Notes: a model not told the origin generated them from the letters alone. Positions 1 through 64,000 are shown, numbered from the stretch's first letter. The stretch is 64,000 nt of DNA from Eutreptiella sp. 'Long Island Sound 2002' (GCA_964036045.1 OZ038378.1:194866001-194930000); one strand, 5' to 3'. A program made the numbers and translations.

Positions 1-1253
1 CACACACGCCCCTTGAAGGGGGGTTGGCTGGCTGGGTACCCCGTAGTACCAGTGCCCAGTGCCATGCCCATGTCTTTGTGTGGCTTGCTTTTGTTGATTG
101 CTCAGGCGGTAAAGTGGAGGGGGGGGGGGGGCAAAATGGGTGGGTTGTGGGTGAGATTGGAATGGTTGTCCCATGAGACAGGCCAGGGGCATGCACAAGG
201 GGTTCGGCAATTTGCTTTTTGGCATGCGAGAATGCCATCTTTGCAAGATTTGCTTCCACATGAGTCAGCAAGTTGGTAGTTGACAAAACCAGAGGCTGAC
301 ACCACCACCGTTAGGGTTGAACCCTGATCTGCAGATGTAGAGGTTTTTGGCTCTACTCAAGTAATATGAAGTCATCGCTGAGGTTTGTTACTTGAAACGT
401 GGTTCTAGGATATCCAGCCTCCCAGACCCCCCCCCCATTTGTGCAACAACCGCCTTCCCCTGCCCAAATGGCGCTTGTTGGCCTGAAAACGCTGTCCAAT
501 CACTGCCCGCGGTGAAGCAGTGAAATATTGCATGTTGTTGCACAACTGGGCGGGGGCCAAGCAGTGCCATGCTCAACAGCCCTTGGTGTGTATTGGCAAC
601 CCACCCCTGTGTCTGGGCTATGTGTTGCCCAAGTTGCACTACCCGAGGGACTTCTATGGCAACAAATTGATTTGGGACCATCAATTTGGTGCCTGTGTTG
701 CACATAAGCTACACAGTATCTCAGTTGTACCCTGCATTTTTTTGGGGGGGGTCTGAGTGTCATTTGGGTAAGGGGGACTGGGGTCATATGCACATTGGTG
801 GTGTGAAACATTTCCGCGCCTCACTACCGAAAAGACAGCGAGTCTATGGCTCGATTTATTAGTTCCCAAATTCGCAACAAGCTGTGATGTGCACCATCCT
901 AAACAGGCCAAGAGCACACGCATAGGGGATATGAAACTGGCGTGCAGAGGAGCCACCAGGCACAGCATGCTGGCAGCAAATTATATTGTCCATTTAGTTG
1001 GCAGGTGATGTGCATTTTTTTTTAGTACTCCCTGGATATGGAGAATATTTTCCTCGACAATCGTGAATTGGAAGAGGATAGTCATAGCAGAATTCTGGTT
1101 GTTGCAACATCCCTGTCCCTGGGGGCATTTGAAAGGGTGTGTACAAGAGCTACTGTGAGGCGCGCAGGCTACGCCAGCTCATCTTGGTCTGAGGCAAAAA
1201 AAAAAAAGAAAGGGTGTGTACAAGAGCTGTGCACAAAGTTTCACTTTTTTGTC

Positions 1254-1425
1254 TACTCAGTTTTTTTTTAACTGAGTAAGAAGCTTTTTTGTGAGTTGTT
1301 ACTGAGACATACGCTTGCCTTTTTTCTCTCAGTTTTTTTTCTGAGTAATTAAAAGGCATTTTTTGCTCAGCTTTTCTACCGAGTAATGACAAAAAAAAAT
1401 TGTCACTCAATCATTTTACTCAGCA
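1254..1425. repeat. Cluster of short hairpins with CTCAG/CTGAG stems and T- or A-run loops
   Basis: TACTCAGT-T8-ACTGAGTA (1254-1278), CTCAG-T8-CTGAG (1328-1345), an imperfect third copy (1366-1385) and TGACA-A-run-TTGTCA (1387-1405). Confidence 0.6.
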
Positions 1426-1989
1426 GAAAAAACAAGTTTTTTTCAACGCGGCTATGCAATAAAAAAACTTCGCTTTTTTTTCGTGAGGGGGCTGATCCCT
1501 TGGAGCCCAGTGACTACAGGGCTTGTACGGCATTTCTGATTCCAACCCCTGTATTGGGGACCATGGGAAGGTGGGGGACGGCAGCTGGCAGGTAGTCAAC
1601 AGCAGTTGACCAGGGGAACAGCGGTTGTAAAAGGGAGCTTTCTTGACGTTCTGGTGTGGCTGGGCCCAGCAGCGCATTTATTCTTCCACCCACGTGGCAG
1701 ATCATCTGCCTGCCCTCAGTGCCATGCATCTGATCAAAACTGAACACCAGATAATCCACAGGTGCATTTGTCATGCTGTGCCAACACAATCTGCAGCTGA
1801 GGCTGTGTGTACTGCTAAATCCAGACCTTGTTCCTGGGGCATACACAAACAAATGAACGCCATTTGGGTGCTGGCATATTTTGTTATCCCTGCTGTTTGA
1901 TCTGCACGGAAAAGGGTGCACACTGTCATGCAACTGGAGGTATGGTTAGCACGTGGTGATCCGGGACCCCCTGGCCCTGTGTTCCACAG

Positions 1990-2098
1990 ACGCACATCAG
2001 CGGTGGCTAGCATTCTCGAAAGCTCACCGCTCGGGCTGGGCTACTTGAAGGGAGTGGACGCCATGGGGCAGTATGCTGCAATGGTGAAAGCTCTGGAG
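1990..2098 (+). CDS. Candidate internal exon (RTSAVASILESSPLGLGYLKGVDAMGQYAAMVKALE), possibly an upstream exon of the PG-repeat gene
   Basis: TGTTCCACAG acceptor and strong GAG|GTGAGT donor around an open frame (phase 2 in, phase 0 out). Not linkable by phase to the 38637 exon without an unfound exon. Confidence 0.5.
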
Positions 2099-3409
2099 GT
2101 GAGTGACACCAGCTGAGGGCAAGAATCAATGGACAAGGAAGACAGTGTGGACCTGGCTGCTGTTGTACACAGTAAAGGGAGCAGTAGTTGACTGTTCAGG
2201 GTCCTGCGGTAAAACAACAGGATGAAATGTGACGCCACCTCCTGCTGACTCCCCCAGCATGCAAGGGCCATTATAAGCCCACACCTTGCGGGGACAGCCA
2301 TCCATGTGCGATTCATTTTGTTCCAGAATTCGGGGGCATGGGGCAACCCCAGTGAATCGCATCGGGCCTGGACCGTCTGTGACATGGAGCTCAATATCAC
2401 GCAGTGCTGGGTAGGACAGGGGTGACCTAATTTATTAACCTTCCCCCAACCTGCCCCCATCCCCTTTCAACAGCTGATAGAGGTGGGCATTTAGTAGATG
2501 GGAAGACATGCAAGTTTGCAGTTGGACGTGCTGAACGTGGAGCAGCATTGTTAGACAGATCCCCCGGGGAAACTGGACGTCACTTTGGTACTCTACTGGG
2601 ACTTCGATGCCACAAACTGCATTTGTTTTTTTTTGCAGTCCTGCCTGCTGCATTTTCAGGGATGTGCAGGTCACCTCTGATTCAAATGCTGCAACAAAAT
2701 GGGCGACATCCTTGCCATGTGCAAGGAATGTGTGGCACTGGATATCAATAGACTCGAGGTTACAGCCCCCGTAGGCCATGCAGTCGGGTTCTGACAGCTG
2801 GTGTAGTGAATTTGCTGTGTGCTTCTGGTATTCTCAATTGCTGCATGCATGCAGCGAATTGAAGTGGCCTCCATTGCTGTCAAAGTAGCCATTTGACAGA
2901 GATGGATATCTAATTTGGAAGCCCCCGAAAAGCGTCTGGGTGCTGGAACACTGCCATGATAACACGCTTGTTGTGTAGAAAGGAAGTCAAACAGCTTTTG
3001 GGTACATTCCAGCATAGGCCGTGGTAACCTAATAACTCTCCATCTCCCTGGCATTGTGTTTCCTCCAGACCCTCAACTTCTTGTGTTGGTTTGGCGCAAG
3101 CACAGTTGGCAGGGAATGTGAATGTTGGCAGTATTGTGAGGGTTGGTGGTATTTTGGCAGTGGAATGGGTGGTCAGCACCGTGACCCACCATACCTACCA
3201 GTACCATCAGCGCCATCCTGTCATGCCAGTGCTGACGTATGCCTTCACCTTTCCCTATGATTGTCCGTTCAGCAGGGAAATACTTTGTGCCAATGGTCTT
3301 CGGAGCAAACCAGCGGCTGCGCCAAGTATTGCCCGTGTCGTCCTGGTGCCTGACGGCCCGTGTGCGACAGTACCTGGGTCAACGGCGGTTTTGGAGCAAT
3401 GCCAGGATG

Positions 3410-3742
3410 AGTGCCCCCGGGGGGCAGGAAACACCCTGCGCCGTTCACAGTGCCATGCAGGCGATCATGCGATAATGCATGTGCTCCAGACTACACATTT
3501 GCATTGTACCCACGGATTTTAGGCTTGAAGAAGACACATTGTCCTTCGCGTACAAATGCGCAGTGGCAATGCCGGAACGAGTGCCCCTGGGGGGGCACTC
3601 CCCAGGAAACACCCTGCGCCGTTCACAGTGCCATGCAGGCGATCATGCAATATTGCATGTGCTCCAGACTACACATTTGCATTGTACCCACGGATTTTAG
3701 GCTTGAAGAAGACACATTGTCCTTTGCGTACATTTGCGCAGC
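3410..3742 (+). repeat. Tandem duplication, unit about 178 bp
   Basis: AGGAAACACCCTGCGCCGTTCACAG...GCGCAG at about 3427-3563 and again at about 3605-3741 with few differences. Confidence 0.9.
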
Positions 3743-5094
3743 GGCAGAGTTCGAATCAGTGCATTCCCATGCCTTGCCCAATTACATTGTACCCACAGAA
3801 TCTAGGCTTGCAGAAGAAATGTCCTCCTCAACGTAAGTATGCATGTGCAGGGTGCGCATCAGAGCATTTGAATGCTTCTGATCACCAACGCCTTCTGTAT
3901 CCATCCAGACGTTCCTCTCTCGCACCCTTTCCTGCCTCTCTGGGCATTGTCTGTGCCCTAAATATGCACCAAGCTGCTCACCTTCCCAAACGCCCATAGA
4001 TCTACCCACACATGTTGGGTAAAATGCATTCCTTGGGATTCTGCATATCCAATTGTCAAGCCCGCTGGTGCATGGTGCAGTTCTCTGCAGCTTAATCGCA
4101 GAATTGGACAGCTCTGAACCTTGAATCTATGAGTGATCTCGAGTAATACAAGCTGAGCGGACCTTGCTGGCTCATATTGGTCTGAACCCCCCCCCCTCCA
4201 AAAAAAAAGAATTTTCTTCGAACCTGTCCAGTGAACCTCAACCCTCCCTTTCTGCTTGCTGAAAGGGCTGGTTCATCGTATGGATGACCCCATGGTGCTT
4301 TGCATGTGCGTATTTCAGAATTTTTGTGGATTTTCGTTTGTTGATTTATTTGTGTTATTATTTTTTTATTTAACGTATTTGTTTATTTTATCTATTTATT
4401 TTGAGGCTTTTGCATGCAGTATCAAACAAATACGATGGGGGACTTAAGCGGAGTGCACGCGCAGTGCGGCCACTTGGGCGTTTGGCCGTACTAGAAACCC
4501 ATAATTTGTGATACCTTGGGCATCATGGTTGTTTGACAGCAGGTTTTGATGCTTCTTCCACATTGGGGATGTGGCCATTTGCATCCCTTTTCACACGGTT
4601 TTTGCTCATTTCCACCACATCCACTTGATCCATTGATAGCACGAAAACTTTGGCAAGGTAGCTTCGAGTATTTTGCCGTGGGTGAGTTTGGGCGGGGGGT
4701 ATGCCATTGGGGTCATGGGTGCTGCTCTAGGGTTCGGAGACCACCTCAATTCTTTGCAATCTGGCCCACACAGAGTCTAAACCTTGATGATTTGGATGTC
4801 AACACGATGCCAGTTATTGATGAGTGAGGGTTTGCTACTTCTGTTGTATGTGTGATCGTTGCCGACACCAAGACCCAAGTTGCCCTCTCAGGAGGTCAGA
4901 AGTTTGAAAGCAAGGCACTTTTGACAGTGGATACCCACGGTGGCGACCATCGCTGTTCATGGTAGCTTATATTTTGCATGATATCATATGTGGAGGGAAG
5001 GTAGTTTGCAATAGTTCTTCAGCTAGGGTAGTGGGGGTCGCCTGATTTTAAGGCCGTTTGGAAGGGGCGTGCATGGGGGCTCTTCGGGGGGCAC

Positions 5095-5680
5095 CTAGTC
5101 TAAAAGTAGCGCGGGTTGTGGGGCTTGGTTTGGAGAGGCGGACCGGAGGAATGTGGGATTACCCGTCCCAGCTATAGAGAGACAGAGTGTGGGCAAGGGG
5201 GAACTACGCGGCATCCTGCGCGCCCTACAACGTCGGCGGGCGGGGGAAAAAATGGTAGTGGTGTTGGGCTCATAGTATGTGTACAAGGGGATCACTGAGT
5301 GGTCCCCCAAATGGCATCGCCACTCTTGGAGAGTGAAGTTGCGTGAAGTGGGGCACCGGGACCTGTGGGAGGCCATTTTTTAGTTGCGGCAGGATGCGGG
5401 CGCCCTGCTTAAGTTCATCTGGACCCCCTCACATATGCGGGTGGGGGGGAACGATAAGGCCGATGCGCTAGCAGAGTTTGGTAGAGAGATGCACTCCATT
5501 AATAAAAAACGAAAAGGGGACACCGACCGCGTGCCGCGCCTGTGGCGGGATGCGGGTCTGTCACCGATGCGCACCGATGTGTCGTCCTCAGAGTCATCAA
5601 GGGACGACTCCAGTGTGGTGAGCTCATGGGCAAGTGCAAGAGGGGAGTTGCGCCCCCACGCTGACCTGCCATTGACCTGA
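5095..5680 (+). pseudogene. 5'-truncated LINE fragment: RNase H domain and acidic tail
   Basis: KSSAGCGAWFG, QSVGRGELRGILRAL, YVYKGITEWSPKW, HRDLWEAI, FIWTPSHMRVGGNDKADALAEFG are RNase HI-like motifs, broken by stops. Confidence 0.8.
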
Positions 5681-5917
5681 CATTGGTCTGTATACCTGTT
5701 TATCCATAGAGGGGGCAAGCATACCTGAAAATGTACTGGGACCTCGCGCCGCAGTGCGCTCCATCGTCGCGGCTCGTGGAGGCCACGGCGCGGTCGACCA
5801 TAAACAAGTCGATCATGAACAGCGGCTGCATGGGCGGCTGTACCGAGATGGGATGGGAGGAGGGGCGAGCAGCGGGTTACTAAATGGTGGTTATGGTAAC
5901 GGCTATCTAACCACATC

Positions 5918-5985
5918 GGTAGCATAGTATACTGGAAATGCACTGGGACGTCGTGGCGGAGGCCCTTGGTTCGAACCCCGGCGAG
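5918..5985 (+). ncRNA. tRNA-like (SINE-head-like) Pol III module, not an intact tRNA
   Basis: A-box-like TAGTATACTGG with a pairable D-stem and B-box GGTTCGAACCCC. The anticodon and acceptor stems do not pair. Confidence 0.55.
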
Positions 5986-6335
5986 TGGGTCATGGCGCCG
6001 TCAGGTTTTGGGCTCCCCTTTTTCATGCGTATGAGTAAACAACAATCCTGATCGCCTAAAGGCACCGAGAACCTGTCCATCCGGGCGGGAGGGCAGATGC
6101 ACAGGATGTGCACGCACACGTGAGTGCGGCTTTGTCGCCTTGTCACACACCTCGGCGCAGCTCCGGCGCGTATGAACAATTGGTGGCCGCGGCTCTGCCG
6201 CTTTTGCTGGACGTTTGAAAGATCATTTCCTGCCGGTAGGATACCGGGGGTGACGGCCATCGTCGGATTATGGCTAAAAGTAGCGCGCAGTGCGTGCAGA
6301 GTGCAAGGATTCCCCCCATGCAAGATGTCAGTAGG

Positions 6336-7542
6336 GAATTGTGCTATGTTTGCAGCGGAACATATGCTGAAACCCTGGATATATCATTTTTGTTCCCATG
6401 TTGTGAAGGCATTTGCCCCACCCATGGTACTATTTCGAGCACAACTGAGTTGTGATTGGGAGGGCTGATGTCCTCTAATAGGATTGAGCAGCCGCATAGT
6501 AAGAACGCACTGATGCTCTAATTGTTTTTGTGACCTCTAGTCTTTCTGATGCTTGCGTCCTCTTTATGGCTGAGCACGAGACCTCAGGGCACTGATACCC
6601 AGAATTTCACCCACCCCTATGCAAGTGAGTGATGGGGTGCAGGCTTGTCCAAATGCACGAGATCTACCGTGCCATTTTTCTTGGACCATGCTGTCAGCAG
6701 GCTCAGTGGTTATAGCAATGTGTTGTGTTGGTCTTCCTTGAAGGCTAACTCTAATTTGACTACTCCCAGAATTTGATAGAGCTCAATGGATGCTCGAAGC
6801 TCGTCAGGTGTTAGTGCAGACATTTGAATTGTGCGGGCAGCTGAGGCTGGTGCAATTTTTTGTTTTTGCAGTTCTACCTGCTGTGTTGTGCTCAGGTATG
6901 GGCTCGCCCCAGTATGGTATGCCGGATGTTTGGTTGGTTCTGGAACTCTTCAATGAATTTCAATGCGAAAAAATAGTGTTTATCAAGTGCGCCCACTGTC
7001 AAGTACGTAATGCGACACAGCGGATCAGATACTGTCTCTGTCTCTGTCTCAGGGCGTTTGTTTGTGTTGGTTGACCCTGACCCCCCCGCCCCCGCCTTTC
7101 GATGTTGAGTGTTGCCATGCAAGACGAAAACCTTGTGTTGCTTTCTTTGAAAAAAAAAAGATTGAACACGGGTTTCATGTAGGGCTCCATGACCCTGTAT
7201 GTATTCACCTCATACCATTCTTGCGTGCTCCTGCCCGATGTTTGTCTCGTGACCCAGCAGTGGGGAAGTCAGGGCAGAGATGACAGCCAAACCGTGCAGT
7301 TGAGCTTGTGACCCACTTTGTGAGAGACCAGAATCACTTGGTGTTTGTCTGGAGGTTCTTTTCAAAGGGTGTCGTTGCCCACGGGGGAATGCAGACTCCA
7401 TGTACAGTTAAGCCCTGTTGTAGTCTATTGTTTCTTCCGCTCCCAAAGGAGTGCTACCACCATAAGCAACACCAGACTGCGGGCTGGGGTGCAGCAGACA
7501 TCACACGCCCTGCATCACACGCCATACCCCCTTAGGCACTCT
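6336..7542 (+). repeat. 1207 bp direct duplication, copy 1
   Basis: Near-identical to 9108-10314 (offset 2772). I counted only about 4 substitutions by eye. Confidence 0.95.
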
Positions 7543-8384
7543 ATTTTTGCACACAGGTCTGCTTTCAGTGGTTTGAATGAATCGCAGAATGCAACAGCAC
7601 TTGCAAACTCAACACCTGAAGTGAGGTTTGCAACGTTGTGCCATATGCGCTGAGCTGTTTGTGTGGGAGCACATTTCCCGACGATTTTGATGGTCGGCGG
7701 GCGAACACCAATGCACAGACAACCCGCAGAGGAGAGGCGCAACCCCTGACCCAAGGGGACAGGACCGAGCTGGTGTTGGTAGGAGGGCTCTCATGGGGCT
7801 CCCAGTATTCACCCTCGCTGGCCCTCAGTCCCCCTTTCTCGGTGTTCTGAGACCCAAGGCTGGGGTGTCGGGATGATGATCAGGGGTCGGTCGTTGCGCG
7901 TGTTGGAGGTTTACATGTCGGGCCGCAGCCGCCCCTCAGGACCCCCTAACACACACCGACGGTGAACAATGAGGAACCACCAACTTGGGCCTGAGCCGGA
8001 AAATGTTTTTGGCCTCTGTGGACCGGGGCAAAGGGGAATACCGTACTATTTTTCATTTCTGATGAATGGTAAAAGAAGATTTTACCCCACTTGTGTATGT
8101 GTGTGTGTGTGTGGGCCCCAGGTCACAAGGAACAAGTTGCCCCAACTGTTGCCCATTCTTGCCTCATTCGTCAAGGGGTGGGGCATGTGATTTATGGTCA
8201 ATGGAGTGGGAGAACAAATGCAGTTCACAAACGCATTGTGGCAGCTGTGCAAGGTGACCATGATACTGCTTTGTATCCAGCCCTGTTGCTGCTCAGGATT
8301 AAGGCTTCCAATTGGATGAAGAGTTGCGTTGTGCATGTTGGGCCCTGCGATGATGGTTTTGCATTCGTCATGCATGATTGCAGC

Positions 8385-8990
8385 TGAACTCATCTTTTTG
8401 TATCTGTAGTAATAGCTTTTTGTCATCTCCACTGCACAGCCCAGCATGAGCTCGGATCAGGCAGGTGTTTTGGAGCTGTTTCTTCGGTTTGATTGCCCAG
8501 TATTCGGGGCCAGACGAAAGGAAATCATCATCTTGTCTTGAACGCCACATTGCTGATTTTGTGCTTTTGTGCTAGTTCCTACTATCTGCTCCGCTAGGTG
8601 CAGTTTTAGGTGTGTCATTACATGAGCGCACCCACCAGGGCACTGTGTGTCAGCTGGTGTCAGCTCGAAAGCAACCAGTCATTGCTGTGTAATATGTGCG
8701 GACATGCACCATTCATGTGGCTTGCCAAGAGTGCCGGTGCACGGCCAGCCACCTGCCAAGTGATGGCCCCATGGACTGTAGCTCCTTAAAATGATTTCCT
8801 TCCTTCCTTCCTTCCTGGCCAGTCACCTACCAACCACGCACTAATGTACACCCTGCCACCACCGGGATGTGCCCAGCACCAACAATCTTGAAGTGCTGTG
8901 CTTGCACATCGACCAAGAAGTAGACTTTCGTGGATTCGGAGGAAAATATTTGCGCACGTCATATACCAGTGGCCTGAGTGCAAGCCCCGC
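8385..8990. repeat. Uninterrupted copy of the host repeat into which both complete YR elements inserted
   Basis: Aligns, with indels, to 13800-13818 + 21447-21873 + 27961-28055. Confidence 0.9.
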
Positions 8991-9107
8991 AATTTCTTCG
9001 ATTTGGAAGTTGAGGGCCATGCTTATAAAGGCCAGGTCCATGTCATTGTGCCATTCATGGGAAGAAAGAATGGATTTTTGGCATCCTACCAACAATGTTA
9101 TAATGAT

Positions 9108-10314
9108 GAATTGTGCTATGTTTGCAGCGGAACATATGCTGAAACCCTGGATATATCATTTTTGTTCCCATGTTGTGAAGGCATTTGCCCCACCCATGGT
9201 ACTATTTCGAGCACAACTGAGTTGTGATTGGGAGGGCTGATGTCCTCTAATAGGATTGAGCAGCCGCATAGTAAGAACGCACTGATGCTCTAATTGTTTT
9301 TGTGACCTCTAGTCTTTCTGATGCTTGCGTCCTCTTTATGGCTGAGCACGAGACCTCAGGGCACTGATACCCAGAATTTCACCCACCCCTATGCAAGTGA
9401 GTGATGGGGTGCAGGCTTGTCCAAATGCACGAGATCTACCGTGCCATTTTTCTTGGACCATGCTGTCAGCAGGCTCAGTGGTTATAGCAATGTGTTGTGT
9501 TGGTCTTCCTTGAAGGCTAACTCTAATTTGACTACTCCCAGAATTTGATAGAGCTCAATGGATGCTCGAAGCTCGTCAGGTGTTAGTGCAGACATTTGAA
9601 TTGTGCGGGCAGCTGAGGCTGGTGCAATTTTTTGTTTTTGCAGTTCTACCTGCTGTGTTGTGCTCAGGTATGGGCTCGCCCCAGTATGGTATGCCGGATG
9701 TTTGGTTGGTTCTGGAACTCTTCAATGAATTTCAATGCGAAAAAATAGTGTTTATCAAGTGCGCCCACTGTCAAGTGCGTAATGCGACACAGCGGATCAG
9801 ATACTGTCTCTGTCTCTGTCTCAGGGCGTTTGTTTGTGTTGGTTGACCCTGACCCCCCCGCCCCCGCCTTTCGATGTTGAGTGTTGCCATGCAAGACGAA
9901 AACCTTGTGTTGCTTTCTTTGAAAAAAAAAAGATTGAACACGGGTTTCATGTAGGGCTCCATCACCCTGTATATATTCACCTCATACCATTCTTGCGTGC
10001 TCCTGCCCGATGTTTGTCTCGTGACCCAGCAGTGGGGAAGTCAGGGCAGAGATGACAGCCAAACCGTGCAGTTGAGCTTGTGACCCACTTTGTGAGAGAC
10101 CAGAATCACTTGGTGTTTGTCTGGAGGTTCTTTTCAAAGGGTGTTGTTGCCCACGGGGGAATGCAGACTCCATGTACAGTTAAGCCCTGTTGTAGTCTAT
10201 TGTTTCTTCCGCTCCCAAAGGAGTGCTACCACCATAAGCAACACCAGACTGCGGGCTGGGGTGCAGCAGACATCACACGCCCTGCATCACACGCCATACC
10301 CCCTTAGGCACTCT
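9108..10314 (+). repeat. 1207 bp direct duplication, copy 2
   Basis: Both copies start GAATTGTGCTATG and end TTAGGCACTCT. No TSD or TIR seen. Confidence 0.95.
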
Positions 10315-13300
10315 TCACACTCCCCTCCACGTTCAAAGTGACAAAGCGGATCGACCTGGGTGGTGGTGGCGGTGGTCCGGGCACTGGATGGATATCATTG
10401 CTCAGCTTACGCAGCCGTACCCCCATATCCTAGAGCATGTGCGCGGGTATGTACACCGCGGACTTCAACCAATGTGTCCTTTGTGGTGCTGCTGCTTGGG
10501 GGCCTTGTGTGGTGTATTGGTACTCTGTGGTTTGTATGCGAACCAGAGTGACCAAGATGACAAACAACCAATGCATGCGTGCTAGATGCCTCGTTCAGCC
10601 CTCCCGCCACGCGTAGCCGTCGTGAGGTAGTTGATGTGTATATCTTCAAGAATCATGGATATTTGGGTCCACGCCTTGGCGTATTGGTGTTTTGTAACCA
10701 GGATCGGCACCCCTCTCCCGACTCCACCACCACCTGAACCCGGTAGACAGTCTCTCCGTTGCAGGAAACGAGTAAAGGGGTATAAACGCCATGTACAGCC
10801 ACAAACAAACCCCGAAGAGGAACATGAGGGTTATTGCTGCCGACACATCCCACCCTATCCCAGACGGCAACGGGTCATTGTCCTAGAGGAGAACCTCCAG
10901 ATGGCTGTGAGAGATTCATGATTCCTTGTACTCAGCATTGGCAGCCAAGTTAGTGGCCGTCAATCGGTATGACTGCGCTGTAATGGCATCCACAGAACCG
11001 TACATTTTGCCCAGTTCGAACCTCCACCATTCTGGGTCCTCGGGGTGCTCATCAGAGTTGGTAGCTGTGTGTACAAGTGATCCAAACGCTGCGAATCAGG
11101 CTTGCCTACCACACTGATTTCTCCCGTGCCAACCCCAAAGACTGCCCCATGTGCAATGACTACGCCATCTGTAACCTCATAGCAAACAAAGTAGTGTGTC
11201 GTCTTGGCGCACACTTGATGTGCTATTTGGGGCATTTCTGAGATCGACCCGTATTTTGCCGAATTGTGCGGCAACCAACTGCACTATGTCCTCAGGTGCA
11301 TGCGTAGGTGCTGTGATAATCACCTCTGTGGGTTTTGTTGGTAGGATGGGGCCGGGTGCCTGCTCCTATGTGCCTCGGTCAAACTTTCCGAAGAAAATGC
11401 GCTCGTCAGTATCCAACTTCTTCAGAACCATTCTACCCCTGGACCATAACTTCATTGCCATTTCTTGCAGTGGTACACCTTGGCGGAAGATAACCAATCG
11501 TTGGTACCTCATATGTGGCATTGATTATTCGAAAAACGGCGACAGGAAAGCTTGCGTTCTATCCCGGGGTTCCGCTTCTTCTACCTCTAAGGCACCCATG
11601 ATTTCGACCTCTAGGTCTTCAGGACACGTAACTGAGGACACTGCATCCCTGCTCTTGGGCTTTGCTTTTTGCAGTGGGTAGACGTCCGCCACACATGATA
11701 CCTCAATGTATCGAGGGATTCCTTCTGTGCCATTCAATAGGTCAAATCGTCCAAACGGGTGTCCTATCCCGTACATGCCTTTCGCTTCCCCTATCACGCC
11801 ACAGTGCCTCTCTCCATGCAAGGCGTGGTCAAAAGTGCCACGCGCCCTCATGTGCCCAACTTGCATCTCTTTGTCACCCTTAAGCCACCGCCCAACCTAC
11901 TGCGACGCTTTCATCATTGCAGGTTGAAAACTTTGAATTCGGTGGGGGGGGGAGAACCCGACACACAAGACTTGCTCTTGGGTCTAGGGAATGTGGAAGG
12001 CGGTCTTTGTTTCACTCTCCGCAACATGTATGGTGTATAGGGCGAGCCTAGTCTCTAGGGTGCCCACCGGTGCCGTTTTTGGATGTCGCTTCTCGTTCAA
12101 GAGAGCGTGCGTGTTGTATTTTGCCGTCGCGACGGGCATGTGTTGGCGCTTTGCCTTTGTTCTTTGTTTGCAATCTTTACTGCTGCAACACCATATATCC
12201 AAAATTTATGATGTGATTATCTCATTTCCTGTTCAGAGTTCCCTTCTTCTCCCTTCTTGCCCATTCTTTGTATCATGTAGCAAACATAACCCTGATACTA
12301 CGTTTCTCATCCATGAGAGCGTGCACAGGTATGTCACAGTACTCCGACACTACCCCAGGTCAGAAGGGTTGGGTCTGGCCATCCAACTTGCTCTGCCTGA
12401 CATGCCCCCCCTGGTGATCATCAACATACACGGACCCTTCGAAAAGGCACAACTGCATGCCATGGACAAATAGCTGGGCACCTTTAATAGACTAGACATC
12501 CTGATGGGGGACTTTAATGATAAGATATGGGGGCAAACACACAAAACCCACTGAGTGGTGGCACACCAGACTAATTGACGGACCATTGCAAGATCCAGCC
12601 ATGGCTGTTGCTGAAGACATCTCGCTTGCTGGATTGATTACACACAATAGGGGACGATGACTCGATGCCATGCTAGTCTCTTCTGATGCATGGCGAATAT
12701 GCCACCCTGAGGCTTACTACACCCTAGACTATTCTAATGCTGGCGATCACCTTGGGGTTACTACTTACTTACCTTGGGGCTGACTACACAGAGGAATGGT
12801 ACAGTAACACATCCCCGGATGTTTTCTTTGCTCCGGGCGTGTGCATGGGTGAGTCTGGCGATGCGCCGTTGCAAGCCCTTTTGGATGCCGTAGTCCTAGG
12901 ATGTGATACGATAGGTCCACCTGATGCAGCCACTTCTGGTATGTCTTTTCCATATAATGTAGCCACGTACCTACCCTCCTATACCACATGCCGTCACAGC
13001 GCCTTTCTTTGAGAACACCTTGGCATCCATTGTTGTACATATCCTGTGCCTCTTGCATCAGTCTAGTGGTTTGGTAATTAATCCTGGGTGCGGGCCGCTT
13101 CTCCGTCACTTTTGATGCCCGATAGTATCGTGGGTGAACTCAAGGTATTTTAGCGCCTTCACCTTGGCATGGTAGAATCTTGTGACATTCCTTGTCATCC
13201 TCCCTTGTTGCCCTAGCAGGTACCTTCACTTTTGCGCGCTTTTGCTTCCGGGGTTTGTACATTACTTGCTGTCGCAACACTTGTGGGGTGGGATCACGGT

Positions 13301-13560
13301 TACACACCCTAGGCTTGATCTTACCCTACCATGCACTAACGGACTGACTCAGCCGTGTTTCTTCGTTGTCCCTAGGGGGCATGGTGAACTCCTTCCTGAG
13401 CTGGTAGACAATGTGAAGCATCATGTATTGGTGATGCGCCGCACGCTCCTTGAAGTGGGTTCCATATCCCGCGGGTATTTGGCTATAGAAGGAAAGGGTG
13501 ACTCTAAGGCACGCGACATGGTGCAAGTCTTCCGAGGATGAGGGCCAAACAGAGTCGTGG
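10315..13560. pseudogene. Rearranged, degenerate LINE relics in mixed orientation
   Basis: Minus strand RSIRFVTLNVEG (APE start) near 10320-10360. Plus strand IINIHGP, LMGDFND, LDAMLVS and AGDHLGV (APE) at about 12410-12760. Minus strand RFYHAKVK and MDAKVFSK (RT-like) at about 13000-13200. Confidence 0.6.
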
Positions 13561-13818
13561 CAACCCCAGGTCTCAAGGTACTCAAGGTAGGAATATAAAT
13601 AGCTCCTTCTTTGTCAACCTCGACCCCTGTCGTGGATAGGGGAAGAAGCTATGCTATGTTCCGAGAGTGTACTTAGTTCTCGAGATTGACTGGTACTATT
13701 GCAGAACTATTGCAACGTCCAAAAGGAATTTACACATGCATTGTTCATTGACAGTGCCTGTCCTTCGTGTCCTGCACAGAGGCACTAGGGGTAGTAGAAG
13801 AACTCATCTTTTTGTATC

Positions 13819-13883
13819 ACTAGTTGTGCCTCGTCTCAACTTTTGTTTGCGTCTCCAATGTTTAGGCAGTTTTCCTGTCTTTG
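13819..13883 (+). repeat. Element 1 repeat A1
   Basis: 65 bp ACTAGTTGTGCC...CCTGTCTTTG, identical to 21089-21153. Confidence 0.95.
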
Positions 13884-13896
13884 TTTTTGTTAACCC

Positions 13897-14529
13897 ATGG
13901 ACGGGGTTGAGCAGCCTAATCAGAACCAACAAGAGTCAGCCGAGGAGCGGCTGGCGGCACAAGCCAAAGAAATTCAAGAACTCAGAGAGCAACTCGCCCG
14001 AGTGGCAGTGAAGGAGGGGCCCCGCCTGCCCCCACTGAGCGTGCCAGAAGTAAACCGAGCCCTGGAGAAGCCCCAGTTGGCACAGTGGATGAGACTCATG
14101 CTGTCCAACATCAAGGCGTACGTACGCCTTAGAGCTGGTGAGGTGGGGGAGATCCCCCGACCAAGTGAGTTTGGCGGCCAGGTGACGGAGGCCGCAGTCG
14201 ACCCAGGAGAGCAGCTGGCGTGGAGGGTCTGGGACTGCGTGTCCCAGTCCCAGGCGGCGTATGCCCGCAGGTATGCAGGGACGCACGGGAAATCCAGCTC
14301 CGAGTCCAACCAGTACACCACGCTTGAGGAGGCATGGAAGGAGCAAGGGTCGGAGTTCACGTGGCGGAGCGTGAAATTCAGGGAGGTGGGAGGAGTACTG
14401 CAATGGCAGACGAGGCAGGGCGAGTGGATCCCTGTGGACTCGCCGCCGAGCGGAGGGTGCCAGAGGTGCGCGCAGCGGGGCTCCCCCGACGAACGCCACT
14501 GGCACTTTAGATGCCCACACTGGTCCTGA
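13897..14529 (+). CDS. Gag-like ORF1 (210 aa) with C-terminal CCHC-type knuckle
   Basis: ATG 13 bp after A1, N-terminal coiled coil, CQRC-x9-HWHFRC at the C-terminus. Confidence 0.8.
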   Translation: MDGVEQPNQNQQESAEERLAAQAKEIQELREQLARVAVKEGPRLPPLSVPEVNRALEKPQLAQWMRLMLSNIKAYVRLRAGEVGEIPRPSEFGGQVTEAAVDPGEQLAWRVWDCVSQSQAAYARRYAGTHGKSSSESNQYTTLEEAWKEQGSEFTWRSVKFREVGGVLQWQTRQGEWIPVDSPPSGGCQRCAQRGSPDERHWHFRCPHWS

Positions 14530-16361
14530 CAGGACCGGCTGGAGCCCGGACCGGCCGCCCCGGGCTCCGGCCTTGGAGACACGGCGGCAGAGCTGCGGGC
14601 GCTCGCCCGCCGGTGGGAGACAGCAGCCCGGTCAGACGACCCCTGCTCACCGGAGGAAAGCGCCATGCAGTCCTGGAGACCGAGAACCCGCTCACAGTAC
14701 GCGTCCCGACTCCGGGCCTTGGCGGCCCGCCTGATATGGCCGCGGCACTGGCAGGCCTCCTGGCAGAGCGGGCCCAAGCCGGCACTACAGCGTCGGCCCT
14801 GCGGGGTATTACCTCCGCGGTCCGGGCCGTGGAGGACCTCCAGTGGCTGCCCCCAACAGTCACCACCTTGCACAAAAGGATTGCGGCGGGAGCCGCATCC
14901 TCGGGCTCTCAGCCCTATCTGTCCCCAGCAGGCTTGGTCCAGCTGGTTGAAAAGGCCAGAGACTCCAGGCACGGAGCGGTGTTCAGCGCATTGGCCATCA
15001 TCAGCTGGGTATGCTACCTGCGGGTGGGCGAAGCAGCTGGCATCAGGGTTACTGACCTGGCTATGCCGGGCTTTGTCCAGTTTTGGAACTCCAAGACAGG
15101 GGAGGAGGGGTATACCACCCGCCCCCTGTATAGGTATGCGGACGGCGTCCGGGCGTGGCTTCATGGCCACATGGTTTCGCTGGGCCGATCCTCAGACATG
15201 CTCATCTGGCACTCAGGGGAAGCGGGGTTGGAGGCAGGCATGGCCGAAACCCTGGCGAGCACCGCACACTCCCGAGCCAGGTGGCACGCCCTGCGCAGGG
15301 GAGGCGCCGCAGCGACTTGGGCCCGTAAACCAGACCTCGCCTACTACAAATGGTGGGGCAGATGGCAGAGCACGGCCGTGGCGATGCAATACGGCACCAA
15401 ATGGTCGGACCCGGGAGTCGTTGCCCCTACGGTGCTGCCCGCATGGTCCCGTGACCAGGGGCCTTTGCCGACTCCGGAACGCGTGGGCGTCCTGGCCCTG
15501 TGGGGATCCCCGATGTTCCCAAGTATCGCGAGCGCCCTCAACACCCCGACCAAGCGCAAGCCAAGACTTCCGCGAGGTCAGGAGCTGGAATCCACTGCGA
15601 GCAGCACGCTTGGGGGAGGAGGCGACGGAGACCAAACCGCGACCGAGCTGGAGGAATCCCCAGGGGACGGCTCTGCTGAGGTGGGCCCGGGGCCTGACAC
15701 AGCTCCTACCCTCCCTCCACTTCCTCCTTTGGCCTCTGCCATTGGGCGCGGCGCCGTGTCTCGGGAAGATGCGGGTCAGCTGTGCACGGTGGCGGGGCCT
15801 TTGGTTGCCGTGGGGGGGGGGGCGTGCGGGCCGGGGACGGCAGCCGGGCCCATCAATGTCGATTCCGACGTGGACACCGACGACAACAGCGAGGATTCCA
15901 GAAGCGAGCCCGCTGGCGAATTCGCAGTCGGCAGCGCCAGGGGCTCCCCCGGGCGTCGACAGGCCGGAGTTGCCAGGTTCGTTGGGCGGGAGCGTAAGCC
16001 GTGGTCCTCCAGGGCGGCTGTTGGCCCTGTCAGAGGAGGACCCGCAGCGGGCTCGAAAGCTGGAGTGGTGGGCTGTGTCCACCGCACATACACGGGGCCG
16101 CGTCGCGCTAAGGTGGTCCTGGGTGGTACGCAGGCCGTGCGATCCCGAGCCCCCGCACGCCGTCAAGCTGGGAGACCTCGTTTGGCCCAGCAGATCGGAA
16201 CGCCGCAGCCCAAGCGCATCAAGCTCGGGCAGGGCGGGCATGTCCGGACGCCGGAGGCGCAAGGCCCGGTGGAGGGTGCCTTCGTGGCTGCAGCCGAGCG
16301 TCTCAAGGCCAAGGCTTGGGGGCGGGCGGGCCCAGTGGCGTCGCCCCCCCCCCCTCTGTAA
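14511..16361 (+). CDS. Tyrosine recombinase of element 1 with long low-complexity tail
   Basis: Catalytic set R (YLRVGEA), K (NSKT), HxxR (HALRR), W (WGRW), Y (AMQY). The true N-terminus may be MQSWRPRTRSQY at 14665 in the adjacent frame. Confidence 0.9.
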   Translation: MPTLVLTGPAGARTGRPGLRPWRHGGRAAGARPPVGDSSPVRRPLLTGGKRHAVLETENPLTVRVPTPGLGGPPDMAAALAGLLAERAQAGTTASALRGITSAVRAVEDLQWLPPTVTTLHKRIAAGAASSGSQPYLSPAGLVQLVEKARDSRHGAVFSALAIISWVCYLRVGEAAGIRVTDLAMPGFVQFWNSKTGEEGYTTRPLYRYADGVRAWLHGHMVSLGRSSDMLIWHSGEAGLEAGMAETLASTAHSRARWHALRRGGAAATWARKPDLAYYKWWGRWQSTAVAMQYGTKWSDPGVVAPTVLPAWSRDQGPLPTPERVGVLALWGSPMFPSIASALNTPTKRKPRLPRGQELESTASSTLGGGGDGDQTATELEESPGDGSAEVGPGPDTAPTLPPLPPLASAIGRGAVSREDAGQLCTVAGPLVAVGGGACGPGTAAGPINVDSDVDTDDNSEDSRSEPAGEFAVGSARGSPGRRQAGVARFVGRERKPWSSRAAVGPVRGGPAAGSKAGVVGCVHRTYTGPRRAKVVLGGTQAVRSRAPARRQAGRPRLAQQIGTPQPKRIKLGQGGHVRTPEAQGPVEGAFVAAAERLKAKAWGRAGPVASPPPPL

Positions 16362-16416
16362 GGGTCCCGACAGGGGTGGGAGGGTGCAGGAACAGCCCCC
16401 CCTCTTCCTGGAGTTC

Positions 16417-18311
16417 ATGCAGGCACTCACCCCCCATTTTCACTGGATAGCCAAGCGGGAACGTTGTGGCTTGTGGATGGTTGCGAAGAGGGTGGATTTG
16501 TGGTTGAATAGAGTATTCGATACAGCCGAGGATTTCCGCTTGCAAGGGGCCTTACCCGCTCTCCTGGGCGCCTTGCGCAAGCTCCACCCGGACGCCTGGG
16601 AGGCATGCCTCCATATCAACACCTCCCCCATTCCGCGGTTCATGGGGGGGGTCGAAGATGCCATTTTGGACCGGGGATTGGGGCCGATAGGCTCCCACCA
16701 GCTCCCTGACGATCTGTGGGACGCTGTCGTACCGCCCTTCTATCGCGGAGGGCTCCAGGATTTTGACGTCGAGCGGGAGTGGCAGGACGGGGATAGGGTG
16801 GTCCGAGGGGCAACCAGATGGGTATCACAGCAGGTCCAGAGGATACTGCAGGCGTTGAGCGGGGCGGGGGTCTACGAGGAGACGGCTGACCCCCCCCCCC
16901 CCCCACGTGTTACCCCTTCGTCATCCCCAAATCCTCCGAGAAGGTATCCTTGATCTTGAGTTGCGTCAAGATCAACAAGAGTGACGGGGGCAAGCCCCCC
17001 ACTTTTAGATTGGATTCCTGGGAGGATTTGGCTAGGTCCTTGTCGGCATTCCCGCCTGATGTGGACCTCTACGGCCTCCACATTGACCTCAAAAATGCGT
17101 TCTGGAGCTTTTGCTTGCCCCAGGGTGCGCGCCAGGTTTTTCGCTTCCAGCCCGCCCCCGGGGCTCCGCCTGTGGCGCTGTCGCGCCTACCATTTGGCTG
17201 GAAATACAGCCCCTATCTGTGCCAAACGAGTTTGGCTCGCATTCTCCAGGGGGTACTGCCCCCCGAGATACTCCTTGTGCACTACCTCGATGACTTTTTG
17301 CTCGTCTTCACTGATAGGGAGGTGCTTAGGGAGGCGGGGCGAGTGGCAGTGCGTGCCCTGATCGAGGCTGCGTTCCTCATAAGTCCTAAGAGTGTCCTGG
17401 ACCCGGTGCCTGTGGCGTCATTCCTGGGGAAGGAGCTCGACTTGCAGGCTAGGCAGATCAGGAGCCATGAACAAGCACTGCTCCAGTTGTGGGCGCGATG
17501 GCTGAGGCTGGCGGTTGGCGCAGGCAACGACCGGCACCTCCAAAGCTTCCTGGGTTTGCTGAATTGGCATGTGCGTCCGAGGGGATTGGGTTGCCCTTTC
17601 GCGGCGGGCGCCTACTGCTGGTTGCGCTGGGGTAGGACGGTGGGGGGGGTCAAACAGCCGGCCCAGGGCTTCCCCCTGAAAATGCTGTGCAGCCTCGCAA
17701 CATTGGTGGCGGTGGCGGCCGAGCCCTGGCAGGCACCGGGCGGGGAGGCCTGGCGGCAATTGAGGGCCCTCCAGTTTGGGACCGAGGATAGGCTTTCGCG
17801 ATCCTCTCTGTGGTGCGGGGGCGTCGTCATCTGTGTTGATGGAGCGCGCGATGCGGGGTGCTGGAGGGTGGGGGCGCTCGTGCCGGGGGTGGGTGTGCGT
17901 ACGCATGTGACACCTCCTGCCCGCTTCGCCAGCCAGCAAACCACGGAACTAAGGGGAGTGGCGTGGGCTGTCAGGTTTGCAGTGAGGACAGGACACCGAT
18001 CTGTTACGGTCTGTAGCGACAGTGAGGCGGCCATTGCTCAGGTCCTCAGACTGCGCGCGACTAGCCACCTGACCCACCACCAAGCGGTCCTTCGGTCGTT
18101 GGCTAGGGTCCTGTGGGTATCACGGATCGTGCTCCGCCTCGTGTGGGTGCCCTCGACGCTTCAGCCGGGAGACCCTATGTCCAGGGTGACGTCAGTGTTT
18201 GGAGGCTCATAGGCCAGAGCGGAAGTCGAGGCTTGGTGCACGTGGGATGCATTGCTGGAAAATCTGGGCGAGGCTCGGGTGAGGGGGGTGGTGTGTCTCC
18301 GGAGATGCTAG
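16417..18311 (+). CDS. RT-RNase H of element 1 (frameshift at C-run about 16890, premature TAG at 18210)
   Basis: YPFVIPKS, HIDLKNAFW, LPFGWKYSP, HYLDDFLL, SFLG; RNase H VDGA, QQTTELRG, SDSEAA, WVPSTLQPGDPMSR. Confidence 0.93.
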
Positions 18312-19470
18312 CCCCCTCCCCCCCCCCCCCCCCAGCAGGCCAGCGGATGTCGGTCGGCGAAAATCCCCCCTCCTTTTTGGACACGTCTCCGTCTCGCAAA
18401 CAGGGCAACAACAGCCACCAGACAATGATGATGTACAATCCTTAGCGGACCTACTGGAGGAAGAGGCCCCAGAGCTTGACGAGCCCCCCCTCCCAGAGTC
18501 GCAGCTCACACCACTGCGGCACACAGCGGAAGAGTACAGCACCCCCCCACCCCCCCCCAGAACCCCTCGCCGACCGACACCGTCACAGGACATTGAAGAT
18601 TGCACCCCGGCCAGGAACCCCAAATACCCGAAGAGATTCACACCACACACCGTCGCCTACACGCCACTCTCCAACCTCCGAGCCCGCCTCCCTCACACCT
18701 CATTGGCCACACCGAGCACAGTGCACTGCATGCACACACCGTGGGAGGCGCTGGAACGCAGAACTACATTTCACACCCCCCAACCACCATCACCCATGTC
18801 GCCACGTGTAGCAGCAAATCTGTTGGCAGAACTGCAGCTGGTTGAAATGGACTGGGAGCAGGGACCAAGCCAGGCAGACACCGAAAGCATGCCGTCCTCC
18901 CACACCTCATCAAGGCACACATCGCCAGCGTCACGCATGTCTGACGACGCCTCCACACTGTCCTGCAGCACCATGTGTTCTCACTGCACCACTCCATAAA
19001 CCCAGTGCCCCACATGGGCACCATCAGCGCAACAAACCCACCCAAGCAACCCCCCCCCCCCCCCTGAATGGCTGTGTGTTGAATGTGCGCTAACCAGCAC
19101 CACCAGGGCACAGTGAGCCCGAACCAAGATCCCAGGAGTACCGGCCGAATGGGGCCAGCGTCAAGCAGGTATCCCAGGGACTGACCCTGACCACCATGCA
19201 CGCCACTGACCCTGTAGAGTCAAAGCCCCGCAAACTTGGGTACGACAGTGTACATATGGAAGGTAGGGACAAGCGAACACTGGCGGAAGCACCGGGACAG
19301 TCGCCTAGCAAAAACCCGGACGCACTGCTGTGAACTTGCTGAAGAACAATGGCTGGAAGTGTCTATGGCGGGGACATCCAGCTCAGCCTACCGACCAATT
19401 GAAGCCAGCAGGCCAGCGGCGACAGTGTATGCGCCCTCCATGTAGCAACCCTTTTTTGCTATCCGCACCT

Positions 19471-19980
19471 ATGACCAAGCGTCGGGGCTCGCGTGGGGCC
19501 CACAAGCGACAGGGTTCCCGTGGAGCCCGCCGAAAGGGTCGCCATGGCGGACAGCGGCACCAGCGTTCCGCAGACGCACAGCAGCGCCGGGCGGCGAAGT
19601 GGAGCAGCGTGCTCCGCACCCGCCTCCGCAGCAGGTTGGCGCGCCTGCCCATCCGCCGGGTGCTGCTCGGCAACGGGGTGCGCCTGTGCCCCCAGTGCCC
19701 CCTCCCTGACGACAGGGAGGGGTTTTTGGAACGGGCGGTCCGGGACGTGGCCGCACGCGTGGGAGGCACGCCGCACCGCCGCACGACCCCCGCCGGCCAC
19801 AGCGTCAAACCCCCAGGGCGGCATGCCTGCTGCCAGGTCTGGGAGGTAAGGCTGCCGGAGGGGGTCGCAGTGGTCTCCCTAACGGACTGGAACCAGGGAC
19901 GCAGGGTTGCTGTACCCTATATATGGATCCAAGCCCGGTATGGGCTGGTGTTGCAATTTGCCCGCCTCTTCAACCCGTGA
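19471..19980 (+). CDS. Extra basic ORF inside element 1 (about 169 aa), unknown function
   Basis: ATG-initiated, Arg-rich N-terminus then a CPQC-containing globular-looking half. No family recognised. Confidence 0.4.
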   Translation: MTKRRGSRGAHKRQGSRGARRKGRHGGQRHQRSADAQQRRAAKWSSVLRTRLRSRLARLPIRRVLLGNGVRLCPQCPLPDDREGFLERAVRDVAARVGGTPHRRTTPAGHSVKPPGRHACCQVWEVRLPEGVAVVSLTDWNQGRRVAVPYIWIQARYGLVLQFARLFNP

Positions 19981-20037
19981 GGTCAGCCGGCTGTCGTCGT
20001 CGTCTGTGCCTGCCCACTGCAGTGGGTGCCCCTGACG

Positions 20038-20931
20038 GCTTGGCCGCTGGGTGCTGATTTGGTTTTGTATTTTTGGGCCGCGTCGGTCCGCGTTCCGCTG
20101 GAGCTGACGGCCGGGTGCTGGGACTGGCCGCCTTTTACCGTCAGTGAGACTCACCGACAGTCGTGTTCGCCTGTATCTGCCCTCTGCAGAGGTTGACTCC
20201 GACGGCGTGGCCGCTGGGTGCGCCTGTTTTGTTGTCTTTTTACTTGGTTGGCGGCACGGCCGCTGGGTGCTTTATTTATTCACCTTTTTGGGCCAGCCTC
20301 ACACCGCATCCGGCTGGGACTGACGGCCGGTTGGTGCGATTTGCCCGCCTCTTTGTCCGCAGGGCACGGCGACCGTCGTGATCGCCTGTATCTGCCCGCT
20401 GTGGCGCTGTCCGGGGCGGCATGGCCGCTGGAGGAGTCCGCCGGACGTGGCGCTGCTGATTTAAGCTTGGTGCCCAACACGGCTCCTGCCTTCCCTCCGC
20501 CTCGGCCTGGGGACTGCCATTTGCTGGATTGCTACCTCGGTGCACATCCCTTTGGGGCTGGGGTTAGGTAGTGGACCCTGTGGTGGATACCTGGATACGG
20601 CGGAGACCTTTTTGGGCCTGCTTCACTCCGCGTCCGGCTGGGGCTGACGGCCGGTTGGTGCGATTTACCCGCCTTATTTGTACGTGGGGCACGGCGACCG
20701 TCGTGACCACCTGTGTCTGTCCACTGTGGTGACTGTCCATGGCGGCGTGGCCGCTGGAGGAGTCCGCCGGGGGTGGCGCTGCTGATTTGGGCCCGGTGCC
20801 CGACGCGATTCCAGCCCTCCCTCCACTTCAGCCTCTGGCCTCTGCCATTGAGCGCGGCGCCGTGTCTCGGGAAGATGCGGGTCAGCAGTGCACGGTGGCG
20901 GGTCCCCTGGTTGTCGTGGGGGGGGGGGGGG
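20038..20931 (+). repeat. Degenerate internal direct repeats in the element 1 3' region; the last copy duplicates the YR tail
   Basis: TTTGGGCC...GCTGACGGCCGG recurs near 20070, 20285 and 20610. 20753-20931 matches 15647-15822. Confidence 0.85.
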
Positions 20932-21046
20932 TTGCTTCTGTTGCTTTGCCTTTTGCTTGGTTACTACCTCAGTTCACATTCCTCAGGAGTTGGGATCCGG
21001 ATGTGGGACCTGTGGTGTGGGAACTGGGTACGGCGGAGAATGAATA

Positions 21047-21153
21047 CCCAAGTCCTGTGCAGTTTTCTTGTGCTCTGCTTGTGCAAACACTAGTTGTGCC
21101 TCGTCTCAACTTTTGTTTGCGTCTCCAATGTTTAGGCAGTTTTCCTGTCTTTG
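21047..21153 (+). repeat. Element 1 B1-A2 junction (predicted circle junction)
   Basis: B1 (42 bp) directly abuts A2 at GCAAAC|ACTAGTTG. Confidence 0.95.
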
Positions 21154-21404
21154 CCCGCCCACCCACCCACTGACCGGCTGACCCCCTGAGAGCACCTGCC
21201 CCTTCCTTTCCCTTTTGAAACCGATTCCCTCGGGTAGAGTGGGGGATCTAACCGTGCTGCAGCGTGTGGACCAGGGTATAGGGTCAGGGTCCGTTTCAGA
21301 GTGGGGTCCCGCATCCAGCGGAGTGGTCCGCAGCGCACCCGTCCATACAACCGCCGGTATTCCGGCCTTGGTGATACTTCAGTACTGCCATCCCAAGTCC
21401 TGTG

Positions 21405-21446
21405 CCCAAGTCCTGTGCAGTTTTCTTGTGCTCTGCTTGTGCAAAC
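21405..21446 (+). repeat. Element 1 repeat B2
   Basis: Identical to B1, preceded by an extra 13 bp copy CCCAAGTCCTGTG (21392-21404). Confidence 0.95.
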
Positions 21447-21971
21447 TATGGTAATAGTTGTTTGTCATCTCCACTGCACAACCCAGCATGAGATCGGACA
21501 ATGGAATAGGGGTTCTGTTTGACCGGTTTCAGCTGCTCAAGACCAACCATTGCAGCAGGTGTTTTGGAGCTGTTTCTTCGGTTTGATTGCCTAGTATTCG
21601 GAGTCAGACGAAAGGAAATCATCATCTTGTCTCGAATGCCACATTGCTGATTTTGTGCTTTTGTGCTAGTTCCTACTATCTGCTCCTCTAGGTGCAGTTT
21701 TAGGTGTGTCATTACATGAGCGCACCCACCAGGGCACTGTGTTTCAGCTGGTGTCAGCTCGAAAGCAACCAGTCATTGCTGTGTAATATGTGCGGACATG
21801 CACCATTCATGTGGCTTGCCAAGAGTGCCGGTGCATGGCCAGTCACCTGCCACCACCGGGATGTGCCCAGTACTTTAGTTCCGTCGGAAAAAGAGTTCTG
21901 CTGTAACCCCGTTATCCGCGTCCCTGGCTGTGTTCAGCGTATTTATTTTCTTCACCTTTATTGTCTGTACA

Positions 21972-23093
21972 ATGAGCCAACAGAAACTTGCGACAGCGTG
22001 GATGGAGGCGGACTGGACGTGGGACCGTCTTATCGCAGAGCAGCCGGAGACTCGGGCCACGCTTATAGCGTGGTCAGCCCTAGTGGCTAGGCCCCCGCTG
22101 GCAAAACGCATCCCGCAGGAGCACAGAGCTACGGTGCTGCTGGCATGGTTGGCGACATGGACGAGCTCAAAGAGGGTCAATATGACGTCGCTGGCCAAGA
22201 TCTTCTATGACAATCTCGGGGTCACCGTAGTGTACAGCTCCTTCACATACCATCGAGACGCATTCCTGTTTGGGCTGATGCTGGGCGGGGGCCTGGAGGT
22301 CCAATCGTACGACCTGACGACGGAACAGTCAGTAGCGGCCTTCACTCTGGCGCAACGTCTCTCTGCACGATTTCGACCTTTGGACTGAGCAGTCACGTTG
22401 GACACTGACGCGGCCTAGGACGCGACGAAAGCGGGAGAACCAGCGTTGACAAAGGCCAGATACGATGAACCGTCCGTTAAGAACGCCAAGATCATGCGTA
22501 AGCGTCCGGGGGCCACGCGCTGGACCCAGAAGTTGGCAAAGTCGTGGAGCATTACTTTAAAGGTATGCGAGAATTGCCGGAGGACGGACAGGCCCCAGGG
22601 GATCCGGCGCTGGAGACGCACACAGCTGTGGGAGATGAATTGGCGCAAGAAGTGTGGCATGTGGTGCTGGACTGTGACGATCCGGGCCGTAAGGCTCTGA
22701 AGAGCGCTGACAAGCAAAAACGGCAGAACGCCAAGCAGCAGCTCGAAAGAAGTCAAAAACACAAGGGGAAAGGATCGCGCAGGTCTAGGTGACACTCCGA
22801 CTCGATAGACTCGGACGACACACCAAGCTCCTCCTCCACGGCAACTTCATCCTCGTCGTCGAGCCGAGGCCATCCGAAACGCAGCGACCAGCAGGGAGCG
22901 TCCTCATCGGTCTGGAGCCCGGCAAAGCCCACCATGGTGATCGTCAACGGCAAGGAGCACTTCAGGGGCAAGACGTTGAACAACTTGATTGATTGCTCCA
23001 AACCGCCCCAAACGAAGTGCCGAGTCTGTAAAGCACACCACTGGTATTGGGAGGGGCCCGCATTCGGGTGCCTTGGACCCCGGAAAAAATGAC
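21972..23093 (+). pseudogene. Gag-like region of element 2, interrupted
   Basis: ATG inside A1; several stops and a frameshift; ends with knuckle-like CRVCKAHHWYWEGPAFGC. Confidence 0.65.
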
Positions 23094-24185
23094 TACCACG
23101 AGGAAAAAGCCTCCGGCGTTGGGGCAGGGGCGCTAGGAGGTTCTTGCGAGCTGTCGACCTGCTCAAGTGCGCCAAGGTCGAAGACTTCGGGGTATCCTAT
23201 GCTGCGACGGCCGTGCGAGGCCTCGGCATGCCAACCGTTGAGGGCTACTTGCAGCACCTCTGAAAAATGCGACGGAGGCTGGCGATGCAACCCGGGGAGT
23301 CGGCCAGAGACGTCTTGGAGTCACAAATGCTTTGGGAAGTCCAACAGGGGCACACAGACGCGAATGCTAAAAAGCTGCTCTTAGGATTGCGCCTGCTCGA
23401 AAAATTTGGCTGGATCCCTGCCACAGTGCGTGCCTGTGACTGGCTGTTCATTGACGCCTTTGAAAACGTCCCGCTGCGCAAACAGGAGGGGCGCTCAAAA
23501 CAATGGGCAACCATGGACTGTCTCAAGCAGCTCTGCACTGTCGCCAAAACCCTCCAGGATTGGGAAGTGGTCTCCCTCGCGGCCTTATCCATTGCCTTCG
23601 GACTCGGGATCTCAGAAGCATTCACGGCGGTGCTAGACGAAGGGGTACTCACATTCCACGGCACAAAGGGATAGGCACGAATGCAGCACCCCAGCATGGG
23701 GCCCTGGGCGTGCAAGTGGGGCGACTTCCTCGCCAGGCTGAGGGCTCTCAGCGGGCACCACCCGCATAGGGCGGCGTTCATCACCTCAACGACTCATCTT
23801 GCGGCGGCGTTCGAATCACTGCTGCAAGCGGAAGGGTGCCGTTGCCGCACCATACACTGGCACTCGTGGCGCAGATTCGGGGCTGCGCAATTACAGTCGC
23901 TCTCCATGCCACTGCACCTCATCCAAATCTGGGGCGGATGGTAATCACCGGCCGTTGCCCGCAGGTACGCGACACCGCCCTCCAACTGGACATTTACCAG
24001 AGATGGGCCCATGCCGGGTCCCAGGTGGAAAGACGACAAGCCAAGATGGTACGAGGTACCGTGGCCCTCGACAGCCATCTTTAGCGAATGGATACGCAAA
24101 GCCCTGCAGCCGGACACCACCAACAGCCGACCGGCTAGGATCCGACCACGTGTGAAAGCCGCAAAGCAGCCACGCACATCGTAAA
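23090..24185 (+). pseudogene. Tyrosine recombinase of element 2, inactivated
   Basis: GLGISEA (catalytic R lost), GTKG*, WHSWRRFG, IWGGW*, ARRY; in-frame stops at 23263, 23672 and 23941. Confidence 0.85.
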
Positions 24186-24297
24186 GCTGCTGACAAAGGG
24201 TTGCCCCCCGATTTTGCAGATGTGTTTTGTAAATTAACCAAGCTCCAGGGTATAAACCCGGCCCGCGGGCCCATGATATTCTCTGCTCTTCAGCACC

Positions 24298-26030
24298 TTG
24301 CTATCTCTATTATGGGCCTGCACCATTCCGCGCAAGCGTTGGCCCGTGCTGAGACGTATCCTCGAAACAATCCTCTCGCCTGGCCTTTTTTGTGAATTTG
24401 ATGGTTATTATGACTACCTCCACCAGGGGAGCGAATACGGCCATGAGCCCCAGGTCACCGATGAGGTAGCTGCGAAGGGCCCGGGGGAGGCAGGAAAGGT
24501 GCACATCGCGTATATGGCGTATATGGCGTATATGGCGTCGTCTCATTCTGAGATCTCCGCGGCGTATATAACCGTGCTTCACGCCACGCCCGTCACCAGC
24601 ACATTCGCTCAAAGCATCAGTCAGCGGTCTCTAACATGCTGGAGTCTGTGCGGGTCACCACAAGAGGGCTCCGTCACACTCGGGCTCATGTCACTTCATC
24701 AGTCTTTCTTCATTATAAAAATAAAGAGAAGTGCCGCATGTTGCTCAATGCAGTGCGCATAAATGCTTCCGACCCTTGCCCCCCCCCCCCCCGAAAAATA
24801 CTTCTTCCCACGCTCGGCCACCTCAGCCAAACCATCAGGGGGTCACGCTCTGGCAGGTGGCTCTGCAAGATCGATTTGCAAAACTGCTACTGGAGCATAC
24901 GGCTACCTCGGTCCTGGCACAGGGTATTTGTGGTCGAAGCAAACAACACACGCTATAAATACACGAGGCTTCCATTTGGCTGGAAGCACTCCCCGGCGTT
25001 TTGCCAAAACCTAGTCAAACGCATTGTTGCTTCAGCCCTTTCGCAGCTCCAGGAAAAGGTGGGCCATAAGGTCTATCTTGACGACATCCTGCTGGACTCA
25101 GGCCGGCGGCGCACTCCGATTCAAGGGAGGAGAAAGGTGGTCCAGAATTTTAAACAGGCGGGGTTCATCATCAATGTAAAAAGTGAACTCCGCCCCACAA
25201 AGAGGCTGGGCTTTGTAGGTAAGCTTCTCAACACGCTACGCAAAACTATTACAAACCAGCCTGCGGTGCTTGCTAGGGCATTTCGCATGTGGCTCCGAGG
25301 TGTAGGTGTAGGCACAGGCACCATGTCGGGGTCTGACCTCCTGCGCCTCATGGGACGCATACAGTGGCTGGCGCGCCCGGGCACCCTGTCCTCCTTCCTA
25401 TCAGGTGCTTACCAAGCGGCCTACAGTGGTACCGGGCGATTCACCAGGGGGCTGATACGGGCCACAGGCACTGCCCCGATGTTCGCTCTTTTTCCACAAT
25501 CCTACCGCAGGACACCTGCAGCTAGTGGCGTTACTTACTTTGCGGATGCGGCACCTCCGTGCTCCACCTGCCCATTCTTCACAGTGGGCATCGTGGGACC
25601 CAAAGGGTGTTATCGTTCTCGTCGATGCCCCCGCTAGATTGCGTCCATGCCTCAAGCAGAGCTGTATGGGCTATATATGGCGGCAAAAATCGCTGCATAT
25701 GAAGGGCATGACACCGTCTGCCTGGGTGTCGACAATGATACGGCCCGGCAACAGGCGCTGCAACAGGAAGCAACCACGCACTGTACTGTACAAAACAGAC
25801 TCCTGCGGCGGCTATTTTGGCTTAGGCTCTGGTCTGGCATCAGGATGGTTCTTTTTAGAGTCACCTCGACTGAAAACCCGGCGGATCCCATGTCCCGTGT
25901 GCACTCATTCCCCTCCGTGGCCCAGGCCATGAAAGGGGCGGATGAACGCCTCGCCCTGTGGAAGGCGAGTACTGTGCCTTACAAACACATTCAAATGGTG
26001 GAGGCGCTCCCGTGGTCCACGCGTGTGTGA
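24298..26030 (+). pseudogene. RT-RNase H of element 2
   Basis: KIDLQNCYW, LPFGWKHSP, VYLDDILL, GFVG; RNase H FADAA, QAELYG, VDNDTA, RVTSTENPADPMSR. TAG at 25635. Confidence 0.9.
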
Positions 26031-26043
26031 CGCCCCCCCCCCC

Positions 26044-26478
26044 CCCAGCACCTGGGTCAAAGTCCCGTCCCACGTCACAGTGGAGGGCAACAACGAAGCA
26101 GACCGGCTGGCGGACCTAGGCCGCCTCTCCAGCCCACTACACCCCATACTGCACACACCAAGCACCTTTTCTGATTTTTCACCACCACGGTTTACCCCTC
26201 TCAAGAAGGCACGTTTTGCAGCTACGTCAACACATGATCTGTCTGAGGTCTCACGAAAAATTGTCTTTCAATCTCCAGCAGCAGTACGTTTTTCCTCCGT
26301 CACTGCAAGTGACATCCTCAGATCACTAGACCTGGAGCCTTTATCTGACTCTGACGAGTCGGGTACCATATCAGATTATAGCGACTCTGACACCGTCACC
26401 GCCGACGACGACAGTGACAATGACAGTGCCTACAGCACTGATGTTAGCGACACGAGAAAACGACGCCTCAGCCAGTAG
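26044..26478 (+). pseudogene. LINE 3' fragment (RNase H C-terminus and acidic tail) inside element 2
   Basis: WVKVPSHVTVEGNNEADRLADLGR parallels WVKVPSHVDIAENEQADRLAERGR of the LINE near 37140. Confidence 0.85.
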
Positions 26479-26526
26479 ACTGCTTTCTAAGTTTTGAATG
26501 TTTCTTCCCACAAAGACAGTATGGGA

Positions 26527-26575
26527 GGCAGTGTGGTATAGTGGATAGCATCGTCAGCGATGCTGGAGCCCAGGG
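26527..26575 (+). promoter_or_regulatory. tRNA-like A-box head
   Basis: TGGTATAGTGG (26534-26544) is a consensus A box, followed by hairpin AGCATCG-TCAG-CGATGCT. No clean B box. Confidence 0.4.
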
Positions 26576-29075
26576 TGCTTCCACTGAAGCACGCGGCACT
26601 TCACCTGACATATGGTCCCACAAACACACAGCTATGCAGCCTTGTCAGCTCGCACGTAATACAGCGATTGTCTACCTCCCCTTTTCCCCTCCAGCAGGAG
26701 AACAGAAAGCCGTATGGTTAGGCCGAAGGAGTGCATCAGGCTATATGGCCCTGTGATTCACTGCGACACATCAACACAGACGCAGCTTGAGGGCGTGGCT
26801 GTTTTTCATGCACCATCTAGCTCAGCAACACACAGGTATTGATCTATAGTGGTTCGCCGTCCACAGGTTATATAACAAATGCAGCTGCCACTGGCACCGC
26901 TGATTGAAACCTTGTACCTACTTGTTGTACATTGAATAGTGGAGCACCCCAACCAAGAAGGGGGCACATGCATCTGTGAGAGAACCTCTGGACTAATGGC
27001 TGAAAGTGTCTATGGCGGGGACATTCAGTCGATCAGCACCGACCATTGATCCCCAGCACCTCTATCTTTGCCCGATAAGGGGGCTGCCTCCCCCCCCCCC
27101 CCCACACAGTCGAACACGCCCGTCCTTTCTTCTTGGGTCGCGCCAGCCGCTTCGTGGTCTATTTTGGCCACGGGACGGCCTGTACATACAGTGTGTTGCT
27201 GCCCCATTGTCCAATGCCCCCAGCCAATCTCGCCACTCCTCACCTCAGACCGGCTGTACTCCGCCCTGGGGGGGGGGGGGGATGCAACGACCTCGCACGG
27301 CCTCCCTCCGGCCTTAGGCGCCAGGCAATTTCGCCGGCCACTTTCTGTACCCGCTGTACATAGATTGCATTTCGCACTCGCTTTGCGGCCAGCTCTGCAT
27401 CCACGCCGGATAGGGCTCTGCTGTCAGTGCAAGGCGTGACATATTGCTGGCCCTTTTAGGTGGCCTTTACATGGACCACTATTTTTTCTAAGACAAATCG
27501 CCTCCCTTCTGGCGAGCTCTGCGTCCCTTCTTATCACAGCGCCCACGGGGAGAATGGTTGTCACAACTCCATGACCACACCCGGTGGTCTATTCTGGGCT
27601 TACTGCGCAGGGTGCTCAGGTACTACACACTGCGCTCACATCCGTTCGCCTGTTTTTAGGATGTGACGTCAACGGTGCACTGCCTGGGTGAGGTCAGGGA
27701 GAATGGGGTGTGTAGAACTGTAGTTCCGTAGGAAAGAGAGTTCTACTGTAACCCCGTTATCCCCGTCCCTGGCTGTGTTGAGCGTATTTATTTGCTTCAC
27801 CTTCGTTGTTTGTACAATGAGCCAACCCTCCCACCCGCCCAGGATGAGTTTTTGTGTTCCTGAGTTCCGGGAGATTGGACACGCTGCAGGTCCACAGTTG
27901 ATACTGATGCCTGCAGCAGTGTCAGATGAAATGAAATGAAATGTGGGATGTGCCTAGTACCAACAATCTTGAAGTGCTGTGCTTGCACATCGACCAAGAA
28001 GTAGATTTTTGTGGATTTGCGCACGTCATATACCAGTGGCCTGAGTGCAAGCCCCTTCTAATAGATACCGCTGGAGCACAAGTCAAGTACGCTCCTCTCA
28101 TTTTGGCTTGAACGGGCCCTGTCAGTTTTTTTTCTATAAAATCTTCTCTTTTCGTACAGTGCCCATAGGTGGTTGGTTACACAATAGGTGTCTTGGCATG
28201 CCTCTTGCAAGGAGTTCTATGCATGACACAGTTGGGTGCAACGAGTGTGCATGCAGTATGACATCTCCGTGTGGATGCCGTTAGGGCAACCCGCATTGTG
28301 GCTTTTGCCAATTAGTGCCCCCAGTCCGCCAGGCTAGTGCACGCCAACAGCCCGCAGTGAAGGGAGGGTAGGGCACAAGCAGAGAGCATAGAGGAAGCTG
28401 TTCATGTGAAGAAGATTGGCATGAAGAGCGCCGCCGCGGTCATTCCATCACCGATCACAGAGGCAAGCTTACCCGTGGGGGCCCTTGCGCGGGGTGCGGG
28501 GCTTGCATATGGATGCTGCTGTAGGGATGTACAGCACGTATAGTCTTGTTGTCATGCTGAGAGGGGAGAAAGGCCGCAACGGACACACTGCGAGTGGTAT
28601 TTGGATGTACGGGGGCTCATGCACCCATGGCCCATTGTGCTCTGCTGCCAGCATTTCCCAATTTGGGACTAACGTGGGGTGCCACAGTGTGCTTTGTTGC
28701 CAACACTTCCCAATGTGAGACTAACATGTAGTGCTTCAACCCCTTGTTGCTTTCTTAACGGCCAGTGTGGCATTGACGCGGAGTTCTATGGTCCGGGATG
28801 CCAAGCCGCATACAGCTGGCTCAGCACCTATGATTTGGTCAGTTGTTTCCTGTTGAGGCTTTCTTGCTCTTTTGTCAACCCTTTTGTCAACCCTGTTCTA
28901 ACTTTCTCCAGTGTGGGTGTGTATGTACCACATTGTTGACTCTGTGAAATCATCTTGCTTCTTCCACATTCAGGCCCTCGCCATTTTTCTGTTTCATCAA
29001 ATGGATTGGCATAGCCAAATGGAGCTATAGCCCTCCTTCTCTCCACTGGAATGCGCTTGCCAACACACTGGAATA

Positions 29076-29203
29076 CGGTGTGGTAAGGCCAAATCTGCCT
29101 TCAAACTGCATGGTTAGACCCTACATATGTAGATTGGCGCGGTGTGGTAAGGCCAAATCTGCCTTCAAACTGCATGGTTAGACCCTACGTATGTAGATTG
29201 GCG
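29076..29203 (+). repeat. 64 bp tandem duplication
   Basis: CGGTGTGGTAAGGCC...GTAGATTGGCG twice, with one substitution. Confidence 0.95.
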
Positions 29204-31366
29204 CAGTTGCCTGATTTGCTTTTTTGTCACCTCCAATGGCTACATGATGCTGACACTTTTTGGAGTTTGCAGTTGGACCCCAGACTGCCCGTGTCCTAGG
29301 TCTTTCATCTATGTTCCATTCATTGCCTTGGAATTTTGCATCCTTCATCATTCAGGACCCTTGCGTGCACGTGTGCCTTGTGCAAGACAAGACTACTAAT
29401 AGACGAGCTCAAGATTGTGGCAATGCAGGAGGTCTGCTTGAAGAAACTATTTTGCTTCGAATGGCCTTTTGGAGGGAAAAAATGCTGGGTGGTTTTCGAT
29501 GGGCATCAATGGTAAAAGCATGCAAATCACTTGGCCACATGAAACACCCCATCACAATTGGCATTTCGTGTAATAGAGTAGACAAAGTCCATGGCAACCA
29601 ATGATGACCACTCACATGTGCTTGCTGACCTTGGCTAACCTACCTGCTGGCAATCCACCACCACAACCACATGACTTCCTCATACACAGACACATAATGC
29701 CGGCACCCACCCAGTCCTCCAAACTCTGGGCGACACCTCATGGCAAACCTAGAGCACCTGTTTTAGATACACTGTAGCCATGTACTCTACATGTATAGGC
29801 AGCAAACGAAATGTGCGAGTAGGGAGCAAGTGGCCCACAACACGTACAGAAAAATTCTGGACATGTGCCAACAAGACACCATACCGATGCACCAAACATT
29901 GTACCTCATACACATGCGACCTAAGAAAAATTGGAATCCCGCCTTGTGGGAAATCCCTGGCACCATGAAGGCACCAAAATTGGAATTTCACTAAAAGAGA
30001 ACAGCTGAGATTGAAGTTTTATGTGAACTCGACCGATTTCCCAAGACCTTGCTGACCAACCGCCAAGAGGCCCAGACATCCAGCACTTGAACCCCAAAGC
30101 TTGGCACAACCTACTTCCTCAAAAATATATCTCAACACTTTTATCCAATCCATGCAACTAGAATGGCAGTTCTGCGCACCCAAGCCAATGCCACTTGCTG
30201 CAACCTCCAAGAATCTCTAGCAACCCCTAGTGCAGCCTCCAGCGATCGGCAGCAACTGTTCGTACAAAAGAAATTTCCCATGACGGGCTTACATCATTCG
30301 GGTGATCATTTGGTTACGATGCAGGCTGGGGCACCCATGGGGACCCACGTGGTGGCCCGAGGCCCATGTAACCTAGCCCCACCCCACCCCCCCGGAAAGC
30401 CCGGAAATTGTCGTTGTTTAGGCTGTTCACTAGCATCTGAAAATTTTCGAAACTTTGATTCTTTGCCAAAACCCTTGGATCAATCTAGCCCACTAGTCGT
30501 CTGTGTGCAAGGTGGTTCCGAAGGCAGGGGGCACGGGAATTTTTCAAAAAAAATAATTGTGGAAACCCTTCTATCACCTTTGGGATGCGGGGTGATCATT
30601 CAGTGAAAAGTGATGCGCAAAATGTGTTTGCCAGGGACCGGGATCACTTCCGGCAGGTCCGGGCACAAAAAGTGACTAAGCTAGGAGCGCCTTGCCCTCC
30701 CGTACCATTCGGACACATTTTATTGACACAACAAAGGTTTAGAGCTCAGCACACTAACATCAATTATGGCGGGTAGGCGGCAAGGTACGGTAATGTACTG
30801 TCTCAGACAATGAGTCTGAAGGGCCAGATCATTCAAACACAATGTCGAACAGTTGCCGATGGCACTGGACAGTTTACAAAAAAAACTAACATCAATTATG
30901 TGTCCATATGAGTTCATTTAACGGAGTTACATGTCCGAACTGCTGAACATGGCCGCATGTGCATACTGGGACATGCATGTGTGGAGCGCTTTGTGACTTG
31001 CTTGCAGCCCCCTTTTGGGAGGTGACAATTAGTTCTAGCTTAACCTTCTGGCCAACAGTCTTTTAGTAGGCCTGTTCTTCACAAATTGCCATGCCATGCT
31101 CAGCTCCACACCAGTGCGGCCTCCATCGGCTGCGTATTTGCCACCCCAAGATCCCGGGGGTACGAGGCCTCACTACACCCCCCCCCCCCCCCACATGCCG
31201 CTCTACACCATGCCCAGCTCCCTGGGGCACGAGCCCTCGCCGGGGCCCACGTGCCACCCCGTGCCATGCCTAGTCCCAAGGTGCATGCTAGGCCTCCGTC
31301 CAGCAGCACCGATGGGGCTGCTGCGCACGAGTTCTAACCCAATGCCCCCCACATTGGCATTTTGTA

Positions 31367-33118
31367 GTGCTGCATGTACACCCTCCCCTGACATCGGCGG
31401 ATGCGGACGTCAACCAGCTCATTCATGACCAGAAGGATACCATTGCCAGGCAGCAGGAGGCGCTAAGACTCCAGCGTGAGAAACTGGAAGCACACTTTGC
31501 AACAAACAAGCGGTTGAGGGAGCCTGGGAGTACCCCATCCCCGAAAAAAGGGGGTGCCTTTGCTAAAAACATTGTTACGAACGTGGCCCAGGCCAGGCAG
31601 ATCTCAGAACAGGCACGAGAGCCGGCCACTGCCCCCCTCATAGAGCAAAATGAGCAAGAACAATTAGCGTACCAATTCCAGTGGGAGCATTTTTACCAAA
31701 TTTTTCAGGAGGAAACTAGGTTGTCCACAGACAGAAAAGCTGTCCAATGGTCCCAGCTGGCCAAGATGTCGGAACAGCAGATTCGCGAAACTTTCCCTGA
31801 CCCGGATTGTGATGTCATTTTTGTTGTCTCTTACAACGAGGTCCACCAGCTAAAGGAGTTTGGTGATAAGTTCATCTCCACTGCTAGAATCAAAAGGTGT
31901 GACCTGCTCATCGTCTCAGAGGACGACAAGCCCCTCTTCCCCAATGCTGGCCCCTTCCTAGAGAAAACCGTGCCTTGGCACCTTGATGAGGTCTTCAAGC
32001 TAGGGAGGGCAGTAGTCACCATGGGAGGCCCATAACTCTTCTGCTTTGTAGCGACCTCCAGTGCCAGCGGCAGACAGAACAGGCTCGCCGCGACCTTTCA
32101 AAAAAAGAAGCTGTTAGCCCAGGGACTGGGCGCTATCCACTTTGAACTCTCTGTCCCCACTTCGGATGAACCTTGGTATGCAGTAACGGCAGAGGATAAA
32201 GCCATCCCTGGCCTACTTGATGGGCTGGGGAGAAAGGGCCCTCAATGCATCTCAAACCCGCACAGAAACATCCGTGGAGCACGTGTGATATGGCATCAAC
32301 TACAGCCTGAGGACATGAAAGGCATGTTAGCTGCCTACAAGAATTGCCCGTTTTTCGGCATCATGCGCGAGGATGAATTCCCCGGTGATGAGATGGAGAG
32401 CTGCCCACTCGTCCTACAGCTGTTTCCTGAGGCGAATGTCCGCCAGGCAGTGTCTCCATACATGTGGCACATGATCCACTCCTCGCTGACACAGCACCTC
32501 CCAGATGACACATTTGTGTCCATCCAACTGGCTTCCAAAACAAAAGTGAGAGTTGGGCTGAGGGATGTTTCCGCCGCCCAGATGTGGCTTCTCAGAGCCA
32601 AGTTCGAACTGGAGGTAATGGGTCTGAATATCAAAAACGAAAGAACCAACGAGCCGGTCTCTGATTTTGTGGATGGCTCTGACACGGAGAGCACGGCCTC
32701 CAATCAGTCATCCAGGTCCCAGTCTGGCAGGTTGTCCCCAATGGACCAGATGGTCTTTTATGATGTCCCGCCCAGGCTTCAGGAGCCTGACATTCTTCAG
32801 ATGTTTAAAAACAAGGAAAAATCGGTCTTGTCCGCCTCGCGCCTCTCCTGGACTCCAGGGGACATCAGCCTGTCGGCGTGGCAAATCTCTGCTCACGACA
32901 TGATGTCCCTCAACGGTGCGGTGGTCAGAGACCCCGCGAGGAGACAGCCAATGTACATCATCAGTCTCCAACAGTACAATCAGGAAATAGTCGATCAGAG
33001 AAGGAAAGCCAAAGATAGGCGATCAGGTGACACCACCCCGTCTACAACCTCAGCCTCAAGCAATAAGTGGAAATCCTCGTATGTCCAGGTTGTCAGGGCT
33101 AAATCCAAACCACAATGA
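31367..33118 (+). pseudogene. LINE ORF1 (coiled coil, basic tail), one internal stop at 32033
   Basis: Same frame continues across the TAA to the TGA at 33116-33118. The start is probably further 5' across a C-run frameshift. Confidence 0.7.
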
Positions 33119-36100
33119 TGTCTCCCCAACCCCCACCGATCTTCGGTTCACTCTCACTGATGACCCTCAATTCCAACGGCCTTCTCACGAGAGTTAAAAA
33201 AGGAAAAAAACAGGTTACTAAGCTGTCTATTGTCCTACAGCATCTTGCTGCTAATTCCATCGACGTGGCTGCCCTTCAGGAGCCACACATCAAATCGTGG
33301 GAGCAATACTCCCTCATTCGTGACAGATTTGACAGACAGGGTTATCACTTCCTCTCCAATCTCTCCCCCGAGGGTCATGGAGGGGCCGCCATTGTTTTCA
33401 AGCATGGATGGAGATTGGTCAATATGTTCGCCTTGGAACCACGCATCCTCGCGGCGGTCATTGAAAATATTGATGGGCAGCAGCTTTTCGTTGTATCTGC
33501 CCACTTCCACCACAGGGCTAAACTCAGGAAGGCGCAGTGGGACAAGCTTTTGATAAGCCTGCTCCCCTTACAGTATGACAATAAGATTTTGCTTGCTGAT
33601 CATAACTCACTGATTGTCCCGGCCCGTGACTCAGCACCAGTGTTCGAGGACAAGAACACTACCATTGTGGAGTCCCGGGAAACCGAGATCAGGGTCCTAC
33701 AGAAATTGGGTTTCACGGATGCCTACACGGAAGTGCACACTTGTGATTCCAAGCAGGAGCCTAACCCAGGGTTCACCTATGGATTTGGAACCAAGGACAC
33801 ACCACAGGACCATTCCTCTGATTCTGATCTTGAATCAGGGACACACAACCTAAGGAGAATAGACAGAATCCATTTGTCTCAATCCCTGCTCCCGCATTTA
33901 TCTGAGGCTTACGCCTCGTTTGTTGCTCGCGCGGATCACAAAGCAGTGACCGTCTCCTGTAAGCCACCGAATTTTGATGCTATGAGAACCAGACTACGCT
34001 GCCCTCAAGAAATTCTTGAGGATGATGAAGCAGTGGAATCACTAAGACACCATCTATAGGATCTACCTGGGGACTCAAAGGATTGGTGGGACATGGCTCT
34101 GCAGGCCATGCGCTCGGAAGCCAACAGGTATAGCAGGGAACACAGGGCTCCACGTGATTGGAACCTGCTCGGTATCATTCACATTTCATCTGTACACCAG
34201 GTGTGTGCCCAAGGATGGGCATACCTGTCCCAAAACAACTACACACCCCAGTCTGAGTCCGCTGCATACTCACTGCTCGTTGCGATTTTTGAAAAGGACT
34301 CCTCGGACAAAACAGGCTTAAAACTGCTGGCTAAACTTAAAGGCCTGCTGGCTGGGGAAGATCTACAGCAGGATTCCCCAAAGGAGCGCCACCGCCAAAT
34401 AAACAAACTGATGACTGAGCTTCAGCAGCGGAAAAAACTAGGGTGGATCAGGGATAAGACAGGTTAGGTGCTCAATCAGCCTGTGCAGATTGCGGCGGCC
34501 CTGGCTCAGCATTGGGCTGCTATCTCAGTCCCAGGTCAGTAAACCGCAGATGAGTGTCTGTCCTTTTTGAAGGGCATGAGACTGCCTTCCAATTTTTCTG
34601 TTATGGCCAAGGCCCTCCTGAGACCACTTTCTCTTGAAATTGTTGAAACAGCCCTCAGCAACCTCCACAACCAAGTCTCCCCTGGAGATGATGGAATGGG
34701 GGCCCGGTTTTACAAGACCTTTTCGGATATCTTTGTACCCAGAATGTTTGAGGTTGCATCAGAGTGCTTTGAGTCGGGTTCCATCTTTCCAGACTGGGCA
34801 GTTGGACTAATTAACTCTATTCCGAAGTCCACTGGCACTCCGTCGGTTGGCAGGCTCAGACCTATCGCGTTACAGGACGTAAAAAAGAAATGGATCATGA
34901 ATATTGTTTGTCTGATGGTGGAACAAATTTTTCAACGGCTCACGCATCGTAGACAAGTCGGCTGCGTTAAGGGAAGGCATATGATCAACCACATCTGGGC
35001 AGCTCGGTCTGGGTGGGAGGGCATGAGGTCAGGAGTTCTTGTGAGCTTCGATTTTTCGAATGCGTTCCCCACTCTCACACACAACTTTATCACGGCGGTA
35101 TTGCGACTAATTGAACTACCTGAGTGTATCATCTCTTTCATCCTTTTGACCCTGACCGCCCCCTACCACTTCTATGTGGGAAGGGGGGTGGTCAGGGAGG
35201 TGGTGTTCCACCCGGCCGCGGGCATTGGCCAGGGTGACCCCTTCTCGCCCGTGCTCTTCTCCTTTTGTGTCTCCTTTGTATTGTTTGGGTTTGATTCCCT
35301 AATGCATGTGCAAGCATATATGTACGCTGATGACCTTGGAGCCTTGATCCAAGGGCGACATGTATCCTCTATTGTATATGACGTTCTGGAAATGATGAAA
35401 CAATTTGGCATATTTTCTGGTCTTCTGCTCAACCTGGGCAAGTGTGGCATTGTGGTCAAAGGCAATCTCTCCACCAGGGACCAACAGTTGGGGTCCCTGG
35501 ACAGTTGGGGGGTAACACTACGAGAACTGGCGCAGCACCCGGAGTGTGGGGGGTTCCAGCTCCCCACCCCCAAATGTTGGCTTCATGCTCAGTTTGGACT
35601 GTCCTTCCACAAGTTTTTGCAGCACCCTGAAGTTTTCACTGAGACAGTCACCTCCCCCTTCAGAACTTGGTGTGCCAAGTATGGCGTTTGCCTGCATGCT
35701 TGGGCGTGGCCCTACATTCAGCTGGGTCCTGTCCCGTACAAGACATTTGGCTACCTTGCGTATAGCTTGAAATCGTTTTCTATTGCTCGCAGGTACATCC
35801 TTGACGGCCTCGCAGATCCCACGGCTCAGGGACAGTTGCCACTGTGGCACTCGGCGGTTTTCAAAAATGCCAAACAACTCACTTATTACTGCCCGGTCCT
35901 GATAAAGAAGAGCATACTTACAGTCCAGGACCTCTATGGCCTTGACGGACGGATCCCGGCCCACCTGCTCAGCAAAATAGCCCCAACTTGGAAGGTGGTA
36001 TATGAGGTGGGGCTTGCCAATTTTATGCATCACCAGCCCACAGACTGGTCCCCCCCCTCGGTGTGGGTGGGGGCCTGGGCCAAAACGGATACACTCAAAC

Positions 36101-37657
36101 GCCTGGCCCCGGACCCGGAGACAGTCACACGACACTCACCGGCAGTTTGGAAGGCCTTTTGGCGATCGAAGCTGCCGCCCTCCATTGTAGATTTTGTGCA
36201 CCAGGTTCTTTGGCGCAAACTGAAAGTGGCTGAGCGCCTTTCTCCCTGGACGCAGGATTCCAGGTGCCCTGTCTGTGGAACCACTGAAACTATTGATCAT
36301 GCCTTGAATAGCTGCAGGTTTCATATTATCATCTTCGACACACTAGACAAGTGCTGGGACACGGTGGTGGCTGACAACAAGCCGCATGCTGCTCGTTCCC
36401 TCCCACTCCAGACCACGTTCTCCACCCCTTTGGGTATCATGATGTGGACGGCTCTGGCCGCTCACTGGTCATTCCGCAACTCACTGATCAGAGGGGGGAT
36501 TGGCTCCTACGATGGTTTTTTGTCTGTATGGATTAAGTTTGTAGCTCTTCTCGCAGTCTGGGAGCCAATCTCTCGTTATTCTGACGTCTTTTGGCAGTTT
36601 CATAAGTCTTTAAGTCATTTACTCACCCAGGGCTCCCTTATCACCACTAAGATTTGTTTTGAACCCTCAGAGCATGAACGGGAGGAAAGGGCACGGAAAC
36701 GCAGCAAAAAAATGGAACGCAAGCATGAATTGGCAGTCCTGGCCCGAGAAGAAATTGCGTCCTTGCAACAACAAGGATATGTCGTTGTTTATACTGACGG
36801 CTCAGCAGAATGGGTACAGCAGGTGGGATGGGTGGGGGGGGTATGGATGTTATGAACCCACTGAGAAGTGGGAGCACTGCTCTTACCTCCCCCCCCACCT
36901 CAGACAATCCATTAACCGCGCAGAACTACAAGCTGTCATCGATGTAGTGCACCACTACAGGCATAGGACACTGTCGGTTGCAGTTGCAACTGATTCAGCT
37001 TACGTGCATGATGGCCTCCAAGGCAAGGCTATGCAATGGAGGGCCACAGGCTGGGTCACATCAAGGGGACCGGTCATCAATGTAGACTTATGGGAAGAAA
37101 TTTTAGACAAACTTTTACACAGCACTTGCAAGTTCCGGTGGGTTAAGGTGCCTAGTCATGTTGACATTGCTGAAAATGAACAGGCAGACAGGCTTGCTGA
37201 GCGAGGCAGGAAGCTGTCCCCCCTGTACAATACAGTGCACAGGGCTGTGCACCACCCTGTCACCCCGCCTTGCTCCCCCCCGGCACCCAGAATTTGCACT
37301 GACGCCTCCACAGGCCCGCACATGCGCGTGGAAATCACCCCACTCCTGCAGCCAGACGATGTAACCCCCCTCATTGAACGAATGAATCGCACACACACTC
37401 ACCCAGAGGATCCTGTGAGACAGCTTTTTCCGGACGATCCAGGGACAGATTCTGAGGGTTTGGTGTCATCAGATCAGGACAGCCAGTCGGAATGCTCCAC
37501 CATTGAATCACCCAGGCAAGGCATTGTTGATGACTACCTCTCTGATGGTAGTCCGAACGACCGCCCTCTCTCCTCAGATACGAGTTCAGCACGGATGTCA
37601 GCTCCACCAGGAAATGATGGAAGTAGAATCGGACCTGGGAGCATTTTCCCCCCCTGA
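33115..37657 (+). pseudogene. LINE ORF2: AP endonuclease, RT, CCHC zinc finger, RNase H
   Basis: MTLNSNG, ALQEPH, LADHN, RRIDRI, ADHKAV; SPGDDG, RPIAL, SFDFSNAF, GQGDPFSP, YADD; CPVCGTTETIDHALNSC; YTDGS, RAELQA, TDSAYV, NEQADRLA. Several stops, a G-run frameshift near 36840 and a probable deletion near 35490. Confidence 0.95.
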
Positions 37658-37793
37658 GGGAGTCACTCCGCCGAGAAATAAATGATACAAACGCCATTTT
37701 TGGTTAGAGGCATGTGTCTCATATCGCAAGCTTAAATGACTGAACCGCGCCATTGCCTTCTTCGGCGAATTTCGCTTCGAGGCATACAGTATC

Positions 37794-37865
37794 ATCCGTA
37801 TAGTACAATGGTATCATCAGTGGCCCCGACGCCGGATGGCGGGGGTTCGATTCCCGGAGCGTGGC
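37794..37865 (+). ncRNA. tRNA-like Pol III module
   Basis: TAGTACAATGG A-box-like and GGTTCGATTCCC B box at tRNA spacing. The cloverleaf is incomplete. Confidence 0.55.
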
Positions 37866-37990
37866 ATGTGGCGGCTCGCAATGGGTAGTTCTTGTGTTGT
37901 GACAATAAATACTTGGGTTCCATCTAGGAGGATTTTATGCAATATTGCACTGAAGCATCAATGATTTAGCTCCTCTTTGGATAAGAGGCA

Positions 37991-38068
37991 TGGACGGTCT
38001 AGTGGTATGCGCCATGGCTGGCGCTCGTCGTGGTCGGGGGTTCGAACCCCGGTTCGTCTGTCCGTCCA
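37991..38068 (+). ncRNA. tRNA-like module with a perfect 7 bp closing stem
   Basis: TGGACGG/CCGTCCA closing stem, CTAGTGG A-box-like, GGTTCGAACCCC B box. Shares CGTCGTGG...GGTTCGAACCCCGG with 5918-5985. Confidence 0.55.
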
Positions 38069-38374
38069 GGGGCCCGTTGGCGAGGCCCCCGCCACCGCCC
38101 CCTTCAGCAACCCGCTCCACCACCGGTACCGCCGGTGCGTCGGGTGGCGTGTCTCCTCATCGTTTTTGTCTAGTTTCATGGTAGTGGATCAGTGGCGTGT
38201 CTCGTCCTCATAGGTTTTTGTCTGGCCGCAAGGTATGTCTACCTTTTACTGTGATGGGTTTAACACAGGGACTCAGCAAAAGCAAAGCCCCAGCCACAAC
38301 ACACCTGCAGCAGCGCGCTCCGCCACCGGGGCCGCTTGCGCCGCCGGAACCGCATCTCCTCCTCATATTCCTCC

Positions 38375-38442
38375 TCAGCGAGGAATCGAACCTTCATCTT
38401 CAGGGCAGCGGCTGGCTGCATTGCCGCTGCGGTACACGACCA
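38375..38442 (-). ncRNA. tRNA-like module, minus strand
   Basis: TACCGCAGCGG A-box-like and GGTTCGATTCCT B box on the reverse strand. Confidence 0.45.
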
Positions 38443-38636
38443 AAAGCCCGCATTATGCACCCCTGCTCACAGGAACGCTCTGTCTGAATGGATGGTATGA
38501 ACCAGAGGCTGGGCCTGCGGCTCCCTCACAGCCACGTTATCGCCACAGTGTCTGTAGTTATATGAATGAGATTGAGCCTAACACACACACACACCACTGA
38601 CCCTCTCTCTATGAGTGCTGACGGACGACATGACAG

Positions 38637-38754
38637 GTTGGCCGATTGAGAGCCAGCGTACCGCAAGCCTGTCCAGCCGCCTGTGGACCTCAACCCCCCA
38701 GTACGTTAACATGCAGGCTAGAGGTTTTGGCCGACAAAACACGGCCAGAAAAGG
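38637..38754 (+). CDS. PG-repeat gene exon A (WPIESQRTASLSSRLWTSTPQYVNMQARGFGRQNTARK)
   Basis: ACAG acceptor, GG|GTAACT donor; phase 2 end fits exon B. Confidence 0.6.
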
Positions 38755-39689
38755 GTAACTAGGCAAACATCAGTGCAACCTGTACATACGCAAAAGTGCT
38801 CGTGGAACCAACGTATCAATGGAACTGCCGAACATTGCTGCATATGCATACCAGGACGTGCATGTGTGGAGCGCTTTGTTGACCTGCTTGCGGCCACACC
38901 ACAAAAGCTGTTCTCACCCTATCTGCCCCCACAGCTTGGGTTTCCACATGAGGGATGAGTTGAGGGAGGAGCGTAGGGAGAGGTTGGGGGATGATAAGAG
39001 GGAGGGAGGAAGAGAGGGTATAGGGAGGCGTGATGCAAGTACTCCCCTCCTCCACAGAGCAAGGAATGAGCAACTATTTGCTCATCTGTGGCAATGAGGT
39101 TTGGTTAGGAACAGATAGCGTGGTTTTGTTGCCATTCACAATTTTGCAATCGGATCATAGAAATATGAACACCCTCATGTGTGGGCCACATTTGATATAA
39201 CCAACACGGCTGCTGCACAAGATGGTTGGGAATGAGGCGGATATTCCTACTTTGTGCTGTCAAAAGCGCACCACCACACCATGGGGTGAATGCCATGGAG
39301 ATGGAAAGTATTTTGCTGAAACTGTTGACTGATGCACTTGTGGGAACAGAATTGTGCATGGTAGGTTTCACCCTTTTGGTTCAAATTGAATTGGGATATA
39401 TGGTGTTGTGTTGCTTACTCTGCAGGGATGCTTTTCAGCTTCATACGGCTTGTAAGGTGGCGAGTTTATCGTTTGCTATCTCCCAAATTAGTGGCCAAAT
39501 TTTCAGAAGGTTTGCCAGTGGGCATTTGCATCAAGGATTCCTGCAGAACAACAAGAAATGCTGTCCCCAACCGTAAGTCCAGCTTCCCTGCCTTTGTATG
39601 CCCTTTATTACACAGGAATAGTGGTTCGCATTTGATGTCCCGTATGATGGGCTTCCTCTGAGGCGGCCTCTGATCGTCTGCTCAGACAG

Positions 39690-39864
39690 AATGCCGCAGT
39701 CCAGGTCCCTCCTCACCTCAGAGGCTGAGGCTGTGAAGTATGGCCTTGGCACACGGAGTCCTGGTCCACAATTGCCAGGCCCCGGGTCATATGACCCGTT
39801 CACTGAGGAGATGTCTACCATCAACTACAATCTTACATCAATTGAGGGCTCTTTTCCCAAGGAG
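39690..39864 (+). CDS. PG-repeat gene exon B (...SPGPQLPGPGSYDP...SFPKE)
   Basis: AG/GT ends, 175 nt (1+58 codons), PGPGSY motif. Confidence 0.85.
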
Positions 39865-39868
39865 GTCT

Positions 39869-39869
<1 letters not shown>

Positions 39870-39901
<32 letters not shown>

Positions 39902-39909
39902 GTGTGTGC

Positions 39910-39942
<33 letters not shown>
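39870..39942. repeat. (TC)n(TG)n compound microsatellite
   Basis: Directly visible just after the exon B donor. Confidence 0.95.
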
Positions 39943-39943
<1 letters not shown>

Positions 39944-40828
39944 CTCTCCCGCCCTCCATCCATCCCTCCCTGCTTCCCTGCTCCCGGCCTGCCCCCATCT
40001 GCTCCTTTCCCTATGGAGGATGATGGGGAACAGCCATTGGCAGGCATCCTAAACTTCACAGGACATGGGAGAGCCCCCTCCTCAAATGGTGCTGGTGCCA
40101 GTAGACGAGTGCAGCATCAACCCGGTGCGATCCTTTGGCCCAGGGGTCATTGCTGATTACAGGGAGGATCAGGGCCCATTCAGTTGTGCAACCATCCCAG
40201 GCCTTTGCTTCGTGAAATGAGGTTCTGGCTCATTTATCCCGCCTCAGCTGAAGAGGTAGGAACCATACAGCAATCCTGCCATGGGCAGCGCCCAACTGAC
40301 TTTGACCCCCCTCCCCTCCTCCCCTCCTCTCAAATGGCCCACATCTTTAGAATGTCTGGTCCCAATCCCCCCCAAAAAATTCTATTGCCTTCGGCAAGTC
40401 CACCTCGCAGAGAATCTACTCCAAGCAACACACACCCAAAATAGGGTAAAAACTACATAAATACGGGCTAAACCATGCTTTAGATATCTTGGATGGTCAT
40501 TTTAGGTGATCACGGTATCAAAAAAATAAGTTTCAAAAACTTCGATTTTTGAGCTGGCCACGGTGAAAAACTGCATAAGCAGGTTGTGTACCAATCCCTT
40601 GGGAGGACCCCCCCCCCCCCTCCCCGCACCCAATACCCATATAGATCAATCCAGCCGACCCCCTGGGTAGAATATATGACTTCTTAGGATGGTCACAGGT
40701 GATGGCGGCCGCTGAGTGCAGCAAAAAATCGTGGGGTAAGAGTCCAGGACAATTTGGTGGTTTCTCTCCCTCCCGTCCTTCCACCAGGGTCGCGGGGTAA
40801 CGTGGCCGAGCTCGCATTGCTCGCCGTA

Positions 40829-41290
40829 GTGCAGAAGAAGTCATAAGCGACTTGGGCTCTGCTCCTGCATTGCGTGCATGCTTGATGCGTTGGGGAATGC
40901 GAGGGACGCATCACGCTGAGACCACGGAACTGTAGTTCCGCAGGAACGACAGTTCCGTGCGTTGGAGTGGGGCGGGCAGGGGTGGCATACTGGGTGGGAT
41001 CCCCCCCCCCCTGCCTTGTATCTTTGCCGAATTTGTTTGTGCCCTCCTTATCGTGCCTACCCGCCCACCCGCCCACGAGGCATCAAAGTCCAGGCCACTA
41101 AGTGCCTGGGGATCGCACAATCCAGCGAGTTAGTCCTCCATCTATGTACTCGTGCTGGGAACTGTGCAGAAGAAGAAGTGTGCAGAAGAAGCCATAAGCG
41201 ACTTGGGCTCTGCTCCTGCGTTGCGTGCATGCTTGACGCGTCAGGGAATGCGAGGGACGCATCACACTCGCGCCGCGGAGACCACGGAAC
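40829..41290 (+). mobile_element. Right end (B1-A2-B2) of a third YR retrotransposon, body absent
   Basis: B1 40829-40930 resembles B2 41180-41290, both ending GAGACCACGGAAC. B1 is followed by TGTAGTTCCG, as at the element 2 junction. Confidence 0.75.
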
Positions 41291-41550
41291 CTCCTACCCC
41301 CAAAGGGTGGGGGGGCACAGCCACGGAGGCCAAGGGCCAGCAGTCAAGTCATGGCTGAGCCCCGGATGATCCAACATGACCGCAGTGGCTGGGTCCTTTT
41401 GTCATGCCACGATGCACGGAGCAGGCAGAGGATGGGTAGCGCAGGCAACAGACCAGCTCTAACCCGCTAACCCCCTTCCCTTTCCTTTGCAATAACGTCC
41501 GGGACCTGAAAAGGCCGCTTGCTCCCCTTTTAATAGTACTGCTTCCAATG

Positions 41551-41985
41551 GGGGCCACTAGCACCGACTTGGACCATGAGGGCACGGCCCTGCTACCCAT
41601 GAGCACAAAGGCTAGTGCCCTCGTTAGTAGTAGCTGCTGAGGGTGCGGGGAGAGCCCCTCTGAATGGGCACGACCAAGCCTCTATAGAGCAGTCGCGAGG
41701 ACAGAGGCTAGGTGACTCTTGGGTGCGCTACGCTACAAGAGGGGAGGCCACGGGCCATAAAGAGATAGAGTAACCCTCTCCCTTAACCCTTCTGCCTCCT
41801 CTCTTGCGCAAGAGCATTTCTAGAGGTTGGCGACGGCAGTTGGGGTCCTGTCTGCGGCCTAACATCAGCCAGCACTCCAACGAGCTTGCTCCGAGGGGGG
41901 ACCATGGGCACCAACCTTAGGACCAAGAGGGCACAACCATGCTACCCCTGAGCACAAAAGGCTAATGCCCTCATTAACAGTAAGC
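41551..41985 (+). repeat. About 90 bp diverged direct repeat pair separated by about 260 bp
   Basis: GGACCA.GAGGGCAC...GCTACCC.TGAGCACAAAGGCTA.TGCCCTC at about 41551-41635 and 41895-41985. Confidence 0.75.
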
Positions 41986-42592
41986 CTCGGTGCAGTGTGG
42001 TGGCCACAACCCTCATGGTTGGTCCCGCTGGAGCCACCGGACTATCCCACTAGATTTGCCCCATGGCTCCGCCAGCCCCGCTCCGCCCACCCTGGGCTGT
42101 CCACCGAGGACATTTCCCCCTCTCCCCAGCCCAGTTTTCAGTTTTCAGTTTTCAAAGCGGGCATCAAAGGTCTGTCTGCACCACACGCAACCTCCTGGGT
42201 TTGCATGCCACAGGCCTTTTTTTATGGTGAAACACAAGACATTGGGCAGGGCACTATTGTAGGGAAGGTCCTGAATGAACACCAAGCAAATAAACGTTTT
42301 TGCTGCATTGCGGCTCCAGACCCAATGTGAACCAAAGTGCTCCCCTCCCCCAAGTGCAATCAATGCACAGCTGTCCTCTCCACTGTCCACAGTCCATGCA
42401 TACATGCATACAGTCCATACAGTCCATACATCTCACCCAAACCCTGGATTCTGGGGGGCGCCAATCACCGACTGTCATCCAGCTGCCCAACCCTCGTCTG
42501 CTGCATGCCAACTGCCTGGCTGGGCTGGAGCAGTGGTTGGATTTCACGCTCTATTGCGTGCCACTGTTGTGCATGTGTGGCTCTTTCCTCAG

Positions 42593-42745
42593 ACGCGCGG
42601 TATGTCTAAATCTCTGTCCCGGGGGCAGTCTCCAGGGCCTATCTACGACACTGCTGGGAGCTTGGGGCAAGGGGTTCCCGCCGCAGCTATCCCTCGGGCG
42701 AAGCGCTTCGACGACAGCATCACGCGGGGTCCTGGCTACCATGAG
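42593..42745 (+). CDS. PG-repeat gene exon C (TRGMSK...SPGPIYD...RGPGYHE)
   Basis: CTTTCCTCAG acceptor, GTATAC donor, 51 codons, phase 0-0. Confidence 0.88.
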
Positions 42746-43059
42746 GTATACAATGCATCTTAGGCCAGCAGAGTGGTGCACGTCTCAAGAAGCGCTAGGC
42801 AACCTCAGCTTTAGTACGCAAGCCAACCGACGATACGTGCGGTCTGCTGGGCAGAATTCTGCACCCTTTTCAACCATGGAATCGACCATGCAGGAAATGA
42901 CCGTGCAGAGTTATCCCCCACTGACTGAATGTGAAGCATTGCTGGCGCCGGCATGGGAGGGACGCCAAGGGCAGAAGCAGTGTTTGTGAGCAGCATGGGG
43001 GGCCTTAAGGAACGAGATTTTTTTTTGTTAAGGACCGCCCTTAGGGACCACCCCAAGGG

Positions 43060-43232
43060 ACCATCAACCGCCAACCACCAACCGCCATCAACCGCCAACC
43101 ACCAACCACTGCCAACCGCCATCAACCACCAATCCCCAACCACCAACCACCGCCAACCACCACCAACCGCCACCAACCGCCACGAACCACCAGTCGCCAA
43201 CCGCCAACTGCCAACTGCCCACCACCAACACA
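43060..43232 (+). repeat. Degenerate (AACCRCC)n minisatellite within a dispersed repeat
   Basis: About 20 variants of AACCGCC/AACCACC. Related sequence near 59820-59870 and, in reverse, near 43590-43650. Confidence 0.85.
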
Positions 43233-44257
43233 TGGTGTGCCTGCGGGCTGTTTTGGGAAAATTGTGTAATGGAACACTTTTTCTCGTTAGAGACCGCCCT
43301 GGTGGGCAGTGGGACGACGGTCCCCTCTCACTGTAAGCAACACAGACAATTTCCTCCTCAAACCCCATACAAGTGCATACACCCGGAAGTACACACCGCA
43401 CACTTACGCAGCTTTCTGGCCACCCGATTTTGGGGATGCGCTTTATCCACATGTCTGCAGCAGGTATGGTGAGGGCATGCATGGTGCACAGGGAGTGTGG
43501 CAGGTTTCTGCAACTAAGAGCAGTCCTTGAGAGCCAAGACATAAAACTGCCTCCCGGATTTGTGGTCTCTAGGCTGGCTGCCAATTGATGACGGGGTTGG
43601 CGGGTAACCGATGGCAGTCGGCGGTTCACCAAGAGCGGTTGGTGACTACCTGACCACGGTCGGCAGTAAACCCTACATTGCGAGGGGGAGGGGTCAGAGG
43701 TCATCAGATGGCCCACTTCTGTTTCCTCTGTGACGCTCCCTTGTTACGCACTCCTTCAGAGCTTGCTGGACTGATTGGATTTTCAAGGCCTCAAATCCGT
43801 TCAATCTCTTGGCCTGTGCCGGTTCAGCTGAGATGGCAGGTCACCCTGTGGCCAGGCCCAGCTCTACTTTGAGCCTTAAGAATTAGTGTTGGGGGGGGGG
43901 GGGGTGCAATAACTTGCATCAAACTATGTCCCAGGCTTCAAAAGTGTGTATCATGTGTGCGCCTCAATTTTCAAGATTGTGTATCGCATGTGTACACCGC
44001 TGTTCCCCCCGTCCCTTGCGGCTCTTTCCTACACGCAGATGAAGCACTTGTCCTTGAAGAATCCTTGTCAATGTTTATTGTGGGGGATGGCCCAGATCTC
44101 TTCCCTCTGTTCTTGCATGTCCTGTACCGTCTGTGTATCCCACGCTTCAAGAGGGTGTGTCACGTGTGTATCACCCCCCAAAAGTGTGTATCCCGTGCCA
44201 GTGGTGATACGCTGTATCTAGTCCCAACCCCTCCACCAACATGGTCCCCCATTCCAG

Positions 44258-44486
44258 GGCATAAGAAGAAGGGAGAAGCCTGGGTCATACGATGGCACAT
44301 TTGCGAAAGCCTCACGGGATACGCTGGGGCCTCTCACGCCGTCCCCTGGCCCCTGCTACAACACGAGGAAGTCAATGCAGAAAGGCACACGCAACAGCAC
44401 GATGCCCAAGGCGGAGCGGTGGCCTGTACCGGAGGAGGAGGAGTCCCCGGGTCCAATCTACATGCCAAAGAAGTCAGCGTTGACAG
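44258..44486 (+). CDS. PG-repeat gene exon D (TPSPGPCYN...ESPGPIYMPKK)
   Basis: ATTCCAG acceptor, ACAG|GT donor, 229 nt (76 codons+1). Confidence 0.88.
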
Positions 44487-45869
44487 GTCCAACGCCGTTT
44501 CATCTGGTCCCATCTCTGTCAGGGTTGTGCTTAGTGTGACGGACTCCGCTGCATGTCACATTTGCAGCCCCTCTTTCTCAGATTCCGTGCTTAGCTCAGT
44601 GATCAACAACACCGTGTACAAAGGAGAGGTGTTTCACGAGGCTCAGGCCTCAAACTCCACTGGTGTTTGTGTGGGGCACAGGGAATCACCAAGTGTCCCG
44701 AACAGTGTGGCGGCGTTGGCTCAAACCACAGCCAATGTGGGCGAGCGGTCAGTGGGTATCCCCTGCAGGGAAATTTTGTGTGGATTGTTCCTGGTCTGCT
44801 CGTCTGTGGCGCACATGATGGATGCTCTTGTGCATTGTTTGCACCCAAAGTTAGGGTAACCTGACATGCACATGGCTTGCATGAAGCCACCGATCAAAGC
44901 CCGTTCTTTGTGCATCTCTGTGTATTTTGAGGAGCCATATTACGTTATCGATCTGGATCCGGGTTAAATAAGGAAGAAGAGGGTGTGTACAGGTGTTCCT
45001 CTGTCACAAACCGCTTGGGATTAGTCACATCCCCCCCCCCCCCCCAGCGCCTCACCTGGTGAACATCTGCAGTGCATATGCACACACTGCCACCTGTGGT
45101 TGGAGGCCTCAGTATTGCAGCAGTGCCATGCAATGTCCAAATGCAGGTCATCGGCTCCAGCAGTCTGCAGACCTGACTCCCTGCTCTTAATCTCAGAGTA
45201 GGAAGTGCATGCCCCTGGCTGGTGGGGATTCAGGCGGTCCTTGCTGGTGCGCTTAATGACTTCGACCTGTTGATCCCAAGATATAGGCAAAGATGTATGG
45301 GTCCGGGGGGGGGGGGGGGCGGCTGATGCGATATAATGAGCTGCTGACTGGCACACACTCTCAACTGGGTGCACATCTGAGACCACCAATGTAGCGGAAA
45401 CCTCATTGTCAAGACTTGTGCAAATGACGGTGTCTACAGATGCAACCACTATCAACACTCGTGCACCGTGCCTGCGCTGTGCAATGCACAGCTTCGGTTT
45501 TGGCATGGGGATTGCTTCCTTTGTCTCCGGGGAGAGGCTTGATGGGTTGGGTTGTTGGCACCATCATGCCCCTGTACCTTCCGGGTATTGCTCCAAGTCT
45601 CCCATCTTTGACATCAAATTGGAGAGACTTCCCATGGCGGTGGGCACTGCAGGGAAGGTGTCTGAATAATGCCAATATCAGCGCTTTGTCTTGTAATGAG
45701 TTTCCCCCTTTCGGTCACTGAGCTTTGCACGGTATCGTGCACATGAGCATGTGTGGAGCTCACCAAGCGGTTAATGTGGAGGGGTCTCATAGGCTTGTGC
45801 TTGAATCGGAAAAAGGTAAGGAGGGGACTCAATCCCCCCTTCCTCAACCCCCCACCCCTGGGGTCCATA

Positions 45870-46045
45870 AAAATCACCTCGAAGAGGGTTGTTCGATCAG
45901 GCGCAGACGCGGGCGCCAGAAACCCCCCCTTTTTGGGTCATTCGTGTAGCATACCCCAAGGTATGCTATCGGGTGTCTAATCCCTTGTAAAATCATCATT
46001 TTGGGAGACAAATTGGTCCCCAATGAATTTTTCCCCTTTTGACCC
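45870..46045 (+). repeat. Dispersed repeat, second copy at about 55821-55990
   Basis: AATCACCTCGAAGAG...GTCATTCG.GTAGCATACCCCAAGG...CCCTTGTAAAATCAT present in both places. Confidence 0.8.
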
Positions 46046-46749
46046 CCCCCCCCCCCCCCACCTGGTACCCCTTTTTGGGGGGTTGGGGGGTGGGGGGTGG
46101 GGGGTCAAAACTTCTTTGTGTGTTGTGGGCGCTGTGTGTTGATTCAGACCTAGGTCCTGAAGAAGTTTTTTCTTGCATATGGACCCCCTAACCCATGGCA
46201 GGGGTGGCGGGTCCAAACTCCGGGTACCCCCGGTCGCCCCCCCAACCCCCCATATGGCCCCTTGCCAGAGAGGACTTAGCAATTTTTACGCTGGCCAGGC
46301 TGTTTACTGGGACGTGAAAATTTTTTCAGAATTCGACTTTTTCCAGAACCCTTCTGTCGCCCTGACAGGTTCTTGAGGTTCTTGAGCAAGCTAGAGGCTG
46401 CTAGGCCCATGTAGCCCGAGCCATGGGCCCCCCAAAAGCCCCAAAATTTGCTGGTTCTTGGGCTATTTGGTGGCAGCTGAAAATTTTCAAAAACTCGAAT
46501 TTCCTATCTCTTTGAGGTGCCTTGCCGAAGGCAATAGAATTTTCCTCAACGGGAAAAATTGAATTTTGTAAATCGAAAGATTTTTGGGCTATTTTTGGTA
46601 CACAACCCCTGGATCTCAGAACCCCCCCCCCCAACCCCCTCCCTTTCTAAAACTAGCCTGGGTTCTTAGCACGGCAATCACCGGACTCCGGCAGCCCCCC
46701 CACCCCACCCCTTTTGCCACGCTCTGCTTGCATTCTATGCTCCTTCTAG

Positions 46750-46859
46750 GCCCTGTGGCAAAGATTGGGTACGGCCGCAGATTCAGCAGGAAAGAGAAGG
46801 ACAGCCTTGGCCCTGGCCCCGTCACAGCCACTCCAGACATTGGTGCAAACCAGCTGAAG
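46750..46859 (+). CDS. PG-repeat gene exon E (GPVAKIGYGRRF...LGPGPV...NQLK)
   Basis: CCTTCTAG acceptor, AAG|GTGACG donor, phase 1-0. Confidence 0.88.
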
Positions 46860-48573
46860 GTGACGCCCTCAATGCAAAGACTGTGCGTGTGGGATGAGGG
46901 TGTGCACTCAGCACTCCCCCATCCCCCCTCAGAATTTCCATGCAGGACCAGTGCATTGGAGCTGTATGGCTTGGCAAGTAGCACCTTCGGGTGTGGGGAG
47001 GTCAGGGTTGTGCTTAGTGTTTGGTGGGACGGGGGCAAATGGGTAGGTATGAGGGCCAAAAACGTTTGTGCACCTAAAATGGGCCTCTCATGTTTGGCTC
47101 TTCATTCAAATTTCATTTTTCCCTCGAGGAATTTTTTTTGGTTTGGTTTGTTTTTTTTGGGTGGGTGGATGTATTGGCCTGGGTGGGTGGGTGCACCAGA
47201 TCACCCCCTCCGCCCACCCCGTTGATAAGCCCATCCCTAGGGGAGGTGCAGGAACCCCCACAGGCATATGAAGCCCGAATCGCCATGAAGGGGTGGAGGT
47301 AGCATAGATGCCCAAATTCGTGAATGTTTCCTGGGCCTGTGGGGAAAGGCAAAGCCACGGTGCCCATGGCCCACCCCGTCCCTGTTGGAATCACAACACT
47401 GGCAAATGTTCGAAATGGCATTTGTCATGATCATACGCCCGACCAAAGCACTGTGGTGTGATCTAGGCGGTCCTCAAGGACCTTATGTGTTTCTACGACT
47501 CCTCCCTTGAAGAATGCCCCATGCCCTTCCAAGTCGGCCATCCCCCAAGTGCTGTTGCTTAGCCTCCCGTGCTGTCGGTTACTTTACCACCGCTAGGCTC
47601 AGTGAAATCCCAATGGGCTGGGCAGTATCACCAGCAAGTATCCCATGCTATCGTTCGGCTGGAGTGGGGTTGCATTGTAGAGGCTACTGGGACAGTTGGG
47701 TTTTCAATGGGGGGGGCTGTCAATGAATCCCCCAATATCTGGTGGGGGGTTTGGGAAAAGGGCTCAATCGACAAGCACCATTCTTGCACGGAGAAGAGGC
47801 ACCGCTTTGTCTCTCGTTCATGTCTCGGGGGTACCCCCCGAAAAAAAGCTAGCACCCCATGTAGGAATTTCTTTTCGCCAAGAGGAATTTTTTTTGCTGT
47901 GTGCTACTTGAACTTGCATGGCACCTTCAGTTTGCCACATTGTATGACATTGACACATGAACTACTGCCGAGATAAAAGTAAGTGGGTTTTTTTTTGCAT
48001 GGCGCCATTGATTTCTCTCCAGTAGCGGGGGACACTTGTTAAATGCAATCGTCAGCCCGCGGACAAGGGGCCCCTGGCGCGGGGCGTTGCCACCCACATT
48101 GAGCCTTGTGTCCGATCCATCTACTCTCCAAGCGGAGCCGCTAGCCTTGCTACGCTAGCAGTGCCCCACTCAGCAATGAGTGTGGGCGAAGTGTGGAGCC
48201 GTGTGACCACCAGCGTTTGGTGGCCGTGTGGCAACCCGGGAGTGGAATTGCGGTACACAATGTGAAATGTGGGGTGTTCCACTTGTTTGTTTGTTTGTTT
48301 GTTTCACAACCCCATATTGGTCAGTATTGTTGCGCCCCTTGAGTTGGGGTTAGGGATTCGCAATCCACGCTTTGTTGCTTGCATGGTTGTAGAGAGCCGC
48401 AATCAATCATTAGGGAGAAGACAAAAGAGGGAAAGAAAGAGGGAGTTGGGCTAGTGCACAGGGAGAGAGGGCGAAGAAAGCGTGAGAGGGAGAAGGTCCA
48501 ATTAACAATAATCCATCAAGATTTGGGTTCAATTGTACGTGTTATTTGCTTTTCCTTCTCGCAGACCTTTTAG

Positions 48574-51500
48574 ATGTCGTCGGCGATCAACATCGCATGG
48601 GGCCAACGGGATGCCCATGGGTGGACATGTCCCTGTGGTGAGCGCTTATCAGTTCTAGCTACACCCGACACGCAGTCCTACCAGTTGCATTGCCAGGGCA
48701 AGAAGCATCGCGCAGGCATTTCCCCCGTTGTCAAGGGACACCAACTGTCCATGACGCGCTTTTTCAACAACTCGTCCCAAGGGTCGCAGCCCTCTCAATT
48801 GCAATCCAAGGAATCATCAAGGCCATCAGAAGACCCCAGTAGCCCACGTTCTGGGGCTAGTGAACCCTTGGCACTGCCACTCTCGCCTACTGTGTTGCCT
48901 AAGCGCATGGGTGCTTTGCCGCTGGGTGTGCCTAGTCCAATTGCCCTTCATGGGCGTTATCCACTGATGCGCCACTCCCACGAGAAAGTGCACTGGATAT
49001 ATGTGGATGGAGTTGGTTGTTTCTCGCGTGACCCGCCATGCAAGGGTGAGGCTCAAGTCGATGACAATGGGCATTTGATGCCTTGCACCCCATGTGAAGC
49101 ACTTCCGCGGGACCCCACAATGTGCCAATGGATGCGCGAGGAACGCACGGCTGATTCCAGTACTGAGCATTGGAAACTAGGCTTCCTGAAGCTATCAGAG
49201 CGTGCTGCGGGGCATTGTGCTGAGAAACGAGCCGTTGTCAGGGAATTGCGCCGAGTGTCTGATGTGTGTCAAACTCTCGTGCAGAAGTGCGATGCGTACA
49301 AGGCCCTTATTCTCGCCATTGGCCAGGACAAGCAGCCACTGGCTTCTTGTAGGGCCGCCCGTCTTATAGCGGCCGGACAAAGTGCGGCTGCTGTTTTGGA
49401 GGACATTTCGAAAGCTATTCAAGTGAACGTGCCCTTGACGCCGCAGACGCTGCAAGCTTTGGGGAAACATGTCAACATAGATATTGATGATGTCATCAGC
49501 CGTGGAAAGGCAGACCGGCAAAAATTTCGGCTCGTTCACCTATTCACGGGAAAGTTGGCTGCCCTTGGTGCAGAGCTGGCATCATACCATGGGCTCCCAC
49601 AGCAACACCAATCTGCAGCACACAATGTAATTCTTTTGGGTCAACTGGTGGACATGTGGTGCCCAGCGATGTTCTCTGTCACCTTACCCGCGGGCGTTGC
49701 ATTGGAGATGTACGTGGCTTTCAATCTGGGAATTTTCGCTCTTCGCAAGGAGCGTTCCACATTCAACAAGGTGTGGTACGTTCATGTATGCCGCACGACA
49801 CAGTCCATCTTGCGTCGGGTGCAACAGCTCATGGCCATGCAAGCTGAGTCCAGGCAGCCGATGAATTTCTACATGTGCCTGTCGGGTACCCAGCGCTTGG
49901 AGGAGTTGTTCTGCTTGATTCAAACGATGACATCGGATAGCAATTGCACCGACGTGCAGCTTGCTGAACGTGCTGACCTTGCAGCTTTGGTGGTGGAAAA
50001 TCTACACGCGGCATCCTGAGTGGGTACAATCCAAAGACGCGAGCGGTCTGGATCGGTTGCGCCCTTCACACTACAAGAGCAACGTGGCTGTGCGTGGCTT
50101 ATCGCTTCGCAAAATTATTACTGGTGCCATCGATCGGGTGTGCCGTATCTTGCAAACTCACCCCTTATTCCAAGATTGCGCAGAAAAGTTTGCTACTTGG
50201 GAGTCGGAGGGCATCACTGTGTTGGAACCCCACGGTGAGCCACTGTCTGATGGTGATGAAGTGGATAGTGATGATGAAGAGGCCGAGGTAGATCCACCAG
50301 CGCAGCCCAACCCAATCAGCCCCAAGACAGTTTGCCAATCTGTGGAGGTGTACATGAATGGGGCACGGGTGCAATACAAGGGCAAGGAAGCCCACATCAT
50401 GACCATTGTGAACGAGAAGTTCAACAAGAAGCGTGTACGCCGCGCATCGGATCGCTTGCTCAAAATTGAGGGTGTCACTGCCCAACCCATGCCTAAGGTT
50501 GCATACACTGTGACCCCTCTTGGTGAAATGTTGTGGGTGGGTGCCCCCTTCATAGCCCTTATCAATTTCCAAGAAGGCAAACGAAAGACGGTCCTCAAAA
50601 GCACGTGCTGGGTCTTTGCAGTGTTGGAGGGCAAATTGCATGGTTCAGTGGTGCACGAACCCACACATGTTGCCTTGAATTCAGGATACGGTGCTGTGAC
50701 CGGGATCCCCATGCTCTTTAAGCAGAGCGGAGATGGAATGCTGGAATATGTTTCAAATGTGGAGAAACAGGTCGCATTTGCCTACAAGGATGTGCATTTC
50801 ATCAATCCCGAATGTGGTGCGGACGGGACATGGAGGTTGTCATTGGAAGCCCTGACCACCATTGCAAATGGATTGTACACACGTAAAGTGCATGCACCAA
50901 TTGTAGCGTTGAACCCGTATGGCGGAATGGAGCCAGCCCCTGCAGTGCCCACCATGAAAGAAGGTGACCACGAGTGCCAATATTGCCAGATGTCCGTCAA
51001 GGGGAAGGACTTGATGCAGCATATGGCGTTTCACATTGGCCGTGGCGAGGCAAAGGGGGTTTGTCCTCTGTGCCTCTTTTGTGGGCACACTGATGGTGCA
51101 TGCCGCCTCCAGATGGCAAAGACAAAATTAGCCAATGCACGCTGGCAACCTGCCCCAGGGTCATGTGCACATCATTGCTTCCGGAAGGTCAGTATGGCAG
51201 CCCTAGCAAAGCAAATTGTGCACAACGAGCCCATCCAATGTGTTGTCCCTGGGTGTGGCCGCTGGGAATCTCGCTACAACATGCCCGGCCACTGCTGGTT
51301 GATGACACACATAAGAACTTCCCCTTCACAGAGCAGCATCGGGCGCTATGGGACGTTGACGAGGAGGAGAAGGCCATCGTGTAGAAAGGAATGACTGCCT
51401 GGGGAAAGGAGTTGGCTGCAAAGAAGAAGGAGCGCGAGAAGACGCGCGTGAAGGGAAAGCGGCAGAAATTGAAAGGTGAGACCAGGTTGCAACGTGACAT

Positions 51501-51922
51501 TCTCGCCAATGCAGACAATGTGGCAGAGCAAGCAGCAACAGCGAAGGCCCTCAAGGCAGGAGACAAAGCAGCAGCATCAGTCATGGTGGTTAGTCATGGT
51601 GGTTCAGGAACAACATGCTGCAGATTATGACCCTGACGAGGATGAGGACAACACCCGTCAGAGCAGTAGTAGCAGCAGCAACAACAGTAGCCGAAGCAGC
51701 GACAACAACAACAGCAGCAGCAACAGCAACAACAACAGTAGCAGCACCAAACAGAGCAGTAGTAGTAGCAACACGCGGGCCGAGAAGCGGAAGAAGAAGC
51801 AGATTCCGAAGAAGAAGAAGAAGCACACGAAAGCGAAATCCCCGGTAAAGCAGCAGGCTCCGGGCAACACAGGCCAGAAGCGACCCGCAGCTTCCCAAGG
51901 TGGGAAACCAAAGAAGCGATAA
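48574..51922 (+). pseudogene. Large DNA-transposase-like ORF (P-element/THAP9-like C-terminal signature) with several zinc-binding clusters; frameshifted and apparently internally deleted
   Basis: SGTQRLEELFCLIQTM resembles the (Q)DxLExxFxxxR last-catalytic-Glu motif. N-terminal CPC...HCQGKKH; C-terminal CQYC..H..H, CLFC, CVVPGC. Frameshift near 50000; S/N- and K-rich tail. Confidence 0.55.
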
Positions 51923-53667
51923 GTGGCTACTGGGGATAACTGGCAACAAGGTGCGTTGGCCGGCAATGGGGTGACCGCGTGATGCCAATCGAAACGCGAA
52001 ACGACTCGAAACGGCCTTACGGGAGTGGGCACCCCATTTGGCGGGCAAAACGTTGGCAAGCTAATGAAGGTTGGTAGGACATGGGGCTACGGTTTGGGGG
52101 GTTAGGACGAACGATGTGCATGCGGTGCAGCGATAAACACGCCTTTGACTACACGTTTTTTGTAGTCAGATAAAACCATAGGAGAAAAATTTTTTAGGCG
52201 ATGTGCGCGCAAGAACGGCGTAGTGCAACAATGTGCACCATTCACACACATACACAGACATACTAACACACCAACACACAAACTGTACCCTCACTGAGAA
52301 CCAATCTTTGTTGGCAAGCCATTGTGACGTAGTGGTCATCAACTAGCATGCGAGAAGGCAATGGGGACATGACATTGTGGGGTCCACTGTAGGCTTGGGC
52401 AACCTGCAGAACGGCCAGAATGGACATCAATCACCCTTGTCCTTCAATGCCGCTGGTTCGGTTTCTCGCCCCAGATGGGGTGTATTGCCTTATCTAGGGA
52501 CTCTTTCCTGCCGATATGAGGCCAGGGTGGGGCGCTGCACTGCAGCCTGAATAGACCGGGGGTCTTTGTGCCCTTAAACACAAATACCACCCATATCGGC
52601 TGAAATATCTATGGTTACCTTGAAAAACACCCTCCTTGCACCTTCCAAACCCAAACACGTGGGGTAGACTTGAGGAAATTTCAGGTTTTGGGGTCCGAAA
52701 AAATTTTCAGGCGAATTCCCCCCCCCCCCCCCCCCTCCTGGGGTACCCCCCGAAAAAAAAAGTTGTACGCCGGTACCAGGAATTTTTTTCTACCCCCCCC
52801 CCCCCCCGGGTCATGTCGCAATTAGGCCCACTTCTGGGCCTCTGAGAAGGCCACTTCGGGTTTCCATTTTCTACACACCTCCAAAGACCTTCAAGCTTGT
52901 GGTTCCATATCTCCTAGTTGCAGGCATGTGGCTGATAGCCCATTATGTGCCACCCACTCTCCCTACCCCAAACCCATGTGGGGGAGACAGCGAGAGTACC
53001 TGGTGAACTGGGTGCTATTGGCCATAATAATATTATGCTGAGTCGGAAGTGGCCGCGGCTGTGGCAGACAGCTCAGGTTGAGGGTCGGGCTGCCGGTGCA
53101 TCCCAATTTTTTCAGCTTTTGTGGGTCCTCTTCTCCTCGCCTTCTCCCTACCTAACATATCCGTTCGTCCTTTCATGCCCATACCCACTTTCAACCGTTT
53201 AAGTGCGCCCAGCTAAATTTTTAGTACAGGGATTGAGTTGCTGTGTCACACGAGCGCTGCACACTCCTGTCGTCATGAGGGAACCTACTGCCGGTTTAGG
53301 TGGTGTGACTGCTAGCATGCATGCTGGAAAATTTTCTGTCGATCCCACCCCTTGTCTACCCCATTGCAGTGGAGAAACCCCTTGCCGGTGCATTGGCGGG
53401 ACCTCTCGGTGAACACCCTTTCTGGTCCTATCCGATGCATTGGTTGGCAACAGTCTGGCCGACAAACTTAGGACAAAATAGCCGTTCGAAGCGTTACAGA
53501 GTTGCGCACAAACTCTGCACCAATCACGCAACGGCTGTTGACTTGCCATCCACCTCAGCCCAATTGTGAGCCACTTGGTGGTCCCATGACACGCAGTGCA
53601 TCTCCTGTAGATATCTGCAAAAGGCTATCCTTATGTGCACATTTTCGCCTCAACTTTGCTCCTGCAG

Positions 53668-53884
53668 AATCCACCAGCCTACAGCATCAGAGGCAGGCTG
53701 AAAGAGCGTCCAAAGGAGGAGGTGCCGGGCTTCATATACCATCCCAAGGACGAGCCCCGGAGCAACCCCCCCGCCTACTCATTTGCTGCCCCAGACCCAC
53801 AGCGCCTGGCAATTATGAGGCAGCAGAAGTCTCTTCCAGCCCGCGGGGCCATTCCCAAACCAAACTCCACCAAACGGCTCCTGG
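53668..53884 (+). CDS. PG-repeat gene exon F (NPPAYSIRGR...PGFIYHP...NPPAYSF)
   Basis: CCTGCAG acceptor, G|GTATGG donor, 217 nt (72 codons+1). Confidence 0.88.
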
Positions 53885-55095
53885 GTATGGACCCTCCTTT
53901 GGTCTGCAAGACGGCACCCAACAAAGAGGCGCAAACCAGTTGGTGCAGGGGGCGGTCGGTTGTTGGGGGGCAGAGGTGTTGGTGCATGGGCCGAGGTGGG
54001 GGGGGGGTGACGCGCAATTGGCGCCCAGGGGAGGGGGCGGCTCTGACCACCTCCCCTGAGCACCAAACTTCTGGTCTGTGGACATTGTCTACCACAAGCA
54101 CTGCACGTCTCGTGCCGCTTGGGGGTCTGTGCACGGTAGCGAGTTGCGCGCCAAGCGTATCTGCCCTGCACGTTCCCCACTTGGCGGGGGGGGGGGGGGG
54201 CTGTTGCAGGGGTCATGGACCTTTGTTCACCTTCCCCCCCCCCCTTTTTGGCCGAAAAGGGACCCCCCTCGTCAAACATCCGTAAGTTTTGTAGCATGTC
54301 ATGGCGCCCCCCCTGTTTGGGCCGTTGTGGGGCATCCTTGTGCACAGGGCACCCCAAGTCGCTTGCTGTTGTGGGGGCTTGGGCGTCGGTACTGTCCCTC
54401 ATCTCGCCCGCTGGGTGGACCCTCCCCCCCCCCCCCCAATGTCCAACGAACACTTCGGGTTGGACCGTATTTTTTGAGGATTTTATTGTTTGCTGGACAC
54501 GGGGGGGAGGGTAACATGCCCCGCATCATCATGAGTTTCTTGCAGAAGACCTGCCAAGCCCCAGTCACTGGCTCATGAGGGGTTCGCCAACCGCTTTTGG
54601 TTGGATACGGTGGTCAGGCGACATCCCCTCCCTGAGGGTGTCGACTGTGCGGACGCCCGCAGGACAGGAGCAGGGGAGGGAAGGGAGGGAGGGAGGGAGG
54701 GGCTTGGGGCGCGATGCGTACGCTGCGTACGGGCGCGCGCCACCTGCGATGGGGCTTCGTGCCACCAGCTTTTGCTGTTGTCAAAGTATCTGCAACCGTT
54801 GGATCTGCGGTGGCCGACTACCCGCGGCGAGAAGGGGGGGAGCCCCCCAGGGACTTGCTTTAATTTTCATTCCGGCAGGGGGGGGGGGGGGGGGCTCCCC
54901 CCTGGACCCCCTCCCCCCCTCCCCTCCCCCCTCAGCTCAAGTGCACCTGAAAACCTGGGGTTTGGGAACTTTTTTTAGTCATGGGAAAAAAATTTTCAGC
55001 GCCTTCGGCGCATGCCATTTACTGTGTACGTGTTGCTCCACGTGTGCTCCATATACCTTGTCTTGCAGACCACCATGCCCCAACGCTGATTGTGA

Positions 55096-55636
55096 GTGTA
55101 TTTCAGCTCCCCGGTCCAACCGTCGCCACGCGCAAAACGCGAAGACGTAATTGACGCGCTGCTCTATTTTAGGTTTAAAGATAGGACCACCAGTCGGAGA
55201 AGACAAGAATCCTACGACGAGGCACAAAAGACATGTGCCACACTTTTTTTTGAGCGTACCAATGGCCAAGGTGTGCTAGTTTGTCGCTGTGGCACAAAAA
55301 ATGGCCACACGCGACCTCGAAGTGCGTTGCCTGCCGCATGAATTTCATGCGATGCAGGCAACTTTTTGCGCGCGACTGAATATGCTTATGATGGAGCAAT
55401 TGTTAATAATTGCTTGTGATTGTGCTCCATGGGCTGAATATGATCTTTCTGCTGTGGCAGCAGAATTTCGGAAAACCAGACGGGTGCGCAATTTGCGCAG
55501 CAGGCGTAAGGACAAGGGTACCAAGCGACGGAAAACAGATGTTTCTGATGCTGAGGTACCTTCTGATCCGGAGTCAGTGGATGATGAGGCACTATCTAAT
55601 AATTTGTCTGATGTCTCCCACTCAGGCAGTGACTGA
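55096..55636 (+). pseudogene. Probable hAT transposase C-terminal (dimerisation region) relic
   Basis: RMNF...ARLNMLMMEQLLII...PWAEYDLSAVAAEF followed by a basic then acidic tail fits the RxRL..L..LM.I...P...FD pattern; frameshifted. Confidence 0.4.
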
Positions 55637-56117
55637 GGTTCGTCATCATCATCAAGTTCCAGTTCCAGTTCCACTACCGATGGAGGCTCCAGTTTAGGCG
55701 AGTCTAATTCTGACTGACAAGAAAGATCACTGTCATTTGGCATGAGATGGTGAACGTCCCGCTGTGTTGTAATTGTTGTGTATTGGTGAGGTGTGGGAAC
55801 CCTGAATTGACATTCAATGATGAATCACCTCGAAGAGAGGTTGTTAGATCAAGCGCAGGCGCGGGCGTCGTATACCCCCCTTTTTGGGGGTCATTCGCGT
55901 AGCATACCCCAAGGCATGATATTTGATGTCCAACCCCTTGTAAAATCATTATTTTGCCCAATAAGACCATCCCCCAATGGATTTTTTGATTTTGAGGCCT
56001 CTATCCCCTAAAACTGGATAACACTTTTTTGAGGGGGGGGTGGGGTGGGGGGGGGTCAAAAGTTTTTGCTGAAAAGGCTCCAAGCAATGGGAGACACATT
56101 TGTGTTACATCCACCCC

Positions 56118-56270
56118 CGGTCGAATGGTAACGCACCCAATTGCAGATTTTTCGGTCGGCGCTTCGAATCCTGGTGCGTGGACGCCGGCGGCGCCGCTGC
56201 CATATTGGCCGCACCAGGGTTTGAGCCGCCGACCAAAAAGTTTACCGCGGCCTGCATTACCATTCGGCCA
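56118..56270. repeat. Inverted pair of tRNA-like 61 bp arms around a 31 bp GC loop
   Basis: Left GGTCGAATGGTAA...CTTCGAATCCTGGTGCG; right, reverse-complemented, GGCCGAATGGTAA...GCTCAAACCCTGGTGCG. Confidence 0.75.
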
Positions 56271-56965
56271 CTGCCAATCCTGAGACTACTTGTTTTCCCC
56301 ACTGCTTGGAACCGTGTCTGCCACTGACAAAAAAGCCAAAGTGTGTTTTTCTGTCTGACTGACTGCTGGCCTGTCTAACTGACTGACAGCCTCTCTTCGA
56401 GGTGCACTGCCAAAGGCAATGCAATTTCCTTTGTTTACGGCCGACAACATGACATTTCCATGTGCTGAGTTGTTCATTCTCCAATAATTTTTCTGTTCCC
56501 TGTGGATTGGGTATGTTCCGGCGGGGGGGGGGTCCCCCCCCTCCCCTGGACCCCCTCCCCCCCCCCCCCCTCCAGGGCGCCCAGCCGCTGTCTCCCTGAC
56601 GCCAAGTGCCAGCCTCAATGGCATTTGTAACTGGCAGTAGCCGCCCCCAACCGCTTTGGCAACCTCCTCCAACCGCCTGTCTAACCGCCTCTGGGGCCGC
56701 CTTTGAGGTCCCTTCCCTTCTAATGCATCGCTGGGGTATAGGGGCCCGTGCTTGTCCTGGGGCAGGCACACAGCCCAAATCAAAGCTCGCTCACGGGACT
56801 TCGGTCTTGGCCCAGCCTCATACCCCCCCCAACCCCCATCACCATCCCTCCGAGCCCAAGATAGTGTGGTAGGACCAGGGGTTAATGGGGGAAAAGGTCT
56901 GTGCCCCGGTCCACAGACGCCACAAAAATCTTCCGGGCGCCGGTGGGGCCCCGGTCGGTCGTTTC

Positions 56966-57185
56966 TCATTGGTCACCGTTGGTGTGGGTGGGGGGGGGGT
57001 CTGGAGGGAGGGGGGGGGGGGTCTGGAGGGAGGGGGGGGGGTCCGCGCCACACGTAAGCCCCACGGCGCTGCACAAGAAATGGTGCCATTGGTCACCGTT
57101 GGTGTGGGTGGGGGGGGGTCTGGAGGGAGGGGGGGGGTCCGCGCCACACGTAAGCCCCACGGCGCTGCACAAGAAATGGTGCCAT
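56966..57185 (+). repeat. About 105 bp tandem duplication with G-run subrepeats
   Basis: CATTGGTCACCGTTGG...GCACAAGAAATGGTGC twice. Confidence 0.9.
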
Positions 57186-58088
57186 GCGTGGTCCTGCACA
57201 AACACCGCCTCGGCGCTCAGGCCGCAGCCCTCGTGACACACACCACTTCACCCAAACGCGTCAGTGAAACGGGGGAGGCAGGGGACGGCGTGCGCTGAGG
57301 TGGCGGTTGGTGCGCACACCCCTGCGCACACACCGCCACCGCAGTGCACCTGCGAAGGGGTCGCTGTTGGCAAGAAAGCCACAGCTTTCGAAGTGAACTT
57401 CACGGGCCTCCCCCCCCCCCCCCCATTTGTGGTGGTGGAAAAAAGGGGACTGTACCCGAGACTTGTGTGCCTTCAAAATGCTTCGAGTGAAGCGGTGGAA
57501 AATGCCGCCAAACAGCGAAAAACAATTGACCCCCCGCCCCCCCCCCCCCTCTCCCCGGGGTTGACTCTGCCCCCCTCCTCCCCATGCCGCTGGGGTTGGG
57601 GCCCAGAACTGAACCCCCCCCCCCCCCTTCACCGTTGGTCACCGCCCTGAGACACCCAAATGGTGCTGAAATGGCCCTTGCCTGGCCAACTGGTTTCGGC
57701 AACGTGCACGCGCGGCGCAACACGCAAAATTTTTTTCGTTTTTGTCGGGATTTTCGTCGGCTTTCGTCGGTTCAAATTTGGGTGGATTGAGATTGCTTAA
57801 AAATGGGGGAACAAGTGGGTTTGAAATTATGGGTCAAAGCTGGGGTGTTCCCTGATGTACCCAAGAGCGCTAAGGTGGTGTTCGTGCAGGCCCATGCACA
57901 AACACATTTCTTTGTGCAGCGGCCAGCCACACGGGGGGGTCCTCTGAGAGGGGCTCGGAGGTTTGGTCCGCAACACGATGCCCCCATCTTCAACTTGGCG
58001 CCGGCATTGGGAAGGGTATTCAGATCAATGCAGGGGTCCCCGGATCCCCCCCCCCCTCCATCCCAGGCGACCTATGCATTGCCCGCAG

Positions 58089-58258
58089 GTGAGCGGGAGA
58101 AAGCCGAAGAACCCGTGGATAGCGCCAGCAACGAAGACGCTGAGCAAAGCCCCGAGGACATGGAGGAGAACGAGGCGGAGGCGGAGAACCCGACGCCAAG
58201 TTCCGCCAAAGTGAAGCACGCGGAGCACCACGCATCGGTCCTTCGAGATGCAATGAAG
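58089..58258 (+). CDS. PG-repeat gene exon G (acidic linker)
   Basis: CCCGCAG acceptor, AAG|GTGCGA donor, phase 1-0. Confidence 0.85.
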
Positions 58259-60778
58259 GTGCGACCGGGCCACCAACCCCCACTCGGCCCCAGGGGTACC
58301 ACCCACACGGCGGTGTTGTGTGCAGGCTATTGCTTCAGGAGGGTGGTCAGGGGTCAAAAGAAAGTTTGTGTCCCGAAAATCGGCCTCAAACTTCCGGCCT
58401 CATTGATGAATCTCATTTTTTGCCTGAGAAAGATTTTTCTGATGTGGGTGGGTGGGTGGGTGGGTCGGCCGGGGCTCCCCCCCCCCCCCCCCGGTCCTTA
58501 AGCAATGGCCTGATTGTGTGTCCGCTGAATGCGCACCCCCTTCACGACGACTTGGCATCCGCCACTTTGTTGAGCGAACTCCGAGGGCAACATCCCCCCA
58601 TCGGTTGGTGCTGCTGGCGCCCCCCGGTCCGCCGACTCGCGGGAATCGGGGCCTCCAGGGCCCGACGCTCCCGGCGGCTGCGACAGGGCACGGGCAGGGC
58701 TGCCCGAAAGGTACCGTAGGGGGGCTTGCTATCCGTCGTGTCGAGTGGGTGCAGACGCCCCTGTGCTGACCACATGATGAGGGCGCTGTGATTGTGGACT
58801 GCCCCGTGCTTTTGTGATTCTCCATCCCCCCCCCCCCCCCTACAGCCCCCCAAACTGTCGCACACCCCTCGGGGTCACACATTGGCTGGCGGCGGCCCCC
58901 GTGGGTTCAATCAGGTCTGATCTGGGGAGTAAAGATGCATTCATATCAGAGTGTGGTGGGCATGGCATCTTTGTTGCTGTTTGTCTTTTTTTTAATCAAT
59001 CAATCCCTCGTTCTAATTAGGTCTCAGCCAGACTTGCCCCCAGCGTCTGCCAGCTCAGACGTGATCAGATAGAGCAGGGTCCTACCGAGCCACACACTGG
59101 ACGCAGCACGACTGAGTTACGGTGGTGCAGGGGGCAGGCAGTACTGAGTGGCCTATTGCTACTAAGAACCAGTTTTCCTGCCAGACGCTGGTGGCACGTC
59201 TGGTCTTAGCCCCCCCCCCCCCCCGCCTAATTTCCCCTTTTGCCCCACAGTTCCCCTGTTTCTCGAGAACGGGTGGGTTCGGCGGTAGTTGGTTCAGATG
59301 CCCGCAAGTCGCGATGGTGATCACAACACCAAGAACCCCAAGCGACGAGGCAGGATATCCCAACCTGACACCGGCGCGTGGCGCTTGGAATTCGATCCTC
59401 TCGCTGCGTCCTACTCCGAGTGGCGAGGCACCCCCGTTTGGCCTCGTTGCACTGTGCTACGCTCTGGTCATGGTCTGACGTGCTGCAGCCCTGGGCCCTG
59501 GTCATCACTCACCCCCGCTTTGAAGGGAGGGGGCTTGTCACGGGTTTTCACACAATGCGTGGACCCTGAAGTGGGCATTCGCTGGGCAGACTGCCTGTGT
59601 TCCACAAATCGGACTGCCGGGTCGGTCGGCTTCAATTGTTTTGACGATCCATTTTCTTGCTTCAACGACCGCCCGATTCGGCAGTTACTTTGCGGTTGTT
59701 GGTGTGTCATGGCTGTGTGACCAGCGGCATTGGTCTGTCAGTGGCGTTTCAGAGCATTGCCAAAAAGAATGCTGGACTCTGTCACACTCAGATCAGACCT
59801 CAAGACGTGTCAGTGGATCGCTGCCAACTGCCAATCACTGTCAGCCAACCGCCAACCGTATTCGGTTGACGGCGTCTTTAGCCGGCGGTCTTTCACAGAG
59901 AGGGAAAGAAAACAAAAGAACCTGGCTCCTTCAACACCGCCCTGACACAGAAAACCTCTTTGGCGGCCACCACGGGTTCGATTCCCAGCGTAACCCACTG
60001 AGTGACACACGGAGGAGGTCCTGAGAAGGGTCATGTTCGCACCTGGAGGGGCAGGCCTGTGCTTAATTTTTATTGGCAAGGCTCTCGGACCCCCCCCTCC
60101 CCCCCAGACCAAAGTGACCATTGTGGGCAAAAACGAAATTTGCCTTTGGAAAATCTGGTTGGCCTAATTGTACACAAATTTTTGGGTCCCAGACACCCCC
60201 CCCCCCCAACACCCGCTTCAACCACAGCCCTGTGGACAACCCCATCACTGTTGCAGAAAGCTGGGGGGGGCTGGGGGGGAGCGTGGTGATGTTCAATGCA
60301 AGAGGTTTGAACCGGGTACAAACACAGAGTTGCTTAACAACTCAGCATCTCCTGGGTGGGGGGGGCAAAGGGGGGGGTCTAACACCGCCCCCTCTCGGAC
60401 CCCCCCCCCCCCCCCCCAAAGTGATTGGGCCGACTTATTACCGGGTCAGAATGACGGTCAAGGATGGCAATAAGAATTGCGGGTGGAGATGGGAGATGGG
60501 ACCGGGTTCTGGCCTTAATTCCCTGTCTGCCCTGTCTGCCGTGGAACCCCCATTCTGCGACCGAGTATGGCATTTGTTGGTATACTGGCACCAGGGTGTT
60601 TCAGTCAGTTTTATTGTCACCCGCTCTGTGTGAAGAAAAAGGCCTCACAAAAACTCAGGGTCTCCTGGGGGGAATCCCCCCCCCCCCCTCCCAAGCGAAA
60701 CTCTGTACGCGCATTTCTGGATCCTGGGCCCCTAACCACCTGTCCACGGCCCAGTGTCATCTGCGCCTCGTGTTGCAG

Positions 60779-61059
60779 GACGGCCAAGGCAGTGGTCCGA
60801 GGGCCCCCCCCAAGACCATGACCACCACTGCCGCTGCGGGCCACGAGACGCCCGGGCCTGCCCACTACATGAACATCTACAAGCTGTTTGAGAACCGTCC
60901 GGGGGCGAAGGCTGCCACCATGGGGGGCCGCTACGACTCCAGCCCCCAGAAGCCCACCCCCGGGCCCGGGCACTACTCACCCCCGAGAGACACCCGCGGC
61001 ATGTCCAAACCAAAGCCGGGCACTTTCGGCACCGCCAAACGCGACACTTTTAGGAGCAA
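60779..61059 (+). CDS. PG-repeat gene exon H (ETPGPAHY...PTPGPGHYSP...TFGTAKR)
   Basis: GTTGCAG acceptor, AA|GTATGC donor; two classic SHIPPO-type PGPGxY repeats. Confidence 0.9.
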
Positions 61060-62951
61060 GTATGCTGCTGTCTGGGACACACACACACCTTCACTTCTGG
61101 GACCTCGCTCCTACATCCCCCTCCTACATCCCCTGAAGGGAGTTGCATGCACCATGCAAAGTTGTTGTATGCTCTTTGCCCCATTTTGGGCCCTATGGCA
61201 CGATGTTGGGGTTTGTACACCAGGTGTACTCTGGTGGGGTGCGTGCGACTGCCTCTTCCATTCTTCCACCTGTTTGTGCATTGTGTTCGGCTCTTGGCCA
61301 CAGCCAGAGCGCAACTGCCACAGCGGGTGCTGCGGGGGAACATGTTCCATGGATTCATGGCCTCCACGAATGAATGGCAACCGCCCAGAAGCCACAGGAA
61401 GTAACAGCAACCATTCAGAAGCCTCTAGCCTCTGGGAATCCTGCTGCGGTGTTTCTGAGAGGGCCTCATCACTGGGCAAATCTCTGGAAACATCAAAAAA
61501 CTGCCGCACCATCCAGCCGCCGTGTGACAACTCCCCGTTGGAAGTCTTCCTCAGGGATGGATACAGCATGGATATCATTGTTTGGGTGGGATAGGGGGGA
61601 TCGGAATGAGTTGGGATACGGCCTCCTCCGGTGGTCAGGACGCCCGTACCTGCCCGAAGAGCAGTCCCCACTGTGCGGTCGCAAGGCCTGCTGGACTGCT
61701 GGCAGCCCCTCGACCCTAGAGCAAGTTTTCAGCCAACCTTTGCCAGCCTGATAATGACTGATTCCCCATCCTGCACTGGGGGGGTTGCCTGAAAAAGGGA
61801 CCTGGAATCCCCGCCATTGGTCTGCAGGGTTCATCCCCCCGCCACCTTGTCCGAGCAACGGTAAATTTATGGTGGCGCCTCATGGCGCTGTCTCTATGAC
61901 AATGCACTGTGAGAGTTCCCAGAGAGATTCTGGAGGGCAACAACTGTTGTCGATCTATGGCCAAGCAATGGTAAATGACCAGAAATTGACGGAACCACGC
62001 TTTGTGTTGCTTGGACAAGTGCGTTACACTGTGCATGGTACATGCGGAAACACATGGTGTACTATTCTGAAAAGCAAGGGGCAAAATATGCCACAAAGGC
62101 CATCATGCCCAAATCAGCTGCCTTGACACAAAATATGAACATCCTGCATCTCAAAACCAAGGTATCAGACAGCACACATGGCACACAGTGGGACCAATTG
62201 AACAATGCACCGCCAAAATCCATGGTGTGACAATTGACGGAAACAACGCCTACTGTTGCTTGGGCATAGGCGTTGCTTGGACAAGGCGGGAGCACCTGAC
62301 ATGGCAGGTGCGCGGCGTGGAGATTTAGCTGTCTAGCAGGGTAGGAAAAGTCCACAATCCAGCAAGGAGAGCCCCAACTAGGGTGGTGGTTGCTCCCAAT
62401 GGGCCGTCTTCTGTATTTTCACCTCGAGGGGCACTGGATAGGGCAAGACGGAGGGATGTGTTCACGGTTCTTGTACCCAAGGGTTTGCCCTCATGAGGGG
62501 ACATTTTGTGAGGGGGTAAAAGCCAACCCATTCCGGGTGACCCGCCGTAAAAGTAGCGCGGCGCAGATACTCCCCCATGGGGGGGGGGTAAGAAAGAAGA
62601 AAAACAGTGACATGGGTCTGGGCCAGATATAGTGGCCACAGTAGCCCAACAACTGATTATCTATCCCACACCCCACTTCAGGGGCAGAAGCAGCTCTTGT
62701 GAGCAGAGGGACAACTGCCCCGCTCTCTTATCCCTCTGAGCACTCAACACCCTGCACACCGGAGACTCTGCTGAGTGTACAACGCACACCGCACACCGCA
62801 TACCCTACATCGATGGCTTGCTTTGCATGCAAAGTGTCAAATGGGAAAATGCCATGCCAAAACAGTAGTATGCAGAAGGACGCGAGGATGCATAGTGGTG
62901 GTTGTGCGTCTGTGTGCATGCGCGTGATCACAGTGAGTCTCTCTGCAATAG

Positions 62952-62995
62952 AGGTGTTGACTATCTTGCAGGCAACATAGCGGATCTGGCCCCAG
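62952..62995 (+). CDS. Candidate PG-repeat gene exon I (GVDYLAGNIADLAPG)
   Basis: AG acceptor fits the phase 2 end of exon H. The 3' boundary is uncertain (62995 or 63000). Confidence 0.5.
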
Positions 62996-63595
62996 GTTCA
63001 GTGGTCAACAGCTTAATACCAGGGGCTGACTGGGGCGATTTTTTTTTTCATTCGGGTCCGATTTGTTCTTCTGCGTCTTCGTTGTCAACCAAAACTCAGA
63101 ACCGGATTAAGGGGAGGCCCACATGCCAAATGCGGTAGGGCAGTGGGTTCATTTGTGCTAAGCCGGGAGCAGTTGTACAAAGGTGGGGCGGGCAGGGAGG
63201 GGCCAGTTGCACTATGTATGTTTGCAAGTGCCTTGGCGCGCTCATGGGAAGTTGTGGTGATAAGAGGGTGGGGGCGGAGGGCAATGGTACAAACTTAGGG
63301 CCAGGGGGCCTACATGTACTGGGGGGGGGGGGAGACCAGCCGTGAGGGGGGAAAGGACATATGGTGGACGGCCGGGATTGCTGTGTGTGGTAGAAACCTA
63401 TCGATTGTTTAAACCTCAATGTTGTCTTACTCCAACTTACTCTAATGACACCATGCAAAACATGGCTCTCGTTGTTGGCCAGGTTTGGAAGCATGTAGTT
63501 CCAACCTTGGCTGATCACGAAGACTTCATTGATTGTGTGCCAGCAGAATGCAACTGGAGAAACAGGGCACCTGGGCCTAGTATGCACGAAGTCGC

Positions 63596-63700
63596 CCCCC
63601 CCTACCTCCCCCCCCTACCTACCCCCCCCCCTACCCCCCCCCCTACCTCCCCCCCCTACCTCCCCCCCCTACCTCCCCCCCCCTACCTCCCCCCCCTACC
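63596..63700. repeat. (C5-8 TACCT/TA)n tandem; G-quadruplex-forming pattern on the minus strand
   Basis: About 10 C-runs separated by TA or TACCT. Confidence 0.9.
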
Positions 63701-63759
63701 TTCAGCTCGCTTCGCTCGACAGACGGCTCGCTTCGCTCGACGCGGGGGCCAGCCCCCGC

Positions 63760-64000
63760 ACCCCCCTTAAATAACATGACTCCTGCGGTGGCCACAGACC
63801 GCCTTGTGTGTGCACCGCCTTTTGTGTGTACCGCCTTGCCTGTGGCCCCTTAAATAACAAGACTCCTGCGGTGGCCACAGGCCGCCTTTTGTGTGTTCCG
63901 CCTTGTGTGTGCACCGCCTTCTGTGTGCACCGCCTTGCCTGTGGCCCCTTAAATAACAAGACTCCTGCGGTGGCTACAGACCGCCTTTTGTGTGTTCCGC
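63760..64000 (+). repeat. Tandem array (unit about 80-110 bp with ACCGCCTT subrepeats), runs off the window
   Basis: CCCCTTAAATAACA.GACTCCTGCGGTGGC at about 63763, 63846 and 63945. Confidence 0.9.

Follow-up and report, generated by a model that had tools for sequence, protein, structure and literature searches.

The B1/A2 junctions of these tyrosine recombinase (YR) retrotransposons share a conserved hairpin, and the crossover lies at a fixed position within it. In nine of nine families the junction contains an outer stem, then a short internal loop, then an inner stem carrying a loop. The crossover maps to the top of the outer stem, at its AAC (present in eight families), and its place in the structure is constant over the nine families. 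The conserved hairpin is probably the recombination site of the element. That it is an att-like site at which the element's recombinase exchanges the plus strand at AAC is a plausible reading, on which our judgement is evenly balanced.

Retrotransposons in the window

The window is the whole 64-kb stretch of DNA that was analysed, and all features described in it lie on the plus strand. Element 1 (family 1; 13818–21446) is a complete split-direct-repeat YR retrotransposon, recognized by self-BLAST, ORFs and Pfam matches to RT and RNase H-like domains. It is ordered A1, gag-like, YR, RT/RH, repeats, B1A2, Y and B2. A1 (13818–13883) is 100% identical to A2 (21088–21153) and B1 (21047–21088) is 100% identical to B2 (21405–21446) by self-BLAST. 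The first base of A1, a C, is common to the target, and the 3′ three quarters of the family-1 hairpin is carried within A1. B1 ends with its AAC at the crossover at 21088, followed by ACTA and then GTT, and the C at 21446 is the right end of the element. ORF calling places the gag-like frame at 13897–14529. The YR ORF covers 14511–16361, with its catalytic part at about 14691–15530 as judged from conserved motifs and fold matches, and the RT/RNase H-like ORF covers 16950–18212 (PF00078, 2.7e-12; PF13456, weak). The complete layout (A1 as the 5′ terminus, adjoining B1 and A2, and B2 as the 3′ terminus) is present in element 1 and in L065, L066, L068, L072 and L074. Family 1 has 40 or more identical junction copies genome-wide, and a first look gave about 6700 YR candidates. 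Family copies are 95–100% identical and have an intact recombinase; they are very young and very abundant.

Element 2 (family 2; 21874–27943) is degenerate and consists of A1, YR pieces (23264–23941), RT (24636–25961, again PF00078), B1A2 and part of Y. Its A1 (about 21874–21981) and A2 (27714–27826) match at 90%, and self-BLAST finds no B2 in the window copy. The full split-repeat layout is present in its relatives L022 and L023, and B2 of L023 ends in GCAGAAC. The window copy is flanked by a 16–17 bp duplication and a repeat tail, an exception to insertion free of target duplication (TSD), so that another machinery probably inserted it. A LINE-style retrocopy of element 2 begins no more than 2 nt from the start of A, which suggests that transcripts start near the first bases of A. 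Element 3 (40646–41290) is a 3′ terminal fragment of 645 bp containing the end of the internal region, B1, A2, Y and B2. Its homology to 5-kb family-3b copies is confined to this interval, and A1 is missing. By self-BLAST its B1 (40829–40930) corresponds to B2 (41180–41290); the GGAAC that closes B at 40930 leads into TGTA and GTTCC. The RT/endonuclease ORFs at 33115–37657 are part of a LINE, and ORFs outside the elements in the window give weak Pfam matches only. No long inverted repeats are found in 12000–43000, where the repeats are direct, and no methyltransferase domain is detected in the elements.

The initial annotation counted three YR families here. Element 1 is indeed a separate deep lineage, with an RT 29% identical and a YR detectable only by profile. 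Elements 2 and 3 belong together, with homologous junctions and related RTs (family-3b RT is 45–58% identical to element 2 RT), and the window therefore contains two deep lineages rather than three independent families.

From its sequence, element 1 is predicted to encode a tyrosine recombinase, in place of a DDE integrase, with the catalytic R-K-HxxR-H/W-Y residues. Conservation of R, K, H-x-x-R, W and Y extends over 13 divergent homologues. Pfam gives nothing above threshold for this protein, while its nearest atlas clusters are Phage_integrase (PF00589) and its top fold matches are all Cre, lambda Int, Xer and IntI, although weak (E 4e-3). A PDB sequence search with the recombinase profile gives no match, and similarity specific to IntI is not detectable. 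The structure model reaches only moderate quality (pLDDT 63), with the HxxR..Y region poorly modelled. YR lies upstream of RT in elements 1 and 2. Word-index protein searches for relatives outside the organism yield nothing but ENA proteins without names, all from one assembly. An exhaustive profile search gives 720 matches without names, a few of them from other samples on short contigs without element ends, and a scan of metagenome contigs for relatives finds none.

Short palindrome at the junction

The three junctions quoted in the initial annotation are present in the sequence (21083–21099, 27714–27727 and 40926–40939). Among the B1/A2 junctions of nine families, B ends in AAC in eight and AAC-N4-GTT is found in seven; L064, L067, L069 and L073 are truncated or lie within satellites, without a usable B1A2, and were left out of this set. 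The four bases between AAC and GTT in the other families are CCTT, CGAA, GACT, TCAC and TCTT. The AAC/GTT arms described at the outset are thus general to seven families, while a core ending in TA is confined to the three junctions from which it was read. On its own AAC-N4-GTT means nothing, because AACNNNNGTT occurs 17 times in the 64-kb window against 14.7 expected. Seven of nine families have it precisely where the crossover was mapped by independent means (about 2.7e-4 per position). This is not chance, and the motif is kept between families with recombinases about 28–46% identical. L066 and L068 are without the palindrome, yet a two-stem hairpin spans their junctions, with covariation. 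The proposed conserved binding and cleavage site therefore holds in so far as the motif is kept at the crossover in most families, but the conserved unit is the hairpin. The palindrome would arise since the base pairs on either side of the internal loop are AAC/GTT in most families.

Junction hairpin

The hairpin is drawn from the last 5–9 bases of B and the first 30–40 bases of A, and its outer stem pairs the B end with a segment 20–35 nt inside A. Eleven junctions from the nine families fold alike, with DNA folding z-scores of −3.5 to −7.1 and the crossover lying 0–2 nt from where the outer 5′ arm ends. The family-1 hairpin (21083–21120) pairs 21083–21088 with 21115–21120 in the outer stem and 21093–21096 with 21107–21110 in the inner stem, leaving 21089–21092 and 21111–21114 as the internal loop. 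Its DNA fold has −9.2 kcal/mol (z −3.5), and the outer 5′ arm has the crossover at its 3′ end. A polypyrimidine-AG downstream of this hairpin is a possible splice acceptor. In the family-2 hairpin (27712–27746) the outer stem is 27712–27718 with 27740–27746 and the inner stem 27723–27727 with 27731–27735 (−7.7 kcal/mol, z −4.2); the crossover follows 27718, and three pairs of the outer stem are compensatory with respect to element 3. The family-3 hairpin (40923–40959; outer stem 40923–40930 with 40952–40959, inner stem 40935–40939 with 40943–40947) is a self reverse-complement match with −17 kcal/mol and z −7.0, and the crossover follows 40930.

The outer stem is paired in 97.3% of cells and four of its seven pairs show changes on both sides, a conservation within one host lineage, as all families come from one genome or assembly and are not independent trials because of shared ancestry. 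The covariation score is 0.539, compared with 0.19 for shuffled data, and none of 500 shuffles reaches it. When the outer-stem partner is slid out of register as a control, only 33–44% is paired. The inner stems of L066 and L068 have different sequences and retain pairing. Non-Watson-Crick cells of the outer stem on the coding strand are 8 G·T versus 1 A·C. This excess of G·T favours a single strand of coding sense in folded form, and an RNA structure accounts for it equally well. Conserved bulged or extrahelical bases are absent from the predicted folds of the junctions, and an Rfam search of the window gives no match.

Crossover and insertion boundaries

Family-1 left flanks end in C before ACTA in 20 of 20 cases, with A or T always at −3 and never G at −2. 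Family-3b left flanks also end in C (10/10), and eight of the ten end in AC. Family-1 targets read W-H-C and family-3b targets mostly A-C; one family-2 left flank (L025) ends in T, not C. The right flanks of 22 family-1 copies are variable after ..AAAC and none starts with the ACTA of the element. G is found at +4/+5 of family-1 targets in about 45%. Counted over A copies, the boundary is C+ACTA before all 50 of family 1 and C+TGTA or C+TATA in 20/20 of family 3b, and a second boundary class is seen in 0/50 and 0/20 copies, respectively. No target duplication is found among 20 family-1 and 10 family-3b insertions.

Two empty sites match these boundaries. One is a contig, found in two public runs, that joins 3126 to 8192 of L033 with 4 bases shared. 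The other is an uninterrupted paralogue of the element 1 target at 8385–8420, identified by BLAST of the flanks and sequence reading, in which left and right flanks are contiguous across ..GTATC without duplication or loss. Compared with the filled copy, the two bases just after the C differ and match neither partner's core, which we read as divergence of the paralogue. Insertions that start right after C, end in ..AAC and carry no TSD, together with these sites, bear out the recombination at the B-A junction suggested initially. The same data speak against its 4-nt core as a spacer with two exchanges, which predicts the second boundary class that is absent. A heteroduplex "coupling sequence" in the four bases after AAC was also considered and rejected, because left ends all keep the element's own four bases and right ends never do.

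Proposed mechanism and alternatives

In the mechanism that we propose, the joined B/A ends would fold into the stem, internal loop and stem-loop hairpin as the functional form of the att-like site. The element's tyrosine recombinase would cut the coding (plus) strand at the AAC closing the outer stem, at either AA|C or AAC|, the C being common to the target, and the cut strand would be joined to a loosely defined target. Only this single strand exchange would leave traces. The intermediate would then probably be resolved by replication or host enzymes, as in integron attC × attI recombination or CTX phage. We hold only tentatively that integration follows such a pathway throughout, with a hairpin read by its structure, exchange of one strand at AAC with a near-arbitrary ..C target, and completion by replication. 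The mapped exchange is on the plus strand, whereas first-strand cDNA is of minus sense, which counts against reading the site as a folded strand. If the pathway is correct, it would explain TSD-free integration of low specificity and tie single-stranded DIRS cDNA to integration; such single-stranded cDNA intermediates are described for DIRS-1 (PMC7192593).

The junction could alternatively act as a double-stranded palindromic core, with two monomers on the inverted duplex arms and recombination in two steps, the second palindrome being accessory and the hairpin a by-product. This agrees with the accepted picture and published DIRS model of a duplex circle recombining through about 3 bp of identity (PMC3266345, PMC7192593), with the motif at the crossover in seven families and with the AAC end of B in eight. 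A cut at AA|C would also give a 6 bp overlap, C-N4-G, of normal spacing, and the left arm of the target is weakly like the B end, with the G at +4/+5 noted above for family 1. We nevertheless consider a duplex core unlikely. L066 and L068 lack the palindrome, their outer arms are more than 20 bp apart, and their unrelated inner stems still pair. Heterologous overlaps of 4–6 bp with two exchanges should produce two boundary classes after replication and one is seen, while the 8:1 bias of G·T over A·C on one strand is unexpected for protein-binding symmetry.

It is quite unlikely, in our view, that the hairpin serves chiefly as an RNA or replication signal in the genomic RNA at B1A2, for instance in packaging, priming or template switching while the circle junction is synthesized, with the recombination point set by short AAC/C homology. 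In nine families with differing stem sequences the crossover keeps to the tip of the outer 5′ arm, which is hard to explain in this way unless the folded structure, or its arms, is recognized by the recombinase; moreover, recombination alone decides where A meets B, and RNA ends play no part in it. Such a signal would still account for sense-strand wobbles compatible with G·U and for the element 2 retrocopy, whose start suggests a transcript start at A. An internal junction copy is essential for DIRS-1 replication (PMC7192593), and a 3-bp junction model is published (PMC3266345). Chance resemblance, or functionless inheritance from a common ancestor, is highly improbable as the origin of the motif. 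AACNNNNGTT is common in the window and elements 2 and 3 share ancestry, but the registration with the crossover is exact between families whose A and B repeats cannot otherwise be aligned and whose recombinases are so divergent, stem changes are compensatory and folding z-scores go down to −7. The chance or neutral reading is contradicted by the covariation test.

Comparison with known systems

The model behind the 3-bp junction of DIRS1-like elements is reportedly that of Cappello, Goodwin and Poulter. The circle junction of these elements is AAN (AAT, AAC, AAA, AAG), with an internal copy as template (Piednoel et al. 2011, PMC3266345); it recombines with a short matching target without TSD, and it is self-complementary (PMC3266345). 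The AAN junction, target match, lack of TSD and self-complementarity are common to the elements described here. However, DIRS1-like elements have inverted terminal repeats and internal complementary regions where ours have split direct repeats, and only C (sometimes AC or AAC) is in common with the target here. Their self-complementarity is that of long inverted terminal repeats, in contrast to a compact 35–45 nt two-stem hairpin with covariation. The A1 ... B1A2 ... B2 layout is the same in VIPER/TATE, Ngaro and PAT, and the lack of a detected methyltransferase domain is a further likeness. VIPER has the gene order gag - YR - RT/RH (PMC6681497), as does element 1, while in Ngaro RT/RH precedes YR, the reverse of elements 1 and 2. 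VIPER/TATE are elements of kinetoplastids, whereas the host here is a 2.28-Gb eukaryote and no trypanosomatid.

For integron attC sites, extrahelical bases direct the choice of strand, and the attP(+) site of CTX phage with XerCD offers a folded-site comparison of the same kind. attC is an imperfect palindrome with AAC/GTT boxes and an unpaired central spacer, and it is cleaved at the AAC of one folded strand with replicative resolution (Bouvier et al. 2009, PMC2727003). Like attC, the junction here has two paired boxes around an unpaired spacer; the outer box contains AAC/GTT, and the terminal loop varies. In both, the crossover is at the AAC of one strand (AAC in 8/9 families here), one exchange is visible and little sequence is demanded of the partner site. 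Unlike attC, the junction shows no conserved extrahelical bases in its predicted folds. attC is recombined by IntI, whereas this is a eukaryotic retroelement whose YR has no detectable sequence similarity specific to IntI. The site is also made by joining element ends, unlike attC, and a single-stranded substrate is putative here.

The initial annotation regarded the site as not previously described. An AAN junction that includes AAC and recombines without TSD is published for DIRS1-like elements (PMC3266345), while for the hairpin no description was found. The accessible literature on VIPER/TATE, Ngaro and PAT makes no mention of a junction hairpin or palindrome, and an earlier mention of junction inverted repeats in Ngaro or PAT may exist. 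To our knowledge, biochemistry has not yet demonstrated how DIRS-order retrotransposons integrate. Base-level mapping of the junction, empty sites, a covarying hairpin and young families make the question testable at the level of oligonucleotides. If a folded strand is indeed the substrate, integron cassette recombination would have a counterpart in eukaryotes at this junction. Otherwise, the junction still offers a well-defined att site whose recombinase is very undemanding of its target.

Elements and recombinase

Element 1 (13818–21446) is a complete split-direct-repeat retrotransposon in a eukaryotic genome of 2.28 Gb with chromosomes reaching 200 Mb. A1 (13818–13883) and A2 (21088–21153) are 100% identical, as are B1 (21047–21088) and B2 (21405–21446), and the C at 21088 is common to B1 and A2. 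The element carries a gag-like ORF (13897–14529), a recombinase ORF (14511–16361) and an RT/RNase H ORF (16950–18212). Against Pfam the recombinase gives no match at threshold. Residues R, K, H-x-x-R, W and Y are kept across 13 aligned homologues with identity down to 27%, and a moderate AlphaFold model (pLDDT 63) matches tyrosine recombinases only (Cre, lambda Int, XerA/D/H and IntI), with weak E-values. Its language-model neighbours are Phage_integrase clusters. For the VIPER/TATE-like clade proposed in the initial annotation, the support comes from the order of genes and the layout of repeats only.

Family 1 is very young and abundant. The genome holds at least 40 identical junction copies and, at a first look, ~6700 recombinase candidates, the best 138 of them at 94–100% identity. 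The A1-to-A2 distance varies from 4.7 to 7.3 kb among copies. Element 1 has ~325-bp repeats in its 3′ untranslated part (19970–21040), where 176 bp of the recombinase ORF (15647–15822) are also copied, at 20753–20928 with 86% identity. One family-1 copy (locus L050, reverse-complemented) has A copies at 533, 5848, 6296 and 7849, that is, extra internal B/A junctions, and is possibly a partial multimer or a product of recombination between junctions. Contigs of an estuary metatranscriptome (runs X15 and X16) cover parts of family 1 at 92–99% identity and the empty flanking repeat (locus L033, 3000–8300), compatible with transcription or DNA carry-over.

Element 2 (21874–27943) has A1 and A2 90% identical, no B2, and recombinase fragments (23264–23941) upstream of the RT. 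Element 3 (40646–41290) is only a 3′ fragment of 645 bp; full copies of its family are ~5 kb. The RT/endonuclease/RNase H ORFs at 33115–37657 are those of a LINE, not of element 3. This non-LTR retrotransposon, located between elements 2 and 3 (~31367–37657), has endonuclease/exonuclease/phosphatase, RT, zf-RVT and RNase H domains. The junctions of elements 2 and 3 are homologous, and the RT of family 3b, the relatives of element 3, is 45–58% identical to that of element 2. The three junctions initially assigned to three families do occur, but those in the window therefore come from two deep lineages instead of three independent ones.

The window copy of element 2 shows a 16–17 bp direct duplication at its flanks (21857–21873 and 27923–27960) that is single-copy in an uninterrupted paralogue (8852–8890), an (ATGAA)n tail at its end, no B2, and a beginning at most 2 nt from that of A. 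These features resemble those of a LINE-style (target-primed) retrocopy made from the transcript of a YR element; if so, the RNA 5′ end would lie at the first bases of A. One host-repeat copy (13700–13817, 21447–21873 and 27944–28060) holds elements 1 and 2, 427 bp apart and in the same orientation, and a second, uninterrupted copy lies 5 kb upstream (8385–8990).

Crossover position and junction motif

The crossover was mapped on 20 further family-1 copies and, for family 3b, on the A1 side of ten copies. In family 1, C directly precedes ACTA-GTT of the element in 20/20 left flanks, with always A or T at -3 and never G at -2. All family-1 right ends read ..AAAC, and the flanks beyond (22 distinct) are unrelated. 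Family-3b left flanks end in C in all ten cases and in AC in eight, and all B2 ends read GGAAC before unrelated flank. In a seed-independent recount, C+ACTA precedes 50/50 family-1 A copies and C+TGTA precedes 20/20 family-3b copies (C+TATA in one of them). The boundary class is single in both families. Insertion is exact: public contigs from two runs join 3126 to 8192 of L033 with 4 ambiguous bases, an empty site from which exactly the element is absent, and the target of element 1 has an uninterrupted paralogue in the window (8385–8420).

Further families were reached through recombinase homologues in an ENA assembly, whose genome is either this one or very close to it, and then the contigs encoding them. 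AAC-N4-GTT is present in L063 and L065 (recombinases 46% and 44% identical to family 1; CAAAC, CCTT, GTTTG and CAAAC, CCTT, GTTTT), L072 (<30% to any placed family; AAAAC, CGAA, GTTTT) and L074 (36% to its nearest; AAAAC, GACT, GTT in A1, GCT in A2). It is absent from L066 (41% to family 1), where B ends in GGGAAAC without GTT four bases on, and from L068 (35% to family 1), where B ends in GCAAAA. Including families 1, 2 and 3, AAC stands at the B end in 8/9 families and AAC-N4-GTT in 7/9. Of the palindrome AAC-NNTA-GTT proposed initially, the arms recur; a core ending in TA is confined to the original three. On its own AAC-N4-GTT is common in the window, with 17 occurrences against 14.7 expected. 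Its significance derives solely from registration with the crossover.

L063 contains a head-to-tail array (3745–11861) of 3609-bp units, two full and one partial, with a B/A junction at every unit boundary and without a separate Y segment. Three elements of different families lie within tandem repeats (L064, 7723–13025; L073, 7139–10325; L066, 6994–13144); the repeat is an 85-bp satellite in two cases and a unit of ~1325 bp in the third. This hints at preference for satellite DNA or better survival there.

The junction hairpin

What is conserved is a hairpin. Its outer stem forms in all families between the last 5–9 bases of B and a stretch 20–35 nt inside A, and encloses first an internal loop that is small and roughly symmetric (2x2 to 4x4), then an inner stem-loop. 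Single-strand DNA folding recovers this architecture at all junctions (z-scores -3.5 to -7.1), and in 11/11 representatives 0–2 nt separate the crossover from the 3′ end of the outer 5′ arm. In an alignment of 16 sequences, pairing at the seven pairs of the outer stem reaches 97.3%, against 33–44% when the pairing partner is slid along. Four of the seven have changes on both sides (23 cells), and the covariation score of 0.539 (0.19 shuffled) is reached in 0/500 shuffles. The inner stems of L066 and L068 have quite different sequences and keep pairing, which distinguishes a hairpin from a single binding motif that is merely repeated. AAC/GTT pairs flank the internal loop on both sides in most families, giving two successive AAC-N4-GTT palindromes, the first of which is the one noticed initially. 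The att-site reading is supported in substance, with the crossover at the junction, but its conserved unit is re-centred on the hairpin. The initial observation is partly confirmed: the core TA is not conserved, and the count of three families is overstated.

Four families of the element-1 clade share a stretch rich in pyrimidines and then (C/T)AG-GCAGT, ~20 nt downstream of the hairpin (window 13850–13875 and 21120–21145; L063 from 8280; L065 from 12440; L066 from 12770). Its sequence is like that of a 3′ splice acceptor, and the gag ORF begins shortly after it. The family 2/3 clade lacks it.

Proposed integration model and known systems

Non-Watson-Crick cells of the outer stem, read on the coding strand, are G.T in eight cases and A.C in one, which suggests folding of a single strand with the coding sense. 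On this strand the junction presents the arm ..AAC and then the spacer, the arm-then-cut geometry that tyrosine recombinases require; on the opposite strand the mapped crossover would be non-canonical. A second exchange 4–6 nt away, across heterologous spacers, would after replication yield a second insertion class with the spacer moved to the right end; no such class occurs among the 50 family-1 and 20 family-3b A copies. We infer that the simplest reading is one strand exchange, on the coding strand at AAC, in which the adjacent C alone would have to match the target. The intermediate would then be resolved by replication or a host activity. The wobble bias would suit an RNA-level role of the hairpin just as well. 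A further point against the single-exchange model is the first cDNA strand, which is of opposite sense to the coding strand presumed to fold.

Interest lies mainly in an integron-like integration model that can be tested. The site used in integron attC x attI recombination is palindromic, with AAC/GTT boxes and an unpaired central spacer; cleavage is at AAC on one folded strand, and resolution is by replication (PMC2727003). The junction site is alike in palindrome and unpaired spacer, and would be alike in the AAC cut and replicative resolution proposed here. A full-text search for split-direct-repeat elements together with attC returned nothing relevant. The A1-B1A2-B2 layout is described for VIPER/TATE, Ngaro and nematode PAT, and the accessible literature on these, which excludes the original Goodwin and Poulter Ngaro/DIRS papers, mentions no junction palindrome or hairpin. 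DIRS1-like elements are described as having a 3-bp circular junction (AAT, AAC, AAA or AAG), complementary to NTT termini; its partner in recombination is a target triplet of the same sequence, which is not duplicated (PMC3266345; also given in PMC7192593). Single-stranded cDNA intermediates are reported for DIRS-1 (PMC7192593), which fits a single-strand exchange.
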